Shown here: piece after piece, positions 1 to 64,000 of the stretch | How the letters are laid out: every line of letters begins with the position of its first letter | Numbering within the stretch: the stretch's first letter is position 1 | DNA from: Alphaproteobacteria bacterium | Lineage (GTDB): Bacteria; Pseudomonadota; Alphaproteobacteria; UBA828 | Assembly: GCA_965214705.1 (NCBI GenBank) | Contig: OZ243972.1 | Span: 1,600,001-1,664,000 of the forward strand | Reading direction: 5' to 3' | DNA length: 64,000 bases | Program-made: the position numbers and the translations under genes | The notes under the pieces: model-generated | The model's database searches: none | Seen by the model: only the letters and a program-made list of their open reading frames with translations | Told to the model about the DNA's origin: nothing

Positions 1-130
1 CGCCGAACTCGTGGCCACGCAGAAAATCCAAATCCTTCATCGCGATGCCTCCTCCAAGGCTCCTTGCCAAGGCCAAGAGTCAGCCGCGAAATCAGATGCG
101 TTGGAAGTATGGGGCCTCGATACCGCTTAC
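1..130 (-). mobile_element. Possible end of an IS66-like insertion that truncates the toprim gene
   Basis: The minus strand at 130 starts GTAAGCGG, similar to IS66 termini. An RBS (GGAGG) and an ATG at 40 (MKDLDFLRGHEFG) run off the window. Toprim-family sequence starts abruptly at ~143. The other end is not visible. Confidence 0.35.
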
Positions 131-142
131 GTTGAACATAAG

Positions 143-985
143 ACGGATGCGGCCACCGGCGAGCACGGCGACCTGCTCGACCTCATCCGCATCGCCACCG
201 GCGCGGGCTCGCTCCTCGCCGCCCTCGCCGAGGCGCGCGCCTTCCTCTCGCTCCCGCCCGCGACCGCCACCGATGGCGGCTCCGACTCCTACGACCGCAC
301 GGAAGCGGCGCGCCGCCTGTGGCAGCGCTGCCGCGCCATCGACGGCACCCATGCCGAGGCCTATCTGCGCGCCAGAGCGATCCACCGCTGCCGCTTCCCG
401 GCGCTTCGCTACCACCCCGCGCTCTTCTACCGCGACGGCGGCGGCATACGCCGCCTGCCGGCGCTGGTCGCCGCCGTCACCGGCGCCGCGGGGGAACACC
501 CCGGTCACGGGTCCGTTACCGGCGTCCACCGCACCTGGCTCGATCCCTCGCGCCCGGCCAAGGCGCCCGTGGCGCGCCCGCGCAAGGCGCTCGGCCGCGT
601 CCACGGGCTGGCCGTGCGCTTCGGCAGCCCGGCGCCGACCACGCTGCTGGTGGGCGAGGGGATCGAGACGGTGCTGTCGCTGGTCACGGCGATGCCGGAC
701 ACCGTGGCCGCCGCCGCGCTTTCCGCCGGCAGCCTCGGCGCGTTCGCGCCTCCGCCCGGCACAGCCCGGCTCGTCATCGCCCGCGACAACGACCCCGAAG
801 GCGAGCGGGCGGCGGAACGCCTCGCCCGCCGCTGCGCGCAGGCGGGCGTCCCCGTCCATGTCCTCGTTCCCGAGGGCGAGGACTTCAACGACGACCTGCT
901 CGCGCTCGGCTCCGCTGCGCTCGCTGCGCGCGTCGCGCCCCTCTTCCGCTTCGCGGGAGAGAGAGGGGAGCGGGAGTCGGTGTGA
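143..985 (+). pseudogene. Toprim-domain primase-like protein of plasmids/ICEs, 5' part displaced
   Basis: TDAATGEHGDLLDLI, GVHRTWL, LLVGEGIET, ARDND and DFNDDL motifs. The first ~44 codons of ORF 11..985 look unrelated (foreign DNA). Confidence 0.75.
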
Positions 986-1041
986 ACAAGGCGGGGGAGG
1001 AGAGAGAGAACCCGCCCGCCAGGCACGAAGGGAGCACCCGG

Positions 1042-1281
1042 ATGGGACGCTATCGCACCGACCTCACCTTCCGGCGCATCACGCCGGAGGAATCCCGCAT
1101 CTACCAGGACGGCACCATCGTAGGCGAGGTCTACCGGCAGGAAGACATCCTGAATGCGGGCGCGCACTACTACGTCATCCATCTTTCCGAAGACCATCGC
1201 GGCCCCTTCAAGGTGCACGACCGCTCGCGCATCCGCGCCGAGGCGCAGCGTCTCGTCGACACACATCCGTTGTGGCCGTGA
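1042..1281 (+). CDS. Small hypothetical protein (79 aa)
   Basis: ATG at 1042 after GGAG; protein-like composition (MGRYRTDLTFRRITPEESRIYQDG...). Confidence 0.6.
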   Translation: MGRYRTDLTFRRITPEESRIYQDGTIVGEVYRQEDILNAGAHYYVIHLSEDHRGPFKVHDRSRIRAEAQRLVDTHPLWP

Positions 1282-1992
1282 TGACTGCCCCCTCGACCAT
1301 GCCATGCCCTCGTGGATTGTCTTGCGGCCTTCAAGGAAGACTTTGGGCGAGCCGCTTCGCGGCCGAGCTACCCTGCCGAGCCCGCTGCGCGGTCTCGTCC
1401 CTTCGGGCGGGTATCCCTCTCGCCTGCGCTCGCTGCCGCTCGCTGCGCGCTGCGCTTGCCAAAGACAAAGAAGGAGGGGCTTCCAACAAAGGCTCTTCCC
1501 GTCGTTTCGTCCAATCGTCTCACACGTGCTCGCTGCAGCAACCCTGCGGGTCCTACGGTCGCTCCGCTCCCTCCGGCCTGGCCCAGGAAACTCTAAGGCG
1601 GGCCGTGAAGGTCGCCGACCGTGAAGATGGCTTGCGTGTAATCACCGACCTTCCCGTCCTGCAGCGCGCCGGCCCCTGGCGCGGGGCCGCCGCGTCACGC
1701 TGCACCGCATCAAATCCATTCGCGGAACCATTCGTGGCGGCGCCTAGACGCCGGGCAGGCCCAAGCGGGCCCGCCCGGCACGGCGCCGTAATGACCACTG
1801 GAATGGACTTGCTGCGGAGCACCGTTCCCACCGGCACGGCGGCGCCATCTTCCGCACCGAAATCGGCGACCTTCCGCACCGACTCCCGCCCAAGAGCTTC
1901 CAGGGCCAGGTGCTTCCGCTGCGCGCGCGTGACCCGAAAAGGACGTCACGACGGGGCATACCGCCTCGGAGGACGAACCGAAGGAGATCGTC

Positions 1993-2913
1993 ATGATCGA
2001 TACCACCAGCGCTACCGCATCCGCTTCCGCCACCGCAGCAGTCTGCGACAGCATCGCGCTCTATGGCGCCAGCCCTGAGCGCGGCGAGCTCGACAGCCGC
2101 GAGGTCTGGGACGAGGACGACGCCCTCGATGCGCTGAGCGAGGCCATCCGCGTCATGGTGGACGGCGTCACCGTCGACGGCACCCAGATGGCCGACGAGC
2201 GCGAGGCCCTGATGTGGGGCCTGACCAACATGCTGCACTCGCAGGTCACCCGCCTCGACCGGGCCGTCGACCGCATCGCGCCCGAGATGCGCGACCTCGA
2301 GCGCGCGCAGGACGGCACCGAGGTGAAGGCATGGGAGCTGCAGACTCTGACCGACCGCGCACAGAACCTCGGCGACAGGCGCGACGCGTTCGAGAAGCTC
2401 CGCGACGTCGCCGCCGACGCCTACCGTGTCGAGACCGGCGACGTCTGGCGCCCGCGCCACGGATCGCACACCTCGCAGACCGGCCAGCTCACCTCAGCCG
2501 CCATCGACGCCCGCGACTTCCGCCGCGCCCGGCAGGACCGCGAGACCCGCGCGCACCTGCCGGAGGGGACGCTCGTCGCCATCACCGGAGGCAAGACCGT
2601 CAGCGATGCCGACGCCGTCTGGACCACGCTCGACTCCACGCGCGCGAAGTACGGCGACATGGTGCTGCTGCACGGCGGCGGCCCCGGCGTCGAGAAGATC
2701 GCGGCGAGCTGGGCGGATGCGCGCGGTGTCGACCAGGTCGTGTGCCGCCCGGACTGGAAGGCGCACGGCAACGCTGCCCCCTTCCGCCGCAACGACGAGC
2801 TGCTGAACCTACTGCCGAAGGGCGTGATCGCGTTCCCCGGCTCGGGCATCACTGGCAACCTGGTCGACAAAGCGAAGCAGCTCGGCATCCCGGTCATGAG
2901 CGTCGCCGCCTGA
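1993..2913 (+). CDS. DUF2493 (YspA/SLOG-like) domain protein typical of conjugative elements
   Basis: AAGGAG RBS; C-terminal LLHGGGPG, PDWKAHG, APFRRND and FPGSGITGNLVDKA motifs. Confidence 0.85.
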   Translation: MIDTTSATASASATAAVCDSIALYGASPERGELDSREVWDEDDALDALSEAIRVMVDGVTVDGTQMADEREALMWGLTNMLHSQVTRLDRAVDRIAPEMRDLERAQDGTEVKAWELQTLTDRAQNLGDRRDAFEKLRDVAADAYRVETGDVWRPRHGSHTSQTGQLTSAAIDARDFRRARQDRETRAHLPEGTLVAITGGKTVSDADAVWTTLDSTRAKYGDMVLLHGGGPGVEKIAASWADARGVDQVVCRPDWKAHGNAAPFRRNDELLNLLPKGVIAFPGSGITGNLVDKAKQLGIPVMSVAA

Positions 2914-3079
2914 TGGCGACGCTTCCACCTCAACACCGGAGCCGGTCGCTGCCTCAGCGGCGATCGGCTCCCCCCTTTTCGCCGTGCCCACCACCGCGCT
3001 TCGCAGCTCGGCGCATGCGCGCCTGCGCCGCTCTCGCTCACGCCGTTCACCCGTGGCGACCCGTCGTGCGCCGCCGGCT

Positions 3080-3354
3080 CGCGTCAGGCTCGGCGCTAGC
3101 GCGCCATCGCCCGACGCTCGCTCCGCCGGTTGTGCCGCCCGACCCGTCACCTGGCACCGCCGAAGTGCGGCACCCGCGCCGCACCTCGCGCTCACAACTG
3201 CGCCCTCAAGCGACGGACACCGCTCGTCCGCTACGCGTCCGGCTCGGCGCTTGCGCGCCGTCGCCCGACGCTCGCTGACCACACCGCGTCACCCGACGCG
3301 TCACTCGGCACCGTCGAAGTGAACGACCGCCGTCGCACTTCGCGCTCGCAACTG
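3080..3354. repeat. Imperfect ~120-bp direct repeat (3080-3200 and 3234-3354)
   Basis: Both copies begin CGCGTC(A/C)GGCTCGGCGCT, contain CGCCCGACGCTCGCT and GGCACCG(C/T)CGAAGTG, and end CGCGCTC(A/G)CAACTG; offset 154 bp. Confidence 0.8.
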
Positions 3355-3956
3355 ACGCGTTGCCTCGCACGATCTGTCGTGCTCGCGTGCGCTTCGCGCC
3401 TCGCTCGTGCGTCGTCGCCGCGTCCTGCGTGACGCAGTGCCGCGACGTCCCCCCCTCGCATCGATCACCCAAGCTGGGGCCTTGACCGTCTTCATGGCTG
3501 TCATAGGCCCCGGCTCTACGGCGGAGCCGCTTTGGCTCTCACACCTAACGCACCCAGGTGCAATCCGATGTCACCGATACTTACTACTACGCGGGGGATA
3601 CGGTTATCTACGACAATTTGTCGCAATTCGTAGCTCTTACATGCCGGGAAAAGTTACCCTTTATGGGGAACAAATATTGGGCAGTGTTTTCAACATTCTA
3701 CACTGAGATTACCCAAGAACGTCCCAAGACATACTCTATGACAAAACCTGAGTTTCCCAAAATATACCACGTATCTGGGCCCAATACCTGCTACAATGTG
3801 CCGCTCTAATCGCCTTGCACCTACCGGCGTAAACGTCACGAATCAATCATCTAACCTCAGTGTACGGCGTCCTTGTAACGGTCCCACAGATTGCTTTTCG
3901 TCCAGTCCCGTTCGGCCGTAACCAAGTTAAGGAAAACAACGCAGGAGCACCGGGTG

Positions 3957-4253
3957 ATGGCAAAATCGGTTGATAGGCACATCCGGATACATCCCCGACA
4001 CTGGAAGCGCATCCAAGACGTCGCAAGGGAGCGCGGCGTGCCAGCAAATCAGGCTTTGGTCGATCTTGCGTTGGAGGCACTCGACAGCCGCCAATGGCCG
4101 CGAGCCGGTCTCGAGATCCTCTTGTTGCGCTCATGCATGTTCACCGCGCAGGCCGTTGCACGTGACATGATCGCCGCCGGGCGCGAGAACGAGGTGAAGC
4201 AGATAGAAAAGAGCATCTCCACAGTCGCTCCCCAACTGCCGTCGGACCTGTAA
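3957..4253 (+). CDS. Small ribbon-helix-helix-like DNA-binding protein (98 aa)
   Basis: AGGAG RBS; alternating N-terminal strand (DRHIRI) followed by two helices (WKRIQDVARERG, ANQALVDLALEAL). Confidence 0.55.
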   Translation: MAKSVDRHIRIHPRHWKRIQDVARERGVPANQALVDLALEALDSRQWPRAGLEILLLRSCMFTAQAVARDMIAAGRENEVKQIEKSISTVAPQLPSDL

Positions 4254-4729
4254 CTCCTACACCAAATCGTTCCGGTCTTGACGGCTATCGCAATCCTGAT
4301 CCAGCTTCCAGTTTGTCGTATACCATTGTCTCTGGACGGGACGTCGTGTCTCTCGTCAGCGCAAGGTCGCGCCATCGATATGCTCTGGGCCCGATCTGCC
4401 GTGTGCAACAATGCTCGGACGCTCTCTGATTTCGTCGCCGGCACGCAGAGCTGTGTGCCGCCTGGTTTCAAAACCTAAGGATGGACCAATTCGACGGGGG
4501 AGAATCAGGTGGCTCAAGAGCACGGGTTAGGGAGTCTTCGGCTGCGCGAGACCGTACGATCGCGTCCGGGAGTTGATGCCGATGGTCTCCCCGGTGTCAG
4601 CGGCGGCAGGATTATGTACCGTGGGCCAATCTTCCAAGCCGGTCGAAAGATGGAGCAGCGACGGGCGCCATCACGCAAGACCAGGGGAGACGCAACGGTT
4701 CGACATTCAGACAGCTCAGGAGCACAGCC

Positions 4730-5758
4730 ATGAGATTGAAGAGTATCGCGAGTGCAATCGCGGCGGCCGCAGCGCTGGCAGCGGCAGGGTCGGTGCAGGG
4801 CGAGGCAGCGACCCTCGACGACGTGATGGCCAAGGACGAACTCTCTTGTGGCATCAACCACGGCGTTGTGGGCTTCGCCTTCACCGACGACGATGGCAAC
4901 TGGACCGGCTTCGACGTCGCCTATTGCAGGGCGCTGGCGGCCGCCGTACTGGGGGATGCTGACAAGGTTTCCTACACGAACCTGACTGGGAAGAACCGCT
5001 TCCCGGCGCTGGCTTCGGGCGAGGTCGATATTCTGTCGCGGAACACCACCTGGACCTTCTCGCGCGATACCGACCTCGGCTTCACCTTCGTCGGCGTCAA
5101 TTACTATGACGGTCAGGGATTTCTGGGGCGCAAGGCGCTCGGCATCTCCAGCGCCAGGGAACTCGACGGCGCCTCGATCTGCATCCAGACCGGCACCACC
5201 ACCGAGCTCAACCTCGCGGATTTCTTCCGCGTCAACCGCATGTCGTACGAGCCGGTGCCGATCGAAACCAATGCCGAGGCTCGGGCTGCCTATGAAGCGG
5301 ACCGTTGCGATATCTACACGACCGACGCGTCCGGCCTGGCGGCAACCCGGGCGTCGTTCGCCGACCCGGATGCACACATGCTGTTTCCCGAGATCATTTC
5401 GAAGGAACCGTTGGCACCTCTGGTGCGCCAGGGTGACGACCAGTGGGCGGATATCGCACGCTGGGTGCTGAACGCTTTGATCACGGCGGAAGAGCTCGGC
5501 GTAACCCAGGCTAGTGTCATGGAGATGGCCGAGGGGACGGATCATCCGGAGATCAACCGGATGCTCGGCACCGAAGGTTCGCTCGGCGACATGCTGGGCC
5601 TCGATTTCCGGTGGGCCGTTCGGGCGATTGCGGCGGAAGGGAACTACGGCGAGATCTACGACCGATACATTGGGCCGGAAACGGCAATCGGTCTGCCGCG
5701 CGGACTGAATGCTCTTTACCGAGACGGTGGCATCCTCTACTCGCCGCCCTTCCGATGA
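4730..5758 (+). CDS. aapJ: General L-amino-acid ABC transporter substrate-binding protein (AapJ/BztA family)
   Basis: Signal peptide; [48 protein letters not shown] and C-terminal GILYSPPFR. Confidence 0.9.
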
Positions 5759-5837
5759 AGTCGAGAGTGCGCGCATCATTTTTCGCACGCCTTGCGCATT
5801 CGCTGCCAGAAAGCAGGCGAGGCAGGGAGCGCCGGAC

Positions 5838-6176
5838 ATGTCGGAGCGCGACTACGAGCTGCTGGTCATAGGATCAGGACCCGCCGGCCATCGGGCAGCG
5901 ATACAGGCGGCGAAGTTCGGCAAGAAGACGGCCGTGGTGGAACGCCAAGCGGTCGTCGGCGGTACCTGCATCAACACCGGCACCATCCCGAGCAAGACGC
6001 TCCGGGAGGCGGTGCTGCACTTCTCCGGCTACCGGGAGCGCAATATCTATGGTGCCTCATACCGGGTGAAGAGGGACATTTCGATGGCGGACCTGCTGGT
6101 CCGCACCGACAACGTCGTCGCCCACGAGCTTGACGTGAACCGCCATCAGCTGCTGCGCAACCGGTCGCGGTCATGA
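5838..6176 (+). pseudogene. sthA: N-terminal fragment of a soluble pyridine nucleotide transhydrogenase
   Basis: [11 protein letters not shown] motif and [18 protein letters not shown]; stops after ~112 aa, far shorter than the full enzyme. Confidence 0.8.
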
Positions 6177-6360
6177 GCGGGTTCGATTGGATCAGCGCCC
6201 GCTCAACCTGCACGGTCAGCGGGGCGTTCAAGCAACTTGAGGAGGATGTCCAAACTGACTTGAGCGATTTCGCTAAGATGTCGGGGATTATATACCTAAG
6301 TGCCACGGCGCTGGACGCCCGGCACAATATCCGGTGCCGATTGACCGGTGGTGTCCTTGG

Positions 6361-6855
6361 TCAGCCGTCTCGTCGCAATATCAAGTTCCTCCCATCCATT
6401 ATATATTCCGTATAGTTCAGACGCTGTTTGAGAGAAAACCTAGCTCTCCTTTCAATCTCCCTCTCCACTTCGCCCCGACTTTCAATATAGCTCTTTATAG
6501 CTGTGACATCTGCACCCCGTGATTCATAAAGAACATCATCCATTCGACTGCTTATCCGCTCTGTTGGCACCAAGCGCCTAGGAAGAAGTGCAATGAATAT
6601 CTCCATGACACGCACGTGATTGTATTCCGGGTACAGTCTCGCCATGTCAGCCAGCACATAAAGGCCGCGCACGCGAGCTGCCATATTCTCACTGCGCACC
6701 AGTTCAACGGCCATTTTGAATCTCTCGTCAAGAAGACCTTGCTTCGCTGCGATTTGCTGCTTCTGCTCCGTCAAACCCCTGTAAACCGCAACCACCACGC
6801 CCAAAGCTGCCACGATGATCGTTACGATGAACCACCAAACTGGGGCCTCGATCAC
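6361..6855 (-). CDS. Hypothetical membrane protein (one N-terminal TM), lower GC
   Basis: 164-aa ORF with a hydrophobic N-terminus followed by ERFKMAVELV...ARVRGLYVL helices. Confidence 0.6.
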   Translation of the reverse strand: MIEAPVWWFIVTIIVAALGVVVAVYRGLTEQKQQIAAKQGLLDERFKMAVELVRSENMAARVRGLYVLADMARLYPEYNHVRVMEIFIALLPRRLVPTERISSRMDDVLYESRGADVTAIKSYIESRGEVEREIERRARFSLKQRLNYTEYIMDGRNLILRRDG

Positions 6856-6867
6856 AAGCGCCTCTCC

Positions 6868-7116
6868 TCAGCTCACCGCGCGCTCACCGGCAGCATTGAG
6901 CGTGACGTACTTCGCCAGCTTCATGCCCTTATAGACTTCCGTCTTATGGGGGTCCGGCACGCATGACTGGCGGACGAGCTGAGGGACAGAGACCCCGCAT
7001 CGCTCAATCTCGTCGGCATACTTGATCCCGAATAAGTGGACCATCGCCATGGCTTCACGATGAGGGGCATTGCGGTAGAAGCGGGAGAGGATGGCTGCGA
7101 GTTCGTCCGGTCTCAT
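6868..7116 (-). CDS. Small HTH-like domain protein (82 aa)
   Basis: GGAGAG RBS; MVHLFGIKYADEI...TEVYKGMKLAKYV signature of a small conserved family. Confidence 0.7.
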   Translation of the reverse strand: MRPDELAAILSRFYRNAPHREAMAMVHLFGIKYADEIERCGVSVPQLVRQSCVPDPHKTEVYKGMKLAKYVTLNAAGERAVS

Positions 7117-7459
7117 GATCTCTCCGCGCTCGCTGCTATCCCGTGAATCACGCTGACGGCCGGCTGGCTCAACAGCTCGCGGTTCTCCGCAATGTCCGCG
7201 TCGATACGGCACACCTCGTTATAGTCGCCGCGGTGAGCTGCCGCCATGCGAAGCACATCAAGGTCGTTCAAAATGCTCTTAGTGAATTCATCCGTGACAG
7301 GCTCCTGAATTGGAGCCCCGGCTTGACATCACCGTGCCGTGCCCATAGAGAAGACAAAGCCGAAGCGTGGCCAGCCGAGGCTCGCAGTTGATCAACAAGC
7401 GCCCGCAGTTCCCGCTGCGGGCGCTTGGCGTTCTAACAGGATTCGTCCGTCACTTCCAT

Positions 7460-7931
7460 TCAGCAAGTGTCAGCGTTCACCCGCAAGAATTCGTCGACAA
7501 AGCGATCAACGAGCTCCGATACATTCGACAGGATGTAGCCTGCGTCCCCGCCGTGTGTACCGGTGCTGCCAGTTTCCCAGGTTCTGGCGAAACCTTCTCT
7601 GCCGGATACCGGGTCATTGAGCCATTTGTTGTAGGCTAAGCCGATGCTATTACGCTCGGCCCACTACAGCCACGTTCACATACACATATGTGAACGGAGC
7701 GTCGGCCTCATATAGCCGGGCCGCACGAAGCCTGCTGCGCACGGCAATCGTGATCGACTCCTTCGTCAACCCAATGTCAGCGGCGTCCTTGTGCAACCCT
7801 TCGATGACCAAGTCCGTGGGCAGACAGTATTGCCAGAGCTGAAAACGGTCGTAGTCACTCACCTCCTCGGCCGATGCCGGTGCGGTGGTGAGTGCGAGCG
7901 CCGCAGCGATCATGATGGAGGCTACTCGCAT
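7460..7931 (-). pseudogene. Secreted hypothetical protein with a 1-nt frameshift at ~7650
   Basis: Signal peptide ORF 7650..7931. Removing one A from GCGTAATAGC continues as YSIGLAYNKW...GTHGGDAGYILS...EFLRVNADTC to a TGA at 7460. Confidence 0.65.
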
Positions 7932-8309
7932 GGTGATCTCCTGATGGAGGCAGCTGGGCAGGGACTGTCGAGCCGGCCCACCGACCGTCTGCTAATGGCC
8001 AAGGGCCAAGAGGGCCGCCAATTCTATGAAAGCAATGATGCTGAATCCAAGCACATATCCGAGAAAATTCATCAGCTGATAGTTCCAAGATAATTCTACC
8101 GTGCACTGGATGTTGGGGCAGAACTCCGCAAACCCTGGGAGCGTCGAAGCGGCGCTTTATCCGGCCGGAATTAGGTTATCGTGGCCGGTTTCAATCCAGG
8201 CAGTCAACCAAGGCCGGAAGCATGCATCGTACGAAGCTGGCGATAGGAACTGCATTGGCGCCCGGCAGCGTCTGGAGCCTGCGCCGCGTACTCACAAATC
8301 AATTGCCGG

Positions 8310-11249
8310 TTAGAGCTCGAGCTCCAGTTCGGGCCCCTCCCGGACCTTCTCCCGCCCCGGCTTCCTGCCCGATTGCTCGGCCGTCGGCCCCGCCGGCGCC
8401 GGTTCCGGCATCTTCGGTTCCGACTTGCTTCGGCCGCCTTCGCGTGCGGGTGCCCGTCCCAATCCTTCTTCGACCGGCCTGTCGTGCTCGCTCTCGAGTG
8501 CTTCCAGCGCCGAAATGCGTTCGCCGGTCACCGCCTCCAGGCGCTCGCGCAGCGCGTTTCGATCGTCCGTGACCAACTCGGCGCTGTAGCGTGCTCGACT
8601 GATCTCCACATAGAGCGTCTTCTGTGTCGTCAGGTGGGGATGATTGGCCTCCATCGCGGCGATCACACGATCCACCGTACGACCCTGGAACGCATGCACG
8701 GTGGATGCCCATGCTCTGTCGATATGCCGCAGCTGCGGATCGTCCGCACGCAAGTTCAGCTCCCGTCCGCTTTCGAGCCTGAACGCGACCTTGCCGCCTT
8801 TCACATCGGTCACCTCTGCCGTGCCGCTGTTGACGAGCCGATGGTTCGCATCGTTTCGTGTCCAGCACACGCGGTCTCCCCGACGCAGCTCCAACGTGTC
8901 CGCGGCATAGACCTCGACCCCGCCCGTTCTTGCCGCCAAGCGTTCCGGCTCCCAGGACACCTTGTCGCCGTCTCTCGACTTCAGTTCGACCACGCCCGCC
9001 TTATGCTTGACGCCCGCCACGCGAAGCTCGTCGCCTTTCTCGACACCGAGACGTTTGTAGGATCGATGAAAGGCCACCACGTCGCCGACCGCGTAGTTGG
9101 CCGCCAGACACTTTTCGGCATTGGTGTAACCGCGAGAGACCAGGCGCTCCGCGTTCATTGCCGGTCCGACGATGGCACCGTCCCGTATCAATCTCTCCCG
9201 CACGATCTCGTTTATCCTCTCACGCAAGGCTTGGCTCGGAGCCATCAGACCCGCGTTGTCGCGCTCTTCGGCCGACAGCGCGAGCCATCGCGCCGCCGCC
9301 GCACCGGCGAGATTGTCCGGCTGAACCTCGGCCACATTCGAACCCAGCTTTTCGAACGCCTTGCGGACATCCCCCGCGAGGCTCGCTTCGACTGCTTCCT
9401 TCAGGGCCGGGTCGCGCTGACGCACGATCTCGTCCATGACCGCGGTTTTCATGCCCGCACCCTGCAACTGCGCGAACGGCTTGCCGGCATCGACGGCATC
9501 GAGCTGCTTCTCGTCGCCCACGAGGACCACCCGCGGCAATCGCAGCGTGTTGGCGATCTTCAGCAGACTTCGGGTCTGCGCTGTCGAAGCCAGAGAACCC
9601 TCGTCTACCACGAACACGGTCTTCGCGAACCTGGCCCGCATGTCGCGCTCGCCCCTGTCCGTCAATCTTCCCTCGGCGACACCGGCATAGCGTGCCAGGA
9701 ACCGCTGCAGGGTCTCGCTCTCGATCCCGGCTTCGCCGGCAAGCGTTTGCGCGGCAGACGCGGACGGTGCCAGGCCCTTGACCTCTAACCCCCGCTTTTC
9801 GAGAAGCTCCCGCGTTCGCTTCAGCATGGTGGTCTTGCCGGTGCCGGCATAGCCCTGGACCCCCACCACGCGATCCTTCTCCGACACGATGAGCTTCACG
9901 GCCTCCTTCTGTCCGACCGTGAGCGGACCGTTTCGCAGTGCCTTCCCCACAGCACGTCCGCGCATCGGAGCGGGAGCTCGTCCCTGGCCGCGTTCCATGA
10001 GCGCGATGGTCTCACGCTCGTCCGCCACCGCCTTGTCGGTCGTGAACGACTCTCCAGGTACCGGGAGAGCCGCCGCGTGCAGCGTTCCCGCCCTCTCCAG
10101 CCGGGCGACGCCAGCCTCCGCCTCGCCGATGGTCACGACGCCCGGCCGCCAGGCGAGAGAGGCGGCAAGCAGCGACGTTCGGGAGAACACTGCCTCGCGC
10201 TCCGACAGGTGCGCCACTGCCCATGCGACGGCGGCGTCGGCATCGCGCTGCGCCGCCGACTTCGAGCCTTCCAGCTCATCGGACCGAGCGACGTTCTCAC
10301 GCTCCGTCTTCCGTTGCGCCGTGCGCCGCGCAGCCTCGTCTGCGAGCCTGTCAACCTCCAGACCGAGATCGGCCGCCTGCCTCTGCCAGCTTGTCCGCAG
10401 CTCCTCCTTGTCCACATCTCGCTTGTGCGCGCGGGTCATCAGGGAGGCGCGCTGCGCCAGTCGCTGGTTCTCTGCCGGTCCCCCAAGACCCTGCGCCGCC
10501 ATCGCCGCTTCGATTTCCGCCCTGCGTGTCGAGAACGCCTCGATCGTCATGCGCGCCACGCCCGCGATCTCGAAGCGTCCGTCCGCATGCGTCTTCTCGG
10601 TCGCGTAACCCAGCGTATCCAGCTCTCTCGCCAGCTCCGCGCGATACAGAGCGCCGATCAGCATCTTGGATGCATACAGCTTCTCGTTGGCCATGGTGCG
10701 CCACTTGCCGTCCTCGCCCTGCACCATGTTGGCGATCACGGCATGCGTATGGAGCTGGGGATCAAGATTGCGAGAGGTGTCATGGCGGAAGGTGGCGATC
10801 AGCGCCTTCTGGTCCCTGGCCCGGGTCATGCGGCCCGTCTCCGCATCCCTCAACCTGGTCTCGACGACGTTCTCCTCGATCCAGGCGAGCGTCCTCCGCA
10901 CCGCCTCGTCATGGGCGGCGACGATACGGGAATCGCCACCGATCAGGGCTGCGATGGAAACCGACTTCGGGGCGGAGAAGGTGACGTCCCGCCCGGGTCT
11001 GTGACTGAACGTGCCGTCCTTTTCGCGCCGGCCCAGCCTGCGTCCCGATCCGTCGGGAACCGTGCCTTCCAGCACGCCCTGGAACGTGTCCGGATCCACC
11101 GCGCCCGACAGTCCCAGAGCCTCGGCTCCTTTGCCCGCCCAGGCACTGGCGTCCCGATGCTCGGGATCGTCCTTCGCGTAGTACCCGTCCTTCTCGTAGT
11201 AGGTGACTCCCTGGGCGGGCGAAGCCACTGCGCCGATCGAGGCGACCAT
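8310..11249 (-). CDS. trwC: MOBF relaxase-helicase (TrwC/TraI family)
   Basis: N-terminal YYEKDGYY, DVTFSAPKSVS, HDTSRNLDPQLHTH (HUH), FSTRRAEI; helicase motifs GYAGTGKT, DEGS and HAFQGRT. Confidence 0.95.
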   Translation of the reverse strand: MVASIGAVASPAQGVTYYEKDGYYAKDDPEHRDASAWAGKGAEALGLSGAVDPDTFQGVLEGTVPDGSGRRLGRREKDGTFSHRPGRDVTFSAPKSVSIAALIGGDSRIVAAHDEAVRRTLAWIEENVVETRLRDAETGRMTRARDQKALIATFRHDTSRNLDPQLHTHAVIANMVQGEDGKWRTMANEKLYASKMLIGALYRAELARELDTLGYATEKTHADGRFEIAGVARMTIEAFSTRRAEIEAAMAAQGLGGPAENQRLAQRASLMTRAHKRDVDKEELRTSWQRQAADLGLEVDRLADEAARRTAQRKTERENVARSDELEGSKSAAQRDADAAVAWAVAHLSEREAVFSRTSLLAASLAWRPGVVTIGEAEAGVARLERAGTLHAAALPVPGESFTTDKAVADERETIALMERGQGRAPAPMRGRAVGKALRNGPLTVGQKEAVKLIVSEKDRVVGVQGYAGTGKTTMLKRTRELLEKRGLEVKGLAPSASAAQTLAGEAGIESETLQRFLARYAGVAEGRLTDRGERDMRARFAKTVFVVDEGSLASTAQTRSLLKIANTLRLPRVVLVGDEKQLDAVDAGKPFAQLQGAGMKTAVMDEIVRQRDPALKEAVEASLAGDVRKAFEKLGSNVAEVQPDNLAGAAAARWLALSAEERDNAGLMAPSQALRERINEIVRERLIRDGAIVGPAMNAERLVSRGYTNAEKCLAANYAVGDVVAFHRSYKRLGVEKGDELRVAGVKHKAGVVELKSRDGDKVSWEPERLAARTGGVEVYAADTLELRRGDRVCWTRNDANHRLVNSGTAEVTDVKGGKVAFRLESGRELNLRADDPQLRHIDRAWASTVHAFQGRTVDRVIAAMEANHPHLTTQKTLYVEISRARYSAELVTDDRNALRERLEAVTGERISALEALESEHDRPVEEGLGRAPAREGGRSKSEPKMPEPAPAGPTAEQSGRKPGREKVREGPELELEL

Positions 11250-11250
11250 C

Positions 11251-13470
11251 TCACAACCGGAGTACGGGCAGAGGCCGTTCTCCGTCCGCTACTTCTGCGT
11301 CGACGACGCCTTCGCCGGCTTCGCCTCGCTCAGCCACGCCTTCACCTGCTCCTGCGCCGTTCGAATCGCCTGCATCCTGCGCTTCGGCGCCTATCGCGGT
11401 TCCGGCGCCTTGGGAACGTCGCCGCTCGGGAAGGCCATCCATCGTTGCCACCTCATCGTCCCGCTCCCAAAGGGCCCATTCGTGCGGTGTCCACCCCTCT
11501 TCATGCCACCCCGCCGAATTCTCTCCATGGGAATCGTCCAAGCCCGTTTCCGCAATTTCAATTGCTCCATTCACGGTCCCCCCGGCTGGCATCGAATCCG
11601 CGACATCCGCAATCCTTGATGGAATCTCTCCACCGTCGTCGGCGGGTTCCGTGGCAGTGACGAACGTTTGCCCGCGCATCTCCTTCGAGCCCGCCCCATG
11701 CGATGGTGTCCGGGAGCGGTCACCGGCACCGCTCCGACCATCATTCCTGGGCACGAAGCGCTGCGCCACCGGGCTCCGCTCCTTGTACGTGAGCGCGATC
11801 CGGGCCACCGGCCAGGAGCCCGGGAACTTGAGATAGCCCGTCAGATTCTCGAGACGCGCCACCTCCGCCGGCAGCACCAGGGGGCGGAGGTCGCGGCGCG
11901 CGCTCAGCGTCACCCCGTCGCGGGGCGTGTCGTAGCTCACCCCCTCCGCGAGGGATTCCACCTCGACCCGCCCGAGGCTTTCCGCCGACCACTCGGACGT
12001 GTCCCTGTCGGGCGCCGCCAGCACCACACGGGTGCCGCAGAGGCCGGAGATCGTCTCCGCCCCGTCCCGGCCGTAGAGGTCCCGCAACGCCGAGAATACC
12101 TGGACGCCCAGCACGAAGCAGCCGCCGAACTGGCGGCTCTCGGCGAGGCCGGGACGGAGCGAGGGGAGCTGGTGAAGTGTCGGCAGCTCGTCCAGTATCA
12201 GCCAGGTGCGGCGCCCGTCCCGGCGGGGCAGCGAGAGCAGCGCGTTCACCGCGATCTCGAGCCAGGTCGAGATCAGGCCTCGCAGGCTTGCATGCTGGTC
12301 GCCCCGCGAGGTGAGGAACAGGAAGCCGGCACCCTCGCTCTCGACCCACTCTCGAATCGAGAAAGAGGGTCCCTCGTCGGGCAGCAGGTCCATGGCGCCG
12401 ATGTTGGCCGTGAGCATGGCGCGCACGGAGAGCGCCGTCTTGGGGTTCTCGGGATCGACGATAGACTGGGCCACGGTGCCCTCCATGGCTTCCGCCAGCG
12501 CCTTGAGCTCGGTCTTGAGCAGGTGGTCGACCAGCACCCGGTTGCGGGTCTCTCCCCGCTGCCATAGCACAGCCGCGCCGTGGGAGAAGAGCTGGCGGGC
12601 CGCGGTGATCCAGAAGGGATCTGCCGCATCCTTCTGCCTGGGGATGAGGGCGGCCGCCATGGTGTCGAAGTCGCGTGCGGTACGGGCTTCGACGAACGGC
12701 GACCAGCGCGGCGCGCGGGCGTCGAGGGGGTTGAGGAGGACGTCTTGCGCGGGGTCGTAGAAGGTCTCGGTGTAGGAGCCCATCTTGTCGTAGACAACGC
12801 AGCGCTCGCCTCTCTTCCGGATCTGCTCCACCAGATCGGCGATGAGCACGGTCTTGCCCGACCCCGTCGTCCCGGAGACGATGGTGTGGCGGGTCTCGGC
12901 GCCCGAGGGCCAGGGGATGCCCGCGATCCGGTATGAACAGGGTTCGTTGCGCCGGAGCAGCCGGCGCGCGCGGCGGTGCAGGGGCAGCGCGCGCCACGCG
13001 AGTTCCCCCGACGTGACCAGCTCGCCGCCTCTGAGCCTTCGGCCCCTTCGGAGACTCCCGCCCACGATGCGCATCGCCACCAGGTAGACGGCGACGAGGG
13101 CGGCACCACTGCCGAAGCCCAGCATGGCGGCGTCGAGAGCGTCCCCTGCGACGCGGTCGCGCAGCCTGAGAATGGGCTTGAACGTGACGATGTAGGCCAG
13201 ACTGCTGGAATAGACCTGCCCGTCCAGGTCCCGGATCTTCTTGCTCTTGTCCGGGTCGAACCCGGCAGCGAGCATGAACTCGCAGAGCGCGTAGACGCCC
13301 ATGACGTGCCAGTCGTGGGAGCTGGTCTCGTCCCAGGTCTTCCAGGCTGCTGCGATGAGCGCACAGGCAAGAGCAGCGAGCAAGGCGCGCTCGACCACCT
13401 TGCGCCAGGTGCGCAGGCCCCGAGCGGCAACACGGACGCCGCGTCCGGTGTCGCCGCCCACCCCGGTCAT
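11251..13470 (-). CDS. traD: Type IV coupling protein (TraD/TrwB family)
   Basis: Two N-terminal TMs, GTTGSGKT, LLNPLDAR, DPFW, LILDELPTL and ESRQFGGCFVLG; ATG at 13470 overlaps the upstream TGA. Confidence 0.92.
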   Translation of the reverse strand: MTGVGGDTGRGVRVAARGLRTWRKVVERALLAALACALIAAAWKTWDETSSHDWHVMGVYALCEFMLAAGFDPDKSKKIRDLDGQVYSSSLAYIVTFKPILRLRDRVAGDALDAAMLGFGSGAALVAVYLVAMRIVGGSLRRGRRLRGGELVTSGELAWRALPLHRRARRLLRRNEPCSYRIAGIPWPSGAETRHTIVSGTTGSGKTVLIADLVEQIRKRGERCVVYDKMGSYTETFYDPAQDVLLNPLDARAPRWSPFVEARTARDFDTMAAALIPRQKDAADPFWITAARQLFSHGAAVLWQRGETRNRVLVDHLLKTELKALAEAMEGTVAQSIVDPENPKTALSVRAMLTANIGAMDLLPDEGPSFSIREWVESEGAGFLFLTSRGDQHASLRGLISTWLEIAVNALLSLPRRDGRRTWLILDELPTLHQLPSLRPGLAESRQFGGCFVLGVQVFSALRDLYGRDGAETISGLCGTRVVLAAPDRDTSEWSAESLGRVEVESLAEGVSYDTPRDGVTLSARRDLRPLVLPAEVARLENLTGYLKFPGSWPVARIALTYKERSPVAQRFVPRNDGRSGAGDRSRTPSHGAGSKEMRGQTFVTATEPADDGGEIPSRIADVADSMPAGGTVNGAIEIAETGLDDSHGENSAGWHEEGWTPHEWALWERDDEVATMDGLPERRRSQGAGTAIGAEAQDAGDSNGAGAGEGVAERGEAGEGVVDAEVADGERPLPVLRL

Positions 13471-13673
13471 CAGCTTTCCCCGGTGCTCGGGACGCCGCCC
13501 GCCCCCCCGGCGAGCTGACTGAACCGTTCCAGCCAGCGCTCCGCCGCCTGCTCGGGCGGCATGGGCCGGACCGTCTTTCGCGACGGCGGGAACGGCGCCC
13601 CGCCGCCGACTCCGAGGTCGCGGCGCTCCGCCGCATCGGTCATGCGAACCACCAGCCGCAGCAGTTCCTCCCA

Positions 13674-15875
13674 CAGGGCAAATTTGTCCAAGCGGCTGGT
13701 AGGCAGTTGAGTTCTGGCCACGGGTTGTGCGGATCGGCTTTGTTGCGGGGTTTGCGGCGGGGTCTGGCCGAGCATCCGGTTCGGTCAGACGGTTCTGGCA
13801 TTACCGTGTGGGCGGTGCGGGCGGTGCCGTCGCGATTTGGCGGTGCCCCGACATGATGGATCGCGCCACCGGCGTGGTCGGGAGCGAGGGCAGGTACGAT
13901 CTTTGCGCCCGGCTTGCCGGGCGCCGGGGTTCAGGCCGGCGCGGCGCGCTTTGCGGTCCTCGGCTGGGTGTTCCCGGTCATTTTCAGGAAGTCGAGGACG
14001 GCGCGGACGTTGCGGGCGAGCCTGCGCACGGTCGAGGCGACCTCGAGCCCCCGGCCCTTGATCAGGCCGATGGCGAAGCGCCGCAGGCGGGTCATGTTCT
14101 CGGGGCCGAAGCCTGTGCGTATGCGGCTGCGGTCCTCGTCCCAGGTCCAGTCGAGGCAGTGGTGCGAGCTGTTCTCGATGCACCAGTGGCCGCGGTTGAG
14201 GGCGAGCAGGCTCTGCGCGTTGGCCGTGCCGGGCGTGTGGCTGGAGATCCCGTAGGCGGTCTCGGTGCCGGTCTCGCCGGTCTTCTTGTCCTGGCGGGAG
14301 CGCTCGATCATGAAGACCTGGCCGACGCCCGGGAAGTCGAGAAAGCCGTTCAACTCCGTGCTCGTCCAGATTGCCCGCTGCTCGATGCGTCCGTGCGACA
14401 GCGCGGCCTCCTCCTCGAAGTCGGGCTCACGCTCCGGCGCCTCTTCGAAGAGCAGCGTCACATCGTCCCGCATGGTCTTCTGGTTCCCTTTCACGATGAA
14501 CATGAAGTGCGCGCCCCGGTCGAGCAGGTAGCGGGCGAACTTGCGCTGGGTTAGCAGCGCGTCCGTCGTGACCGTCTTGCCCGCGATGTTCGGGATCAGG
14601 TCCACCAGCGCCGTCACGGTGCCGATCTCGTTGGTGCGCTTTGTCTCCTCGTCGGCCCCGACTTTCAGGAGAAGTTTTTTTGGGCGAGCGTGGCCTTGGT
14701 CTCGTGCCCGACCGCGCTCATGACATGAGCCTGGGTCCCGTCCTCGTCGATGGCCCCCCTCAGGGTCTTGCCGTCGATGGCAAGCGCCGCGTCGCCTGAG
14801 CCGTGGGCCTCCTGCCACTTGCGCAACGCCTCGTCCAACTGGTCCGGGTCCACCCGGATCACCACATTGCGGATGGTCGACATCGAAGGCGGCCGGCGCA
14901 CCCCGTCGCGCAGCCGCACGCCGAAGCGGGCCAGCGCCTTCTCGCCGAGATCGTCGACCCACTCGGAGATGGCCTTCCAGCCTCGCATGCCGCAGAGCGT
15001 CGCGCCACTCGCAAGCGCGAGCACGCTGGGCAGCGAATGCCGCCGTCCCTTGCGCGTGCGGGGGTCGTCGATGTCCTTGAAGTAGGCGTAGAGCGACTCT
15101 TGCTGAGCGGCGCTGATCATGGTTCTCGGAACTCCTTTCTTCCACAACTCCCGATCCAGCCCGGCAGCGGACAGCCGGCGGCAGGCGTCGGGAACCAGGG
15201 GGCGCAGCAGCACAAGCTTCGGCGTCGAGCCGGCGACATAGCCCGAGCGGTGGCGCCGGAAGCCGCGGGTCTGGCCGACCGCCAGCCATCCAGCCGCCCG
15301 GTAGACCGTGCCCCGGAACCTCGCCGCGTCCACGAATGTTTCCAGCATCAGCACGGGGTGGCCGAAGCGGGCCGGCCAGTCGCGCGCCAAGCGCCGCGCG
15401 CAAAGCCCCAGCACCCGCGAGCCGAGGTTCGGAACACCCCGTCCCGGCAGGATCAGGAAGCGCGCGTTGTTCGCGATCAGATGCAGCCGCCCGTGCTGCG
15501 TGCGGAAGTCCCAGCCGATCCACTCGTCCCGCGCCCGGCACTTGCGCGCCGCAGCCGAAAACACGGCCAGCGCCAGCCACTCGCCGCGCCGATGGGCGAC
15601 GTACCACGCCGTCGCCCCCACCTTCGCAGACGCACCCAGGTAGTGATGCCCCTCCATCAGCGCGCGGAACCGGGCCTCGTCCTCCGGCCGGACAGCAGCG
15701 ACATCGACCTCGGAAAGATCCACCGTAGAAACCGTCCCCCTGCTCGAAGCCGATCCGCAGCAGAACACCGCGAATCCAGTCGCCTCAATCCATAGCAGGG
15801 TTGGCGCGCGCTGACCAGACCCAAGGTCAACTCGTAGCGCAGAACTCAAAATCAGGCTTGGACAAATTCGCCCTG
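13674..15875 (-). mobile_element. ISAs1-family element carrying a DUF4338 domain
   Basis: 20-bp TIRs CAGGGC(A/G)AATTTGTCCAAGC at 13674-13693 and 15856-15875; 10-bp TSD GTTCCTCCCA at 13664-13673 and 15876-15885. Confidence 0.95.
13931..15723 (-). CDS. DUF4338 (DruA-like)-ISAs1 transposase, joined by a -1 frameshift at an A7 run (14675-14681)
   Basis: HHYLG, NNARFLILP and LETFVD (DUF4338); DPRTRKGRRHSL and AIDGKTLRG, then NEI, TDALLTQ, VKGNQ, HGRIE and RGHWCIEN in the -1 frame. Confidence 0.85.
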
Positions 15876-17011
15876 GTTCCTCCCACTCGTCCGGCAGGTC
15901 GGCAGCGAGCCCGGCAGCCTCGCGCACCGCCCTGTCGATGCGCTCGCCGTGGGTCCTGGCGCGCGCCGCCGCCCTTGCCGAGGCGGGGTCGGCGCCGTCA
16001 TCGTCGCCGAGCCAGGCGGCGCGTGCGTTTCCCAGTAGCGCGTGCAATGCCATGGCACGCCGGTCCGCGTCCGGGACACCATCGAGGGCTTCGATCTCCT
16101 CGGAAACGGCGAGCGCGTGCTGCGCGAGGGAGAGGAAGCGGCGGGAGCGCCCGCCCCAGCGGCAGGTGTTGGCCAGCACATGGGCGACGGCCTCGAAGTC
16201 GACGCTGCCGGCCTCGATGTTCTCCGCATCGTCCGGCCAGGAGGGCGGGGGTCCTGATTGCGCGGCCGTCCGCCTGCGGCGGCGTTTGGCTCCGGTGTCC
16301 TGTTCCGTCATCTGCGTTGCCCCTTCAATTCGTATCTCCCTCCTGTTGGAGCAGCGGCGGGCCGTTCGTGTCGGCCCGCCGCTGCATTCCCGGAGGCGCG
16401 GCCGCCCGCCTGTGGCGGCCCTGTCCATTGTTCGGCCGCATGCCTGGAGTTGCGCTCCCTGCGGCGGCGCTTGACCGGCGTTTCGCCTTCTGTGATCTTT
16501 TCGTCAGTACCCATTTGCGCTCTCCTTTTCGTTTCGCGGCGCCGGCGACCGGCTGCAGGGATCGGCCCCCGGCGTTCCGCGTATGGGCCGCTCTTCGTCC
16601 GTCTCTCTTCTGCGTCGAAGAAGGCCTGGGCACCGAAGTTGCGGGTGCCTCCCTGCCGCGCTGCCTCAGACGGCGCTTGACGGGGCATGCGCCTTTCGGT
16701 CACCCTGCCGGTCCTCGTGAAGCATGTTGAGTTGTGCTCTTACGTGCCGGGGGGTGCCCGAGGCCTCTGGTCCAGGGGTGGTCCCCGGCATCGCGAGGGA
16801 AGGCGGTCGTCCGGATTCGGCAGTGCCTGACCGGCTTCCCCTGTTCCCTGAAAGCGTTCCGCTACCGTTTGCGATTTCCTTTCAGTTCAGAGCCTCTTCA
16901 TGGTTTGTGCGCCGGGGGCCGCCCGAGTGAGGCGGCCCCCGGCAGCGCCTTCGCATGGGTGCCTGCAATCGCGGGCGGCCGGTTTCGGACCTCGTGCGTC
17001 GTTGCACTGCC

Positions 17012-19228
17012 TTATCCCCCGGATCCCGAGCCGCCGCGCAGCCGGCCGGTGAGCCGTCCGCTCCCGGCCCTGGCGATCCCGCCGGTGACCGCGCCTGCGA
17101 GGCGGCCCGCACCGTCGTCGTCACCGCCTGCACGCCCGCCGATCCAGTCCAGCACCGCCGCAGGCAGCAGGTCGATCAGCTTGAAAGCGCCGTTCATCAG
17201 CGCGTAGCAGATCATCACGTAGAGGGTGAGCATCGCGAGGAAGCCCACGGGCCCGAGGCCGTCCGAGGCGCCGGCGTCCCTGAGCTGCGGCAGCCAGATG
17301 GCGTTGAGCAGGCCGATGGCGGCGAGGAACACGAAGTAGCCGAGGATCAGCCCGAACAGCATCAGCGGCGGGCGCAGGATCAGGCCCGGCAGGAACAGCC
17401 AGCCCTGCCGGGTGGCGGGCACCGCCAGACCCCGGTCCTCGCCCCGCGTCACGTGCGCGGCGGCGAACACGGTGACGGCGAGCACCGCCTCGACCACGTT
17501 GAGCAGCCAGCCGAAGACGCCGAACAGGAAGCGGATGAACGGGAGCGCGGGGAGCACGAATGCCAGCACGGCGCCCGCGATCAGCATCAGCCCGAGGATG
17601 GTGGAGACGAAGCCGTCGGTAACCCGCCACACGGACTCGAAGGCATCCAGGCCCTTGCCGAAGAAGGGGATGGACTCCAGCAGGCCGGAGCCCACAGCGA
17701 CGCCGGAGATCGCGGCGATGGCGCCGAGCGCAGACGCGATCAGGTCGTGGCCGAAGCCCGCCAGGTCCGCGATGGGGTTGCCGCTGTCGGCGATGATCGC
17801 GGCGTCGAGGTCGATGAATTCGAAGAGGCCGGCGACCAGGCCGCCGTCGCCGCCGCCCGCCGCCGGCAGCGTGCCGGTGACGCCGGCGCCTGCGGCGAAG
17901 AACACGGGCTGCCAGGTGCGCGAGGAGGCCAGCGCGCCCAGCAAGCCCTTGACCGCCGCTGCGGCCGGAGGCGACCACTCCTCCAGGCTCGGCAGAGGAA
18001 GCGCCGCATCCGGGACATTGTGGGCTGCGGCCTGGAAGAGGCCGGTACGGGACGCGATGGTGTTGAAGAAGCCGGCGGCGGCGAGCCAGGAGGAGCCGGC
18101 CGCGTCCGCCGCCACCGCTCGTTCCAGTGCCAATCTCTCCTCGGAGGCCGCGCGGCCGAGCGCGTCGTCGAGCACCGCCTCGTAGGATTCGGCGAGGCCG
18201 CGCGCGTTCATGGCGGCCTCGACGTCCGGCAGGGGCTGGCCGTGGACGGGAGAGCCCGGCAGGAAGCGGTCGCCGAGACCTGCCGCAAGCTGCTGCAATG
18301 CCGGGAACAGCCCCTCCATGGCGCGGCGATGCCCGTGCGCCGCGATTCCCCTGGATCCGTCGGCGTCGAGGCCGTCGAAGCGCACCGCGCCGCACAGGTC
18401 GCGCGGCATGCCCCGCCCGTCGCCGTCGTAGCGCAGCAGCAGCGCACCCTCGATACGCTCCTCGTTCACCTCGATGTAGGGGTCGTCGCCGATGCGCCGC
18501 GCGTTGGCGTTGGCGACATGGGCACACGTCTCGGCCAGCAGCACGCGGGCGATGGCCGAGCGCCAGGCGGCGGCCTTGGGCCTGGGCGCGATGGGATCGC
18601 CCCGTCCCAGCGCCTGTTCCGAGAAGGGCGTCCAGACCGCGCCGGCGAAGTCGCCGCCGAGGGTGGCGAGGCCCACCACTGCGTGCTGGGCGCCGTTCAT
18701 GCCGCCGGGAAGGGGCGCCATGAGGGCGACGGCCGTCACGATCCGCACGATCTCCCACGCCCCGAAGCCCCAGCGGCCCGTGCGAGCGGTGTCGACCGCA
18801 CCGGCCACGGTGTGCCAGAGCAGCAGGAAGCCCGCGAGCACCAGCACCCCGCCGTTGAATACGAACAGCATGTCGCCGAGCACCGCGTGGCGGGCCACGT
18901 CGACGTCGCTCAGGAAACCCAGCAGGTCGCGAGTGGCATTGTCGGCGGTGGCGAAGATCTCCGGGTCGATGGTCTGGGCGTCGGCCGGTGCCACCGCGAG
19001 GCCGGCGGCGCCGAGGCCCGCGAGGCCGCCGCCGAGAGCAGTAAGGCCGAGCCCGAGGAGGGCGCGGTGGCGACGCTCCCGCTCCAGCAGGCGGCGCCAG
19101 CGCCAACCGTCCTGTTGCATCCCGTCCGAGAGGTAACGGACGTTCCGTCCGAAGTGCCGCGCGGCCCGGTGCAGGTCGGCCAGGCTGCGGCCGAGCTCCG
19201 GCGCGAACAGGAAGCGCAGGACTCCCAC
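17012..19228 (-). CDS. dotA: DotA/TraY family polytopic membrane protein
   Basis: Multi-TM N- and C-termini; FVLPALPFIRF, WLLNVVEAVLA, LILRPPLMLFG and LLPAAVLDWIGG motifs. Confidence 0.88.
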   Translation of the reverse strand: MGVLRFLFAPELGRSLADLHRAARHFGRNVRYLSDGMQQDGWRWRRLLERERRHRALLGLGLTALGGGLAGLGAAGLAVAPADAQTIDPEIFATADNATRDLLGFLSDVDVARHAVLGDMLFVFNGGVLVLAGFLLLWHTVAGAVDTARTGRWGFGAWEIVRIVTAVALMAPLPGGMNGAQHAVVGLATLGGDFAGAVWTPFSEQALGRGDPIAPRPKAAAWRSAIARVLLAETCAHVANANARRIGDDPYIEVNEERIEGALLLRYDGDGRGMPRDLCGAVRFDGLDADGSRGIAAHGHRRAMEGLFPALQQLAAGLGDRFLPGSPVHGQPLPDVEAAMNARGLAESYEAVLDDALGRAASEERLALERAVAADAAGSSWLAAAGFFNTIASRTGLFQAAAHNVPDAALPLPSLEEWSPPAAAAVKGLLGALASSRTWQPVFFAAGAGVTGTLPAAGGGDGGLVAGLFEFIDLDAAIIADSGNPIADLAGFGHDLIASALGAIAAISGVAVGSGLLESIPFFGKGLDAFESVWRVTDGFVSTILGLMLIAGAVLAFVLPALPFIRFLFGVFGWLLNVVEAVLAVTVFAAAHVTRGEDRGLAVPATRQGWLFLPGLILRPPLMLFGLILGYFVFLAAIGLLNAIWLPQLRDAGASDGLGPVGFLAMLTLYVMICYALMNGAFKLIDLLPAAVLDWIGGRAGGDDDGAGRLAGAVTGGIARAGSGRLTGRLRGGSGSGG

Positions 19229-19231
19229 GGC

Positions 19232-20407
19232 TCACTCCGGGGCTGCACCGGGATCGGTGAGGCCCGGCAGGCGGCGCATCTCTTCGGTCCCGAGCGCAAG
19301 CCGCGCCGCCTCCATGGCGCCCCGCCGCTCGTCGAGCCGGAATCGCTCCCAGTCCAGCATGAGCGAGATGGCCTGCAGCATCGCCAGCTCGCGCAGAAGG
19401 TTATCGGCCGACATCTCCTGCAGTTCCACGAACCGGGAAGGGTCGTCGAAGCGGCGGCTCGCAAGCAGTTCCAGGAGTTCGTAGCGACTCACCGGTCCGT
19501 CCCTGCTCCACGCGCCTTCTGGCGCGACTGCATCCTCACCGCCCGCACCTGCTACGGCATCGGCCCAGGCCCGGAGACCGACGCCGGGGACGCGCAGGCT
19601 CCTTGCGTACCCGAAATAGTCCGCAGCCAGCGACGTCCGCGCGTCCGCCGCACGCGCCAGCAGCACCAGGCGGCGCTCCCGGTCGGTCTCGGCGGACGCC
19701 AGGGGCAGGGGGTCGTGCACCACCGGGGCCGCGAGGTTGCGTGAAAGCTCCACGGCGGCGTGGAGCTCCGCCTCGTCCCTGAAGGTGCGGTTGTCGAGGA
19801 GAGTCGCGGGCTTGAGGTCTGCGCCGTGCCAGGCGTCGTCGCCCCGGCACGTATCCTCGCCGGCACGGGCCGGACTGCAGTAATGGCGCGTGACGGTATC
19901 GAAGCGGGCGGCGCCGTCGGCGGCGCTGCCCGCTTCGGCCACGACCGCCCGGTCGCTGACGATGCGCCCGGTCTCGACTTCTCCCGCAGTCCTAGCCGCG
20001 TTCTCCGCCGTGCTCCGCGCCGCTTCGAGCCCCGCGAGACCCGTGACCGTCGAGCACGCGCTGCGGCTCGGCGCATGCGCGCGCATGGTTCTCGTCTCCT
20101 CGACCTCGCGCGCGGTCTGCGCCTGCAGCCGCGTCTGCGCGTCGAGGGCCTGGATCAGGGCCCGGGTGCTCTGGGCGGTGTAGCCCGAGAGCTGGCCCGT
20201 CTGGAGCCTGAGCGCCTCTATGATGGCGCGTTCCATCTCGTCGATCTCGCGGGTGATCTCGCGGATCGTCCGGCTCGCCTCGGCGCGGTCGTTGTCGGTG
20301 CGGTCGCAGCGGTGCGCCGACGCCGGGTCCGCCGGCGCCAACAGCCCGACCGCCGCCAGCATTCCAATCCCGATGCGGCGGATGATCCGCCTCATGCGAG
20401 CGGTCAT
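19232..20407 (-). CDS. traW: TraW-like periplasmic conjugation protein
   Basis: Signal peptide, coiled-coil N-terminus, HYC...C pair, C-terminal NLLRELA...AARLA; size and position upstream of traY/dotA fit IncI TraW. Confidence 0.6.
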   Translation of the reverse strand: MTARMRRIIRRIGIGMLAAVGLLAPADPASAHRCDRTDNDRAEASRTIREITREIDEMERAIIEALRLQTGQLSGYTAQSTRALIQALDAQTRLQAQTAREVEETRTMRAHAPSRSACSTVTGLAGLEAARSTAENAARTAGEVETGRIVSDRAVVAEAGSAADGAARFDTVTRHYCSPARAGEDTCRGDDAWHGADLKPATLLDNRTFRDEAELHAAVELSRNLAAPVVHDPLPLASAETDRERRLVLLARAADARTSLAADYFGYARSLRVPGVGLRAWADAVAGAGGEDAVAPEGAWSRDGPVSRYELLELLASRRFDDPSRFVELQEMSADNLLRELAMLQAISLMLDWERFRLDERRGAMEAARLALGTEEMRRLPGLTDPGAAPE

Positions 20408-20433
20408 CGGCGACCTCCGACGATATGCCTGAA

Positions 20434-20598
20434 GGGCTTATCCCTCTGGTTCCGGCTCCCCAAGATGCTGTACCGGCTGCTTCGACGAAGTCATTTGCCA
20501 TGGATCCTGTTTTCTAGCCCTTTCATAGCGTTAGCAACTGCAGGGTGGGCAAGCTGGCATTCCACATTTGGGCAAGCCGTGCTCAAAGGGATAAGCCT
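20434..20598. mobile_element. 165-bp MITE
   Basis: TIRs GGGCTTATCCCTCTG / CAAAGGGATAAGCCT; 10-bp direct repeat TATGCCTGAA at 20424-20433 and 20599-20608; lower GC than the flanks. Confidence 0.88.
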
Positions 20599-21061
20599 TA
20601 TGCCTGAATTGCTCCGCACTCCCCCCTTGCACAGTTCCCTCCATCGTTCCGACCGGATCGAGGCCGGGGAGGACAACCGTGCGGGCCGCGTAGAAGGCCT
20701 GGTCCAGGGACCGGCCGATATAGCCGCTGTATGCCTCGCGCGCCGCCGCGCAGATGCGCCGCTGCACCAGCCCCAGCAGGTCCGCCATGCCGCGCCCCGG
20801 ATCGAACAGGATGTCGAAGCGCCGGAAATCGAAGAGGTCGTCGAGGCACGAGAAATCCAGGATCGAGTCCGGGTCGCGGATGCCCTGGTCGGGATTGCGC
20901 AGGATCGCCACGTCGCGCTCGACGCCCGCACGGGCGCTCTCGGCCAGCGCCCGTTCGACTTCCGGCGCGCAATCGGCCTCGCCGCCGGCCCCGGCCGCTG
21001 CCCGTCCCGGCAGGAGGGCGAGCGCGAGCACGGCCGCGAGCAGGAGGCCGGGCCTATTCAT
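20531..21061 (-). CDS. TraL-like small secreted protein; C-terminus altered by the MITE
   Basis: Signal peptide, C...SARAGVER...SCL...ICAAAREA pattern resembling IncI TraL. The pre-insertion stop would be at 20404. Confidence 0.6.
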   Translation of the reverse strand: MNRPGLLLAAVLALALLPGRAAAGAGGEADCAPEVERALAESARAGVERDVAILRNPDQGIRDPDSILDFSCLDDLFDFRRFDILFDPGRGMADLLGLVQRRICAAAREAYSGYIGRSLDQAFYAARTVVLPGLDPVGTMEGTVQGGSAEQFRHKAYPFEHGLPKCGMPACPPCSC

Positions 21062-21749
21062 GCCCCGAGGCGCCGTCAGCGGAGGCTGCGGCGTGTCGAG
21101 GCGCCGCTGCGGCAAGAGCGGCAACCGATTCTGCCGGGCCGTCCGCCCCGCGGCCGGGCGCAGCATCGTTGTCGGCCGGCGCCGACGATCTTGCACCGGC
21201 GTCCGCGTTGCCCCCGCCTGCATCGTCTGCAGACTCGGTCGCGCGCTCTGGGCCTCCGGCTTCGCCGCCGTCCAGCGCGGGCGAAGCAGCGGCGCTCTCC
21301 GCCACGGCATCGGCACCACCCCCGTCGTCCGCGGCGGCCGCGCCGCCGACAGCACCGGCGGCAGCCCCGCCCGGCGGGTCGCCATCTCCGCCGTTCCCAC
21401 CGGCTTTCCTCTTGGAGAGCACGTTGACCGTGCCGCCGCGCCCGGCGACCACGATCTCGATGGCCCGCCGCTCGTTCCCGGCCTTGTCCTCCCAGGAGCG
21501 CGTGGCGATGCGGCCCTCCACCAGTACCGGATCGCCCTTGCGCACGCGCGTCCTCACCACCTCCGCCGCGGCACCGTAGGCCACGATCGTGTGCCACTGC
21601 GTGGCCTCGCCCACCGTGTCGTCCTTGCGCCGGAAGCGCTCGGTGGTGGCCAGGCTGAACTGCGCCACGTCGTCGCCCGACGGCAGCTTGCGCATCTCCG
21701 GATGCTTCCCGGCGAAGCCCAGAAGCGTCGCCCTGTTCATCGTCAACAT
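21054..21749 (-). CDS. ssb: Single-stranded DNA-binding protein
   Basis: MNRATLLG, FSLATTE, TQWHTIV, RKGDPVLVEGRI and TRSWEDK; long G/A/D-rich tail without the usual DIPF tip. Confidence 0.9.
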   Translation of the reverse strand: MLTMNRATLLGFAGKHPEMRKLPSGDDVAQFSLATTERFRRKDDTVGEATQWHTIVAYGAAAEVVRTRVRKGDPVLVEGRIATRSWEDKAGNERRAIEIVVAGRGGTVNVLSKRKAGGNGGDGDPPGGAAAGAVGGAAAADDGGGADAVAESAAASPALDGGEAGGPERATESADDAGGGNADAGARSSAPADNDAAPGRGADGPAESVAALAAAAPRHAAASADGASGHE

Positions 21750-21794
21750 GGTCGTGGTCTCCTTTCGTTGCGGTTGCGGTCGATGTCGTTGCTG

Positions 21795-24787
21795 TCAGGC
21801 CGCAATGGCCGGCCCCGCCAGCGCGTCGCGTGTGAGCTCGTCCGCGAGCCTGTCCAGCAGGTCGCGCTCGGAGCCGGCGTTGCGGGCGCCGCGCAGCTCC
21901 AGCCGGCGCAGAGCCGTCTCCAGCCATTCGCGTGCGCTGCCGGCTGGGAACCGCCTGGCCAGCGCGGCCCGTGCCGCGGCCGGCGGCAGCCTCTCGTGCA
22001 GCCGCTCGCGCAGAGCCGCGTCGCGAGGACTGGTGGTCAGCGCCCAGAGCTCCACCGGCCCCGGTGCGTTCACCACCAGCTGCTCGAAACGGCCGCGAGC
22101 GTCCGCGGCGATCAGCAGGGCGGGCGCGCCGTTCGGGCTCGGTCCCGTGAGCCGATGCGACACCGCATCGACCACTGTTCCGCTGAGCTCGAACACCTTC
22201 GAGAGCGCCTCGAGCTCGCCCGCCTTTCCGCCCGCCCCCAGCACCCAGATGCGGTTGGCGAGCTCCGCAAGGGCCTCGCCGAAATCGTCGAGGCGCTGCG
22301 AGGCGAGGCAGAGGCGCACCCCGTGCTTCCGTGCCTCGCGGGCGTCGCGCTCCACCTGGGCGCGCACGGCGGGTGCCGCGCCCGTGCGGTGGAACTCGTC
22401 GAAGGCGAGGCGCTTCGGGGTCTCGCGGATCTCCCGCACCCGCTGCCGGTGCCATTCGCGATAGCGCTCCGGCACCAGGTCGACGTCCTCCTCGGCGATC
22501 CACCAGTGCCGGGTGAGCGCGTGACGGGCCAGCATGTAGAAGGCGGCGGTCTGGCGGTCGGACTCCGCCGAGCCCCTGGGCGCCACCTCGCGCAGGTCGA
22601 TGGCGGCGATGCGCGCCATGCCGGTGTCGAACGCGGTGGGCGCGAACATCGCGGGCCAGGAGCCGGCAAGCGCGGTGAGGATGCGGATGAAGGCCTGGGT
22701 GACGGTCTCGCCGCCGGCTCCATGGCGGGCGTCGCCCACCAGGCCCTGCACCGCTGGCTCGCGGACCGCTGCCAGAAAGTCGCCCGGCACCGGCACCGCG
22801 TAGCGCTGCGCACGGGTCGCGCTCACCGGATCGCCCACGTCGAACAGCGCATCGACCACCTCCCACCAGGGGACGTCCACCGGCTTGCACCCGGCCCGCT
22901 CCAGGGCCTCGTCGACCTCGGCGTCCCTGCCGGGCGCGTAGACATTGGGCTCCGCGCCCGCAATCGCGTCGGAGCGGAGCGCGTAGGCCTCGCGACGGTG
23001 GGGCCGATCAGCTCGCGCATCCCGTCGGGGACGCCGCCCGCGCCCGCAGGCGTCAGGATCAGGCCCAGCAGGTTTTCCAGGAAGGCGCGCTCCGCCGGCA
23101 GCGGCGCGCGGCAGCCGAGCTGGGTGTCGCAGGGGTTGATGGCCCGCTCGGCGCTCATGCGCAGCGGGAACCAGCCGGCCTCGGAGTGCCGTTCGGGCGG
23201 CAGCGCCTCTCGGACCAGCGAGATCAGGCCGGCGGAAGACGGGCCGATATCGATGGTGGCGGAGAGCGGCAGCTTCGACTGGCCGGCCTGGAGGAGGTGG
23301 GCCAGGGTGAGGCTGTTCATCAGCACCGACTTGCCCCGGCCGGGGATTCCGTGAATCAGTTCGAAGCCGTGGTCCTCGCCCTCCTCGCAAGACCAGGGCA
23401 GCATCTTGCCGTCGGGTGCCCGGAACACGTGGTTGACGGCCGCGCGCGCGAGCGGCGCCGGGCGGCACACGGGCAGCAGGCGGATCGTCTCCGAAAGGGG
23501 TGAGAGAGCCGGCTCGGCGGTGCCGCCGCAGCAGAAGCCGGGCACCGTTGCCGCGAAGGCTTCCAGGGGATCGCCCACCAGCGGCGAGAACACCGCCTCG
23601 CCCCAGCCCTCGGCCAGCTGCTGCAGCCGCCCGAGCCGACGCGCCAGCTCCTCCTCTCCTTCCTCGGGAGACACCCAGGTGAGCATGCCGAGGCGCAGGC
23701 GCACCACGGCCTGCGCCGCCGCGTCCTGTTCCGCCAGAGATCGCATGGCGTCACGCACGGCGCGGCTGTCCGGGTGGGAGAAGGCGAGGAAGGCGGACGA
23801 TACCCGTGCCAGCGCCGCACTCAGGCGCCGCATGCCGCCGCCTTCGATCAGGATGGAGACGCGGCACGCGAGCCCGGCCTCGGCCAGCCGCTCCATAAAC
23901 TCGGCGAAAGGACGCGCGCGCCTGGGCCCGAGGGTCATGTCGAGAGCGCCATAGAGGCGGTTACCGATGCGGACGCCGTTTCCTGCACGCACGGGGTCCC
24001 GGATCAGGATCTGAGTGCTGAGCGGCGGCGGGAAGGCGCCCGCCTCTGGCGGCTCGGTGGCCCTGGCGTGGGCGTCGTTGACGGCTGTAACCGGGCGCCA
24101 GTCCGGCGCGGTGCTGTCGGGGCCGTTGAGCAGGACCCGCATGGTCCTGAGCGCCGCGTCGTCGCCGAGCCGCTCGGCGACGATCCCCGTCTCGCCGAAC
24201 AGCCCGCCCAGAGCATCCACCAGCGCTGCGTGGCGTGGCTCGAGGCCGTCGAGAACGGCATGGGGGCACTGGGACTCGCCCGCCTCCGGCGGCCAGTCCT
24301 TAAGCTGCCGATGCAGCCGTTTGCGGCCCCTCCTGGCTTCCGCTGCCGTCAGGCACGCGGGCCGGGTCCAGCAGGCGAGGACCGCGGTTTCGGCGGCGAG
24401 CAGGGGCGCGAGGAAACGCGACCGCTCGCCGAGAACGTCGCGCAACTCGAGGCCCAGCTTCGCCGCCTGGTTCCCGGTCCGCGCGCAGATGCGCTCCACG
24501 TGCGCCCCGGCCTCGTCGGGGGCCCGCTCCAGCATCAGGTGCAGCGCGTGGCCGGTACCGGCGAGGCGGCTGTTGAGGCGCCGGCAAGCGAGTTCGACGA
24601 AGCGCTCGAGCTCTTCGACCCCCGTCATCGAGCGCGCGCCGTCGAGGCGGAAGAGCGACACCAGCGAGCCGTCCCGGCATGCGAGCAGACCTTTGCCCGC
24701 TGCGGCCTCGGGCAGCAGGAAACTCTCCAGCGGCTTGCGCCGGAGCGTCCAGCTCGCCGCCAGCACGTCTTCGAGCGCGCGATGCAT
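21795..24787 (-). pseudogene. traU: IcmB/DotO/TraU ATPase with a 1-nt frameshift at ~22995
   Basis: GIPGRGKS Walker A, IDIGPSS, INPCDTQLGCR, then in the -1 frame DEFHRT, REARKHG, LASQ and GPVELWALTT. Confidence 0.88.
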
Positions 24788-24797
24788 CGATGCGTCC

Positions 24798-25160
24798 TCA
24801 GAGCCTGGGCCGGCTAACGGTCTGGTCGGCGCCGCCCAGGCCGAAGGTGTCGCCGAGCCCGTTGATCACCGCGGGCGCAGCGATCAGCGCCACCCCGATC
24901 AGGATGGCGATGAGGCCCGAGCCCAAGGTGGTCTGCTGCGGGTGGTCCACGTGGCGCTTGAGCTTGAGCAGCCCGAACCCCGCAACGGCGGCGCCCACGA
25001 TGTAGAAGCCGATGGCCAGCAGGCCCGGCACGGTGTCGAGGTCCGTCGCGGCCTTCTCCGCCATATCTCCCAGCGACACCGCCCATGCCGGCGAGACCCG
25101 CAGCGCCGACGCCCAGAGCGCCGTGCTCCCGAGGAGCGTCAGTGCGGTCCCCTTGGTCAT
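24798..25160 (-). CDS. IcmD/TraR-like (DUF6750-like) small membrane protein
   Basis: Signal plus two TMs, GLLKLKRHVDHPQQ and IGVALIAAP; lies between traQ and traU. Confidence 0.7.
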   Translation of the reverse strand: MTKGTALTLLGSTALWASALRVSPAWAVSLGDMAEKAATDLDTVPGLLAIGFYIVGAAVAGFGLLKLKRHVDHPQQTTLGSGLIAILIGVALIAAPAVINGLGDTFGLGGADQTVSRPRL

Positions 25161-25170
25161 ATTCGTCTCC

Positions 25171-25707
25171 TCACGTGATCCGCAGAACCTCGATGCCGAG
25201 GCTGGTCTGCACCGCCCCGATCAGGCTCTCCGCGTGCCAGGCGCAGACGCCGCCCAGCATGTGCATGGCGGCTCGCCCGGCGCTGGCGCCCGGCTGGCCG
25301 TCGGCGGCCGCGCGCAGCACGAACACCCCTCTCAGGAAGGCCAGCAACCCGACCCAGCCGACGATTGTGAGCACGGCACCGAGCAGGGCGTCGTAGTCGG
25401 CGGCCGCGCTCCCGTGGCCGAGGCTCGCGGAGGCCGCGGTCCCCCCTGCGCCGAACAGGCTCTCTGTCCCGGCCGAGATCCAGGAGGGGAAAGACACCAT
25501 GACTAGGCAGACCATGAAGCAGAGCGCGGTGCCGGCGGCGGAGGGGCCGTGGAAGCGGTCTTCCGAAAGCCGCAGAAGCCGCGCGCACCCCTGGAGGAAG
25601 GCCAGCAATCCCAGCAAGTAGCAGGCCACCGAGATCAGCCCCATCAGGGCGGGATCCAGGTCCCGCACCAGGGAGATCAGCGCCTCGCCGATGCCGGTGC
25701 CGTTCAT
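25171..25707 (-). CDS. TraQ/IcmC-like membrane protein
   Basis: Four TMs, VGLLAFLRG and HMLGG motifs; position downstream of dotG. Confidence 0.7.
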   Translation of the reverse strand: MNGTGIGEALISLVRDLDPALMGLISVACYLLGLLAFLQGCARLLRLSEDRFHGPSAAGTALCFMVCLVMVSFPSWISAGTESLFGAGGTAASASLGHGSAAADYDALLGAVLTIVGWVGLLAFLRGVFVLRAAADGQPGASAGRAAMHMLGGVCAWHAESLIGAVQTSLGIEVLRIT

Positions 25708-26819
25708 CGGTTCTCTCCCGGCGGGGCGGCGAAGTGGCGAGCCACCATCACCACCAGAGGGGTGTTGCGGGGAATGTGGATCGTGGTCTCCCTGGGTGCG
25801 TCCACCGCAAGGATGTCGCCGAGTGTTCGCGTCGCCGCCGCGGCGCCCGCGTAAAGCGCCTCCTCGGTGCCGGCCTCTGCGCGATCGTGAAACACCGTGC
25901 CATCGTCGATCGTGACGGTCCTGGCGGGCATGGCCACGGCATTGAGAAACCCCTCGGCGAACCTTGCCGCCGCAGGCAGCACGACGCGCGCGAGGAAGTG
26001 CCGTTCCACCTCGCCCTCGATGCCGTAGCAGGCGCAGTTCGGATCCACCCCCCAGGCCTCTATGGGGAACGTCTCGCCTTGCCAGGTCAGGCTGGTGAGC
26101 CGCAGCACCAGGCGCTGTCCGGCCCGCTCGAAGCCACCGTGCGCCACGGCGCCCGCGAGCGGCGGCTGCAGCAGCTCCAGCACCACGGGTCCCGGATAGT
26201 CCGAGTCCACCGCGTAGAGCGTGCGGGCATAGAAACCGTCGCCCGCGCGGACCGGCAGCAGCCGACCGGCACCGTCGCCGTGTTCCGCCAGGGGGGCGTG
26301 GTCGCCGCCGGCCCGTGCCTCCGGTTGCACGTAACGCAGCCGCGCGATCGCAGGCGTGCGCGTCCAGGTCTCCAGAAGCACGCCCACCATCTCCGCGAGA
26401 CCGTTGTCGCCGGCGCGCGGGTTCCCATGCACCGTCCTCTCGTAAGGCGTGACCGGCCGTTCCACCGGCACATCCTCTTCCCTCGACGGAGCGGCTGTGG
26501 CCGCTGCGCCGTGGTTCTCGGGCCCAGCTGCAGGCAGCACCGCGCGCGGCGCCCGGCCCGTGCCGTGGAACATCGGCATGAACGAGTGGCCTTCCTCGCG
26601 GGCATCGTGGAGGCGCTGGCGGTCGCGCTCGTCGAGCGTGTCCCGGTATGCCGGCGAGACCGGGTCCTCAGGGTCGAGCCTCACGTCCCGGTTGTCCGGC
26701 ACCTGCGGCCAGGCCGCGTCCGACAGGCCGAGCCCCAGCAGCAGGGCGAACAGGGTGGCCGCAGGAAGCCGGCGGGTGCCGGCAGCGCCGGGATTTCTGG
26801 CGGTCCGCTCAATCGTCAT
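25704..26819 (-). CDS. dotG: DotG/IcmE/TraO (VirB10-like) protein
   Basis: VRAGDGFYART, VDSDYPGPV, IEAWGVDP, VERHFLAR and TTIHIPRNTPLVVM. Confidence 0.85.
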   Translation of the reverse strand: MTIERTARNPGAAGTRRLPAATLFALLLGLGLSDAAWPQVPDNRDVRLDPEDPVSPAYRDTLDERDRQRLHDAREEGHSFMPMFHGTGRAPRAVLPAAGPENHGAAATAAPSREEDVPVERPVTPYERTVHGNPRAGDNGLAEMVGVLLETWTRTPAIARLRYVQPEARAGGDHAPLAEHGDGAGRLLPVRAGDGFYARTLYAVDSDYPGPVVLELLQPPLAGAVAHGGFERAGQRLVLRLTSLTWQGETFPIEAWGVDPNCACYGIEGEVERHFLARVVLPAAARFAEGFLNAVAMPARTVTIDDGTVFHDRAEAGTEEALYAGAAAATRTLGDILAVDAPRETTIHIPRNTPLVVMVARHFAAPPGENR

Positions 26820-27783
26820 CGCGGGTTCCTCCGCTCTCGGTCTCCGGGAACATCGAAATCTCTTCCCGTTCGTGGAACGCGAGGCGCGTCTCACTGCCGT
26901 CACGGGTCACGATCGCGTAGGGGGTGTCCGGCAGGCGGTAAGCCCAGCGTCCGCCGGCGCCGCGCTCCGCCGCCCAGGGAGCTGGGGAAAGAAGGTGCGC
27001 GCCCGTCACCAGAAGGAGCTCGCCGTCGAGGCGCCAGGCCCGGTCGTCCCGGCCGCCGCCCTCGATCGCCAGACGCTCCGCCCCCGGCGGCCCAATGCCG
27101 CCCAGCAGGTCCAGCAGCGCCCGATCGCCGGCATGGAAGCCCGCGACCGCAGGCGCTGCGGGGGCCGCGTTCGGACCGTGAAGGCCCAGCCTCACCTCGA
27201 CCCGGAAATCCGCCGTAGCGCCGCCGCCTCGCAGGATGAGGGCCAGCGGCTCGGCCAGCCCGCGCAGCTTGACGACGGCGTTGCCGTGCAGAGCGCGCGC
27301 CTGCGGCGCCAGGTAGAGCACGTGACCCGCCTTGCCGCCGCCGTCGCTCCCGTCCGCCTCAGGCAGAACTGCCTCAGGCACAAAGCGGCCGTCCACGAGC
27401 ACTTCCTCGATCGGCCAGGGAGCGCCTGTGGCGTCGGCGAAGGTCACCGCTGTCACGTAGCCCTTGCGCACCGCGAGCGCGGGGATCGCGCCGTCCCCCG
27501 GTACGCCGATGCGCACCCGCCGGATGCGCCCCTCCGGCGGCACGTCCGCCGCCCGCGCGATCGCGTCCTGCGTCTCCCGCAGCAGGCGGCCGAGAGCCTC
27601 GATCTGGTCTGTCGTGAACGGCATCGCCGCCCGCCCCTCGCGCGCCACCGCACCGTCCGGCGCCGCATGACCGGCCCAGACCTCGCCGGCAATCGGAGCG
27701 GCGTCCTGCGCCACGGCAGTTGCCGGCACTGCGCCCGCCATCAGAACGGCCGTCAGGAGGACGAGCGCCGGGCGCGTCGTCAT
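26809..27783 (-). CDS. dotH: DotH/IcmK/TraN protein
   Basis: PFTTDQI, GYVTAVTFADATGAPWPI, HGNAVVKL and GLHGPNA. Confidence 0.9.
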   Translation of the reverse strand: MTTRPALVLLTAVLMAGAVPATAVAQDAAPIAGEVWAGHAAPDGAVAREGRAAMPFTTDQIEALGRLLRETQDAIARAADVPPEGRIRRVRIGVPGDGAIPALAVRKGYVTAVTFADATGAPWPIEEVLVDGRFVPEAVLPEADGSDGGGKAGHVLYLAPQARALHGNAVVKLRGLAEPLALILRGGGATADFRVEVRLGLHGPNAAPAAPAVAGFHAGDRALLDLLGGIGPPGAERLAIEGGGRDDRAWRLDGELLLVTGAHLLSPAPWAAERGAGGRWAYRLPDTPYAIVTRDGSETRLAFHEREEISMFPETESGGTRDDD

Positions 27784-28424
27784 TGCGAAGGCCTCCGCTT
27801 CTCTGCGAGCAACTGCTCGATGCCAATGCCCGCGGGGCGCTCTGAAAGCGGCACGCGCATCACCAGCACACGCGCGATCAGATCCTGGCTCACGCTCCGC
27901 GCCCCGGCGGCGAAGGTCACCAGAAGCGGGAACTCGATGGCCCAGCCAAGACGGTCCTGGAAGTAGCGCGTGTCCGTCACCACCGGCGCGCCTTGCGCCA
28001 CCGCCGAGGCCACCTGCAGGTTGTCGCGCAGGCGGTCCAGGAACAGGCTCTCGTTCAGGCTCGCGAGGAAGGATTCGTAGCCATCGTCCGTAAAGCTCTC
28101 GCGCACCGAGGCGAGGCGCAGCCGCCAGTCGTGGTGGCCGAGGGTGAAGGCCTCGGTCACCGCCGCGACGGTCCAGTTCCTGAGCGCCGCGTCGGACATG
28201 ATCGGCTCGTCGAGCGGCGTCAGCGGCACCAGCCTGCCGTCGGGCGTCGCGGCCACGGTGACGTAAATCGGCGCGTATAGCGCGAGGGAGACGCCGAGGG
28301 CGGCCAGCGAGAGTGTGTTGCAGAGCAGCAGCCAGCCCGCCGCCCGGCGCCAGCCATGGTGCTGGTCGCGGTGGAAGGCGAAGCGGTTCGCCGCCTGCCT
28401 GATCGCGCGCAACCGCTCACTCAT
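27780..28424 (-). CDS. dotI: DotI/IcmL/TraM protein
   Basis: TM then ATPDGRLVPLTPLDEP, FTDDGYESF, WAIEFPL and GIGIEQL. Confidence 0.92.
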   Translation of the reverse strand: MSERLRAIRQAANRFAFHRDQHHGWRRAAGWLLLCNTLSLAALGVSLALYAPIYVTVAATPDGRLVPLTPLDEPIMSDAALRNWTVAAVTEAFTLGHHDWRLRLASVRESFTDDGYESFLASLNESLFLDRLRDNLQVASAVAQGAPVVTDTRYFQDRLGWAIEFPLLVTFAAGARSVSQDLIARVLVMRVPLSERPAGIGIEQLLAEKRRPSQ

Positions 28425-29313
28425 GGGGCAGCCCCCCGAGCCAGGCCGCGATATCGTCGATATCGCCGAGATTGTGCGCGATGCGTCCGTCGCGCGCCTG
28501 CCAGGCGATGAGCGGCACGGCGCCGACGCCCCACTCCTCGAAGAGGGCGTTGTTGCGTTCGATCCGCCGCCCTCCCTCGGACCGGGCCGCCCCGGCGGCG
28601 CCTTCGAACCAGGCCAGCGCAGGATCGGGAGACGACGCGATGGCGGCGGCCTCCCGCGCAGAGGCGGCGCCGAGCACGCCCACGGGCACGACGAGGAGCT
28701 GCAGCTTTCCGTCCAGCGCCACGTGTCCGAGCCGCGCCACGGCGGAACGCGACCAGCGGCAGGCGGGGTCGGCGAACATCGTCACCAGCGGACCGTGGCG
28801 CCCCAGTGTGAACCCGAAAGCGTCCCTTGAGCGTTCGAATAGCGCCTCCGCGTTGCGGATCCCCGGACCCTTCTCGTATGCGTGCGCCAGGCGGGTCGTG
28901 CCGCTCATCGATCCACTGGAAGCAGCGCTCCGACCTCTCGGGTATTCATCTTCTGCGTGTCGAGCAGCCCTCGGTTCCCGATCTGCGCCGAGGCCTCCTG
29001 CGGCCGCGATCTGGCGGCCGGTGAGCAGCGTCCCGTCGGGTGCATAGAGCAGCCCGGCGACGGCGTGCCCGTCGGGTGAGAGATAGAGGCCGTAGGCGTC
29101 GCCTTCCCCAACCTCCACCAAGTAGCCCTCGAGCCCGCCCTGCCGGCCGAGTTCGATAATCCGTGCACCGTTAGCCTGCAGGGCCGATACCAGCCCCGAT
29201 TCCTTGGCTTCCTCGAGGGCGGAGCGCTCGTGGCTCGCCGTCTGGGTGGTCTGCGATACTGCGGCGAGCAGGAACCCCGCCATCAGCAGGAGAGCCGTCG
29301 CCGCACCTCTCAT
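28417..29313 (-). CDS. DsbC/DsbG-like thioredoxin-fold protein (TrbB-like) with CxxS
   Basis: Signal peptide, YLSPDGHAVAGLLY, FADPACRWS, VPVGVLG and the cis-Pro motif GAVP. Confidence 0.75.
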   Translation of the reverse strand: MRGAATALLLMAGFLLAAVSQTTQTASHERSALEEAKESGLVSALQANGARIIELGRQGGLEGYLVEVGEGDAYGLYLSPDGHAVAGLLYAPDGTLLTGRQIAAAGGLGADREPRAARHAEDEYPRGRSAASSGSMSGTTRLAHAYEKGPGIRNAEALFERSRDAFGFTLGRHGPLVTMFADPACRWSRSAVARLGHVALDGKLQLLVVPVGVLGAASAREAAAIASSPDPALAWFEGAAGAARSEGGRRIERNNALFEEWGVGAVPLIAWQARDGRIAHNLGDIDDIAAWLGGLPHE

Positions 29314-29858
29314 TGCCCGTGCTCCTGGGTGCGCGCCCGGTGCAGCACAGCGAAGGTGCGACGATCCGTCCTGAGCTCGCCCACCGGCGGGTGCGGCAGG
29401 TAGGAGAGGGCGTGAAACAGCGCCTCCGAGGCTTCCTCGAACGAGCCTTGGAACAGCCGCGCCTCGTGCAGCCGGTAGCGCCGATCCGTAAGGAAGAGAA
29501 CCTCGATGCCTCTACGCGCGCCCCAGCGGCCCAAGACCTCGCGCAGCGTCTCGTCCGCCCGGACGTGCCAGTGTCCGGCGTCGTGGACCGCTGGCTGCGC
29601 CGCGCGGTCCCGCGCATCCACCGATCTCCCGCCTGCGACGGTCACCGGCACCTGCAATGGAGGGGCGATTGCGCTGCTTGCCCGGTTGCCGATGCCGTCC
29701 TCGACCGAACGGACACCGGCTCGCCCCGCCCCGGTGCCGATATCGGAACCGCTCTCGAGCGTTGCGTCCCCGGCCGGTTGGTCCGGCGGCACGTACACGA
29801 ATTCTGCGCGTGCGGCGGTCGACATGCACATGATGACCAATGCCATCGCGCCAGCCAT
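29310..29858 (-). CDS. Secreted TcpQ-domain protein
   Basis: Signal ...ARA-EFVYVPP; C-terminal WHVRADETLREVLGRW...YRL...FQGSFEEA. The start codon is uncertain. Confidence 0.7.
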   Translation of the reverse strand: MAGAMALVIMCMSTAARAEFVYVPPDQPAGDATLESGSDIGTGAGRAGVRSVEDGIGNRASSAIAPPLQVPVTVAGGRSVDARDRAAQPAVHDAGHWHVRADETLREVLGRWGARRGIEVLFLTDRRYRLHEARLFQGSFEEASEALFHALSYLPHPPVGELRTDRRTFAVLHRARTQEHGQ

Positions 29859-29866
29859 CGAGACGG

Positions 29867-30211
29867 TCAGCCAAAGTCGACGAAGCGCCGCGCCCGTCTT
29901 GCATGCAGTGCCGGCCGCCGCCCGGCCGACCGTGCGCGCACCGCCCTGAGCGCCGCACGCAGCCGGTAGCCCCGGGCCTCCGCCACCCTGAGCGCCCCCA
30001 GGGCCAGTACCACGGCGGCCGTGGTCCACCACGTGGGCACAAACAGCCAGAACACCAGCAGTATCAGCAGCCGCGCATCGAACAGGTAGAAGCGCACCGG
30101 CCGCATGCTGTCCCGCCACAGGGGAACACCCTGGTGCAGGGGAACGCCCTGGTGCAGGGGAACGCCCTGGCGCAACGGGCCTTCCTGGCAGGGTGTTTCT
30201 TGCGCCCTCAT
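29867..30211 (-). CDS. icmT: IcmT/TraK family protein with N-terminal QGVPLH repeats
   Basis: WRDSMRPVRFYLFDAR and RGYRLRAALRAVR motifs. Confidence 0.88.
   Translation of the reverse strand: MRAQETPCQEGPLRQGVPLHQGVPLHQGVPLWRDSMRPVRFYLFDARLLILLVFWLFVPTWWTTAAVVLALGALRVAEARGYRLRAALRAVRARSAGRRPALHARRARRFVDFG
30119..30172. repeat. Three tandem copies of the 18-bp hairpin unit CAGGGGAAC(A/G)CCCTGG(T/C)G
   Basis: Units start at 30119, 30137 and 30155. Confidence 0.95.
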
Positions 30212-30474
30212 GATCGGTTCCTGTCCTCACCGCCGGTTCTCCGTCGTCGTGCCGGGATCGATTGCACCGCCGGTCTGCGGCGGCGTGGCCGCCGCAGCGG
30301 CTTCACCCGGCGCCGGTCCGCCTCCTCGATTCGACCTTCGCGGAAGGCGCGCTCCGCCGCCGTCGCCAGATCGTTCCCGCTTCGCTGCAGCGCCTGTGTC
30401 ATCAGCCCCGGCCAGCGTTCCTGCGGCTCCTCCATGAGCGCCTCCTTGAGCGCGCCGTCGAAGACGAGCCACTC

Positions 30475-32628
30475 CCCAAGTTGGCACTTTTTCCGGTTGC
30501 TCAATGCCGGTCTGCCCATATTTTGCGGACCGAAGTACCACATATTGGGGTAGCTCCGAGATGATGCCACTATATGTGTAATTGAGGCGCTGGAAGCGCG
30601 TTGTAGTGCCAGGATTTGTTAGGTATTGACGATTTTCCCTTGACCCCAGACCCCAAGCCGACAAATCTTGGCCCCTCGCAACAATCTCGCGACGGGCGAC
30701 ATGTTCATCAGGGCAACCAAGACCCACACCACCGACGGCAAGCCCGTCCGAAGCCATCGCCTCGTGCTCTCCCAGCGCATCGGCGACAAGGTCAGGCAGC
30801 GCACGCTCCTCAACCTCGGCACCGACTATCCGGTGCCGAAGGAGAAATGGCGCGAAGTGGCCGAACTCGCCGAGGCGCTGCTGCACGGCCGCCCGCCGCT
30901 GCTCCAAGCCGTCCCGGACGTGCAGGCCGCAGCCGAGGACATCGTCGCCAAGCTCAGGGCCAGGGGGTTCCGTGCCGAGGCGATGCAGGAAGAGGCGCGC
31001 AAGCCCGAGATCGCCACCGTCGACCTCGATACCCTGGAGCATGAGAACCCGCGCACCGTCGGCTGCGAGCGCCTGTGCCTCAAGGCCCTCGACGACCTTG
31101 GCTTCGCCGAAATCCTCCACGGCCTCGACATCAAGGGCCGCGACGGACGCATCGCCAGCGCGCTGATCGTCGCCAGGATGGTCCATCCCGCCAGCGAGCG
31201 TGATACCAGCCGCTGGCTCCGCCACGACAGCGCGGCCGCCGAGCTCCTGGGCCTGGAGGGCGACCGCAAGGCGCTGCGGCGCAAGACGCTCTACCGCATC
31301 GGCGACCTGCTCTGGCGCCACCGGGCCGCCATCCAGAGGGAACTGTTCAACCGTGAGCGCGCGCTGCTCGACCTGCCCGAGACGATCGCCTTCTACGATC
31401 TCACCAACGTCCACTACCACGGCCACACCGACGGCGAGCTTCCCAGGTTCGGGCGCTCCAAGCAGAAGCGCGACGACTGTCCCCTCATCACGCTGGCGCT
31501 CGACGGTGCGGGCTTCCCGCGCAGTTGCGAGATCCTGCCCGGCAACGTGAGCGAGCCGGGCACGCTGCACGAGGCGCTGGCCCGGCTCGAGGCGGTATGC
31601 GGCGGCACGGCGGCGAAGCCCACGGTGGTCATGGACGCGGGCATCGCCACCGAGGAGAACATCGTCTGGCTGGGCGAGCAGGGCTACGACTGGATCGCGG
31701 TCAGCCGCGGTGCCAGGCCTGCGCCGCCCGAGGGCGGACCCGAGGCCCTGCTGATCACCAGCGCGCGCCACGAGGTGCGGGCCTGGCGGCTTGCCAGCGA
31801 GGACGGCGAGGCGCGGCTCTACGTCGTCAGCGAGGGCAAGAAGAAGGCCGAGAACGCGATCATCGGCCTGAGGCGGAACCGCTTCGAGGCGGCGCTGCAA
31901 AGGCTCCACGGCGGCCTTGCGGTCAAGGGCCGCCTCAAGCGCTACGACAAGGTGCTGGAGAGCATAGGCCGCCTCAAGCAGCGCTTCTCCGCCGTCGCCA
32001 GGCACTACGAGATCACGGTCGAGAAGGCGGACACCGGCCCCAATGCCACCGCCGTGCGCTTCAAGCGCAGGCCGCGATACGACGAGGCCGATGAGGGCGC
32101 GGGCGCCTATGTGCTGCGCACCAGCCACGTCGACTGGGATATCGAGACGGTCCTGCGGACGTACTGGCGGATCACGGATATCGAGGCGACATTCCGAAGC
32201 CTGAAATCCGAACTCGGCCTTCGCCCGATCTGGCACCAGCTCGACCGGCGCATCGCGGCCCACCTGCTGATCGCCGTGCTGGCCTACCACGCCGTGCATC
32301 TGATCCGTACCCGGCTGGCCGCGCGGGACATCCACAAGTGCTGGGCATCGATCCGCGAGAGCATGCGGACCTGGGTGCGGATCACCACGCGCCTGCGCCA
32401 GACCGACGGCACCTTGATCGTCAATCGACAGGACACGCGCCCGGCCGCTGAGGTTGCCGCAATCTCCTCGGCGGCGGGCGTGGAACCCGCCATCCACCGC
32501 ACGAGGACCCGCCTGCCGAACTGACAGAATCCAACAAAATGTAGTGCCATGTTGGAACCGGCCGAGAGAAATATCGCGTTACATCAACACGATAAAGGAC
32601 ATGGGTAGGACAAAAGTGCCAACTTGGG
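30475..32628 (+). mobile_element. IS1634-family element (copy A)
   Basis: 17-bp TIRs CCCAAGTTGGCACTTTT / AAAAGTGCCAACTTGGG; 4-bp TSD ACTC at 30471-30474 and 32629-32632. Confidence 0.92.
30701..32524 (+). CDS. IS1634-family DDE transposase
   Basis: MFIR..., YDLTN, FGRSKQKRDD, VVMDAG and IEATFRSLKSELGLRPIWH. Confidence 0.92.
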   Translation: MFIRATKTHTTDGKPVRSHRLVLSQRIGDKVRQRTLLNLGTDYPVPKEKWREVAELAEALLHGRPPLLQAVPDVQAAAEDIVAKLRARGFRAEAMQEEARKPEIATVDLDTLEHENPRTVGCERLCLKALDDLGFAEILHGLDIKGRDGRIASALIVARMVHPASERDTSRWLRHDSAAAELLGLEGDRKALRRKTLYRIGDLLWRHRAAIQRELFNRERALLDLPETIAFYDLTNVHYHGHTDGELPRFGRSKQKRDDCPLITLALDGAGFPRSCEILPGNVSEPGTLHEALARLEAVCGGTAAKPTVVMDAGIATEENIVWLGEQGYDWIAVSRGARPAPPEGGPEALLITSARHEVRAWRLASEDGEARLYVVSEGKKKAENAIIGLRRNRFEAALQRLHGGLAVKGRLKRYDKVLESIGRLKQRFSAVARHYEITVEKADTGPNATAVRFKRRPRYDEADEGAGAYVLRTSHVDWDIETVLRTYWRITDIEATFRSLKSELGLRPIWHQLDRRIAAHLLIAVLAYHAVHLIRTRLAARDIHKCWASIRESMRTWVRITTRLRQTDGTLIVNRQDTRPAAEVAAISSAAGVEPAIHRTRTRLPN

Positions 32629-33543
32629 ACTCGCGGATGGCGGTGCGCCCCCCTTGCGGGTCGGCCAGCAGCATCTGGGTCACCACGAGCGTCATGACGT
32701 CGATCAGCGCAGCACCCCGCTCGTGCCGCTCCTGCGCCGGGAACTCCGCCAGCAGGCGGCGGATGGCGGCGGCGACGCCGATGGTGTGGGCGGTGGCGAA
32801 CACGGCGATGCCGAAGTCGGCGGCGCGCACCGCTGCCTCCACCGTCTCCCGGTCCCGCGCCTCGCCCACCACCACCGCCGCAGGCCGCCGCCTCAGGCTC
32901 GCGCGCAGTCCCTCCGCAAAGCTCGGGAAGTGGCGCGGAATCTCCGACGACGACATCAGCGCGCCGTCGCCGCCGATGCCGTCGAAGACGAACTCGATCG
33001 GCGCCTCGTATGACTGCACACGCCCCGCGCCACTCTCGAGCAGGCGCCGTGTGCCCGCAGCCAGCAGGGTCGACTTGCCGGAGCCCGGCACTCCGGTTAC
33101 CAGCGTGAGGCCCCGGCAGAGGTCCCAGGCGGCGGCGATCTCCGCCTCGATGCCCAACTCCTCCAGGGTGGGTGGTGCGTCGGGCAAAACCCGCATGGTG
33201 AGGTTGATGCCGAATCGCTGGTCCGCCAGCACCGGCGAGAGGTTGCAGCGGAAGCGGCGGAACCACCGCTTGCCCGAGGCCACCGCATAGGAGCAGTCGA
33301 TGGCTTTTCCCGAGCGCAGGATGCCTTCGCCCGTGTCGTCGAAGACCCTGGCACAGAGCCGGCCCATGACGACGCCGTCGAGGACGGCCCCGCTGGCCCG
33401 GCGAAGCACGCCGTCCACCTCGATGAATGCCGGCGCGCCAGTCTGAAAGGCGATGTCGGAGGCCCCGAGTTCCGCTGCCCAGAGCAGGAAGGAGTCCAGA
33501 CCCGCGGTGGGAAAGGCGAAGGCCGCATCCTCCCAGAGGCCAC

Positions 33544-34365
33544 TCATCGCCCGTCTCCCGCCGGCAGGGGTATCCAGTTTCCGGGTTTGAGCTCGAACCG
33601 GGCCTCTTCACCCAGGCTCGCGACCGTCTCGTCGATGCGCACGAGCCGTCGGTGGCCGCTCGTGGCGATACGGCCGGTCTCGAGCGTCGGGGCCGAGACC
33701 ATCCCCGCCAGGTTGCTGCGCCGCCAGAGCACCAGGCCCTCGAACGCCCGGTTGAGCCGCTCCAGGTCGTCCGCGAAGATGTCGTCGGCGAGCGCAGTCC
33801 CCCGTGCCCAGCCTTGCCGCAGCCAGCGTTGCCATGAACGCCCCTCCGCCTCGTCGCGGGGGAACAGGATCGCGGGCGGCGACACGGCCTCCGGCCACTC
33901 CCGCACCAGGAAGTCGCGCCAGTCCGGGGCGGCGCTCACGATCCTCCCAGTCTCGACGATCCGCATCACGCGGCGCGCGCTCGCCGCACGCGTGCCGCCC
34001 CGGTCGAGCCTGAAGGCATCGTCCGTCGCTGCCAGCACAGGCGGCATAACGGTGAATTCGCCGTCCTCAATCATCAGGTCGCGAAAGCGGTAGATGCCGG
34101 ACAGGTGTTTGGCGTGCCGCTCCAGCATGCGCGCGATTTCCCAGCCCCGCCGCGCCAGACCGCCCTGCGCTCCGAAGGCCAGTCCGGCCTCCCGCATTGC
34201 CGATCGTCGCGCCTCGCCGGCGAAGCCGCCGCCGTCTCCGTCTGCGAGCTCGGCCTCCGGCGGCTCGGTTTCCAGCACAGCCTCGAGCGTCGGCGGCTCT
34301 TCTCCACCGAAGGCGATGTCGGCGCCGAGACAGAGCAGCGCGATCAGCAGAATGCAGAAACGCAT
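33544..34365 (-). CDS. dotC: DotC/TraI family protein
   Basis: GAQGGLA, YRFRDLMI, MPPVL, PDWRDFL and GWARG motifs. Confidence 0.9.
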   Translation of the reverse strand: MRFCILLIALLCLGADIAFGGEEPPTLEAVLETEPPEAELADGDGGGFAGEARRSAMREAGLAFGAQGGLARRGWEIARMLERHAKHLSGIYRFRDLMIEDGEFTVMPPVLAATDDAFRLDRGGTRAASARRVMRIVETGRIVSAAPDWRDFLVREWPEAVSPPAILFPRDEAEGRSWQRWLRQGWARGTALADDIFADDLERLNRAFEGLVLWRRSNLAGMVSAPTLETGRIATSGHRRLVRIDETVASLGEEARFELKPGNWIPLPAGDGR

Positions 34366-34910
34366 CACGAGCCTTCCCTCTGCGGCTCCGACCAATCGAG
34401 GCGTACCGCGCGGCGCGAGGCGTCCACGACGAGAGTCGCTGCACTGCCGGCCTGCATTCCGGCGTCCCGCAGGACTTCCACGAGAGGGGCGTTGCGTGCC
34501 GCGACCGTCACCATCACCGGGCGTACCGGAGGCGGGCCCGCCGCCACGAAGCGGTAGCCGGCATGTCCTGCCAGGGTCTCCGCCAGGGCCTCCACCGGAC
34601 CGATCCAGTCAATGGTCACCGGGCGCCGCAGCGCCTGCGGCACAGGCGAACGCTCCGGTACGTCGAGAGGGAGGCCGGCAGGAGGTGGTGGAGTTTCCGC
34701 CGACTGGATCCGCGCCAGCATCGTCAGCGCCGCCTCGGCCCGCTCCGCAGCTTCCGCCAGCCGCAGCTCGGCAGGGTCCGGCCGACCCTCAACGCTCTCC
34801 TGGGGTCCCTCGCTGTTCCTGCCGGGCTCAATGCCCAGGGCGGCGCAGCCGCCCGCAAGCGACGCCATCAGGCCGACCGCAACGAGGGACACGATGCGCC
34901 GCCCGCTCAT
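34365..34910 (-). CDS. dotD: DotD/TraH lipoprotein
   Basis: Lipobox (AGGC), IDWIGPVE, AGYRF and LRDAGMQAG. Confidence 0.92.
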   Translation of the reverse strand: MSGRRIVSLVAVGLMASLAGGCAALGIEPGRNSEGPQESVEGRPDPAELRLAEAAERAEAALTMLARIQSAETPPPPAGLPLDVPERSPVPQALRRPVTIDWIGPVEALAETLAGHAGYRFVAAGPPPVRPVMVTVAARNAPLVEVLRDAGMQAGSAATLVVDASRRAVRLDWSEPQREGS

Positions 34911-34940
34911 CGCACCGCGCCCCTCATCGGAGGGCTCCCC

Positions 34941-36143
34941 TCATTGGAGGGCTCCCGCCGCTTCGATCACCAGATGCCGGTTGGGCGCGTATGCGAGCGC
35001 CACCAGGGAGCGGCGCGTGGCCGGGCCGGCCAGCAGCAGGTCCACGGCGTCGAGGAAGCCGCCCCCGAACGACGCGTCGGCTCCGATCCGGTAGCTGCGT
35101 CCTGCCTTCCACACCACCGACCAGCCCGCCCGCGCAGCCCAGTCCTCGAGCACGTCGTGCAGGGTCGTGTGCCGCGCGCGGTCGACGAGCCACGGCCCGA
35201 CTGTCCCGCCGTGCCTCCCCGTCGCCCCTTCGACCGGGTTACCGGCCGGGGCAGCCGCCTCTGGCGCGCGCTGCTCGATGTCCCAATGGCGGTAGAAGAC
35301 GATGGTGCCGTCGGCCCAGGTCCAGTCGTAGCCCGCGCGGGCCGCCACCAGGTTGAGCAGTCCCGGCAAGTCTCCCTCGAATGCGAACGCGATGTCCGGG
35401 GGATCGGGCAGGGGCAAAGCCCCGCCGGCGACGCGTGAGGGCCGTTCCTCGACCTCGACCGGCGCCCCGGCCAGCGTGGCGATGCGCTCCGTGACATGCG
35501 CGAACGGGAGTGCGCCGGGTTCGTCGACCGAGATCTCCCTTGAGTCCAGCGGAGAGGGAAGGGGCAGGCGGACCGGCGCCATCTCGGTCGCCGCCAGCGA
35601 ATCCGTTCCGCCGGCCTTCTCGATCGCATCGTCAGGCGGTGTCGTCGTCTCCGCACGCTCCGCCGCCAGCGCGCCGCCGGCATTGACGAACACGAACACC
35701 GCCATGGCGCCGGCCACCATGCCGGGGCCGAGAGGGCAATAGCCGCGGCGGAATGAGCGGCCCCGGCGGCGCTGGAGCCAGACGCGATGCAACAGGGAGA
35801 GGAATGCGCCCACCAGCAGCGACCACCCCAGCCCGAGGGGGCCGAGAACGAAGCCGAGGCCGCCCAGCATCATCGCATCCCCGGGGAAGAGCGGCCAGCG
35901 GTGCCCGCACCAGTGCGCCACTGCGATGGGCACCGCGACCACGACCATCCCAAGCGCGGCGCCCGCGCCTGCGTTCCAGAGCGATCCAGTGTCCACCGGC
36001 CCGTACAGCCGCCAGAACAGACCCGCGCCCACCAGAACCAGCACCAGGCGCGGATCCACGATCATGCGCCGGGCGTCGACCACCGCGATCGCCGCCATGG
36101 CGATCAGCACCAGGCCTGCGAGAAGAACATCAATTGCGCTCAT
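34941..36143 (-). CDS. A24 prepilin peptidase (PilU-like) fused to periplasmic secretin-N-like and TcpQ domains
   Basis: Catalytic Asp motifs VVDARRM and PGDAMM, plus PLGP; then FEGDLPGLLNLVAARAGYDW and TLHDVLEDWAARAGWSVVW...FGGGFLDAV. Confidence 0.78.
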   Translation of the reverse strand: MSAIDVLLAGLVLIAMAAIAVVDARRMIVDPRLVLVLVGAGLFWRLYGPVDTGSLWNAGAGAALGMVVVAVPIAVAHWCGHRWPLFPGDAMMLGGLGFVLGPLGLGWSLLVGAFLSLLHRVWLQRRRGRSFRRGYCPLGPGMVAGAMAVFVFVNAGGALAAERAETTTPPDDAIEKAGGTDSLAATEMAPVRLPLPSPLDSREISVDEPGALPFAHVTERIATLAGAPVEVEERPSRVAGGALPLPDPPDIAFAFEGDLPGLLNLVAARAGYDWTWADGTIVFYRHWDIEQRAPEAAAPAGNPVEGATGRHGGTVGPWLVDRARHTTLHDVLEDWAARAGWSVVWKAGRSYRIGADASFGGGFLDAVDLLLAGPATRRSLVALAYAPNRHLVIEAAGALQ

Positions 36144-36573
36144 GGCCGTTCTTCCCCGACGCGATCCCGAAGGTCGCCGGCAGCAGCCGGCACCAGGCCG
36201 CCAGCGCCGGCTCTTCGCAAAGCGTGCCCGGCAGGCTCCTGGACGCCGCACCCGTCTTCGCGCTTTCGAGGTTCCACGCGAGAAGCGCCGTCTGCGCCTC
36301 CCTGAGGGCCGTCAGCGTCACGATCTCCTCGCGCAGCATCTCCATCGCGTCCAACGCCCGTCGCCGGAGCTGCGCGGCGGAATCGTCCCCGGTCTTGTCC
36401 GAGGATTGCGCCGCTGCATCCCTGCCCGCGCCGGTCGGCGCCGGCGACCGGCCGTCCTCCGACGCATTCCCTGGCGGCACCGCTACCTGCGCGATGGCGC
36501 CGGCGACCCAGGGCCCGGCAGCCAGGGTCGCCGCCAGCGCCAGCGCAATCGCGGAGTCTCTCAACCTCAGCAT
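36130..36573 (-). CDS. Hypothetical secreted protein (147 aa)
   Basis: Signal peptide, coiled coil and a Cys pair; overlaps both neighbours and fills the operon gap. Confidence 0.65.
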   Translation of the reverse strand: MLRLRDSAIALALAATLAAGPWVAGAIAQVAVPPGNASEDGRSPAPTGAGRDAAAQSSDKTGDDSAAQLRRRALDAMEMLREEIVTLTALREAQTALLAWNLESAKTGAASRSLPGTLCEEPALAAWCRLLPATFGIASGKNGHERN

Positions 36574-37814
36574 CCCGAGCAGCTCCCGACGGTGAGCCGG
36601 CTGAAGCCCGCCTCCGCCGCGTCGGCGCGGCTCGTCGCCCGCACTGCTCGCGCCGTCACGCCGGCGGCAGACACCGACGTCGCCGTCACGCTGCGCGCCG
36701 TGATGCCGTCGCTCTGCAGATCGGCGAGGGAGGCGCTGCCTGCCGCCACCGTGCCGCGCACGCCCACGGAGCCCGCCGTTACCGCGCCCCGCGCCGTCAG
36801 GCTGGCGGCCCTCAGATCGTGCGCGACCGCCATCGAGGCGGCGGAAGCCGCTCCCGCGACAGTCGCGGTCGCAGCCGTCACGCTCTCCGCGACCTCGGCC
36901 GGACCGGAGACGTTCAGCGCCCGGCCCACCATCAGATCTCCGCTGACCGTCAGGCCGCCGCCCACCGCAAAGTCGCTCTCCAGCGTCAAGGTCTCGGCCT
37001 CGACGGCGCCCGCGCCGATCAGGTCGTTGCCGCCCAGATCGAGACCGGTCTCCATGCGATTGGCGTCGGCAAATCCCTGCACCGCCACGCGGTAGAGCTG
37101 ATCGCCGTAAACGGCGTGGTGATCCAGACGCCGGATCGTGGCCAGAGCCCCCGCTGCGGGCGCACCGCCGAAGGCCGCCTGGAAGGCGCTCATGTCGGCG
37201 TCCACCGCAGGTCCCATGAGCCGGCGCGGCAGATCGGGAGCCACGATGCCCATCCTCGAGTCGCCCTGCGCCGTGAGCAGGGCGGCGGCCGGTACGGCGG
37301 TATCGCGGGCCGGCACGGTCTGGGTCACCAGCAGGTCCATCGCGTCTGCGCCGGCGCCCAGCAGCAGCACCCGATAGCCGCGCCCCATTGCGCTCACGTC
37401 CGAGAAGCCGGCAGGCAGGGCGCCGGAAGCACGCAGCGTCGCCAGGGTAAGCTCCGCCGAGCCGTTGCCGACCAGAGTCACCAACGCCGGAAAGCGGCCG
37501 CTCACATGACTCGCCGCCGCATCGGACAGCACGGTGAGCTGGCCGGCCGCCAGCCTGGCACGCTTCTCCAGCATCCAGGTGTCGAAGAACAGCGCCGCGG
37601 CCAGCACCATCATGCCCAGCAGCCCCAGCGCCAGCAGCGACCCGAAGAGACTCAGTCCCCGACTCAGCCCCCGCCTGAGCCGCAGGCTCCGTCCCCGACT
37701 GAGCCCGAGGCTCCGTCCCAGAGTGAGCCGAAGTTTCCTTCGCCGGCTCAGTCCTCGCCTCGGACCCGGGCCACGCCACGGTCCATGCGCCGTCAATGCG
37801 TGCACGGTCAGCAT
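36567..37814 (-). CDS. PilV-like minor pilin, paralogue 2
   Basis: RG|LSLFG hydrophobic helix; LYRVAVQGFADANRMETGLDLGGN (PilV constant-region motif); beta-repeat shaft ending LTVGSCSGC. Confidence 0.78.
   Translation of the reverse strand: MLTVHALTAHGPWRGPGPRRGLSRRRKLRLTLGRSLGLSRGRSLRLRRGLSRGLSLFGSLLALGLLGMMVLAAALFFDTWMLEKRARLAAGQLTVLSDAAASHVSGRFPALVTLVGNGSAELTLATLRASGALPAGFSDVSAMGRGYRVLLLGAGADAMDLLVTQTVPARDTAVPAAALLTAQGDSRMGIVAPDLPRRLMGPAVDADMSAFQAAFGGAPAAGALATIRRLDHHAVYGDQLYRVAVQGFADANRMETGLDLGGNDLIGAGAVEAETLTLESDFAVGGGLTVSGDLMVGRALNVSGPAEVAESVTAATATVAGAASAASMAVAHDLRAASLTARGAVTAGSVGVRGTVAAGSASLADLQSDGITARSVTATSVSAAGVTARAVRATSRADAAEAGFSRLTVGSCSGC
37651..37770. repeat. Degenerate 12-bp tandem repeat in the pilV-2 leader
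   Basis: CTCAGTCCCCGA / CTCAGCCCCCGC / CTGAGCCGCAGG / CTCCGTCCCCGA / CTGAGCCCGAGG..., encoding RGLS/RGRS/LGLS units. Confidence 0.75.
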
Positions 37815-39043
37815 CCGCCGCAACTCCCGACACTGAGCGAGCCGATGGTCGCATCGGGGCCGTGGAGCCCGGTGGACTCGATCCGCTGCGCGCGCGCTTC
37901 CCCCTTCACGTCGACCATCTCGCCCGCCAGCGAGCGCGCGGAGGAGGCGCCGGTGATCACGGCCGTGCTCGCTACAGCCAACGTCTGCGCGGTCAGGGCA
38001 CCAGCAGCGGTCATCGCGGTCCCTTCGAGACGGCCGCTCACCAATGCTGTTTCCGTCGTGACAGGTCCCGCCGCCGCGCGCCCGACCACCAGTTCCATCG
38101 ATACGGAGAGGGAGGCCGCCGCCAGAGCGCCGGCTTCGAGCGATTCCGCTTCGAGGCGCGCCGCGCGCGCATCGCCCGTCACGGTCCCACCGCCCCCTGC
38201 CGTTCCGTCTTCCGACAGCGATGCCGTGAAGCCTTCCGCCGCAGCCACGCCCGTCACGTCGTTGCCGCCGGCATCCAGGACCGTCTCCATCCGGTTGAGG
38301 CCGGGACGGCCGGGCTGGGCACGGCGGTAGAGGGCCTGGTCGCGGTAGCGCAGCCCCGCATCGGCGGTCACGTAGAGCGCGGGCGCTGCCAGCGGCCGTC
38401 CCAGCCCCCTCTCAATGCCGGGAACGTGGGCCGCCATCACGGTGGCGGCGCTGCCCGCCTCCGCCAGCGCGGCAAGCCCGGCAGATATGGCGCCCTGCCT
38501 GAGCGCTGCTCCCGCCTCCGGGCCCGCAGGCTCCAGCACGCCGAAGGCCATCGCCACGGGGGAACGCCCCGGAATAGCGGTGCCGTCATCCATGATGCCG
38601 ACAGTGAAGGAGACGTCTCTGCCGACATTCTCCGGCAAGCCCGGAGGCACCGCGCCGAGGCCCCGCAGCGCCCCAGGGGTCAGCACGAACGACGGCTCGA
38701 CCGTGAGACGCGCCCCGAATTCTTGCTCCTGGCTCGCCCGGTGCGCCGCGAGCACCCAGGCGGCAAACACGCGGCCGGCCTGGAAGGCCATCGCCGTCTG
38801 CCGGGCCGCGTGCTGCGCCGCATAGTGGGCCGCAAGCCCGGTGCCGGCGATCGCCGCCAGCAGCAGCACCGCCAGGAGGGCCCCAGCGCCAAGCCGGTAC
38901 CGGCGCCTCGGCCACACCGGGAAACTCCCCGGCGCAGGGGAACGCCCCGGTACGCCGGGCGCGCAGATGCCGAGCCTGCCCACGCCGTGTGCATTCATGC
39001 CGAGCACGATCGTCCGAAGCGGCCTCATCCGAAGCGGACTCAT
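37808..39043 (-). CDS. PilV-like minor pilin, paralogue 1
   Basis: Hydrophobic N-helix; LYRRAQPGRPGLNRMETVLDAGGN; beta-repeat shaft ending LSVGSCGGC. The start is uncertain. Confidence 0.75.
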   Translation of the reverse strand: MSPLRMRPLRTIVLGMNAHGVGRLGICAPGVPGRSPAPGSFPVWPRRRYRLGAGALLAVLLLAAIAGTGLAAHYAAQHAARQTAMAFQAGRVFAAWVLAAHRASQEQEFGARLTVEPSFVLTPGALRGLGAVPPGLPENVGRDVSFTVGIMDDGTAIPGRSPVAMAFGVLEPAGPEAGAALRQGAISAGLAALAEAGSAATVMAAHVPGIERGLGRPLAAPALYVTADAGLRYRDQALYRRAQPGRPGLNRMETVLDAGGNDVTGVAAAEGFTASLSEDGTAGGGGTVTGDARAARLEAESLEAGALAAASLSVSMELVVGRAAAGPVTTETALVSGRLEGTAMTAAGALTAQTLAVASTAVITGASSARSLAGEMVDVKGEARAQRIESTGLHGPDATIGSLSVGSCGGC

Positions 39044-39708
39044 CCGAACGTGAACCCGATATCGTTGGCGCCGGCGCCGTCGTCGCAGTTGGCAGTCACC
39101 TGCGCCACGGTGACCGGCGACGCCAGTACTGTGCCGTTCACGGTGATCGAGACGATCCCCGCCCGTGCCCGGGTGCGCCCGGCATAGGCGTCGCCCATCG
39201 CGGCGCAGACCTCGTCATCCACGTCGTTGAAGGCGATGCGGAACCGGTTGGTGGCTCCGCCCGGCCCACCGGTGACCGTCACCAGGCCGCCGAAGGGATG
39301 GCGAATCTGCACGGTTCTCCCGTTCACCACGCGCGCGCCGTCGGGGATGCCGCCCCGGCGGTCGACGGTGGCGATCAGGTCGGTGTCGTTGCCGTAGGAG
39401 GCAGCACCGGCGAAAACGCTTTCGACGTTTGCACGAAGCTGGTTGAGCAGGGTGAGCGCCTGGGAGCGGTTGGCCGACTCCCGGGCGGCGTTGTAGAGGC
39501 TGACGGCGCCCACTATGGTCACCGCCGCAAGAGTCAGCGCCAGCAGCACCCCGAACAGGCTGAACCCCCGCCGGTAGCGTTTCTGGCGCAGACGCTGCCA
39601 AGACCCTGTCGGCACAGCCTCGACCACCGCGCCGGTAACGGAGCCGTCCCCTTGCCGCAGGCTGCTCGCAGCGTCGATGCGCGTCGCATCACCAATGTGT
39701 CCGTCCAT
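39040..39708 (-). CDS. pilS: Type IVb major pilin (PilS-like)
   Basis: Long leader ending RRG|FSLFG, hydrophobic helix, HPFGGLVTV, two C-terminal Cys and terminal IGFTFG. Confidence 0.85.
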   Translation of the reverse strand: MDGHIGDATRIDAASSLRQGDGSVTGAVVEAVPTGSWQRLRQKRYRRGFSLFGVLLALTLAAVTIVGAVSLYNAARESANRSQALTLLNQLRANVESVFAGAASYGNDTDLIATVDRRGGIPDGARVVNGRTVQIRHPFGGLVTVTGGPGGATNRFRIAFNDVDDEVCAAMGDAYAGRTRARAGIVSITVNGTVLASPVTVAQVTANCDDGAGANDIGFTFG

Positions 39709-40250
39709 GAGTTGTCCTCTCGTCACGGTCCTGCCGCACGCTCCAGGATCGAGAACATCGCGTCGATGCCCGACGCCATGACCACGGCCACAACGATCAG
39801 CAGGGTCCCGTTCAGCATCGCCGCGCGGGCGCGCAGCAGCGCCTCCGAACGCCCGACCCAGCGCTCCACGAAGCGCGCGAGCTTCCGCTCCCATCCCTGC
39901 GCCCCGTCGAGCGCCGCCACCACCGGCACCAGCGAAGGGTCCGGGAAGCCGTGTCCGGCCAGCACCATGCTCCGCCCGAGACCCGCGCCCCGCGCCATGA
40001 ACCCCTGAATCGATCCGATCCGGTGGCGAACGTAGGGCGAGGCCGCGCGCTTCAACGCCTCGAAGGCGCGGTCGTTCACGTCGATGCCTGCCACCAGGAA
40101 CTCCATCACCACGAACAGGAACGCCGAGCCGGAGAGGGTCCGGTAGAGCGAAAAGGGAGCGATACGGTCGAGCAGGACCCGCCCCGGCCCGGTCCAGGCC
40201 ACTACCGCCCAGCCCGTGACGGCCATGAGGCCCGCGAGGATCGCACCGAA

Positions 40251-42346
40251 CCCATCTTTGCCACTTTTCGGTCCCGAAGGCCTGATTTTGGGTAGCCTTT
40301 GGGATCTAAGGCACTGATTTTGTTGGATTGTGTTTTGGGAAGTCCATTGTAGTGCCATAATCTTTGGTCTGTGGGCCGGCGCTCCTTGACAGTCCGCAAA
40401 CTGTCCGTGACCCTGCCGCCATGTTCATTCGCAAAACCCTCACCGGTCGCGGAGACGGTGGCGAGCGCTATGCCACCTACCGCCTCGTGCGCAGCGAACG
40501 CATCGGCGGAAGGGTGCGCCAGGTCACGCTCCTCAATCTCGGCGCCGACTTCGGTGTGCCCGAGGAGCAATGGCGCGAATTGGCGCTTCTGATCGAAACC
40601 CTTCTCGCCGGCAGCGAGCCGCTGCTGGAGCCGGATGCCGCCTTGCGCCCCGTCGCCGAGGACGTCGTACGGCGGCTTCACGCCCGCGATCTCGGCGCGT
40701 CGCGGCCCGGGGACGAGAGCGACCTGGCCACGGTCCGTCTCGATAGCCTCTCCCACGAACAGGTCCGCTCGGTGGGCTGCGAGCGCCTGGCTCTCGCCGC
40801 GCTTGACGACCTTCGCTTCATCGAGACGCTGGAGAGGCTGGGCGCAAGTGAGCGCGACGCACGCATCGCGGCGGCACTGGTGGTCGCGCGCATGATCCAT
40901 CCCTCCAGCGAGCGCGAGGCCTTCCGCTGGCTGAGCGCGAACAGCGCGACCCTGGAGTTGCTCGATGTCGACAGCGGCAAGTCGCTCACGCTCAGCAAGC
41001 TCTACCGCATCGGCGACCTCTTGTGGCGTCACCGCGCGGCGCTTGAAGAGGCGCTGTGCGCCCGGGAGCGCGATCTCTTCGGCATCCCCGACACCATCGT
41101 CTTCTTCGACCTGACCAACACCCATATGACCGGACGGCCCAGCTCCGCGCTGGCCCGCTTCGGGCGCTCGAAGCAGAGGCGTGACGATTGTCCGATCGTG
41201 ACCCTGGCCCTGTCGCTGAACCAGGCCGGCTTTCCGCAGCACAGCGAGATCCTGCCCGGCAACATCTCCGAGCCGGCCACTCTCGCCGACGCCATCGGGC
41301 GGCTGGAATGCCAAGCGCGCGGCAGCAACGCCCCCAGGCCCACGGTCATCATGGACGCCGGCATCTCCACCGAGGCCAACCTCGCCTGGCTGCGGGCGGG
41401 CGGCTATCACTGGATCACCGTTCGCCGCGGCGTCTCGGCGCCGCCCGGGCGCGAAGCCGATGCCGCCTTCGAAACCCGGGCCGGCCACGATGCCCGCGCC
41501 TGGCGTCTCGCGGCAGGGGACGACGAAGCGCACCTGTGCGTCTGGAGCCATGAGCGCCAGCAGAAGGACGAGGCCGTGCTCGCCCGTCAGCGTCACAACT
41601 TCGAGGACGCCCTGCGCGCCCTGCATGGCGGGCTGTCGAAGAAGAACCACATCAAGCAGTTCACCAAGGTGATGGAGAAGCTGGGCCGGCTGAAGGAAAG
41701 GTACAGGCGCGTCCACCGTCAGTACGACATCGAGGTCGAGCCCGGAGAGAAGGGGCGGGCCAGTGCGGTCCGCTGGAGGCGCAACGCTCTCCATGCCGAG
41801 CGCGACCGCCAAGCGGGCATCTATGTGCTGCGCACCAGCCACGTCGAGTGGGATCTTGAAACCGTGGTCCGAACCTACTGGAAGCTCACAGAGCTCGAGG
41901 CCACCTTCCGCAGCCTGAAATCCGAAATCGGCCTGCGCCCGGTCTGGCACTCCAAGACCTCGCGCATCGCCGCCCACCTGTTCATCGCCGTCCTCGCCTA
42001 CCACGCGGTTCATCTGCTGCGAACCCGTCTGGCGGCGCACGGCTTGCATGACCGCTGGAGTACGATCCGCGACAAGCTCGCGGGCTGGGTGCGTCTCACC
42101 TCCACCATCCGGGAGGTGGACGGAAACCGCATCGTCATCCGCCAGGATGCTCAACCCGACGCCGAGGCGCGCGTCATCGCGCAGGCGGCGGGCCTCACGG
42201 TGGATCCCCACAGGCGCCGGGCGGTGCTCCCGGGAGTGTCGCGATGAGCGCACAAACGTAGTGCCATAATCCCAGATGGGCCAGAAAATCAGCCCATCAT
42301 CGCAACTACTTAGGTCGCAGGCGCGCGCCAAAATGGCAAAGATGGG
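40251..42346 (+). mobile_element. IS1634-family element (copy B, diverged from A)
   Basis: 13-bp TIRs CCCATCTTTGCCA / TGGCAAAGATGGG; 4-bp TSD CGAA at 40247-40250 and 42347-42350. Confidence 0.92.
40421..42247 (+). CDS. IS1634-family DDE transposase
   Basis: MFIRKT, FDLTN, FGRSKQRRDD, IMDAG and LEATFRSLKSEIGLRPVWH. Confidence 0.92.
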   Translation: MFIRKTLTGRGDGGERYATYRLVRSERIGGRVRQVTLLNLGADFGVPEEQWRELALLIETLLAGSEPLLEPDAALRPVAEDVVRRLHARDLGASRPGDESDLATVRLDSLSHEQVRSVGCERLALAALDDLRFIETLERLGASERDARIAAALVVARMIHPSSEREAFRWLSANSATLELLDVDSGKSLTLSKLYRIGDLLWRHRAALEEALCARERDLFGIPDTIVFFDLTNTHMTGRPSSALARFGRSKQRRDDCPIVTLALSLNQAGFPQHSEILPGNISEPATLADAIGRLECQARGSNAPRPTVIMDAGISTEANLAWLRAGGYHWITVRRGVSAPPGREADAAFETRAGHDARAWRLAAGDDEAHLCVWSHERQQKDEAVLARQRHNFEDALRALHGGLSKKNHIKQFTKVMEKLGRLKERYRRVHRQYDIEVEPGEKGRASAVRWRRNALHAERDRQAGIYVLRTSHVEWDLETVVRTYWKLTELEATFRSLKSEIGLRPVWHSKTSRIAAHLFIAVLAYHAVHLLRTRLAAHGLHDRWSTIRDKLAGWVRLTSTIREVDGNRIVIRQDAQPDAEARVIAQAAGLTVDPHRRRAVLPGVSR

Positions 42347-42868
42347 CGAACAGAATGCTGTTGCCGTAGAGCCAGAGGCAGACGCTGCGGAACACCTGTG
42401 CGCCCATGCTCCACTGCTCGGGCGGACTCACGGTCTCGATCACGGGAATGAAGTGGCCGCCCGCAGCCCAGAGCATCAGCACCAGACCCGCCGCCAGCAC
42501 CAGCGGCACGGCCAGCGCCTTCCACACCGCATTCAGCTGCCGCTCGCGCATCTCGGCCACCCGCGCGGCCGCGGCGAACAGCACACCGGCGTCAACCTTC
42601 CCGTAGGCGTGGAAGATCATCGCCTCGGAGGCCGGCAGCGCGTCAGCCGCGGTCTCGGCGAAGCGGTCCTCCAGCAGCGCCCGCCGCCACGAGCGGATCA
42701 CGCCTGCCCGCATGCTCTGGCCCTGCTCCTTCGCCGCCTGGGCCGCGACGCTCAGCGCGCGTTCCAGCGAGAACCCCGCTTCGAGCAGATCGGCGATCAT
42801 GCGAAAGACGTCCACCCGTGCCTTGCGCCCAAGCACCAGCCCCGCCGCCAGCCGTTGCACGAGCCCGG

Positions 42869-44575
42869 TCATGCCAAAGCCTCGCGGTCGTCCCGGATCG
42901 TTGCCGGATCGATCGAAGACGCCTGGTCGACCCGTGCCCCCTTGCGCAGCGCATCGAAAGGGTCGGCCTTGCCCGCCGCCACCAGCGCCCAGATGCGCTC
43001 GCCGATGGGCCTGCCGCCCATGTTGTCGAGCCAATGCTCCCAGGCCCCTGCCGGGTCGCGCTGGCGCACGAACGAGAGATACGCTGCGTCCGGGCGGATG
43101 GCCTCGGCGATCGCCGTCTGGCGCGCATAGCCGTTCCAGGCCTTGCCTGCGACGGCGGAACGCGGGAATCCCCCGGCCCGCCCCGGCACCGCGCTCGGCT
43201 CATCGCGCTTGCAGGCCTCGCAACCCTCCGGGTTGCGAAAGCGCACCAGGGGCCAGTCGCCGAGATGCCGCGCCAGCCACGCCGGCACAGGGGAACGCCC
43301 TGACACAGGCGAATCACCTGCTGCCGTGCCTCCGCCCGCCGGCCTTTCGAGCGCGCATGCCTCGCACAGCCTGGACAGCAGGGTCTGCTTCATCAGCAGC
43401 TCGATGTTGCCGGGCTTGCACACCTCGGCCGTGCCCACCCCCATGTCTAACAACCGAAAGAGGATGGCGTTGGCGGAGTGGACGTGGATCGTGGTCCACA
43501 CCTGGTGGCCGGTGTCGATGAACTGCAGCACCTGGCGGGCCGCATCGGCGTCCCTGATCTCCGAGACCATGCCCGAGGCGGGATGCACCCGGCAGAAGTG
43601 CATCAGCGCGTCCCTGAAGTGTTTGCCGCGCTCCTCGCCGGAGCCCGTGGTCGGCACTGCGATCTGCACCGCGCCAGGAATGGGGTACTCCACCGGATCC
43701 TCGATGGTGACCACGTTGAGCTGGCCTTGCGCTTCCTCCATCTGCAGCGCGAGGTTGGTGGCCAGCGTGGTGGACTTGCCGTCCCCCGCCGTGCCGCCCA
43801 GGAAGATGCCGCCTCTCAGCGACATGCGGATCTCGGAGAAGACCGCCGCCTCCTCCGCAGAGAATCCGAGGCTCTCCAGGGTCGTGCCTTTCTCAATGCG
43901 GTCGCGGTAGAAGAGGCGGGCGAAGAGGTGGTCCCCGTCGGGCTCGTGCGGGCCGCGCTGGCAGCGCAGCGCCGAGACCGTTGCGGGCAGCGGCACCTGG
44001 CCGCCGGCACGGACGGAGAACCCCTGGAAGGCGCTTCGCTGGTACGAGGTCTGGGCCGATCCCTCGTCCTTGCAGTGGAACAGGAACCCCATGGCCTCGC
44101 GGCCCTCGTCGGCCGGCAGGGGATCCGCCAGCTGGAGCTTTCGGTCGTTGACGATGGCGTGGACCCGGCAGAAGCCGCCATCGTTCTCGAACACGACGTC
44201 GCTGGCCCTGGCCGCCGCCGCCTCCTCGAACAGCATGCGCACCTTGCGCGCCGCCGGCGCCTCGCCGCTTTCCTCGAGATCGGCTGTCCGCCAGCATTCC
44301 GCGATCTCCTCGAGGCTGGCCGTCCGTTCGATCAGCCGCCCCGGCGCGCTACCGTGCCAGGAAGTTCCCTTGTCGCGGCGCAGCGCCAGAAGGGCCGCCC
44401 GCAATCGGCGATCGCTCTCGTAGCCTTCCGCGATCAGGCAGCGCCCGTCGGCATGGACCGCGCAGACGCGGCGCACCCACTCGTCCATGGCCGGATGGCG
44501 GATCAGAGCGCCGCTCCCCTCCGCGAGTGGAGGGCGGGAGCCCAGCTTCAGCCACGATGCCGCGGAACGATTCAC
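42869..44575 (-). CDS. pilQ: Type IV pilus assembly ATPase (PilQ/GspE family)
   Basis: ASDV, GTAGDGKST, TIEDPVEY, SEIRD, TGHQVWTTIH and CEAC...CEAC Zn motifs. Confidence 0.92.
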   Translation of the reverse strand: MNRSAASWLKLGSRPPLAEGSGALIRHPAMDEWVRRVCAVHADGRCLIAEGYESDRRLRAALLALRRDKGTSWHGSAPGRLIERTASLEEIAECWRTADLEESGEAPAARKVRMLFEEAAAARASDVVFENDGGFCRVHAIVNDRKLQLADPLPADEGREAMGFLFHCKDEGSAQTSYQRSAFQGFSVRAGGQVPLPATVSALRCQRGPHEPDGDHLFARLFYRDRIEKGTTLESLGFSAEEAAVFSEIRMSLRGGIFLGGTAGDGKSTTLATNLALQMEEAQGQLNVVTIEDPVEYPIPGAVQIAVPTTGSGEERGKHFRDALMHFCRVHPASGMVSEIRDADAARQVLQFIDTGHQVWTTIHVHSANAILFRLLDMGVGTAEVCKPGNIELLMKQTLLSRLCEACALERPAGGGTAAGDSPVSGRSPVPAWLARHLGDWPLVRFRNPEGCEACKRDEPSAVPGRAGGFPRSAVAGKAWNGYARQTAIAEAIRPDAAYLSFVRQRDPAGAWEHWLDNMGGRPIGERIWALVAAGKADPFDALRKGARVDQASSIDPATIRDDREALA

Positions 44576-45609
44576 CGTTCCTCTCCCGCACGGATTGCGT
44601 CGGCAGGCCGCACGCGGTACGGCAGCGACGCTTCCCCGGCGCCTCCAGCCAGCACGTCCCTTTGGGCGGCGACACCCCCTTGGGTGGTCACACCCCTTCG
44701 GGTGGTTACACCCCTTCGGGTGGTTACACCGGGGGGTCTCGCCGTGATCTCCTCGATGAGCACCGCGCCGGGGAGGCGGTCTCCCTCCCGCACGAACCAG
44801 ATGAGCTCACCGTCGCTGACGCCGGCCTGCAGCGCGCCTGCCATGCCGATGATCGAGAACCACGAATAGTCCGGAGGCGTCGCCGCGGGCGCCGGCTCGT
44901 GCTTCGGCGACGCCGCCTGCGATGAAGCACCGCTACCCTCTTCGGGCATAGGCATCCGCCTGACCACGCGGACGGGCGCGGACTCCTTAACTATAGGGAG
45001 ACTGGCGACGCCTGCCGCCGCGCCCCGGATCCCGGCAGCGTCGCCGCGCCATTCGCCGAGCAGCGCCCTGAGCTCGCCCTCCAGCGTCACGATGCCGGTG
45101 ACGATTTCCTGGCGCTCGCGGCAGAGCGCCAGAGTCTCGCGCTCGATCGCCAGCGCCGAGACGGCGTCGTCGGTCTCCACCGCGCCCGTGAGCAGCTTAT
45201 TCAGCAACTCTCGGGGGCAGCCATGCAAGACAGGGGAACGCCCTGCTGCAGGGGAATGCTCAGGAACGCCGCTAACCGCTCCACCGGCCGCGCCCGCACT
45301 GCGTTCCGAAGACCGGGCCACCGTCGTCGACGGCCGGACCGAAGCCGGCTGACCGCCACGCCCACTCAGGCTCCGTAGCAGGCGGCTGAGCGGCCGTGCT
45401 TCCGCTCCTGCATTCATCCCGACACCCGAACGCACCTCTGCCGGACCTTCCTCCCCGCCGGCGCCCTCGGGCACCCCCGCAACCGTGTCGGCGATCTCCA
45501 TCACCGCATCGGGCAGGGGAGCAGGTTCGCCGGCAGCGGGGGAATCGCCCGCCAGCGCCGCGACCAGAATGACCGCGAGGGAAGCCGGACTGCGAACCGG
45601 GGTCTTCAT
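44572..45609 (-). CDS. pilP: PilP-like type IVb pilus protein
   Basis: Signal peptide, coiled coil, C-terminal SIIG...VREGDRLPGAVLIEEI..GV; directly upstream of pilQ. Confidence 0.65.
   Translation of the reverse strand: MKTPVRSPASLAVILVAALAGDSPAAGEPAPLPDAVMEIADTVAGVPEGAGGEEGPAEVRSGVGMNAGAEARPLSRLLRSLSGRGGQPASVRPSTTVARSSERSAGAAGGAVSGVPEHSPAAGRSPVLHGCPRELLNKLLTGAVETDDAVSALAIERETLALCRERQEIVTGIVTLEGELRALLGEWRGDAAGIRGAAAGVASLPIVKESAPVRVVRRMPMPEEGSGASSQAASPKHEPAPAATPPDYSWFSIIGMAGALQAGVSDGELIWFVREGDRLPGAVLIEEITARPPGVTTRRGVTTRRGVTTQGGVAAQRDVLAGGAGEASLPYRVRPADAIRAGEER
44654..44730. repeat. 18-bp tandem hairpin repeat ACACCCCTTCGGGTGGTT (about 4 copies)
   Basis: Units at 44654 (degenerate), 44672, 44690 and 44708; encodes GVTTRR repeats. 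Confidence 0.92.
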
Positions 45610-45616
45610 TGCCCGC

Positions 45617-46858
45617 TCACTCCGCCTCCCTCCCGGTGCCGGGAACGTCAGCATTCATGCCGACGAACCCGGCCAGGGCCCGCCAGGGATACGCGCTGGT
45701 CTCGGGGATGCCGTCGAGTGCAACGTGAAGGTGGCCGCGCGACCACCACCAGCGGCCGCCCACGTCTCCGTCCACGGCGGCCGCCGACAGCGCGCCGCCT
45801 CCGCGGAAACGCACCGCGAACTCGCCGTGCCCGCCGAAGGGAAGAAGAACCGTGTCCTGCGCAGCGACGAGCCGGTCCGTCAGCAGAAAAGCCGCATGCC
45901 GCTCGCCCGTCGGGCGCAGCGGGAAGGGATCGCCTACCCGGTAGTCCTGCCGGCGCGGCAGACGCTCCCACTGCACGGAGATGCCGGCTCCGTCCGCCGC
46001 GGGCATCAGCGCCGCGGTGTCCGCCACCGCGCCGTCCGCATCCAACCGCCAGAGCTCGTCCCGCTCTGGCCCGAGCGCCAGCACCAGGCGCACCCCCGCC
46101 GGACTCTCAAGCACGAATCCGTCGTTGGCCATGAGGAAATGCGCGAGCTCGTCCCCCGTCACTGTCGGCGCGCCCGCCGCCAGCGCCAGTCCCGTGGAGC
46201 CCGGCGCCCGTAGCTCGGGACCCTGGACAGGAAAACTCCCTTGTCCAGGGGAAGGACGCGGCGCGGCGCGGAGCGCCGCCTCCGGGTCCTGCGCGACGGC
46301 CTCCTCCATGACCGTCGCGGTTTGCTTCTCGTTGACCGCAAGCCCCGCCGGAAGCTCGAGATCCGGACAAGCCTCCTTCAGCGCGCGCGGCCAGCTCTCC
46401 TGTACCCAGCCGAGCGAAAGAACGACCCAGTTACCCGCTGCGACACTTTCGCTGTGCAGCCGCCCGGTGCCGGGGTCGTAGAAGATGGGCACATGGCCCT
46501 TCTCGTTGCCCGGATCGGGCTCGCTGCCGGCCTTCTGGTAGTTGTAGAGGGCCCGGAAGCGGGGAGAGGGGACCACCCTCCAGCGACCCTCTCCGGTCTG
46601 CCAGGTATCGTCGAAATGAAAGCACGCGCGCGCGCTTCCGTCCGCCGCGTGATGAACGCCCCAGACCAAGCCCCGGTCCCCGGCCCGCGACGAGTTCGGT
46701 CGCTCGTAGAGCCAGACCCGGTCCGACAGCAGCCCGGCGAAGAACGTTGCGTCGTGGGAGCTGTAGTTGGCGGGCCCGGCCACAGTCGTGCCGCCGCCTG
46801 CGGCGGCCGCCACTACGATTGCGGCGAGGGCGCCCTCGATGATCCTTCGGATCCTCAT
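45617..46858 (-). CDS. Hypothetical secreted, Trp-rich protein (413 aa)
   Basis: ATGA overlap with the upstream gene; signal peptide MRIRRIIEGALAAIVVAAAAG. Confidence 0.75.
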   Translation of the reverse strand: MRIRRIIEGALAAIVVAAAAGGGTTVAGPANYSSHDATFFAGLLSDRVWLYERPNSSRAGDRGLVWGVHHAADGSARACFHFDDTWQTGEGRWRVVPSPRFRALYNYQKAGSEPDPGNEKGHVPIFYDPGTGRLHSESVAAGNWVVLSLGWVQESWPRALKEACPDLELPAGLAVNEKQTATVMEEAVAQDPEAALRAAPRPSPGQGSFPVQGPELRAPGSTGLALAAGAPTVTGDELAHFLMANDGFVLESPAGVRLVLALGPERDELWRLDADGAVADTAALMPAADGAGISVQWERLPRRQDYRVGDPFPLRPTGERHAAFLLTDRLVAAQDTVLLPFGGHGEFAVRFRGGGALSAAAVDGDVGGRWWWSRGHLHVALDGIPETSAYPWRALAGFVGMNADVPGTGREAE

Positions 46859-48486
46859 GAGGCGGCTGCCGACGCAGCTGCGAGCCAGCGCCCCTCGAGC
46901 CGCCGCACCATATCCACGTAGATGTCGAAAGCCCGGTCGTTCTCGCCCACGCCGATCGAAGCGACCGCAGCTTCCACCCGCGCGCGGATCCACGCCCACT
47001 CGGCGTGGTCGCGGGGAATCGCGGCCACGATCCGGGGTGCGATCTCGTAGTAGCGCTCGACCAGCGCACGCCTCTCCGGGGTCTTCTGCATGTAGCCGTC
47101 CCGGAACGTGCGGAGCGCCGTCAGCGTCGGGCCGTCGTCGGCCTCGATGCCGCGATGGCCCACCACCGCCTCGGTGAGGAAGCAGCCGCCACCGTCTCCG
47201 CCGCCTGCGCCGGGACCGACCCCCGGTCCCGAGCAGGTGCCCTCGCCCGGACCATCGCCGCCGCCGTCTGAGCCATCGCCGGGCGTACCGCACGCCCCGT
47301 CGCCCGGGCCGGTCCCGATGCCGGTCGGGCCGCCCGGTGTGAACTTGTCGATGTGGATGATGGGGCGCACCACCCGCTGGCACCCGCCCTCATCGGCGAT
47401 CCAGCTGCCGGGGATGTCCTGTACGGTCGGCTGCGCATCCCAGGGCCAGAGCGTGGAGCGCTCCGTCACCGTCCGCGTCAGCACCGCCGTGCCGCTGTGC
47501 CCCGGCGGACAGGCGCCCGTCGTGGACTCCGTCCGCACTGTCTCCGATATCTCGGCCTCGGGCAGCGCCGGCGTCCGACCTTCCCAGCAGCTCGTCGAGA
47601 CAAACTCGGGCGTCCCCCACTCGGTGCCGTCTGCCGTTACCGTCTTCTCGCGCCGCCAGATCTCCTGCCCGGTCATCTCCCGGTCATGAGGCGGGCCCGC
47701 GAACCAGCTGCACTCCAGCGTGTAGTGCTCCCACTCCGTGTAATCGTCGCGACAGTCGTCGATCAGCACCTGCCAGGGGCCCTCGACGGGATTGCCAACC
47801 GGATCGCCGCGCCCGTCGTGCTCCTGGCGCACCTCGCGCGTCATGGTGCGTCCGTCGCCATGGGTTCCGGTCGGACAAGTCTCCACCGTGCGCTCGTGGG
47901 AGACTCGCTCGCTGAGCCGGAGGTGCGGGTCCCGCACCGTGCCCGCGAGCGCCACCCGCCCGGAGAGAAGGGGGCCGCCGAAAGAGGCATCCGACAAACA
48001 GGCGGGCAGGCTGACTGAGGCCCGCCCCGCCGTGCCCGTGGCCGAGTCTCCTTCCAGCCAGTGGAGCGCCGCGAGCTCCCCCGGCGCGTAGAGGTGCGGC
48101 GCCACCTGCACCGAACGCTGGTCGCGCCCCACCCCCTTGAGCTCCGCAGGCTCCATGTAGACCAGAAGCGTGTCGTCGCAGTAGCGCGCCCGCACGCCCC
48201 GCCCCGTCCAGGCAGCCAGCCAGCCCGTCGCCGCCGGCGGGATCGAGCCCGTCCAGACCGTCGCCGCGGCAGAGCGGCGCAGAATATGGCCTTCCAGCCG
48301 CCGCCAGGCTTCGGAGATGGCCCTCGCATGGGCCAGCGCCTCCTGGCGATAGACCCGCTCGGCCTCCAATTCCTGCGCTGCCACAGGCGATGCCGCCGGA
48401 ATACCGGCAGGCACGACCGCGGCGGCCATGGCCAGCGCGCTCGCACCGGCCATGATGCGGGCGCGCAAACGTTGTCCTCTACCCAT
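46855..48486 (-). CDS. Secreted Cys-rich adhesin-like protein with C-terminal CFI-box-CTERM-like domain
   Basis: Signal peptide, CPxG repeats, Gly-rich linker and GGCFLTEA...LTALRTFRD...VERYYEIAPRIV. Confidence 0.78.
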   Translation of the reverse strand: MGRGQRLRARIMAGASALAMAAAVVPAGIPAASPVAAQELEAERVYRQEALAHARAISEAWRRLEGHILRRSAAATVWTGSIPPAATGWLAAWTGRGVRARYCDDTLLVYMEPAELKGVGRDQRSVQVAPHLYAPGELAALHWLEGDSATGTAGRASVSLPACLSDASFGGPLLSGRVALAGTVRDPHLRLSERVSHERTVETCPTGTHGDGRTMTREVRQEHDGRGDPVGNPVEGPWQVLIDDCRDDYTEWEHYTLECSWFAGPPHDREMTGQEIWRREKTVTADGTEWGTPEFVSTSCWEGRTPALPEAEISETVRTESTTGACPPGHSGTAVLTRTVTERSTLWPWDAQPTVQDIPGSWIADEGGCQRVVRPIIHIDKFTPGGPTGIGTGPGDGACGTPGDGSDGGGDGPGEGTCSGPGVGPGAGGGDGGGCFLTEAVVGHRGIEADDGPTLTALRTFRDGYMQKTPERRALVERYYEIAPRIVAAIPRDHAEWAWIRARVEAAVASIGVGENDRAFDIYVDMVRRLEGRWLAAASAAAS

Positions 48487-49756
48487 GATCCGAACTCCCT
48501 GTCTCCGAATGTGTGGCTGGCTGCGCCGCTGACGTAGTCGCTGGCCCTGCCAGTTCCTCGAAGCGCTCGCGCGGCATCGCCACCGGCGACACCCGGCGCC
48601 CTTCCAGCCGCCACTCGCCGGCGGCGCCCTGCCAAAGCCGCACCAGCTCCAGCCCCGGCACGGCGGCCACGGCGTCGGCAAGCCACGCCGGCGGGCGCAG
48701 CGTCGCGATGATCACCTCGATCCCGTCCGCACTCTGCGACGGGTATTCCAGGCGGCCGCCGTGCGTCCCGAAGTTGCGGTCCACCGCCTCGCGGAACTCC
48801 AGCAACGATGGAGGGGCGGCGTCGGAAAGCCACAGCACGGGCTCGAGCGGCGCCACCGCCCAGGCCCGCGTCCCGGTGACCGAGGCCGCGTACCATGCCG
48901 ACAGATGCGCCTCGGCGATGCGCCGGTGCGGCGGCGCCAGGCGTCCCGTCTCGAGCCGCCAGCGCACCACCAGCACGGCGCGGCCCTCCAATTCCGGGCG
49001 GGCAGCGGCAAGCGCAGGGTCGTCGAAGCGCCCCTCGCAGGAGACCCGCTCCGTGCGCCATGCCGGCAGGTACGGCGGACGGTCTTCCAGCGCCCGCCGG
49101 CAGCCCGCGATCAGTGCGCCCGGGTCCAGCGCCGCCGACACCGGCGGCTCCACCGGAACTTCGGTCTCCGCCACAGGCTCGGGGCCCGTGACCAGACGCC
49201 ACAGGCTCTCGCGGTACGACCACACAAGGGCCACGACCGCGACGCCCCCAGCCACGGCAAGCACCCGCGCGACGTTGGGCAGCTTCAGCCCGGCCAGAGG
49301 CGCGGCCACAAGCCGCATCGCGGGGTCGTCGGCGAGGGCCAACGGATCGATCTCGGAGACCCCTCCTTCGATCAGGCCCGGCGTCGCGTACAGCTCCCAG
49401 CCCACGTCACGGGACCGTTCGAACGCTTCCAGCGCCGAGGCCCGGTCGGGGAACACCTCGTCGCCGTCCGCCAGGAAGGCGCCGTCGCGCGCCTTCACCA
49501 GGGCCAGGCGCCCGTCGTCCGCCTCGACCAGCGCCATCCAGAACGGCGCGCCGATATGCACCTGCAACGACGCCGCGAGGCTCGGGCAGCCTTGCGGGTC
49601 CTCTTCGTCCGCCGCGTAGCCGGTCTGCTCGCCCCGGTGCACGTGCCACGGCCGGCCGAAGGATCGCGCGTTCCGCGCCACCGTGGCCGCGCCGCCCCGC
49701 TCCAGCCAGTAGAGCCCGGCCGCGAAGCGCCGCCCGCTCACGGTCACCACGCTCAC
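48479..49756 (-). CDS. pilO: Type IVb pilus protein PilO
   Basis: GRRFAAGLYW, SLAASL and DGAFLADGD plus a central TM; GTGA overlap with pilN. Confidence 0.82.
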   Translation of the reverse strand: MSVVTVSGRRFAAGLYWLERGGAATVARNARSFGRPWHVHRGEQTGYAADEEDPQGCPSLAASLQVHIGAPFWMALVEADDGRLALVKARDGAFLADGDEVFPDRASALEAFERSRDVGWELYATPGLIEGGVSEIDPLALADDPAMRLVAAPLAGLKLPNVARVLAVAGGVAVVALVWSYRESLWRLVTGPEPVAETEVPVEPPVSAALDPGALIAGCRRALEDRPPYLPAWRTERVSCEGRFDDPALAAARPELEGRAVLVVRWRLETGRLAPPHRRIAEAHLSAWYAASVTGTRAWAVAPLEPVLWLSDAAPPSLLEFREAVDRNFGTHGGRLEYPSQSADGIEVIIATLRPPAWLADAVAAVPGLELVRLWQGAAGEWRLEGRRVSPVAMPRERFEELAGPATTSAAQPATHSETGSSDHG

Positions 49757-51369
49757 AGGGGAACTCCCTGGTGCAGGGGAACTCCCCGATGCAGATCGAC
49801 CCCGTGCAATTCGGCGATGCCGAGCGGCGCCCCGATCTCGGCGGCGATCAGCAGCACGCGCTCCTCGCGCACCAGCCGCGCGCTGCGGCCGCCGAAGGGC
49901 GCGGGAACGTCGGCATCGACGCTCCCCTCCCGGCTCGATACCGCGCCCCGATCGCTGAACCCGGTCACCACCAGGGTCTCGCCGCGCCCGATCCTGCGCG
50001 TCACCTGCACCGCGCGGCCGCCATATGCCGGTAGCTGGATGGTGTGTCCTGAAGAGGTGAAGGTGGTGAAGCGCGGCCGGTCCCTGAGACTCGCACTGAG
50101 GAGCACCAGGACCTCGTCCGGACCCGTGATGCGCGCGAGATAGCTCAGCGCGAACCCCGACGACACGGTGCCGGGCACCAGCTCGGTCTGCGCCAGGCCC
50201 TCGCCCGCCGTGGTCCGGACCTCCTTCAGGTAGGCCTGGTTGATAAGCTCCAGGAACTGTGCCGGCTTGCCGTTGAGACTCGGGATGTCGGCGCTCAGCA
50301 CTCTCGATACAGTTCCCGCCCGGCTCAGCGCCCGCACCGTCGCCGCCAGCGTGTCTCCGGCGCCCCCGGCGTCCTCCGCGCCCCACGGCCTGACCAGCGA
50401 CACCGTGTCCCCCGCCACGGCGACGCCGACGGAAGAGCCGAGGAGCTCGGACACGGAAAGATCCAACCCGTGATCGGTTTCGCGCTCGAAGCGCACCGCG
50501 TAGAGGTGCACCGAAAGCGTCACCGGGCGCAGCACCTCGCGGTTGAGCCAGCCGAGGAAGCCCCGCACCCTGTGCACGTCCTCGGGCCGGCCGCTCACCG
50601 TCACCGAGGCGCTGGAAGGGGAGACCGTGATCCTGGTCTCTTCTCCCACCAGCCCCGCGAGCTGCGCCTCGATTTCCGGCCAGGGGTCGTACTCGGTCTC
50701 GCTCTCGATCGACTGTTCGCTGAGGCTGCTCGATCCCTCCTCGCCGGCCTGGTCCTGGGTCGACGATGCAGTGCCGTGGCGCTCTGTGCCGGCCAGCGCG
50801 TTGACCCGGAACACCGCCGTGAGCGAACGCACAATCTCGATGCGGCCCTCCGCCTCGGCGTCGTACCGGGGAACTCCCCTGTAGCGCCATTCGTGGCCCG
50901 CGGCCTGCGCCCAGGCGTCCAGCAGACGATCCAGCGGGCCGGTCCAGACGGCGCCCGTCGGCGATAGTCCGTCCGGGACCCGGAACACCGCACCATCCCG
51001 CGCAGGTGCTGTGCCGATGAAGCGCACGGCAAGTCCCGTCGCCGCCTCGATTCGCGCAGCCAGCACCGCCTCGTCCTCTGCCCCGGCGAGCGGCAGGGTC
51101 ACCGCGTCGCCCGTCAGGAAGCGTTCGGGCAGCGCGCCCCGCCGGTCCTCCTCCACGAGCGCCAGCCCCACATAGGGCAGGTCCACCCGGCGCACCGTTA
51201 CGTAGCCGGAACCGGATACGCTCTCCCGTTGCGCCGCTGCCTCCCGCGCCACACGGTGCGCCTCGTCGCGCGCGTCCTCGACCGCCGTGAGTCCGCAGCC
51301 GGACAGCGTCACCAGCGCGGAAAGCGCGACCGCCGGCAGCTGCAGGCCAAGCGCCGGGTTCCGGGTCAC
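49753..51369 (-). CDS. pilN: Type IVb lipo-secretin PilN
   Basis: Lipobox LSGC, WTGPLDRLLD, LNGKPA, TELVPGTVSSGF, IQLP and GETLVVTGF. Confidence 0.9.
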   Translation of the reverse strand: MTRNPALGLQLPAVALSALVTLSGCGLTAVEDARDEAHRVAREAAAQRESVSGSGYVTVRRVDLPYVGLALVEEDRRGALPERFLTGDAVTLPLAGAEDEAVLAARIEAATGLAVRFIGTAPARDGAVFRVPDGLSPTGAVWTGPLDRLLDAWAQAAGHEWRYRGVPRYDAEAEGRIEIVRSLTAVFRVNALAGTERHGTASSTQDQAGEEGSSSLSEQSIESETEYDPWPEIEAQLAGLVGEETRITVSPSSASVTVSGRPEDVHRVRGFLGWLNREVLRPVTLSVHLYAVRFERETDHGLDLSVSELLGSSVGVAVAGDTVSLVRPWGAEDAGGAGDTLAATVRALSRAGTVSRVLSADIPSLNGKPAQFLELINQAYLKEVRTTAGEGLAQTELVPGTVSSGFALSYLARITGPDEVLVLLSASLRDRPRFTTFTSSGHTIQLPAYGGRAVQVTRRIGRGETLVVTGFSDRGAVSSREGSVDADVPAPFGGRSARLVREERVLLIAAEIGAPLGIAELHGVDLHRGVPLHQGVPL

Positions 51370-51983
51370 TGATCGCCCTCCTCGAAGCCCGACGAGGGCT
51401 CCGGGCCGCATTCGTCCACGCTGCTGTCGGAAGCCGGTGTGCCGCCGCTTGCCGGACCGGAATCCCGCCGGCCCGATGCGATCCACACCTCCACGTCCGC
51501 GCGGGCGTACAGCACCTGGCCGTCCACCTTCTCGAAGGCAGGCCCGATTCCCTTGGCCCGGTAGCGGTCGAGCGTCCGCCGGCTCACATGCAGCAGCGCC
51601 GCCAGCTCGCGCACGCTCAAGTGGCCCGTTGCGATCCCATTGGTCTTGCCGCCAGGTGCGGCAGCCTGTGGAGCCTTGCCGTTCGCTCCCGCCGACCGCC
51701 GGGACTTGCGCCTTCCCCGTCGCGGGCCGATGATTCGGTCAACCTGCTCTGGCCGCCCCTGCCGCGTGCTGCCGCCGACGCCTTCGTCGGAAGTCGAGCG
51801 CCGCCGCCGGGCAATCGCCCAGTCGTCCAGGTCGCTGCGCAGATAGTGCACGCGGTTGCAGTAGGTCAGGAACGGCGGACCCCCACCCGTCACCCGGTAA
51901 GTCTCCAGGGTGCGGGGGCTCAGCCCCAGGATCGCCGCTGCCTGCAGCGTGTTCAGATAGCAGGCGGGCGTCTTCTCGCCCAT
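51366..51983 (-). CDS. RdfS/excisionase-like protein with two tandem MerR-type wHTH domains
   Basis: YLNTLQAAAILGLSPRTLETYRVTGGGP...LDDW...STSD and LSVRELAALLHVSRRTLDRYRAKGIGP...YARADVEVW. Confidence 0.85.
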   Translation of the reverse strand: MGEKTPACYLNTLQAAAILGLSPRTLETYRVTGGGPPFLTYCNRVHYLRSDLDDWAIARRRRSTSDEGVGGSTRQGRPEQVDRIIGPRRGRRKSRRSAGANGKAPQAAAPGGKTNGIATGHLSVRELAALLHVSRRTLDRYRAKGIGPAFEKVDGQVLYARADVEVWIASGRRDSGPASGGTPASDSSVDECGPEPSSGFEEGDQ

Positions 51984-52260
51984 GACGGTGTCTCTCCCTT
52001 GCATCCGACGATCGCGGTGCATTGGAGCGACATCCCGGTCCCCCGGGGATGGTCGATCTGCTCTGCAGAGCAAGTCGACCACTTACAAACCGGGAACATC
52101 GGCGCCTGGAAATCCCCGCCGCGGCCGCCCCGCTGCCATCCGCCGGGACGGCACCGGTCGGCATGGTCAAGAGCTCGCGGCAACGGCCGCCACAGCCTCG
52201 CGGCTGCAGCCAGCCGACGCGAACCGTCCGGTCTTCCAGGCCCGGCCAGCCGACCCCTCG

Positions 52261-52288
52261 GGCGGATGAAGGCGCCGGCCAGTCCGCC
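52261..52288 (-). promoter_or_regulatory. FseA-box-like inverted hexamer GGCGGA-N16-TCCGCC
   Basis: Perfect 6-bp IR with a 16-bp spacer, directly after the DUF2285 stop and upstream of the rdfS-like gene. Confidence 0.65.
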
Positions 52289-53006
52289 TACCCTGCCGTC
52301 ACAAGGTCGCGGTAATCGCCCTCCATCAGGGCGACAGCCCGGCCGATGCGTCGGCGCACCAGGGATCTGAGTCCGCCGTCCGCATGCCACTCCGCCGCCA
52401 CCTTCGCGGCACCCCGAAGATCCCTCGCGATCTCGCGCGGCTTCTTGCCGGAAAGGTGCCCATCGAGAGCCACGAGAAGCTCGCTGTCGGGCACGCTCCG
52501 CCTCAGGGGCGTTTTTTCCCCCGTGAGCCGAGCGGCCAGAGATCGGCCGCCCGGCGCAGCCGGAGCCTGAGGTCCAGCCCCGCCGGAATGCGCAGCGCGA
52601 TGCCGCCGGCGGGATCGAACGCGTCTCCGTTGACGATCCGCAACTGCACCGCTCTCTTGCCTTCTTCGATCTTCAGGATCACGGCGCCGCTCTGCAGACG
52701 CAGACCCCGCAGCCGGCAGTCCGGGGCCGCCAGAAGCTCGGACAGCAGCGGAGCGTCGGGCGCCGGAAACGCCTCCAGCATCTCCGCCTCCGCCCAGAAC
52801 GGCGACGCCGGGCCGTCGTCCGCCAGCGGGTCCTCCCACGCAAGAAGTCCCCACTCGGCAGCCGCGCCGTCCGCCTCTGTTTGTTTCCTCAACAGGAACG
52901 GCGCCGGCTCAACCGGCGCCGCCGTCTCGGTCTTCCGCCAGGCCTCGATGTAGGCCGGGTTGTGTCGCAGGAACTGCCAGGCGCGTATGCCTCCTTTGTT
53001 GCTCAT
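52288..53006 (-). CDS. FseA-like activator (DUF6499 + DUF2285), split by a -1 frameshift at G5A6 (~52512-52522)
   Basis: AWQFLRHNPAY...EWGLL..EDP in frame 1; LVALDG..GKKPREIA..L.G....EW....LRSLVRR...A.ALMEGDYRDL in the -1 frame; strong RBS. Confidence 0.82.
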
Positions 53007-53573
53007 CAGGCTCCTCCTCCCTCCGGTCCGGCGGCAACGCCGATGACGCGCGTTGCCGCGCTCATGGCATCGAAACCGTCGTTGGGGAGAAGGACCGGCA
53101 CCCGCCGGCTGCCCTCGCCCGTGCCCGGGGACGAACCCCCGGATCACTCCCTGACTGCGCGCACATGCGCGCAGCGTTTCGCTTTCCCGATAGTCACCAC
53201 CAAGCCGAGACCCTCATGCCGGTCGTGTCGAAGGAATCGCCGTCGACATTGGTCGCAATTCGGTGCAAGCCTTCGAAGCGGAACTCGAAGGCGTTCTGTT
53301 CCGCGCCTTCCGGAAGCCAAGCCTGAGCCTGTGGGCGGGTGCCGCTGGTCCGGGCTTGCCGGCTTACCGTATCCGCTCCGCCAACATCCGTCGGATGGAT
53401 CCTGTCCGTCGAGGCTCTCAGGAAAATGTTGCCTTAGGAGTGTGTCGAGGGCCGGAACAGTCGCCCGCCGTGCATGGAGCATCGTCGAAGGCTGTTGGAC
53501 GGGTGTCGCCGACGCGGCGCGAGGCGGGTGAGGCCGTCTGTCCCCGACCTCGCCCCGCGCCCACGCTTTCCCC

Positions 53574-53879
53574 TTACCACCGGGCGATGAGGCCGACGCC
53601 GATGCAGTGCTCGGGCGCGCCTACCCCGGAATTGTTCGCGGCCTCGCGCCGGGCGCCGTCGAGATGGACCTCGAAGCCCCCGGCGTCGCCCTGCCGCGCC
53701 GACCTCAGCCGCCAGCGCATGCGGTACTCCCGCACCTTGTCCGGCAGTCCGAACCCGACATGGGACGTGCCCGTGAAGTCGCCACCGAACATCGCGATTG
53801 CGAAGCCCAGTTCCCCATCGAGCCAGCTCGACAGCTGCGCGTCCTCGTTCGCCGCTGGCCCGGACGCGCCCGGCAGCAT
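53574..53879 (-). pseudogene. C-terminal remnant of an autotransporter-like beta-barrel
   Basis: LDGELGFA..FGG.FTGT.HVGFGL...REYRMRWRL...FEVHLDG.RREAAN...ARW; alternating strands, terminal Trp, no N-terminus. Confidence 0.55.
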
Positions 53880-54347
53880 CCAAAGCCGCCCGGGTCCGCC
53901 CCGTAAGGCGGCGTGAGCGACTCAGACAGGCCGCGCCCCGCGGGGAGCACGCCTTGGGCGAGCAGCGCCGCCGCAGCCCGGCGAGGCGCCCTCGGGGCTG
54001 AAAGCGCAGGTTGGCGCTTGGGCGCAGGGACTCTAGCGGGGCCACGGTTCGACTCATTTTCCGCACACGCCTTGCCGCCCGGCAATCCAGACCGACTCGT
54101 TCGCATCGCCCAATTCCCCGTGAACCCGTTTCCACCTGAACCCGATCTCGTATCATATGCATAATGTAATCAATAGCAAGACTGCATGGGAAGACGTTGC
54201 GTAATACGATGAAATAAAGCTGTATGAGCCGATAGACTTTCGACAAATACCTCTTTATAATATCCATATTGTGTCATAAAGTATCCTGAGAGTGACATTC
54301 GGTCTGCATCCACAGGCGATGCGGCCGTTACCGGGGAGGACGGTGCC

Positions 54348-56651
54348 TTGACGGAACACGACGAAACGGCACGGCAGGAGGATGACGGCGGGCATCCGTC
54401 CGCGCTCAGCGCAGCGGTGCTGCGCATCGGCGCGAGCCTCGACCTCGACACCGTGCTCACCGAGGTGGTCGACGCCGCCCGCGCGCTCACCGGTGCGGGC
54501 TGCGGCGCCATCGCCACCGTCGACGAGTTGGGGCGCCCCGGCGATTTCGTCACCTCCGGCCTGACGGAGGACGAGCACCGGGCGCTGGAGGGCTGGCCCG
54601 ACGGGCCGGATCTCTTCGCCCATCTCGCCGGCCTCGCCGCGCCGCTCCGGCTGGCCGACCTGGCGGAGTTCGTGAATGCGCTGATCCCCTCGCCCTGCCC
54701 GATCGACTGCGGCGCCTTCCAGGGCACGCCGATGCGCCACCGGGGCGTCCATGTCGGCAGCTTCTTCCTCGGCACCAAGGAGGGCGGGTTCACCGATTCC
54801 GACGAGGAGGTGCTGGTGCTGCTCTCCGCCCAGGCCGCCGCCGCGGTCGCCAACGCGCGGGCCCATCGCGAGGAGCGGCGCGCCCGCGCCGACCTCGAGG
54901 CGCTGGTCGAGACCTGCCCGGTCGGCGTGGTGGTGCTCGACGCCGCCACCGGCGCGCTCGCCTCGCTCAACCGAGAGGCAAGGCGCATTACGGCGGGGCT
55001 GGTCTCGCCCGAGCTCCCGGTCGAGCGGCTGGCCGGCGCGATGACCTGCCGGCGCGGCGACGGCCGCGCGGTCACCCTCGACGATCTCGGGCGCGGCGAA
55101 ACGGTGCGCGCCGAGGAGGTGGAGCTCTCGGTGCCGGGCGGGGCGAGCGTGCGCACCCTGCTCGACGCCACCCCGATCCGCGCCGAGGACGGCGCGGTGG
55201 AGCGGCTGGTGGTGATCTTGCAGGACCTCGAACCGTTCGAGGCCCTGGCGCGATCTCGCGCCGAGTTCCTCTCCACGGTGAGCCACGAGCTGCGCGCGCC
55301 GCTGGCGGCGATCAAGGGCTCGGCCGCGGCGGCGCTGGAGGGCGCGCGCGAACCCGACCGCTCGGAGTTGCGCCAGTTCCTGCGCATCGTCGGCGAGCAG
55401 GCCGACCGCATGAACGGACTGATCGGCGACCTGCTCGATGCCGGGCGCATCGGCGCCGGGGTGATGCTGGTCGATCCGGAGGCGCAGGATCTGGCCGGGC
55501 TGGTCGAGCGGGCGAGGACCGCGTTCGCGGGCGCCGGCGGCAGGCACGTCGTCGTCGTCGACCTGCCCCCGGACCTGCCGCGCGTGATGGCGGACCCGCG
55601 CCGCATCGTGCAGGTGCTGGACAACCTGCTGGCCAATGCCGCGCGGCATTCCCCGGAGGCCGCTCCCATCCGGGTGGCGGCGGAGCGCGACGGCGCGCAC
55701 GTAGCGGTCTCGGTCGCCGACGACGGCGAGGGAGTTGCGCCGGAGCGGCTGGTACACCTCTTCCGCCGCCACGCCGGCATCGACGGGGGCGTGGGCGGCG
55801 GATCCGGCCTCGGACTGGTCATCTGCCGAGGCCTGGTGGAGGCGCATGGCGGGCGCATCCGGGCCGAGAGCGCCGGGACGGGCCGCGGCACCACGGTCAC
55901 CTTCACCCTGCCCGCCGCGGAGGACGCTCCCGCCGCTGCCGTCCCCGCGTCCGTCTTCCCGGACCGGCGGGGCGGGACCGCCATCCTGGTGGTGGACGAC
56001 GACCCGCACGCGCTGCGCGGGATGCGCGACGCGCTGGCGGCGGCGGGCTACGAACCCGCGATCGCCGCCGGGCCGGGCGAAGTGGCACGCCTGGTCGAGA
56101 CCCGGCGGCCCGCGCTCGCGGTGCTCGACCTGGTGCTGCCCGGGGCCGACGGCATCGAGCTGATGCGGACCCTCCCGGCGCTCGCCGACCTGCCGGTGAT
56201 CTTCGTCTCGGCCTACGGAAGGGGCGAGACCATCGCGCGGGCGCTGGAGGCGGGCGCCGCCGACTACATCGTCAAGCCCTTCTCGCCGGCCGAGCTGGTG
56301 GCGCGGGTGGGCGTGGCGCTCAACCGCCATGCTGCGCCCGGGCCCTTCGTGCTCGGCGACCTCGCCATCGACCGCGCGACGCGGCGCGTCACCGTCGCGG
56401 GCCTGGCGGTGCGGCTCACCGCGATCGAGTACAGGATCCTGCACACGCTCTCGCTCGACGCCGGCGGGGCGACGACCTACGAGACGCTGCGGCGCCGGGT
56501 GTGGGGAGACCGGGGCGGCGCCAACCGGGAGACCATACGGAACGCCATCCGCAAGCTCCGCAGCAAGCTCGGCGACGACGCCCGGAACCCCAGGTACATC
56601 CTCAGCGAGCGCGGCTTCGGCTACCGCATGCCCGGGCCGGATGACGGATGA
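54348..56651 (+). CDS. Hybrid GAF-PAS-histidine kinase-receiver-OmpR wHTH protein
   Basis: VSHELRAPL, NLLANA, DDGEG, GSGLGL, VVDDD, DLVLPG, KPFS, LTAIEY and RGFGYR. Confidence 0.92.
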   Translation: MTEHDETARQEDDGGHPSALSAAVLRIGASLDLDTVLTEVVDAARALTGAGCGAIATVDELGRPGDFVTSGLTEDEHRALEGWPDGPDLFAHLAGLAAPLRLADLAEFVNALIPSPCPIDCGAFQGTPMRHRGVHVGSFFLGTKEGGFTDSDEEVLVLLSAQAAAAVANARAHREERRARADLEALVETCPVGVVVLDAATGALASLNREARRITAGLVSPELPVERLAGAMTCRRGDGRAVTLDDLGRGETVRAEEVELSVPGGASVRTLLDATPIRAEDGAVERLVVILQDLEPFEALARSRAEFLSTVSHELRAPLAAIKGSAAAALEGAREPDRSELRQFLRIVGEQADRMNGLIGDLLDAGRIGAGVMLVDPEAQDLAGLVERARTAFAGAGGRHVVVVDLPPDLPRVMADPRRIVQVLDNLLANAARHSPEAAPIRVAAERDGAHVAVSVADDGEGVAPERLVHLFRRHAGIDGGVGGGSGLGLVICRGLVEAHGGRIRAESAGTGRGTTVTFTLPAAEDAPAAAVPASVFPDRRGGTAILVVDDDPHALRGMRDALAAAGYEPAIAAGPGEVARLVETRRPALAVLDLVLPGADGIELMRTLPALADLPVIFVSAYGRGETIARALEAGAADYIVKPFSPAELVARVGVALNRHAAPGPFVLGDLAIDRATRRVTVAGLAVRLTAIEYRILHTLSLDAGGATTYETLRRRVWGDRGGANRETIRNAIRKLRSKLGDDARNPRYILSERGFGYRMPGPDDG

Positions 56652-57615
56652 CCGGCCGCATCCCCGCATCAGGCAGCGCGACTCCCGTGGCCCGCCGAAG
56701 CCGGGGCGCGGGGACGGAGTCGATCGAGTGGACGCCGCCACTCCGGAACGGTCGCGTTATCCGCCGCTCCGACGATTGGGCGTCCAGGGATCCGGGATAA
56801 GCGAAGACCGATCCCCCCATCCCTTCGACTTCGACGCCTACGCGCCGGCGGAGATCGCGCGGCGCGTCGAGTCCTCCGGCGTCGCCAAGGCCAACCTGCC
56901 GCTCCTGCAGACCCTGGCTCTCGCCGTGCTGGCCGGCGCCTTCATCGCGTTCGGCGGGACGAGCTACACCGTCGTCGTCACCGGCTCCGAGCTCGGCTTC
57001 GGCCCGACCCGCCTTCTCGGAGGCGTCGTGTTTTCCCTCGAATTGGTCCTGGTGGTGATCGGCGGCGCCGAGCTCTTCAACGGCAACAACCTGATCGCGA
57101 TGGCCTGGGCCGACCGGCGGGTGACGACGGGCCAGCTGCTGTGGAACTGGCTGCTCGTCTATGCCGGCAACGTCGTCGGCGCGCTCGGGAGCGCGGCCGC
57201 CGTCCTCCTGTCGGGCATCCTGGATACCGGCGGGAGCCTCCACGAGACCGCCGCCGCCATCGCGCAGGCCAGGATCGCGCCGGGCGCCTCGGAGGCCTTC
57301 TTCCGCGGCATCCTGTGCAACGTGCTGGTCTGCCTCGCCGTCTGGCCGTGCTTCGCCGCCCACACCGTCACCGGCAAGATGCTGGCGATCGTCTTTCCAG
57401 TCTCGGCCTTCGTGGTGCTTGGCTTCGAGCACTCCATCGCCAACATGTACCTGATCCCGGTCGGCCTGTTCGCGGGCGGCGCGGCGCCCGCTGCCGCCGA
57501 CCTGGCGGCGATGGCGCAGAACATCGCCGTCGTCACCCTCGGCAACATCGTCGGCGGCACTCTGCTGGTGGCACTCGTCTACTGGCTCGTCTACCTGCGC
57601 CACCGGCGGGACTGA
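56641..57615 (+). CDS. Formate/nitrite transporter (FNT family)
   Basis: LAGAFIAFG, GAELFNGNN, GILCNVLVCLAV, GFEHSIANM and VTLGNIVGG. The start is uncertain. Confidence 0.88.
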   Translation: MTDDRPHPRIRQRDSRGPPKPGRGDGVDRVDAATPERSRYPPLRRLGVQGSGISEDRSPHPFDFDAYAPAEIARRVESSGVAKANLPLLQTLALAVLAGAFIAFGGTSYTVVVTGSELGFGPTRLLGGVVFSLELVLVVIGGAELFNGNNLIAMAWADRRVTTGQLLWNWLLVYAGNVVGALGSAAAVLLSGILDTGGSLHETAAAIAQARIAPGASEAFFRGILCNVLVCLAVWPCFAAHTVTGKMLAIVFPVSAFVVLGFEHSIANMYLIPVGLFAGGAAPAAADLAAMAQNIAVVTLGNIVGGTLLVALVYWLVYLRHRRD

Positions 57616-57694
57616 ACCACATGCCGCGGCGCACGGCGGCCGAGAGCGGCCTTCGTCGCAGCCGGATGCGGCAATGCCGGTTCGCCCGCGCGCC

Positions 57695-58913
57695 ATGATC
57701 GTCGAGGACTAGGCCGAGGTCGTGGACTTCCTGTCGACGGCGGTAGCCCACGGCACCGGCGAGGCGGTGCGCCGGATCGAGACCCACCGGGCGATCGTGT
57801 TCCTTTCGGGAGCGAGCGCGATCAAGCTCAAGCGCGCGGTTCGCTTCGACTACATGGACTACTCCACCGTGGCCCGGCGCCGCGCCGCCTGCGAGGCGGA
57901 AGTCCGCATCAACCGCCGCACGGCGCCCTCGATCCACCAGCGCGCGCGGGCGGTCGTGCGCCGGCCCGACGGACGGATCGGCTGGGACGGGCCGGGCGAT
58001 GTCCTCGACTGGGTCGTCTGCATGGTGCGGTTCGACGAGAGCAACGTCTTCGACGAACTCGCGCGCCGCTGCGAGCTCACGGCCGACCTGGTCGACGGCA
58101 GGCCGACCCTGTTCGATGCGATCAAATTCAGCGAGAGCTTCGCCTGTATCGACGTCTTCTACGACTGGCCTTCCTGCTCATGGATCTCCGGCATCGCGGG
58201 CTGCGGTAGGAAGCCGACCGGGTGCTCAACAGCTCAACAGGTATCTGTGGTGGCGCGACGACCTCGACGGGCTCGGGGCGTTGCCGCTCTTTCTCTCCTG
58301 CCGTGCGGCCATTCGCGCCCACGTGATTGCCGCCGCGCGCGCGAGCTCGTCCCGGCCGGTTCGCAAGGCCGATAGGCAGCGCGACGAAGCGTGCGACTAT
58401 CTCGACCTCGCAAGGGCTTGCCTCGAACCGCGGCCGCCATGTCTGATCGCCATCGGCGGCCTGTCGGTCACCGGCAAGTCGACTGTCGCCAGGCTGCTTG
58501 CGCCGCAACTGGACGCCGTGCCGGGCACGCTCCGGTTCCAGAGCGACGTCGTGCGCAAGCGGCTGTTCGGCGTCGACTCGGAATCCCGCCTGCCCGACAG
58601 CGCGTACTCCCCTTCGGCGAGCCGGCGGACCTACGCCGCGCTTCGCGACGGCGCCCGTTCGGCGCTCGCCGCCAGCGCCACCGACGTCGTCGATGCGGTG
58701 CACGCCCGCCCCGAGGAGCGTAGGGAGATCGAGGCGGTCGCGACCGGGGCCGGCGCCTCCTTCGCCGGTTTCTGGCTCGATGCGCCCCGGCAGACGCTCC
58801 GGGACCGGATTGCGCTCGGCGAAATCTCCTGGCGGCGTTTCGACTCCCGCCGCGAAGCCGCAACCCTCGCGGAGCGCGTGCGCGAAACTGCCATCGACAC
58901 CGCCTGTTTGTAG
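57695..58913 (+). pseudogene. Decayed APH-like kinase / AAA_33 bifunctional protein
   Basis: IETH, IKLKRAVRFDY.DYST, EVRINRRTAP, GLSVTGKST and SDVVRK; TAG at codon 6, internal deletion and frameshift. Confidence 0.8.
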
Positions 58914-59243
58914 ACGCCCCCGATGCCACCGGCTGTCTGCGCGACGATGGGGGTCAGCACTTGTCGGAGGAGCGGCGCGGGACAGAGCGAGAGGGGCGCC
59001 CGCGCTGAACCATGCCGACGGACTTGTCGTCTGCGACCGCCTCGACCGGGAGCTCGGACTCGACCGCGACGCCTGGACCCCGCTGGCCGGGCGCTGCCTG
59101 CCTGCCCGCGGGATGACGATGTTGGAACCGGCCCTACCCCGCGTTATCGTTTGGCCGGGCGCCTCCTGGTTCCGCGTCGTCCCTGTTGTCGGGGCGGATC
59201 CGCCGCCGCGCCCGCGACCGGGCGGTTTCTCGGGGAAGTGGAC

Positions 59244-60065
59244 ATGCGAAAGCCTCTTGCGACGTTGTTCATTCTGGCCATCTCGATGAGCCTGGCGGCC
59301 TGCGCCGACAACGACCGGATCACCGTCCGGGAGCTCGGAGACCGGGCCGGGCTGTCGGCGCCGGTCGAGTCGGCGGCGGAACAGGCCCTGCGGGCAACGG
59401 GCATCGTCGAGCGAAGCGACTCACTGATTATGTCCACGCACTTTGTGGAAACCGACAACCCCGACATTCCGCCATCCCGGATCTGGACGGATTGCAGCGG
59501 AGACAGCTGCACGCTGACCGATTCCCTGTCCGGCGCATCCCATACGGTCAGCCTCACCGATCTCGAGATCATGGCCGACGCCTCCGAAGCCCTCGGCACC
59601 AGGCACGGCGTCACCCTGACATGGGACGAATCTCGCCACGATGGCGCCGACGCGACGGCGCTCGGCGCTTGGATGGATCACGGCGCGTTCCTGCTCCAGA
59701 CGAACATCGCGCGCACCGAGGAAGCCGACCTCGACATCCGCTCCGCGATAGTCGTAGGCAATGCGACGGACATGCCGCTCACCGGCAGCGCGACGTGGCT
59801 CGGCCTCATGGCCGGCACGCCGGTTGCCGGCGAGGCCCGCGGCAACCGGCTGATAGGGACTGCGGCCCTGAACTACGACATGGACGCCGGCGGCGGGCTT
59901 GATGTCGCCTTCAGCGCAATCACGGATGTCGACCGGAATCGGCCGCACACGACCGCGACGATCCTGTTCCCCGACGTGCCGCTCGTCCCGGGCGGGACGT
60001 TCGAGACCGGCCGCACCGGCGACCGCATCCACGGCGCATTGAACGAAGCCGCTACGCGGAGTTAG
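59244..60065 (+). CDS. Lipoprotein with a TbpB-like beta-barrel, probably truncated at the C-terminus by the adjacent element
   Basis: Lipobox LAAC; GSATWLGLMAG, LDVAFS and RIHGA, then an abrupt change in sequence at 60041. Confidence 0.65.
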   Translation: MRKPLATLFILAISMSLAACADNDRITVRELGDRAGLSAPVESAAEQALRATGIVERSDSLIMSTHFVETDNPDIPPSRIWTDCSGDSCTLTDSLSGASHTVSLTDLEIMADASEALGTRHGVTLTWDESRHDGADATALGAWMDHGAFLLQTNIARTEEADLDIRSAIVVGNATDMPLTGSATWLGLMAGTPVAGEARGNRLIGTAALNYDMDAGGGLDVAFSAITDVDRNRPHTTATILFPDVPLVPGGTFETGRTGDRIHGALNEAATRS

Positions 60066-60269
60066 CGGCGTAGAGTTCATTCATTTCCGAGGCGTCGCGG
60101 GTGCCGTTTGTTCTGTGCGTTCGCTTCCCGGTTGCGTCAGTGGCGCTCCGCCCGTCGGGTGGCGGATCCCCAGCAGCCTCCCGATCACCAGTGGTTAGTA
60201 TCGACCCCTGCGACGGACCGTCGCCGGATCGGTCCGGCGGCGCGCCGTCGCGATCCAGGGAGATCGATA

Positions 60270-61148
60270 ATGACCGGGACCGCGTGCGACACGAACACCG
60301 TCACCCCTCTTCGCCAGCGCATGGAGGAGCAGCTCCGCATCGCCAATCTGGCCGCGAGCACGTCCAAGGCCTACATCTGCGAGATCAAGAACCTGGCCAG
60401 GTACTACGACGCCTCGCCGGACGAGCTCGACGCCGAGCAGGTGCGCCAGTGGTACCTGGGGCGGATCGACAAGGGGCTCAGTCCGGGCACGACCAACGTC
60501 TCCTTCGCCGCGCTGAACTTCCTCTACATCGACACACTCGGCTGGCCTGACCATGTCGCCGGCCTGCGCTCCCGCAAGAAGCCCGGCAAGCTGCCGCGCT
60601 ACATGTCGGAGCAGGAGGTCGAGCACCTCATCCTTGCGACACCCGACCTCCGCCACCGTGCTGCCATTGTCACCGGCTATGGCGGCGGGCTCCGCATCTC
60701 CGAGACCTTGGCCATCAAGGTCGGCGACATCCTGTCGGAGAAGAAGCTGCTGCACATCCCCTCCGGCAAAGGCGGCACCGAGAGAATGGCACCGTTGCCG
60801 GACATCGTCATCCACTACTTGCGCGTCTACTACAGGAACATCTGGCCGCGTCCGACGAGCTGGCTCTTCTACGGCGTCTCGCTCGACAGGCCCATCGCAA
60901 CGGAGACCTTGCAGGCCGCCTTCAGGAGGGCGCGCGACATTGCCGAGCTCGACCGCAGCTACACCTTCCATTGCCTGCGCCATTCGGCGGCGACCCATCT
61001 CCTCGAGCGCGGCGGCGATATCGAGGTGATCCGGGACATGCTCGGCCATCGAAGCGCGAACACGACCCGTCACTACGCCCGCGTCACCGGCAAGATGTTC
61101 GAGGGCCTCGACCACCCGATCTCAGGCTTCGCAGCGTTGCGCAACTGA
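60270..61148 (+). CDS. Tyrosine recombinase (XerC/phage integrase family)
   Basis: GLRISE, GKGG, HCLRH, LGH and terminal HY catalytic residues are all present. Confidence 0.92.
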   Translation: MTGTACDTNTVTPLRQRMEEQLRIANLAASTSKAYICEIKNLARYYDASPDELDAEQVRQWYLGRIDKGLSPGTTNVSFAALNFLYIDTLGWPDHVAGLRSRKKPGKLPRYMSEQEVEHLILATPDLRHRAAIVTGYGGGLRISETLAIKVGDILSEKKLLHIPSGKGGTERMAPLPDIVIHYLRVYYRNIWPRPTSWLFYGVSLDRPIATETLQAAFRRARDIAELDRSYTFHCLRHSAATHLLERGGDIEVIRDMLGHRSANTTRHYARVTGKMFEGLDHPISGFAALRN

Positions 61149-61451
61149 CGGCGCGTGGAGGCCGAACGCGCGGGCGTGGCGGAGATCTTCCGCCGCGCCG
61201 GCGCCGCTTTCCGTGAGCGCCACAAAGGGCGCATCGACGCCGCCCGGCTCAAGGTCATGGGCGCCATCGAGGCGTGCCGCACCGCCGTGCTCGGCGGCCA
61301 CATGTACGCCTGCGAGGGCTGCGGGCGCGAGCATCCGCTCTTCAGATACCATGAGCACGGTGGCACCGAATCGATTCTGGCGGTTAGACAAGCTCGGAGA
61401 GAAGGCCAGCACCTTCTCTCCGAGCGGAATCGTCAACAACGGAGTGGACGG

Positions 61452-62648
61452 ATGTCGGATGGTCCAGACACGACCGCGCTGACAGGCGCAAGTAGTAGCA
61501 CGATTTATGTCGCGGTGGAGATCAGCCTCAAATCGTGGATCGTTGGCGTGCATTGCCCGGATGCCTCGGGTGGCAGCATCAGCATCCACACACTGGCTGC
61601 TGCCGACACGGCGGGACTGTTGGATCTCGTCGGGTCGGTGCGGGAACGGGTGGCGAGGGAGCTCGGCGCCCGTCCTCGGGTGATGCTGACCTACGAGGCG
61701 GGCTACGAGGGGTTCTGGCTTGCCCGCGATATCGAGCGCCGTGACGCGGAGATCGATATCTTCATGAACGATCCGGCGAGCCTGCGGGTGAACCGGCGCG
61801 CCAAGAAGAAAAAGACCGACCGTATCGACGCGAGGAGGATGGTTCGGGCTCTGAAGGCATGGGACCAAGGCGATTCGGAGGCCATGTCCTGGGTGCGCGT
61901 GCCCGATGTGGACCAGGAGGATGCCAAGCGCCTGCTGCGCGAGAGGGACACGCTGATCAGCGAGCGTACCCGCGTCAACAACCGGATCAAAGGGCTCTTG
62001 CAGTTGCACGGCATCTTCGATCTGGCGCCGCGCAAGCCGGACTTCCTCGAACGCCTCGCGACCGCGCGGACGGGCTATGGGGCGCCGTTGCCGCCGCGTG
62101 CGCGGGCAGAGATTGAGAGGGCGGTGGGGATGCTTCGCCTGGTTGAGGAGCATATCGAGATGATCGAGGCCGAGAAGAGGGCCCTGCTGAAGGCTGGCCG
62201 GAAAGCCCAGGACGCGACCAATCGTGACGGGACGGCGATGATCGCGGCGCTTACGCGCATCCATGGCATCGGCCTCAATGACGCCACACTGCTGGCTGGC
62301 GAGGTGTTCTATCGGGACTTCCGCAATCGCCGGGAGTTGGGCAGCTGGGCCGGGTTGACGTCGGTGCCGTGGGCGAGCGGAGATGTCGACCACGATCTTG
62401 GCATCAGCAAGGCCGGCCCCTCGCATGTCAGGAAGCACATGATCCAGATGGCTTGGCGCTGGCTGAAGCTGCAACCGGAAAGCGCGATCACGAAGTGGTT
62501 CCACGCCTACGTCGCCAGGGATGCCGGTGGCGGGAGGGACCGGCGAGCGAGGAAGCGGGCGATCGTGGGGGTCGCGCGCAAGCTGCTGATCGCGCTGTGG
62601 CGCTATGCCACCCAAGGACTGGTGCCTGAGGGCGCCATCGTCTCCTGA
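61452..62648 (+). CDS. IS110-family DEDD recombinase/transposase
   Basis: YVAVEIS, YEAG, KTDRIDA, GIG, AGLT...SG, GISKAG and VARKL. Confidence 0.92.
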   Translation: MSDGPDTTALTGASSSTIYVAVEISLKSWIVGVHCPDASGGSISIHTLAAADTAGLLDLVGSVRERVARELGARPRVMLTYEAGYEGFWLARDIERRDAEIDIFMNDPASLRVNRRAKKKKTDRIDARRMVRALKAWDQGDSEAMSWVRVPDVDQEDAKRLLRERDTLISERTRVNNRIKGLLQLHGIFDLAPRKPDFLERLATARTGYGAPLPPRARAEIERAVGMLRLVEEHIEMIEAEKRALLKAGRKAQDATNRDGTAMIAALTRIHGIGLNDATLLAGEVFYRDFRNRRELGSWAGLTSVPWASGDVDHDLGISKAGPSHVRKHMIQMAWRWLKLQPESAITKWFHAYVARDAGGGRDRRARKRAIVGVARKLLIALWRYATQGLVPEGAIVS

Positions 62649-62984
62649 GGGCACCGGCCGAACGAACGGGAAAATACAGGAGGTTCCGACGTGGTCGGAC
62701 GCGGCCGCGGAGGATGCCGGGCAAGGCGTGTGACCGGGCAAGAGTTGGGTCGCCGCTTGGCACCGTTCTACAGATGGGTCCCGCCTCCCGGAACGTCACC
62801 ACCGCTTGGATGCGGTATTGGGGTCACGGAGCCGGCAAGCGCCGGAGTTCCGAACCGGATAAGAGCTGAGCAGCGTGGCGGATCGCTGCGTGGAAACGAC
62901 GTTCTGCCTGGACATCGGCCGCGGATTCGAGTGGAGAGATTGCGAATGCCATTGACGTAGATGAAGCCGGGCCTTGCGGAGAGA
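62649..62984 (+). ncRNA. Candidate bridge/seekRNA region of the IS1111-type element
   Basis: Non-coding 3' end with short matches to both strands of the reconstructed target and of the circle junction (see findings). Exact RNA ends are unknown. Confidence 0.6.
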
Positions 62985-64000
62985 GCTCATAAGAACTCCT
63001 GCCGCAACCGCCACTGCCCCACCTGCCAGGGTCTCGCCGCCAACCTCTGGAGCGAGGAGCGCGCCGGGGACATCCTGCCGGTGCCCTACTTCCATGTGGT
63101 CTTCACCCTGCCCAAGGAGGTTGCCGCCATTGCCTTCTGCAACCGCAGGGTGGTGTTCGACATCCTCTTCCGGGCCGTCGCCGAGACCCTGCGCACCATC
63201 GCCGCCGATCCCCGCCACGGCGGCATGCGCATCGGCGGCACCGCGGTCCTCCATACCTGGGATCAGAAGCTCCGCTTCCACCCGCACCTGCACGTGGTCG
63301 TGCCCAACGCGGGCTTCGACGTAGACAGTGGCGAGTGGAAGACGGGGAGCACCACCTTCCTCGCCCCCGTCAAGGTCCTCGGCAGCCTGTTCCGCCGCCT
63401 CTTCCTCGAGGAGCTCGCCCGCGCCCACGGCCGGGGGGACCTGGAGTTCCACGGCACCCTCGCCCACCTCGCCAATCCCGGCGAGTTCCACGCCACGCTT
63501 GCCGCCGCCCGGGCCAGGGACTGGGTGGTCTACGCCAAGCGGCCCTTCCGCGGGCCTGAGCAGGTCTTCCGGTACCTCTCGCACTACACGCACAGGATCG
63601 CCATCTCCGACAGCCGCATCGTCTCCTTCGACGGCGAGACGGTCTCCTTCCGCCACCGAAAGCCCAAGGCGCCGGGGCAGAGAAAGCCGCGCTACGGCAT
63701 CGCCACCGTGAGCGCCGACGAGTTCATCCGCCGCTTCCTGAGGCACGTCCTGCCGGACGGCATGCACCGCATTCGCTACTTCGGCATCCTCGCCAACGGC
63801 TGCCGCGCCAGCACGCTGGAGAGAGCACGCCAGGCTCTCGGCGCCCTCGGCTGCGCCGCCCCCGAGGGAAGCGTGGACGGCGCTCGGGCCGAGCCCGACG
63901 AAGAGCCCGAGATCGGCACCGCGCCCGTGGCCTGCCCCCACTGCGGCGGCGTCATGCGCCTCGTCCGCGAAATCCGCCGCCGCCATGAGCCCCGCTCGAC

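Follow-up and report, generated by a model that had tools for sequence, protein, structure and literature searches.

The window, a 64,000-nt stretch of genome GCA_965214705.1, carries the pilus, relaxase and primase-like genes of an IncI-like conjugative element together with three IS elements, and scattered among these genes is F1, an 18-bp hairpin-forming unit with the consensus CAGGGGAAC-N-CCCYGGTR (Table 1). The motif C(A/C/G)GGGGAAC(G/T/A)CCC(T/C)G occurs exactly 10 times in the window, always on the plus strand, compared with an expectation of 0.01 in shuffled sequence (0 of 100 shuffles reach 10), which bears out the original prediction of a dispersed motif commoner than background. Folded as single-stranded DNA, the unit has a 5-bp stem and a 5-nt loop (-4.3 kcal/mol), and tandem copies keep an 18-bp period; both the stem and the period had been noted before.

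Most of the copies first listed were recovered, although not all with the same clarity. Beside the exact copies, two have one mismatch, and the partners at 43306, 45249 and 46246 are degenerate, with weight-matrix scores of only 1.6, 9.6 and 1.6. A second unit at 43306 and at 46246 is supported because the gap relative to sister elements is 36 bp at both places, and the putative partner at 45249 continues the 18-bp register of 45231. Weaker copies proposed near 43163 and 45537 scored 5.1 and 1.0 and were not upheld, and one copy, at 34643, had been left out. As claimed for the IS elements and the right-hand cargo, the weight-matrix scan found no copy scoring at least 12 beyond 50883 or within any of the window's three IS elements. 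The peptide readings QGVPL(H), YRGVPR, xGRSPx and GEHPG hold. Among the gene names, toprim, PilN-family secretin and T2SSE-type ATPase ('pilQ') stand, whereas 'icmT' and 'pilP' had no family match.

Table 1. F1 copies and other features of the window (positions in nt).
Feature	Position	Strand	Context
Exact F1 copies	489, 30119, 30137, 30155, 38557, 38935, 43288, 45231, 49756, 49774	+	Motif match
Near F1 copies	38917, 50866	+	One mismatch each
Single F1 unit CGGGGGAACACCCCGGTC	489..506	+	Linker of DUF7146-Toprim gene (101-985, +); sense, reads GEHPG
Three-unit F1 array	30119..30172	+	5' end of small minus-strand ORF 29867-30230; reads (R/H)QGVPL three times
Degenerate F1 unit CAGGCGAACGCTCCGGTA	34643..34660	+	DotD-like gene (34365-34910, -); score 19.4
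Old F1 unit	38557..38574	+	Within second PilV-like gene (37808-39028, -); reads IPGRSPV
Two F1 units	38917..38952	+	Near 5' end of second PilV-like gene (37808-39028, -)
Two F1 units, second decayed	43288..43323	+	T2SSE-type pilus ATPase gene (42869-44575, -); 36-bp, 12-aa insertion
F2 array, about four units of CACCCCTTCGGGTGG plus 3 nt	44655..44726	+	Second 18-bp hairpin family
F1 unit and decayed partner	45231..45266	+	At or just upstream of start of minus-strand pil gene 44572-45207 (longer ORF: to 45654)
Decayed F1 unit and partner	46228..46263	+	pil gene 45617-46858 (-); 36-bp, 12-aa insertion
Two F1 units	49756..49791	+	Encode last 12 residues of PilN-family secretin (49753-51369, -); overlap start of next gene
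Single F1 unit CCGGGGAACTCCCCTGTA	50866..50883	+	PilN-family gene; 6-aa insertion YRGVPR
TrwC-type (HUH) relaxase-helicase gene of host element	8310..11249	-	PF08751, E = 9.9e-87
Conserved inverted repeat GCCGGGGG ... CCCCGGCATCG, candidate oriT	16730..16800	+	Intergenic, upstream of relaxase operon

We compared the window element with 10 sister elements (11 elements, 127 arrays) and mapped 108 arrays to a sister element. Since the sister elements are mutually related, the array counts are not independent events. Of 472 length comparisons, 382 gave a difference divisible by 18 bp; among the 206 well-anchored ones the figure was 195, of which 63 were zero. An exactly empty orthologous site was found in a sister element for 46 arrays, 31 of them single units; the single units are near-consensus, and each insertion is exactly 18 bp. 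Once established, arrays expand and contract by 18 bp at a time, and their units diverge from the consensus. In protein alignments of three syntenic paralogues, gaps of 6 or 12 aa fall at different places in each, so homologues do show the clean 6n-aa insertions on which the original prediction had staked itself. Hence, the F1 copies are true insertions.

The same filled and empty states are seen site by site. At the pilus ATPase site, 11 homologous loci are without all 36 bp and a distant locus (L011 of G012) has a single 18-bp unit at that position; contigs of sequencing runs X1, X4 and X5 span the insertion with zero differences. The decayed pair at 46228..46263 corresponds to a 36-bp difference from 6 sister elements and to a 12-aa insertion in the protein alignment. 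The pair at 38917..38952 is matched by an exactly empty site in G005b (36-bp difference), and the unit at 50866 is missing in C1a, G020 and G005c (18-bp difference) and present in G005b. At the place of the 38557 unit, five sister elements have 18 bp and two have 36 bp, so that insertion is shared and old. At the secretin terminus (49756..49791), five sister elements likewise have 36 bp, C3a has 54 bp and C1d has 18 bp; the place orthologous to the 34643 unit is 54 bp long in G020 and 3 bp long in G005a and G005c. The stretch with the three-unit array is entirely missing from the C1a paralogue, and C3a has a single unit and a degenerate one there. Six DUF7146-Toprim paralogues in the genome carry 1-5 units each at the matching linker, where the G017 orthologue has two. 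No sister element could be anchored at 45231..45266, and public contigs of four runs showed no 18-bp polymorphism at the window's arrays.

Such arrays could be a minisatellite, that is, slippage-prone tandem repeats spread between co-resident sisters by homologous recombination without dedicated insertion. This would account for the differences of +/-18, 36, 54 ... bp at orthologous arrays, for sister elements sharing genomes (four in G000 and three in G005), and for the same orientation of filled orthologous sites in 75 of 75 pairs. However, a first unit cannot come from slippage, and the 31 single units at sites exactly empty elsewhere have unrelated flanks in many different genes. Moreover, the distant element has its unit at an ATPase site that is empty in 11 closer relatives, and the A|C preference (below) and a near-identical 18-mer at >100 non-homologous places need a copying source. 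F1 thus resembles a minisatellite or VNTR in its whole-unit copy change at a fixed locus and departs from one in its origin, which is not local (one 18-mer, 127 arrays, many genes), and we consider this explanation distinctly unlikely.

Of the 34 insertion events, 23 have an A immediately before the insert and 28 have a C immediately after it, and the junctions between units (GGTA|CAGG) are A|C as well. This target of A then C carries little information. Because the unit's last base is unlinked to the flanking base, there is no target-site duplication. A transposase-driven MITE or the excision footprint of a resident insertion sequence is suggested by the IS at 13674-15875, whose ends (CAGGGC ... 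GCCCTG) are like the outer stem of the unit, and by the richness of the genome in IS elements. Yet the terminal inverted repeats plus duplication expected of a MITE do not occur in the 34 events, 18 bp is too short for two transposase-binding ends, and a footprint leaves the conserved loop GAAC unexplained. Furthermore, IS91-type transposases are found in 3 of 21 genomes of the genus, compared with 15 of 21 for the unit, and Y1 transposases (Y1_Tnp, RAYT/IS200, PF01797) in 0 of 21; a control search detected this family in 6 of 14 reference genomes. A transposase origin of either kind is therefore very improbable. The nearby RAYT or reverse transcriptase envisaged earlier was also not found, since Y1_Tnp is missing from all 21 genomes of the genus and a Pfam scan gave no match to reverse-transcriptase families among 52 window ORFs.

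The arrays lie inside genes in 97 of 127 cases (antisense phases 0/1/2, 28/19/1; sense phases, 11/14/24) and none of the 97 breaks its ORF, 18 bp being six codons; 26 of 127 are intergenic, where non-coding sequence accounts for 15%. Units are common in five of the six frames, read as short Gly/Pro/Ser-rich inserts (GERPG, GGTPR, PGRSP, QGVPL and QGNAL); the near absence of the sixth (TRAFPC) suggests selection acting on units already inserted. Hence, F1 is conserved as DNA and not as peptide, as had been proposed from the window. The converse, a hexapeptide module added to proteins for a function of its own, would suit the linker-like, Gly/Pro-rich character of the inserts and their frequent position at termini or linkers, but it is contradicted by the unrelated peptides that the same DNA yields in five frames across the two strands, and by the 26 intergenic arrays; we find it hardly credible.

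The hairpin itself leaves a trace in the aligned units. Among all 153 position pairs, mutual information is highest for stem pair 2-14 (A-T 113, G-C 50, A-C 54 and G-T 6), and pair 3-13 has 7 A-T among 220 G-C. The excess of A-C over G-T at pair 2-14 is present in both orientations (33:4 and 21:2), which indicates that a G.T wobble is retained on the complement, as would be the case if the unit folds as a single strand. Young copies are nearer the consensus than old ones: the mean score is 25.8 for arrays unique to one element, of which there are only 7, and 21.7 for arrays common to at least 3 elements (20 arrays, 44 units). Relic units flank arrays on both sides in 14-26 of 124 arrays, compared with a background of 0.1%. 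The filled and empty sites, the target preference and this decay with age fit the original prediction of a tiny selfish palindromic element shorter than Rickettsia palindromic elements (RPEs) or REPs.

In the whole genome there are 61 copies at a weight-matrix score of at least 19 and 0 when the sequence is read backwards. This genome-wide scan, which had been proposed as a check, showed copies concentrated in elements: 46 of the 61 fall within four paralogous elements whose combined length is 1.98% of the genome. Of the 20 other genomes examined from the genus, 14 carry the unit (15 of 21 with this genome), compared with 0 of 20 genomes of other genera. The tandem-unit pattern matched 36 stretches in 185,579 species genomes, 37 in a metagenome collection and none of the phage contigs, and backbone genes of the IncI-like element are encoded at all 36 species-genome stretches and at 35 of the 37 metagenome ones (71 of 73 public loci, found independently). 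The public carriers are metagenome-assembled genomes labelled Alphaproteobacteria or Rhodospirillales only, plus one labelled Gammaproteobacteria. Hence, F1 is nearly restricted to a single family of IncI-like type IVB/thin-pilus conjugative elements in an uncultured bacterial group, whose lineages the units mark sensitively.

F1 units in the window are 14+ : 1-, so the claim of a constant plus-strand orientation stands for the window. It fails across the family, where the units of 11 elements aligned the same way are 139+ : 100- and the insertion events for which a sister element has an empty site split 19+ : 15-. These events are without strand bias, unlike usual IS200/IS605-type single-strand transposition. 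Since the all-plus orientation is peculiar to this window, the oriented signal once suggested along the transferred strand is not supported. More broadly, the units could be selected cis-acting sites, bound by an element protein or acting as hairpins of the transferred strand (in priming, protection, partition or silencing), with insertion merely making the sites. The one-sided units of the window, the exclusiveness of the repeat to one element family, the covariation that maintains the hairpin and a CCNGG in every unit (read from the consensus) would all agree with this. Against it stand the mixed orientation in sister elements, copy numbers from 2 to 41 per element at mostly non-conserved positions, the decay of old units from the consensus and the relics on both sides of arrays; selection for such sites is thus an unlikely explanation.

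The window also holds a second 18-bp hairpin family, F2, which has an F1-like architecture and the same hosts and is dispersed in the sister elements, where 47 of 54 length comparisons give a multiple of 18. The equal length and hairpin layout of F2 in shared hosts argue for recognition of structure and not of one sequence.

On balance, we lean towards F1 being an insertional 18-bp hairpin micro-repeat on one conjugative element family that is moved as a folded single strand by an HUH-type enzyme. A hairpin-specific nicking-joining enzyme of this type would cut the unit borders and the A|C targets and rejoin the strands while the element is single-stranded in conjugative processing, and arrays would then grow and shrink by slippage or by re-insertion at the A|C unit junctions. 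The likeliest candidate would be the element's own TrwC relaxase, which is possibly the catalyst, as suggested by exclusion and co-occurrence: a TrwC homologue is found in 8 of 8 unit-rich elements (15-41 units each) and none within the examined span of two unit-poor elements (9 and 2 units). A TrwC-type relaxase is not sufficient, because the genome has 36 TrwC matches and most relaxase neighbourhoods hold 0-2 units. The candidate enzymes all lie on one 45-kb element.

The inverted repeat at 16730..16800, seen in 6 elements, is a weak lead to a putative oriT. F1 units resemble, in their 3' half, the right arm of this repeat with two further bases. A unit that mimicked the nic site of a MOBF/TrwC relaxase would look like the cognate nic region, but the partial likeness between hairpin and unit, CCCCGGCA, covers ~8 bases that are common ones in a 67% G+C genome. 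A bolder, rather doubtful reading is that the 18-nt hairpins of F1 and F2 are the smallest mobile DNA described, with the relaxase or another element-encoded nicking-joining enzyme excising and re-inserting single strands during transfer. If true, conjugation would drive an in-frame 'peel and paste' remodelling of the element's own proteins by a new class, a relaxase-dependent micro-transposon.

At 18 bases, the F1 hairpin ranks among the smallest repeats observed to date that can insert. If the insertional reading holds, the lower size limit of such repeats becomes 18 bp, and F1 is a clean natural case of selfish DNA surviving within genes, as it can because the unit is exactly six stop-free codons. 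Its insertions add linker-like hexapeptides to conjugation secretins, pilins, ATPases, relaxases and primase-like proteins. The near-exclusive tie to one element family makes it testable what moves very small repeats without a linked transposase, and an enzyme directed by a hairpin to insert 18 nt scar-free would be of practical interest.

Among known systems, IS200/IS605 elements need TnpA (Y1) and two different subterminal hairpins, span hundreds of bp and have a strong strand bias. Like them, F1 would depend on hairpins; it makes no target duplication and inserts beside a short specific sequence (A in 23 of 34, C in 28 of 34), and by analogy it may work like these 'peel and paste' elements and their miniature derivatives; it differs in that TnpA is found in 0 of 21 genomes and strand bias is missing (19+ : 15-; 139:100). 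Cyanobacterial small dispersed repeats (SDRs), reported by Elhai et al. in 2008 (Genome Res 18:1484), are said to be hairpin-forming, ~21-27 nt long and sometimes tandem, and were reportedly judged mobile by filled-versus-empty comparison. They are like F1 as very short dispersed hairpin repeats with the same kind of evidence, whereas they occur genome-wide in cyanobacteria and F1 is shorter, alphaproteobacterial and restricted to a conjugative element. Brief descriptions of SDRs are given in PMC3116915 and PMC2884548.

REPs and REPIN-RAYT systems, which are accompanied by a RAYT gene, share with F1 short G+C-rich hairpins, for which movement in single-stranded form by an HUH enzyme has been proposed. 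According to PMC3733652, REPs lie outside genes, measure 20-40 bp and are tagged GTAG or CGTC, in contrast to F1, which has 97 of 127 arrays inside ORFs, neither tag in its consensus CAGGGGAACNCCCTGGTA or junction GGTA|CAGG, and a RAYT gene (Y1 transposase, PF01797) in 0 of 21 genomes. In coding DNA, F1 is like RPEs, which, according to the review PMC10969869, are palindromic repeats lying in frame in unrelated ORFs and tolerated in the products, as F1 is. RPEs are ~150 bp (~100-150 bp) and encode one conserved peptide, whereas F1 has a length of 18 bp and five reading frames, occurs in tandem arrays and belongs to one conjugative element family. PARCELs, as described in PMC2996958, are tandem intragenic repeats with dyad symmetry and mobile-element association, but are 25-residue domains conserved as amphipathic peptide, where F1 is conserved in DNA only. 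Finally, HIP1 of cyanobacteria is an 8-bp, genome-wide, methylase-linked motif that arises by substitution, whereas F1 is an inserted 18-bp unit; the likeness is that HIP1 is a short palindrome abundant in coding DNA and statistically tied to type IV secretion genes (PMC13756078).

In protein alignments of three paralogous elements of the source genome, the residues encoded by the 18-bp hairpin-forming unit (F1) appear as clean 6- or 12-aa gaps, whose positions differ from paralogue to paralogue. In the ATPase gene, the 36 bp present in the window are missing from 11 homologues, and one distant homologue carries a single unit at exactly the same site. We compared 11 elements of this conjugative family (four from the source genome and seven from five other genomes), which hold 239 units in 127 arrays (runs of one or more units at one site; 2-41 units per element), and mapped the array flanks onto the other elements. 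Of the 472 resulting comparisons, 382 gave a length difference divisible by 18, as did 195 of the 206 that were well anchored, 63 of those 195 being zero. For 46 arrays, of which 31 are single units, a sister element has an exactly empty site. Hence, of the two outcomes that the original prediction had left to homologue alignment, clean 6n-aa insertion or ancestral sequence, insertion is borne out.

For 34 insertion events facing an empty sister site, the base preceding the insert was A in 23 (background ~17%) and the base following it was C in 28 (background ~33%), with little information farther out. None of the 34 showed a target duplication, and an IS excision footprint or a MITE was rejected as the origin of the units. 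Because units start with C and mostly end with A, their junctions are themselves A|C sites, and this may assist array growth. We found no polarity of growth among 50 arrays, the first unit outscoring the last in 27 and underscoring it in 21.

In the window, the predicted motif pattern was recovered at 10 positions, on the + strand every time, with 0.01 expected from shuffles; the copies at 38917 and 50866 are one base off it. Using an 18-position weight matrix trained on copies from the source genome, we found 14 + strand copies at a score of at least 17, including an additional one at 34643. The sole minus-strand copy, at 50864, is an echo overlapping the nearly palindromic copy at 50866. Tandem copies keep the 18-bp period, as had been seen. 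Degenerate second units had been proposed at 43306, 45249 and 46246, and all three have decayed beyond detection by the matrix; sister elements lack 36 bp instead of 18 bp at 43306 and 46246, so the second unit is real at these two. The weaker copies suspected around 43163 and 45537 were unsupported by matrix scores. A single unit folds, as DNA, into a 5-bp stem with a 5-nt loop (-4.3 kcal/mol), and Rfam gave no match within the window at the gathering threshold. Contigs from public runs, which often end at the array at 49756, held no 18-bp indels at the window arrays, a result that is silent on activity.

An oriented signal spread along the transferred strand had been considered for these one-sided copies. 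Across the family orientation is mixed, both among events (19+ : 15-) and among all units of the 11 elements (139:100), and therefore the one-sidedness of the window is no family rule; an oriented signal is unsupported and was rejected as a property of the family. In 75 of 75 pairs, orthologous filled sites had the same orientation, as common descent would predict. Genes contain 97 of the 127 arrays and intergenic DNA 26; two more lie across gene boundaries and two combine both orientations. By the gene caller used, ~15% of the 11 elements is non-coding. The genic arrays are spread over five of six frames (antisense phases 0, 1 and 2: 28, 19 and 1 arrays; sense: 11, 14 and 24). The five common frames yield unrelated Gly/Pro/Ser-rich peptides, and the almost unused frame translates as TRAFPC. 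The use of five frames and both orientations, with unrelated peptides, rules out a peptide module, and the frame pattern fits insertion blind to frame followed by selection.

At the nucleic-acid level, the highest mutual information among the 153 position pairs of the unit belongs to stem pair 2-14 (A-T in 113 units, G-C in 50), and pair 3-13 shows 7 compensated A-T among 220 G-C. Mismatches at pair 2-14 are far more often A-C (54 units) than G-T (6), in both orientations relative to genes (33:4 and 21:2). Since the asymmetry is equal in both, the mRNA strand is ruled out as its cause; the asymmetry lies in the unit itself and depends on neither mRNA nor any fixed strand of the element. An A-C on one strand is a G.T wobble on the complement, so the complement can always fold. 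The A-C variant is present among young, unique insertions and is therefore still insertion-competent.

The seven arrays found in one element only are single units and score 25.8 on average, against a mean of 21.7 for the 20 arrays (44 units) common to at least three elements. Decayed in-register relic units occur on both array sides, at 14-26 of 124 arrays versus 0.1% for random 18-mers. Hence, units arrive as consensus copies and then decay, as selfish or neutral DNA does and a conserved site does not. The empty sister sites, arrival as consensus and later decay support the tiny selfish palindromic element of the original prediction.

The source genome (7.92 Mb, 67% G+C, three contigs) holds 61 F1 copies at a matrix score of at least 19, with none in the backwards-read control, and 46 of the 61 lie within four paralogous, syntenic elements, which cover 1.98% of the genome in total. 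Most copies outside the four are in other conjugation genes. Six DUF7146-Toprim paralogues (see table) carry 1-5 units each at an identical linker position between two domains, and this linker is a copy-number hot spot for F1. Outside the four elements, F1 is also found in a relaxase gene, in a 418-aa protein of no assigned family and its near-identical paralogue within a second gene cluster, and in a large ATPase-like protein and its neighbour, whose assignment to an F-type transfer cluster is by eye only. Two of the 61 matches fall on a GVPL motif of two paralogous tyrosine integrases, where a chance likeness driven by the protein is the probable explanation; the matches in MurF-like and MscS-like genes, also two, look like chance. 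As separate observations, a sister element has four F1-like cores (CCGGAGAACTCCCTGGTN) at 33-bp rather than 18-bp spacing in apparently non-coding sequence, and two proteins of another conjugation gene cluster carry GDTRAGD-type short repeats, which may be a further micro-repeat, beside F1-like units.

F1 was present in 14 of the 20 other genomes of the genus and absent from all 20 genomes from other genera of the same family, order and class. With a stringent tandem-unit pattern, we found 36 stretches in 14 assemblies among 185,579 species genomes, 37 stretches in a metagenome collection and none in phage contigs. Backbone genes of the element (blastx, E <= 1e-10) were encoded in 36/36 and 35/37 stretches, respectively. 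Hence, F1 is a specific passenger of this conjugative element family. The 14 assemblies are all MAGs, labelled Alphaproteobacteria or Rhodospirillales, plus one Gammaproteobacteria. In a record labelled as a gammaproteobacterial MAG (L067), five F1 units adjoin two backbone-like genes, reflecting either element transfer or a labelling or binning issue.

The host element in the window encodes an IncI-like type IVB (Dot/Icm-type) conjugation system at ~8.3-52 kb, with nearly all genes on the minus strand. The genes identified include the TrwC relaxase, coupling protein, DotA/TraY, TraO/DotG, TraQ, DotH/IcmK, DotI/IcmL, DotD and SSB, and a thin-pilus set of two PilV-like genes, a PilS-like pilin, a T2SSE ATPase and a PilN-family secretin. 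Three IS insertions lie within the system, one of which breaks a gene whose counterpart in a sister element is a single 349-aa ORF, and a long ORF of 1033 aa in sister elements is in two pieces here. Hence, this copy of the element is probably defective. A plasmid database gave no DNA matches, and its matches to the ATPase protein reach at most 31% identity. The source genome as a whole has 36 TrwC relaxase domain matches (~30 full length) and 116 IS91-type Y2 transposase matches, a burden of conjugative and rolling-circle elements that is unusually high. Further short hairpin-forming tandem repeats lie at gene borders of the window; they appear local rather than dispersed, and two of their cores have 1 and 7 genome matches.

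Coordinates of features in the window and on contigs C1-C3 of the source genome
Feature	Location	Strand	Detail
TrwC relaxase gene	window 8310-11249	-	HUH relaxase-helicase
IS insertion	window 13674-15875
IS insertion	window 30475-32628
IS insertion	window 40251-42346
Inverted repeat	window 16730-16800		upstream of relaxase operon
Split long ORF	window 21795-24787		two pieces
F2 array	window 44655-44726	+	tandem, 18 bp
F2 array	C3:352472-352525	-
DUF7146-Toprim paralogue	window 101-985
DUF7146-Toprim paralogue	C1:1382015-1383028
DUF7146-Toprim paralogue	C1:4052224-4053267
DUF7146-Toprim paralogue	C1:4103484-4104509
DUF7146-Toprim paralogue	C2:462162-462752
DUF7146-Toprim paralogue	C2:687405-688037
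F1-like cores	C1:1291370-1291486		33-bp spacing
GDTRAGD-type repeats	C3:238721-244315
Other tandem repeat	window 34900-34956		period 17 bp
Other tandem repeat	window 39013-39048		period 15 bp
Other tandem repeat	window 37649-37730		period 12/24 bp

We also found a second hairpin family, F2, with the unit CACCCCTTCGGGTGG plus 3 nt (also written CACCCCT[T/G/C]CGGGTGG plus 3 nt). Its period equals that of F1, and its 5-bp stem is closed by C-A ... T-G, then G. Among the 11 elements compared, eight carry F2 at several dispersed sites and three have none (C1a and C1d of the source genome, and the element of genome G004). Eight of its 10 matches in the source genome lie inside these elements, 47 of 54 length comparisons gave a difference divisible by 18, and some F2 arrays end directly upstream of a start codon. 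In a census of 41 recurrent 12-mers, 25 were F1, 5 were F2 and the remaining 11 were G+C-rich low complexity. Since two sequence families have one architecture, these results argue for recognition of structure.

A search for a HUH/RAYT or reverse transcriptase gene near the repeat had been proposed. Y1 transposases (RAYT, IS200/IS605) occur in none of the 21 genomes of the genus, which rules out RAYT/IS200 as the mobiliser, and neither a reverse transcriptase nor a nuclease of a new kind was evident among the element backbone genes. IS91-type HUH transposases are abundant in the source genome; they are ruled out as well, being in 3 of the 21 genomes versus 15 of 21 for the unit. The TrwC relaxase is the only HUH enzyme common to carriers and is in 8 of 8 unit-rich elements; within the span retrieved, it was not found in two unit-poor ones. 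Most of the 36 TrwC neighbourhoods of the source genome have only 0-2 units each, which counts against the relaxase. The inverted repeat GCCGGGGG ... CCCCGGCATCG, conserved in six elements, is a candidate oriT and resembles the 3' half of the F1 unit over ~8 bases, a likeness that is only a lead. Tentatively, we infer that the most likely insertion chemistry would be a hairpin-specific nick-and-join on single-stranded DNA. The best candidate for the enzyme would be the TrwC relaxase, itself a rather unlikely one.

By size and behaviour, F1 is closest to the small dispersed repeats reported from cyanobacteria by Elhai et al. 2008. In the literature searched, no 18-bp hairpin repeat inserted in frame and linked to a conjugative element was found. 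F1 differs from REP/RAYT systems in that its arrays are genic and both the tag and the RAYT gene are absent, from MITEs in having no target duplication, and from IS200/IS605 in the absence of TnpA and of strand bias. It differs from PARCELs (PMC2996958) in lacking a conserved peptide. By consequence, in-frame palindromic insertion, the closest system is the Rickettsia palindromic elements (PMC10969869). F1 belongs with the very small mobile palindromic repeats, a known kind, and is unusual among them in four respects: its size, its six-codon design, its sister family F2 and its restriction to a single family of conjugative elements.

Follow-up and report, generated by a model that had tools for sequence, protein, structure and literature searches.

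The window analysed here, a 64,000-nucleotide stretch of an alphaproteobacterial contig (OZ243972.1), probably carries a conjugative element integrated in the chromosome, in a partly broken copy that became inactive recently. Its gene content points to a family from uncultured alphaproteobacteria in which an R64-like type IVb pilus and an MPF_I channel are combined with an HD-fold/TraD/TrwC module. The usual DNA-processing partners of I-type (Dot/Icm/IncI-like) machines are DotL/TrbC and a MOBP relaxase. Here, an I-type machine with a type IVb pilus is tied, both physically and evolutionarily, to a TraD/TrwB-type coupling protein (T4CP) and a MOBF relaxase, and this joining is not a chance juxtaposition, as it recurs in an intact second copy within the genome and in related loci. 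Literature searches yielded no published description of such an architecture, and the plasmid database holds no close relative, in agreement with the first-pass annotation, which had suggested that it might be undescribed.

On the minus strand, the genes are ordered FseA-like, RdfS-like, PilN to PilU, DotD, DotC, DotB, IcmT, Dsb-like, DotI, DotH, DotG, TraQ-like, TraU, SSB, TraW-like, DotA/TraY, an HD-fold gene (gene X), the TraD/TrwB-type T4CP and the TrwC relaxase. Pfam, NCBIfam or PDB matches assigned a family to at least 20 of them, and the gene run from fseA to trwC noted previously thus exists. It is neither uninterrupted nor co-oriented throughout, since two plus-strand insertion sequences (IS) split dotB and pilR. 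Many adjacent ORFs overlap by 4-8 nt, which is compatible with the translational coupling proposed earlier, although the operon is now interrupted by IS. The source genome contains four syntenic paralogous copies, all chromosomal: the window copy and copy B (C3:332-369k) are TraD-type, and the two others are VirD4-type. TraU (1033 aa), DotB (425 aa) and PilR (349 aa) are intact in copy B, which has the order dotA, X, TraD, TrwC.

Pilus, channel and coupling genes

All features in this section are on the minus strand. The pilus block begins with a PilN-type secretin lipoprotein (49753-51486; TIGR02520 146.7 bits, under the cut-off of 287.65; Secretin_N_2). Four ORFs at pilO/pilP/pilM-like positions (44572-49756) have no Pfam or NCBIfam family except for one CFI-box domain match; they recur in every one of the four paralogous copies, the paralogues being 42-70% identical. 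A PilQ-type pilus assembly ATPase (42869-44575; PF00437 T2SSE 133.7 bits, GspE/PilB-like in NCBIfam) is followed by the two halves of pilR. The 5' half (42347-43034) holds codons 1-175 of the intact paralogue (tblastn of copy B PilR, residues 1-175 at 42872-42348), and the 3' half (39723-40250) holds residues 175-347 at 40250-39732 in the same frame. Next come a PilS-type prepilin (39040-39894; PF08805 PilS, Bundlin, N_methyl), two PilV-like minor pilins (37808-39043 and 36567-37823; Shufflon_N, E = 1.3e-5 and 7.5e-13) and a PilU-like prepilin peptidase whose C-terminus carries a TcpQ-like domain (34941-36251; Peptidase_A24, under the cut-off; TcpQ). Neither an rci-type/shufflon recombinase nor a lytic transglycosylase (PilT) was found among the ORFs scanned in 8310-53500, as had been reported for the window before.

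The channel genes start with a DotD/TraH lipoprotein (34365-34910; PF16816 99.9 bits; NF033882 83 bits, under the cut-off) and DotC/TraI (33544-34395; PF16932 T4SS_TraI 191.1 bits). The dotB/traJ gene consists of a 5' part with about 320 of 425 codons (32629-33547; T2SSE) and a 3' remnant (30231-30474), to which residues 1-320 and 339-400 of copy B DotB map at 33547-32642 and about 30501-30316, respectively; the intact paralogue of copy B matches PDB 6geb DotB with 191 bits. Downstream of it lie IcmT/TraK (29867-30211; NF038220 53.3 bits, cut-off 40), a TcpQ-domain ORF (29310 to about 29860; TcpQ 32 bits), a DsbG/DsbC-like thiol-disulfide protein (28417-29313; NF008657 DsbG 67.6 bits, under the cut-off of 124), DotI/IcmL/TraM (27780-28424; PF11393 140.8 bits; NF038072 129 bits, under the cut-off), DotH/IcmK/TraN (26809-27783; PF12293 154.5 bits) and DotG/TraO with a VirB10-like C-terminus (25704-26903; TrbI 23.8 bits, TraO and DotG models about 50 bits, all under cut-off). 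These are followed by a TraQ-like gene (25171-25707; NF033883 48.5 bits, under the cut-off of 80), a 120-aa ORF at the traR position (within 24798-25707), traU, SSB (21054-21749; PF00436 100.7 bits), an ORF at the traL position (20531-21166), a TraW-like ORF (19232-20407) and DotA/TraY (17012-19228; TIGR04346 215 bits, cut-off 100). The traL-position and TraW-like ORFs are conserved in all four copies. The names traR and traL given earlier found no family support, and traW found a very weak match only (NF033888 TraW, 17.6 bits); with TraP/DotF, these are the I-type parts without support.

The traU gene, for a DotO/IcmB-type ATPase, lies in two frames (21795-24787): in tblastn, residues 1-605 of copy B TraU fall in one and residues 607-994 in another. 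TraU has no sequence match in Pfam, NCBIfam or PDB and is named from tblastn matches to plasmid genes, not from family models; 3763 plasmid records match, some of them IcmB-annotated, the closest at 35-38% identity.

The TrwC/TraI-type MOBF relaxase-helicase (8310-11249; PF08751 291.6 bits, AAA_30 167 bits, PDB F TraI 283 bits, R388 TrwC 210 bits) is preceded by the TraD/TrwB-type T4CP (11251-13398; PF10412 446.4 bits; TIGR02759 TraD_Ftype 452 bits, under the cut-off of 521; TrwB 1e9r 204 bits), of which the start at 13398 was chosen by a codon-bias call, the longest ORF (11251-13674) extending into the 3' part of gene X. By mapping of copy B X, the 5' part of gene X up to about codon 149 occupies 15876-16428, and the 3' part 13450-13673 (lower bound approximate; residues 149-209 at 13673-13494). 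No Pfam family was found for gene X. Its Atlas leads are YfbR-like/HD_3 (0.84-0.89), and an AF2 model (pLDDT 71) matched 2gz4 in Foldseek (E = 3.2e-6, TMq 0.53-0.57), suggesting an HD-like product at the level of the fold only. The HD gene of the first-pass annotation is therefore present in this restricted sense, but is split by a third IS. The non-coding spacer between dotA and X (16430-17011) contains GC-rich hairpins and, in the aligned spacers of 8 loci, a conserved block around 16726; its 11-mer core has a single occurrence in the genome, and we regard this spacer as a candidate oriT.

The window had been said to lack dotL and dotM, and neither these nor a MOBP relaxase were found just outside it: the surroundings of the window have no VirD4/DotL-type T4CP, and a scan of the whole genome gave no PF03432 (MOBP) relaxase. 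Likewise, the scans revealed neither DotL nor DotM nor IcmS/W-type parts for the recruitment of effectors. This situation is different from that of the IncI1 plasmids R64/ColIb-P9 (MPF_I, thin type IVb pilus), with which the window shares the pilN to pilV block, genes in one long run, and homologues of TraH/I/J/K/M/N/O/Q/U/Y, which we take to be DotD, DotC, DotB, IcmT, DotI, DotH, DotG, TraQ, DotO and DotA, respectively. In contrast to these plasmids, the window copy is chromosomal, is without rci/shufflon and PilT in the scanned ORFs, and shows no TrbC/DotL-type T4CP, TrbA/DotM or NikB-type MOBP relaxase; even the closest plasmid TraU is only 35-38% identical. The core shared with Legionella/Coxiella Dot/Icm comprises DotA, DotB, DotC, DotD, DotG, DotH, DotI, IcmT and a DotO-like protein, whereas the element has no DotL/M/N/IcmS/W coupling complex, possesses a relaxase and SSB, and is mobile and multicopy. 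As in R388 TrwA-TrwB-TrwC and F TraD-TraI, the T4CP gene is directly upstream of the relaxase gene, like trwB-trwC. However, the channel paired with the module is I-type rather than P-type or F-type, the gene upstream of the T4CP encodes an HD-fold protein and not a TrwA-like DNA-binding protein, and the T4CP remains under the equivalog cut-off of F TraD. Among the plasmid records, the TraU nearest to that of the window belongs to an alphaproteobacterial plasmid T4BSS, that of Roseomonas mucosa pSKB0092-2, which also shares DotB, DotC, DotG, DotH and DotI (identities 25-40%), but this plasmid has an annotated IcmO/DotL, is typed MOBP, and shows no TraD or TrwC match in its 43-kb locus. Both local T4CP types gave only 24-28 bits in pairwise comparison with a Roseomonas plasmid IcmO/DotL.

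FseA/RdfS-like regulators and mobility

The FseA-like N-terminal part (52503-53147, minus strand) has a weak Pfam match (Trans_reg_dom), the DUF6499-type motif AWQFLRHN (compared with AWEFLRRN in PMC10359603), a WGL motif and the middle region. The C-terminal DUF2285 HTH part (52288-52854, minus strand; domain about 52299-52488; PF10074 RovC_DNA-bd, E = 7.4e-13) stands in the -1 frame relative to it, a relation kept in 6 of 6 loci examined. In the published fusion, the shift is +1 and takes place at UUUC, close to the WGL motif (PMC4755241 and PMC10359603), whereas the window ORF reads through WGL and reaches DUF2285 further on, so that it departs from the published gene in both frame relation and position. 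As in ICEMlSymR7A, the DUF6499-type motif and the DUF2285 HTH are encoded in two overlapping frames that adjoin an RdfS-like wHTH gene; unlike in ICEMlSymR7A, the transfer genes are I-type and not trb, and the RdfS-like excisionase ORF (51366-52082, minus strand) has two HTH_17 units (PF12728 twice; residues 35-106 match PDB 8dgl RdfS with E = 1.2e-12, and the second unit spans residues 155-204). A near-perfect 32-nt palindrome (52050-52081; 16-nt arms, 88% complementary, no spacer), the "box" of the first-pass annotation, lies upstream of the RdfS-like coding part, whose true start is probably downstream of it; the palindrome may possibly be an operator.

With the query used, FseA was detected upstream of pilN in two of the eight TraD-type copies searched, those of the window and of G004, and not at copy B, at either of the two G003 loci or at those of G001, G002 and G005; the FseA/RdfS pair is also present in both VirD4-type copies of the source genome. 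The switch described earlier is thus present in the window but is no constant part of the family, being found by this query in one of the seven other TraD-type copies. Nor can it drive the machine here, as had been supposed: the window copy drives nothing as it stands because four of its genes are broken. In intact copies, the FseA-like activator would activate the RdfS-like gene together with the long, translationally coupled pil-tra operon, and RdfS would assist an integrase in excising the element. TrwC would then nick an oriT, probably within the dotA-to-X spacer, TraD would deliver the relaxase-DNA complex to the I-type channel, and the thin pilus would stabilise the mating pairs.

A distinct class of integrative and conjugative elements (ICE) had been proposed. 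The combination of I-type, TraD and MOBF parts does recur, but for the window element ICE status is presumptive: no integrase, att site or tRNA target of its own was found, and there is no tRNA in 104 kb. The sole integrase in the window is part of an integrase/IS91 unit, and this integrase has 119 tblastn matches of at least 80 bits genome-wide. The family could instead represent an integrated plasmid or a chromosomally fixed (Hfr-like) transfer system, a reading that also draws on the orthologue in G004 (C7:112969-151388), which has no IS and is fully syntenic all the way from TrwC to FseA; the sole long repeat that its two flanks share is an 8-nt tandem repeat and not a clean att pair. We consider this unlikely, since an RdfS-type excisionase is present, an integrase gene adjoins FseA in that same orthologue, all copies are chromosomal, and no close relative was found in 72,556 plasmid records, none of which covers 80% or more of DotA.

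Related loci and the link between channel and T4CP

Thirty related loci were obtained from a species-genome collection, and all of the relatives are metagenome-assembled alphaproteobacterial genomes. In 12 of the 30, dotA is followed by X, TraD and TrwC, and in 14 by a VirD4-type T4CP; the remaining four are cut short or have neither. In a DotA tree of 30 rows, the TraD label requires two changes, L029 lying inside the VirD4-type clade (support 100/99), and by the trees the coupling module has been exchanged at least twice. In a TraD tree of 36 rows, built by a quick method rather than a finished careful one, a single clade of 22 rows (aLRT 100) takes in the 13 I-linked TraD proteins without exception and has no F-linked TraD among its members, suggesting that they form a clade of their own, separate from the TraD of co-resident F-type elements.

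A synteny search had been advised, and the order dotA-X-traD-trwC is found in copy B and in 12 related loci. This bears on whether the window holds two separate elements, the I-type cluster having an unrelated TraD-TrwC module, F-type or mobilizable, as a chance neighbour and making no use of its TraD. F-type elements in the source genome do carry TraD-TrwC at 59-60% identity, and a remnant with RdfS, X, TraD and TrwC but no mating-pair genes exists at C1:2717-2724k. However, all 12 TraD-type loci keep the module beside dotA, on one strand and with short spacers, the I-linked clade has no F-linked member, and no other T4CP lies near the window, which makes two separate elements very unlikely. 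It is just as improbable that the I-type system, like Dot/Icm in a host-associated bacterium, mainly secretes protein effectors. Runs labelled sponge and coral metagenomes contain small shares of the stretch, but the operon includes SSB, a relaxase, a T4CP and FseA/RdfS-type excision regulators, the four cluster copies in the genome resemble mobile DNA, and the effector-recruiting parts are undetected.

Damage to the window copy

A conjugative element thus remains the preferred reading, with a window copy that is most likely not self-transmissible as assembled because IS split dotB, pilR and gene X, the frame of traU is broken, and no cognate integrase is adjacent. Compared with the intact 1033-aa paralogue, traU is one base short near 22990, and it is a single uninterrupted match in all nine TraD-type loci that cover it. 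Public-run contigs suggest that the damage is polymorphic and recent, since 30470 connects to 32629 in one contig of run X16, giving a dotB site empty of the first IS (the shorter side of the joint has 26 letters, and reads accepted from 90% likeness could derive from a relative), and one contig each in runs X1 and X18 has an extra base behind 22987, at the traU break. That the copy still functions, the traU break being an assembly error or bypassed and the IS tolerated, would fit these variants and the conserved frame change of the FseA-like gene, but is scarcely credible: runs X15 and X16 cover the traU break without the extra base, the break is outside any homopolymer, three different IS with target duplications split their genes, and DotB is a conserved ATPase of such systems.

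None of this damage appeared in the first-pass annotation. The element in dotB (IS1; 30475-32628, plus strand) encodes a 618-aa DDE_Tnp_1 transposase and is bounded by perfect inverted repeats of 17 nt, with ACTC as its 4-bp target duplication; that in pilR (IS2; 40251-42346, plus strand) encodes a 627-aa DDE_Tnp_1 transposase, has inverted repeats of 17 nt at its termini and is flanked by the 4-bp target duplication CGAA. The 2202-bp element in gene X (IS3; 13674-15875, minus strand) has Pfam matches to DDE_Tnp_1_assoc and DDE_Tnp_1 and a DruA-like N-domain. The transposases of IS1 and IS2 are 54% identical, and the genome contains 22, 21 and 19 full-length copies of IS1, IS2 and IS3, respectively (at 98% identity or more for IS3).

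Gene order and secretion channel

Because the window has a G+C content of about 70%, raw ORF lists are crowded with spurious frames; genes were called from third-position GC bias and then tested against Pfam, NCBIfam and PDB sequences. Between 53147 and 8310, read along the minus strand, the genes lie in the order proposed in the first-pass annotation. First come an FseA-like gene, whose two frames overlap (52503-53147 and 52288-52854), and an RdfS-like ORF (51366-52082). A thin-pilus block follows, consisting, in order, of the PilN secretin, four conserved ORFs without a family, the PilQ ATPase, pilR, the PilS prepilin, two PilV-like ORFs and the PilU peptidase. The I-type block then comprises DotD, DotC, dotB, IcmT/TraK, a TcpQ-domain ORF, a DsbG-like ORF, DotI, DotH, DotG/TraO, a TraQ-like ORF, a small ORF, traU, SSB, an unnamed ORF, a TraW-like ORF and DotA/TraY. 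Gene X (with an HD-like fold), a TraD/TrwB-type coupling protein and a TrwC relaxase-helicase end the run, all on the same strand. Many gene junctions overlap by 4-8 nt, as translational coupling would lead one to expect. One of the family-less ORFs of the pilus block (46855-48681) matches a CFI-box-CTERM domain at 41.7 bits (cut-off 40), which is unexpected in a pilus assembly gene. Between TrwC and a pair of Toprim/YAcAr genes, the stretch 3600-8300 is lower in GC (57-62%) and holds a small HTH_73 gene together with fragments of genes for a solute-binding protein and for a flavoprotein (its N-terminal piece); the adjoining Toprim/YAcAr genes are also kept beside copy B, an intact paralogous cluster.

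A survey of conjugative systems assigns MPF_I when at least four of the genes specific to this type (TraI, K, L, M, N, P, Q, R, W and Y) are present (PMC3158045). Applied with Pfam and NCBIfam stand-ins rather than CONJscan profiles, this rule places the window in MPF_I through TraI/DotC (191 bits), TraK/IcmT (over cut-off), TraM/DotI (140.8), TraN/DotH (154.5) and TraY/DotA (215, over cut-off); TraQ matched weakly and TraW very weakly, and TraL, TraP and TraR were unsupported in Pfam and NCBIfam. The divergent VirB4-family ATPase characteristic of MPF_I is present as a TraU/DotO-type protein. TraU had no sequence match in Pfam, NCBIfam or PDB; in a tblastn search with an intact TraU paralogue (1033 aa), 3763 plasmid records were matched, including IncI hosts and an IcmB-annotated gene, and at least 80% of the protein was covered in 1824 of them. 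An MPF_T channel was rejected: PF03135 was without a match, and the only four matches to TIGR00929 were weak and are F-type TraC genes.

The label "HD" given earlier to gene X has support at the level of the fold. Its predicted model, of moderate confidence (pLDDT 71), matches the Agrobacterium protein 2gz4 (E-value = 3.2e-6, TMq 0.53-0.57), with a weaker match to human HD-domain protein 2. The sequence matches no Pfam family, the Pfam HD family included, and its alignment has Ala or Gly, not Asp, after the invariant His71, where the register of the H...HD...D motif is our own reading, made without structural superposition. Its language-model neighbours are YfbR-like/HD_3 clusters (0.84-0.89), taken as leads only. 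A mis-called IS transposase was rejected, as the first 184 codons form a conserved non-IS gene with an HD-like fold. A homologue of gene X, 50-54% identical, lies directly after traC in F-type elements.

Coupling proteins and relaxases

The sole type IV coupling protein (T4CP) of the window is of the TraD/TrwB type, with a full-length PF10412 domain (TrwB_AAD_bind, positions 2-387 of 387, 446 bits) that includes the P-loop, and with a match to TrwB 1e9r at 204 bits (E-value = 3.2e-59). Because it scores 452 bits against the TraD_Ftype equivalog model, below the cut-off of 521, it is a member of the TraD family and not an F TraD equivalog. The relaxase carries an N-terminal TrwC relaxase domain (PF08751, residues 13-294, 291.6 bits) followed by a helicase part (AAA_30, residues 443-636, 167 bits, and UvrD_C_2); F TraI (283 bits) and the TrwC of PDB were matched as well. 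Judged by this domain order, it is a member of MOBF (TrwC/TraI), and nicking activity is predicted.

T4CPs of MPF_I systems are nearly monophyletic, according to PMC3548315. No T4CP of that DotL/TrbC clade, which is not itself part of the MPF typing rule, was found in the window. The first-pass annotation had likewise seen no DotL, and both T4CP types of the source genome, TraD-type and VirD4-type, indeed scored only 24-28 bits against plasmid IcmO/DotL (TraD-type, 28 bits). A dotL/dotM pair and a MOBP relaxase just outside would, by its own account, have spoken against it. No VirD4-type T4CP stands near the window, the four of the genome being those of copies C and D (two paralogous clusters) and those at two sites on contig C3; PF03432 was without a match anywhere in the genome (98.5% complete). 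The closest TraU proteins in the plasmid database are 35-38% identical and belong to alphaproteobacterial plasmids. The one of these plasmids that was examined has an annotated IcmO/DotL and is typed MOBP, whereas the window element has neither.

The source genome (7.92 Mb in 3 contigs) contains four syntenic copies of the pil and I-type cluster, the window copy among them. Intact copy B lies at C3:332-369k. Behind dotA, copies C and D carry a VirD4/TraG-type T4CP (PF02534, 127-137 bits), and in copy D a distinct TrwC-family relaxase of 1252 aa stands close by. When one genome per species was scanned with a DotA alignment, 30 related loci emerged, all in alphaproteobacterial MAGs: dotA is followed by a VirD4-type T4CP in 14, and four are cut short or have neither T4CP arrangement. 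The three replicons and the GC content had pointed to a Burkholderia-like host, a reading rejected because these relatives are alphaproteobacterial. In one relative, G004, the locus at G004:C7:112969-151388 keeps the gene order of the window all the way from TrwC to FseA, is free of insertion sequences, and has an integrase gene beside FseA.

Chance proximity of an I-type machine to TraD and TrwC is very unlikely: the order dotA, X, TraD, TrwC recurs in copy B and in 12 of the 30 loci, and the I-linked TraD proteins, those beside I-type transfer genes, have a clade of their own. In the TraD tree (36 rows, made by a quick method from which duplicates and matches of fewer than 450 residues were left out), all 13 I-linked proteins, together with nine of X-only or unassigned context, form this clade with an aLRT of 100. 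The F-linked TraD proteins come from genuine F-type elements of the same genus, which carry TraE, TraB, TraC, an X-like gene, TraU, TraN, TraF, TraH and TraG, then TraD-TrwC. None of their TraD proteins falls within the I-linked clade of this quick tree of 36 rows, and the module is not a very recent loan from co-resident F-type elements. The DotA tree (30 rows; four loci, L032, L035, L040 and L041, were left out with fewer than 600 aligned residues) needs two changes of the TraD label, with locus L029 inside the VirD4-type clade (support 100/99), and on at least two occasions a coupling module has passed from one I-type backbone to another. From the syntenic copies, the loci and the trees, TraD-TrwC is therefore an established part of the I-type family.

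Complete-looking MPF_F regions (TraE, B, C, U, N, F, H and G) ending in TraD-TrwC were noted at C3:236000-261000 (loci L042 and L043), with similar MPF_F loci near C1:1953-1971k and C1:3029-3049k and a TraC-like gene at C1:1842.9-1844.3k. The run at C1:2708000-2724000, part of which is locus L044, has an RdfS-like gene, X, TraD and a TrwC in two pieces, without mating-pair genes, and may be a mobilizable deletion derivative.

Regulators, integration and decay

The FseA-like gene has the DUF6499 and DUF2285 composition of FseA: its N part carries the motif AWQFLRHN (DUF6499-type) and a WGL motif, and its C part, in an overlapping frame, matches PF10074 (DUF2285, E-value = 7.4e-13). In published FseA, as described in PMC4755241 and PMC10359603, the fusion is made via a +1 shift at UUUC, next to WGL. 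The window gene differs, since its DUF2285 HTH lies in the -1 frame just past the stop of the N part, away from WGL, and the +1 feature is thus absent. The same -1 relation, with the break just before DUF2285, was found in all six FseA-like loci examined (window 52288-53147; C1:1309140-1309930, C3:680640-681440, C1:3439750-3440520 and C1:1836300-1837100 of the source genome; and 300-1500 of L081, a locus extracted from G004), three of which have an A6 run at the junction. The junction is predicted to be a site of -1 frameshifting or slippage, or else to separate two proteins. A search with the N part placed FseA upstream of pilN in the window as well as in G004 and in copies C and D; it was not found there in copy B or in the loci of the related genomes G001, G002, G003 (two) and G005.

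The RdfS-like protein matches the RdfS structure 8dgl over residues 35-106 (E-value = 1.2e-12) and HTH_17 at 67 bits, and is predicted to be a small winged-HTH excisionase of the RdfS type. Together, the two genes would mean that an I-type transfer machine, too, can have the FseA/RdfS excision switch, here with another kind of frame change. The RdfS-like coding part is preceded by a palindrome of 32 nt (52050-52081). Two hexamers spaced 16 bp apart (52261-52288) were rejected as an FseA box; they overlap the FseA stop codon and are unconserved in the alignment. The dotA-to-X spacer (16430-17011), with GC-rich hairpins and a conserved block, is a candidate oriT.

The copies lie in chromosomal DNA, and there is an RdfS-type excisionase. 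The family probably consists of ICEs; for the window copy, for which no cognate integrase or att sites were found, this status is unproven. The integrase in the window (60108-61148) belongs to an integrase/IS91 unit and has 119 tblastn matches of at least 80 bits in the genome. This unit (60108-64000), consisting of the integrase and an IS91-family (Y2) transposase, is interrupted by an IS110-family element, and its ORF 61155-62648 combines an IS91 zinc-finger domain with IS110 domains. No tRNA was found in the window and 20 kb on each side (104 kb). ARAGORN tRNA calls in the extracted locus L079 look like false positives, one of them lying inside traU. The flanks of the G004 orthologue share an 8-nt tandem repeat as their sole long repeat, with no clean att repeat; tandem arrays of the same 8-nt unit flank the element at a distance of about 66 kb from each other, at about 8776 of locus L078 (G004:C7:98776) and about 15303-15415 of L081 (G004:C7:165303 onward). 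The best match of the G004 integrase in the source genome (C1:2708242-2709375, 84% identity) lies 8 kb from the remnant with RdfS, X, TraD and TrwC and no mating-pair genes.

The first-pass annotation described one co-oriented run and missed that this copy is broken: dotB, pilR and gene X are split by insertion sequences and traU is broken in frame. Two plus-strand ORFs of very high third-position GC are DDE transposases, 54% identical to each other. They lie in IS1 (30475-32628) and IS2 (40251-42346), both on the plus strand, each with terminal inverted repeats of 17 nt and a target duplication of 4 bp. Mapped on intact paralogues, the IS1 insertion interrupts dotB after about codon 320 of 425, and IS2 splits pilR exactly at codon 175 of 349; in gene X, the break made by a third element, IS3 (13674-15875), falls at about codon 149. 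The genome has 22 full-length copies of IS1, 21 of IS2 and 19 of IS3 (the last at 98% identity or more). The two frames of traU result from one base fewer near 22990 than in the intact paralogue, at a site outside any homopolymer.

Public data from two studies, four runs in all, include contigs that cover the window; these were accepted from 90% likeness, so some may stem from relatives. One contig of run X16 joins 30470 to 32629 and thereby represents an IS1-empty dotB site, with a shorter side of only 26 letters and 4 letters shared. At the traU break, an extra base behind 22987 is present in one contig each of runs X1 and X18, at about half depth, and contigs of X15 and X16 span the break without it. 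On this evidence, the lesions seem to be real, of recent date and polymorphic. Many long-distance contig joints with sides of 20-24 letters were also seen and treated as spurious. In short, the window holds a decaying member of a family of I-type conjugative elements; it shows how insertion sequences resident in the same genome put a transfer element out of action, with intact alleles still in circulation. Small shares of window DNA occur in sponge, coral and marine runs, and have no bearing on habitat.

Significance and distribution

The family consists of I-type conjugative elements that use F/R388-type or VirD4-type coupling proteins and MOBF relaxases, and is a new variant on known machinery. 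According to PMC3158045, MPF_I is rare in chromosomes, essentially limited there to Dot/Icm, and was never seen in multiple chromosomal copies. The family departs from three patterns of the surveys (PMC3158045, PMC3548315): it is chromosomal, has four copies in one genome, and uses either of two foreign coupling proteins. No published description of it stands in the full-text literature searched; the supplementary tables of FseA/ICE surveys and most subscription journals were outside reach, and an I-type element may stand there. The original observation is thus confirmed in part, and its interpretation supported in the main point.

The docking of coupling proteins on the secretion channel, and what determines compatibility across systems, is a question still called open in PMC12857230, and the presence of either of two foreign coupling proteins on one backbone therefore amounts to a natural swap experiment on it. 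We suggest, tentatively and with more doubt than confidence, that, in nature, one I-type channel is served by coupling proteins of two unrelated classes (the TraD/TrwB type with an F-like TrwC, and the VirD4/TraG type near the 1252-aa TrwC-family relaxase), neither of them DotL, with no DotM/N-type adaptor and with modules exchanged at least two times. If so, docking of the coupling protein on a T4BSS would be generic or supplied by the co-transferred HD-fold protein; the elements would be the first family of chromosomal MPF_I ICEs with multiple copies to be described, and part of their regulation would come from an FseA-type activator that arises via a -1, not +1, frame change.

None of 72,556 plasmid records covers 80% or more of DotA. 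Full-length DotA relatives were found in four of 301 genomes (an even sample of the class, the source genome included), and 15 more, one of them an unpublished genome, had only distant C-terminal matches. TraD of the window's type was found in none of 10 genomes outside the genus (one draw) and in 13 of 15 other genomes within it. The source genome carries an extreme load of mobile DNA, with 21 TrwC matches of at least 500 bits and, for the ICE-backbone-typical genes Toprim and YAcAr, 38 and 30 matches, respectively.

Follow-up and report, generated by a model that had tools for sequence, protein, structure and literature searches.

Does the segment that splits an IS91-family transposase gene close to the end of the window (the whole stretch of 64,000 nucleotides that was analysed) represent a mobile element that selects its target through an RNA of its own? 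The original prediction, made from the letters of this DNA, was of an IS1111-type element with readable bridge/seekRNA guides. It is highly probable, in our assessment, that this is a recently active IS1111-type element guided by RNA into one site of the IS91 transposase. The features discussed below are collected in Table 1.

Table 1. Position of the element, its host and its predicted functional parts, numbered from the first letter of the window.
Feature	Position	Strand	Remarks
Host IS91-family unit	60039..64000	+	2668 bp without the insert; continues beyond the window end
Left target half CCGCTCTTC	61335..61343	+	Codons P-L-F, IS91-family Zn-binding domain
Complete IS110-family, IS1111-type insertion sequence	61344..62993	+	1650 bp; full-length copies and empty sites
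Left terminal extension AGATACC	61344..61350	+	7 nt; initial AG is the core common to the guides
Candidate -10, TACCAT	61347..61352	+	Putative; promoter complete only once the ends join
Left subterminal inverted repeat ATGAGCAC	61351..61358	+	7/8 complementary to 62983-62990
Recombinase gene	61452..62648	+	398 aa, stop included; RuvC-like DEDD domain and Transposase_20 domain
Predicted bridge/seekRNA	62692..62905	+	Consensus fold of 16 relatives; ends approximate
5' hairpin of predicted RNA		+	
Target-binding domain of predicted RNA	62720-62789	+	
Right target guide GGCAAGAGTT	62737..62746	+	5' side of target loop; would pair with top strand AACTCCTGCC
Left target guide TTCTAC and core AG	62766..62773	+	3' side of target loop; same sense as left flank CTCTTC
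Donor-binding domain of predicted RNA	62790-62905	+	
Right donor guide GGTATT	62814..62819	+	Complementary to left-end GATACC, one G-U
Left donor guide ATAAGAG	62859..62865	+	Identical to right end ATAAG and AG of the joined ends
Candidate outward -35, TTGCGG	62974..62979	+	Putative
Right subterminal inverted repeat GAGCTCAT and extension AAG	62983..62993	+	Extension of 3 nt
Right target half AACTCCTGCC	62994..63003	+	Codons N-S-C

The element is intact and recently active, and belongs to the IS1111 type of IS110-family insertion sequences. The ends of the interval first proposed, 61344..62993, are exact except for one A that is common to both sides. All 14 full-length copies in the genome have identical terminal bases, and 78 IS91 copies read from left to right flank unbroken as CCGCTCTTC/AACTCC (a slash marks the junction), the empty target given in the original prediction. 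The ends of IS1111 elements are described as 7 nt followed by an inverted repeat on one side and an inverted repeat followed by 3 nt on the other (PMC11187229), and the same arrangement, as set by the empty sites and the full copies, is found here with AGATACC on the left and AAG on the right. Relatives keep the left extension as AGAT(A/C)C(C/T). The subterminal inverted repeat of 8 bp (7/8) lies near the lower limit of the 7-17 bp given in PMC11208160 and under the 11-13 bp described as usual in PMC11187229. IS1111 elements are also reported to have a long non-coding stretch after the gene (PMC11187229); here 345 nt follow the gene (62649-62993) and 108 nt precede it. In the relatives a 2-nt AG core is duplicated at both junctions; this pattern was rejected for the element in the window because the empty sites lack the AG.

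By Pfam, NCBIfam and fold, the recombinase belongs to the IS110 family. Its matches to PF01548 (E 6e-8) and PF02371 (E 8e-12) each pass the Pfam cutoff, and NF033542 ('IS110 family RNA-guided transposase') scores 174.4 bits, where the cutoff is 140. When the AlphaFold model (pLDDT 78, pTM 0.49) was compared with the PDB using Foldseek, the top 10 matches were all to ISCro4 (9t56) or IS621 (8wt6, 8wt9), with E 1.5e-10 to 2.5e-9 over about 385 aligned columns and TM 0.52/0.62-0.64; a sequence search of the PDB with the same protein matched no chain at E up to 1. In the clade alignment YEAG, KTDRIDA and ASG are conserved, Asp123, Asp126, Ser309 and Gly310 are invariant and Glu82 is nearly so. The first acidic position is apparently a glutamate, within VA(V/I)E(I/V)S across the clade. 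Of 11 relatives aligned across the C-terminal motif, 8 read G(L/I/M)TPTPWASG and the other 3 retain its proline, while the protein in the window reads GLTSVPWASG, with a serine replacing the proline of the GL-P----S(t)G motif. At 398 aa (about 392-398 aa in the clade) the protein lies outside the 330-350 aa given as typical, not strict, for IS1111 transposases (PMC11187229). Searching plasmids with tblastn gave a best match of 46% identity, and the named elements ISSso6, IS5708 and IS1618 were about 25% identical. ISAzs32 and ISCARN28, among the matches listed from the Durrant supplementary tables, were rejected as clade members as their N-terminal sequence differs. The related-locus search with the single recombinase protein gave only 3 loci; the relatives were taken from a search across genomes.

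The host IS91 unit carries a tyrosine-recombinase ORF (60108-61148) and the Zn_Tnp_IS91/Y2_Tnp transposase that is split by the element. Insertion of other copies at unrelated sequences had been named as an observation that would count against RNA guidance; 19 of 22 copies or remnants instead lie at the same position and in the same orientation in an IS91-family transposase gene, and copies are also found at two istB sites and at one further site. Out of about 97 IS91 copies, 19 are knocked out by the element. The left flank at C1:4025031 was first read as a second target, a reading that was rejected since it is an IS91 with a group II intron 10 bp upstream. This intron, another kind of RNA-guided element, homes 10 bp from the site that the element uses in IS91.

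Alignment of the 3' non-coding region of 16 relatives gave a consensus fold of 36 pairs, with 95.1% of cells paired and 13 compensatory pairs. None of 500 shuffles equalled it, and controls in which the partners were slid had only 30-51% of cells paired and 1-5 compensatory pairs. Folds of the single sequence had z scores of -1.2 and -1.5, which are uninformative in G+C-rich DNA, and at E up to 1 a scan with Rfam over 61000-63400 found no family, only two unrelated sub-threshold matches. From the comparison of sequences, a conserved two-domain RNA is encoded in the 345 nt downstream of the gene and is presumably expressed. Contigs from public RNA libraries carry relatives at 90-95%, including the gene and the non-coding region, though this is no proof of transcription. 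One check suggested at the outset was whether the four segments sit in two internal loops; in the covariation-supported fold an internal loop has one target guide on each side, and a second hairpin stands between the two donor guides.

All four strings of the original prediction are present in the sequence: GAGTTG (62742-62747), CCGTTCTACA (62763-62772), GGTAT (62814-62818) and ATAAGAG (62859-62865). The first was placed correctly but the guide is longer, and in its full extent is 9/10 complementary to the IS91 site. For the second the region of the match was right, but its CCG belongs to a stem of the scaffold (helix B) that is invariant in 16/16 relatives, and the left guide is therefore TTCTAC plus AG. 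Its fit to the IS91 flank CTCTTC is imperfect, at 4/6, or 5/6 if one G-U is counted. An ideal target of ..TCTAC/AACTC, equivalent to the Y-N-S codons of IS91 that had been suggested as the preference of the element, is consistent with the guides. A public sequencing run contains an IS91 relative that reads CTCTAC/AACTCC. CTCTAC/AACTCTTGCC may be a preferred site, and CTCTTC, 4/6 to the left guide, is accepted. The left donor guide tracks the right end of the element in 22/22 rows, with three states. The right donor guide is the weakest of the four assignments; in the consensus fold it coincides in part with the 3' strand of hairpin D, and the sole covarying position of GGTAT is confounded with a stem pair.

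Covariation between guides and targets among related elements, which had been put forward as a way of checking the guides, was found for both target guides. The right guides match their own flanks at a mean of 7.4/10, with 16 of 21 sites at 7 or above, while mismatched pairings have a mean of 3.9/10 and reach 7 in only 3 of 273. Similarly, the left guides have a mean of 4.4/6 to their own flanks (at least 4 in 16/18) as against 1.7/6 for mismatched pairings (at least 4 in 11/234). Some fits are poor: the guide type GGTTGCTCGC (3 copies) matches the right flank at 3-5/10, L042 matches at 5/10 and another element fits only with an offset of +2. Measured from the end, the right guide shifts in register by 1-2 nt from one relative to another. 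The covariation, the fold and the copies at a single site all support the earlier reading of a programmable recombinase with a bispecific RNA.

Natural retargeting by changed guides is seen within the same genome. A copy with 86% identity, at C3:483684, has its guides altered to AATAGGCGTT and TTCCAT and is located in an IS21 istB gene, an intact paralogue of which reads GTCCAC/AACGCCTATC, a 9/10 fit to those guides. A 97% copy also lies in istB; the right guide GGCAAGAGTT matches its site at 10/10, and the left flank of this copy matches at 2/6. The 88% relative L021 has the guide ACCACCAGTT and the flank AACTGGTGG.

It might be argued that most copies are passengers, derived from one old insertion that was spread by mobilisation of IS91 together with the element or by gene conversion among IS91 copies. 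The junctions are identical throughout the IS91-borne copies, mosaic combinations of IS91 SNPs suggest recombination among them, and the roughly 78 intact IS91 copies might act in trans. Copying as a unit should, however, leave the element and IS91 equally diverged, and this is not what is seen: 13 copies of the element are 100% identical and a 14th has 1 difference, and yet the identical 1650-bp element occurs in at least 12 IS91 haplotypes, with one right arm 98% and one whole unit about 85% identical to the IS91 of the window. The element was inserted after the IS91 copies had diverged. Given also the copies at the two istB sites and the one other site, passenger spread may be the source of some copies, but is improbable as the origin of most.

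Recognition of the site by the protein alone, or by protein and DNA structure, with the RNA-like structure acting in regulation of the transposase or as a terminator, would accommodate a left guide that fits IS91 at only 4/6. It does not account for two hypervariable blocks that vary together with the flanks within a conserved scaffold, in 14 guide types, nor for relatives of 86-88% DNA or protein identity that have changed blocks and occupy matching new sites; and RNA guidance in the family has been demonstrated experimentally (PMC11187229, PMC11208160). We consider it very improbable. The original prediction cautioned that its matches were short, and on their own the four are indeed within chance, as all four, with their order left free, occur at equal or greater length in 188 of 2000 versions of the non-coding region shuffled by dinucleotide. 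The exact matches are not significant alone and their significance comes from the comparison with relatives. That they are fortuitous, with the site specificity having an unrelated cause, is contradicted by position-specific covariation with flanks and ends and by the location of the segments in loops of a structure backed by compensatory changes, and can be given almost no weight.

For the RNA-guided element, the 398-aa DEDD/serine recombinase would be directed by the RNA encoded downstream of its gene. The donor-binding domain, where GGTATT and ATAAGAG flank a hairpin, would recognise the abutted ends CATAAG/AGATACC. Insertion occurs in a single orientation at the conserved Zn-finger codons, between TTC and AAC (P-L-F/N-S-C) and with no target duplication, splitting the IS91-family transposase gene; guides that read both the target and these ends would explain this, and the crossover would be limited to the single A common to donor and target. 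By analogy with ISEc11 and IS621, the element probably excises as a circle with an active promoter at the joined ends, and the RNA would likewise be expected to be processed and to bind the recombinase, with strands exchanged through its serine. TTGCGG (62974-62979) and TACCAT (61347-61352) are both where they had been predicted, and abutting the ends in the sequence yields TTGCGG-N17-TACCAT, as proposed. These hexamers agree with 7/12 consensus positions, and in the relatives TTGAC(A/T) takes the place of TTGCGG, equally far from the end. A scan of the linear element gave no sigma-70-like promoter and no intrinsic terminator, and a search of assembled contigs of public runs for a circle-type joint listed none.

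The element most resembles ISEc11, ISKpn4, ISPst6 and ISPa11, the seekRNA elements of Siddiquee et al. 2024 (PMC11187229), with which it has in common the 7-nt and 3-nt extensions, subterminal repeats, a downstream non-coding region and the absence of target duplication. As described there for ISEc11-type elements and the IS1111 group, the segment complementary to the top strand is 5' of the bottom-strand one (right guide at 62737-46, left guide at 62766-73), and retargeting through exchange of loop segments is like that between ISEc11 and ISXne4. The C-terminal GL-P----SG of these elements appears to be general in the clade, but the protein in the window has Ser for Pro. It differs from them in the longer recombinase (398 against 330-350 aa) and shorter repeat (8 bp, 7/8, against 11-13), in having the coding sequence of another insertion sequence's transposase as target, and in that the RNA and circle are here deduced from sequence. 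The recombinase is only about 25% identical to those of named enterobacterial IS110-family elements. IS621 and ISCro4 (Durrant et al. 2024, PMC11208160; Hiraizumi et al. 2024, PMC11208158; PDB 8wt6, 9t56) have the same fold, and the predicted RNA would be bispecific like theirs, with target and donor loops and guides overlapping a short core. IS621, in contrast, is described as encoding its RNA in the left end with the guide order reversed, and its core is CT, rather than the (A)G seen here with one A common to donor and IS91 target. IS4321 and IS5075 of the IS1111 family (Partridge and Hall 2003, via PMC11208160 and PMC13626964) also target another mobile element, but the target of the element studied here is a set of conserved codons within a transposase gene, which the insertion disrupts. 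No report of IS91 or 'other insertion sequences' as targets of an IS110/IS1111 element came up in a limited literature search.

This element is a clear addition to the known RNA-guided IS110/IS1111 kind, and its mechanism is not new. One genome holds 33 copies of one RNA scaffold with 10 different guide pairs, several of whose targets can be identified, providing a ready natural reprogramming series with a 10-nt right guide in which mismatches and half-matches are tolerated. Here one mobile element polices or exploits another, at a codon motif that the host insertion sequence cannot easily change. Of the 14 guide types 6 target foreign transposition genes, namely the IS91 Zn finger, IS21 IstB, an IS4-like DDE domain, an rve integrase core, the end of an IS3-like rve_3 gene and other IS110 transposase genes. 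A tentative idea, which we regard as possible but on the whole unlikely, is that the clade consists of specialised hyper-parasites of other insertion sequences, with guides that evolve again and again towards conserved coding motifs in such genes. Were it true, these genes would be multi-copy, mutation-resistant landing sites. The insertions disable about a fifth of the copies of the host insertion sequence. Insertion is co-oriented and in frame, which gives an ORF of 61155-62648 here and, in the 86% copy, a 748-aa fusion with IstB, and could in that case borrow the transcription and translation signals of the host insertion sequence, expressing the recombinase and guide RNA without the circle.

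The boundaries of the element given in the original prediction, 61344-62993, are exact, being fixed by 14 full-length copies and 78 empty sites. The empty site, ...CCGCTCTTC|AACTCCTGCC..., is seen in 78 copies of the surrounding sequence from the same genome in which the left flank is contiguous with the right; 66 of these 78 are full length. Comparison of these sites with the element junctions revealed no target duplication, a single A being all that the junctions TTC|AGATACC and CATAAG|AACTCC share. The ends read AGATACC-ATGAGCAC ... GAGCTCAT-AAG, with a subterminal inverted repeat of 8 bp (7 of 8 matching) and outer extensions of 7 nt and 3 nt. According to the introduction of Siddiquee et al, 2024 (PMC11187229), such end geometry is that of the IS1111 family. 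The non-coding region comprises 345 nt downstream of the recombinase gene, compared with 108 nt upstream.

The insertion separates the P-L-F codons from the N-S-C codons in the zinc-binding motif of an IS91-family transposase, whose Zn_Tnp_IS91 domain is split between profile positions 48 and 52, with Y2_Tnp following. The IS91-family unit is the dominant repeat of the genome (~97 copies), and its ORF at 60108-61148, upstream of the Y2 transposase, is of the phage-integrase family (Phage_integrase and SAM_4 domains). An open frame of 497 aa (61155-62648) runs from the IS91 start codon through the left end of the element and the recombinase, and a copy of the element with 86% identity has a comparable frame of 748 aa joined with istB. 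Frames spanning the host IS and the recombinase could be due to chance in G+C-rich DNA, or they could be a route to the expression signals of the host IS. A group II intron, with two reverse-transcriptase ORFs, one of which has a maturase domain, is inserted in antisense orientation in the same IS91 gene, 10 bp upstream from the element's site, its 5' end GTGCG directly abutting GAAGAGCGGA. Two kinds of RNA-guided mobile element thus home within 10 bp of one another.

Features of the element, its RNA fold and its surroundings (window positions unless a contig, C1 to C3, or locus, L, is named)
Feature	Position	Remarks
IS91-family unit	from 60039, past window end	2668 bp; surrounds element
Tyrosine-recombinase ORF of IS91 unit	60108-61148	
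Recombinase ORF	61452-62648	398 aa; DEDD_Tnp_IS110 and Transposase_20 matches
Helix A	62720-35 with 62777-89	consensus fold; surrounds internal loop
Target internal loop	5' side 62736-47; 3' side 62765-76	consensus fold
Hairpin B	62748-50 with 62762-64	small; divides the two loop sides
Helix C	62790-97 with 62898-905	consensus fold; long-range; surrounds hairpin D and helix E
Hairpin D	62801-05 with 62812-16	inside helix C
Helix E	62827-29 with 62855-57	inside helix C; single-stranded stretches flank both sides
Group II intron insertion	L062:210-4330 = C1:791409-795529	same genome
Group II intron, further sites	C3:1609607-1615425; left flank of copy at C1:4025031	
IS66-family insertion in element copy	L063, C2:520096-522847	8-bp duplication
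IS66-family insertions in element copies	C3:687936-690687; C3:1715128-1717879	8-bp duplication each

Searching the genome (7.9 Mb, three contigs) with the 1650-bp element gave 14 full-length matches, of which 13 are identical and the other differs at one position. There are also copies at 97, 96, 92 and 86% identity, as well as three that another element has split and some fragments. The IS91 site holds 19 of the 22 copies or remnants, in one orientation throughout. The identical element is present in at least 12 IS91 haplotypes, which are also found empty, and the occupied units include one with a right arm 98% identical to the IS91 of the window and one that is ~85% identical. The lack of differences in the element, set against 0-15% in the flanks, argues that it must have inserted after the IS91 copies diverged; some of the copies may have spread by gene conversion or by mobilisation in trans. 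Small lesions at C1:3005637 (-) and C2:15365 (-), both exactly at the insertion point of otherwise empty IS91 sites, may be scars of imprecise excision: the first reads CTCTTC-AG-AACTCC, the two added nucleotides being the core AG of the element, and the second reads CTCTTC---TCCTGCC, with AAC missing. Three copies of the element are interrupted by an IS66-family element (TnpA/TnpB/DDE_Tnp_IS66, ends GTAAGCGGTA...). In another copy (L009, C1:1873053-1874866), which is complete, the final 165 bases (element positions 1486-1650) are repeated immediately after the right end, before the IS91 flank continues. At L042:2677-3305, from another genome, the RNA region is also duplicated and the insertion is in the recombinase gene of another copy.

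The recombinase scores 174.4 bits against NCBIfam NF033542, 'IS110 family RNA-guided transposase' (cutoff 140). A sequence search of the PDB gave no match at E up to 1. The ten best structure matches of its AlphaFold model, built on 14 relatives with a pLDDT of 78.2, were to the bridge recombinases ISCro4 (9t56) and IS621 (8wt6, 8wt9), with E from 1.5e-10 to 2.5e-9. The putative position of the first catalytic aspartate (residues ~20-26) appears to hold E throughout the clade, YVA(V/I)E(I/V)S.

It had been cautioned in the original prediction that chance might explain the short guide matches, and rightly so, as in 188 of 2000 dinucleotide-shuffled versions of the non-coding region all four references find exact matches of equal or greater length. 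Since the four matches alone are not beyond chance, comparison with relatives was used as the test. These have 37-55% protein identity, with one at 88%, and derive from 49 genomes of the same order and a public genome collection. Omitted from the guide counts were loci with truncated or unalignable non-coding regions or ends (L027, L030, L035, L036, L039), a fragment (L023) and more distant or partial relatives (L031, L032, L037, L040, L043). In the alignment of their downstream regions, two hypervariable blocks stand out from a conserved scaffold. For 16 of these sequences RNAalifold predicted 6 helices with 36 pairs; counted on the alignment, 95.1% of cells hold standard pairs, compared with 30-51% when the 3' partners are slid by 1-3 columns, and 13 pairs show both-sided change, compared with 1-5 after sliding. 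In 500 shuffles the values for percentage paired, compensatory counts and covariation score were never reached. The RNA region has no match in Rfam.

In the window element the first hypervariable block is GGCAAGAGTT (62737-46), reverse-complementary to the right flank; the second is TTCTAC (62766-71), which has the same sense as the left flank and precedes an invariant AGA. In the 16-sequence fold the two lie on the two sides of the internal loop, as anticipated. The left-target segment first proposed holds for TTCTAC only; its CCG part belongs to the stem of hairpin B, unchanged across the 16 sequences, and so lies outside the guide. Fourteen guide types were scored at each distinct insertion site, with offsets of -1 to +1 for own and control pairings. 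The right guide matched its own sites at a mean of 7.4 of 10 positions (at least 7 in 16 of 21), compared with 3.9 for mismatched pairings (3 of 273), and the left guide at 4.4 of 6 (at least 4 in 16 of 18), compared with 1.7 (11 of 234). Guides and flanks covary among the relatives. At the IS91 site the right guide of the window element matches 9/10 and the left 4/6, or 5 with one G-U. Poor fits are the GGTTGCTCGC type (3 copies, scoring 3, 5 and 5), L042 (5) and one element that scores 4 in the offset range used and 8/10 at +2 when judged by eye; the register of guide and element end shifts by 1-2 nt among relatives. In the genome itself the scaffold occurs at 33 places with 10 different guide pairs. 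For its GGTTGCTCGC/GGCAAG type the right guide and right flank do not fit, and two of the three copies of its GAGAACTGGC/ACCTTC type are inserted beside another IS110-family transposase gene.

The donor segments differ in security. ATAAGAG (62859-65) lies immediately 3' of helix E, and in 22 rows this left donor guide takes three forms, ATAAGAG, ATAAAAG and ATATAAG, which track the right end (CATAAG, CATAAA and CATATA, each followed by AG) with no exception. GGTAT(T) (62814-19) is complementary to GATACC, bases 2-7 of the left end, and in relatives whose left end is AGATCCT the segment reads GGGAT(T/C). Its sole covarying position doubles as a compensatory pair within hairpin D, A-U in this subclade and C-G in the others; owing to this and to the segment's overlap with the hairpin D stem, it is the least secure of the four putative guides.

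Natural retargeting is seen among close relatives. In the 86% copy (C3:483684) the scaffold is retained and the guides are AATAGGCGTT and TTCCAT; this copy interrupts an istB gene of the IS21 family at profile position 218. Two intact istB paralogues read GTCCAC|AACGCCTA(T/C)CG, a 9/10 fit with its right guide. Its right junction (L058, C3:485333) is CATAAG|ACGCC, one A fewer than the CATAAG|AACGCC expected from the paralogues, so precise excision could not restore the istB frame. The 88% relative (L021), with guide ACCACCAGTT and flank AACTGGTGG, lies within a DDE_Tnp_1 transposase gene. The 97% copy has the guides of the window element and is inserted in another istB, in antisense orientation within the Walker-A codons, where its right half fits 10/10 and its left half 2/6; it resembles the 'half-match' off-target insertion of IS621 outlined in bioRxiv 10.64898/2026.08.31.748434. 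The ideal guide site, TTCTAC|AACTCTTGCC, would encode Y-N-S-C, and an IS91 relative with the empty site CTCTAC|AACTCC is present on a contig of one public run. For 6 of the 14 guide types in the clade, the target falls within or at the end of a gene belonging to another insertion sequence.

Placed end to end, the two termini read TTGCGG-N17-TACCAT, just as predicted, with hexamers matching 7 of 12 consensus positions. All ten examined relatives outside the subclade have TTGAC(A/T) 21-23 nt from the right end, with weaker -10 candidates. A scan of the linear element showed no promoter or terminator. The identical element and the empty site both occur in assembled contigs of two DNA-like public runs from other studies, and RNA-library contigs hold relatives of 90-95%; no circle joint is listed among the assembled contigs. 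From published work on ISEc11 and IS621 we infer that the RNA would be expressed, that a circle would form and that the junction may act as a promoter.

By most of the criteria tested, the element belongs to the IS1111 group of the IS110 family, and its working resembles that of the group. Compared with the group, however, its recombinase is longer (398 aa) and its inverted repeat is short, and it has S where the GL-P----SG motif of its own relatives has P. The guide order, top-strand-complementary segment first, and the architecture, in which each guide pair flanks a hairpin, are those outlined for IS1111-family seekRNAs by Siddiquee et al (PMC11187229) and also fit the LTG/RTG/LDG/RDG scheme as sketched by Durrant et al (PMC11208160). 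In the literature searched, no report was found of IS91 as the target of such an element. IS4321 and IS5075 reportedly target the ends of Tn21, so the principle of an IS1111-type element aiming at another mobile element is already known. The main value of this element, moderate overall, lies in its natural reprogramming series.
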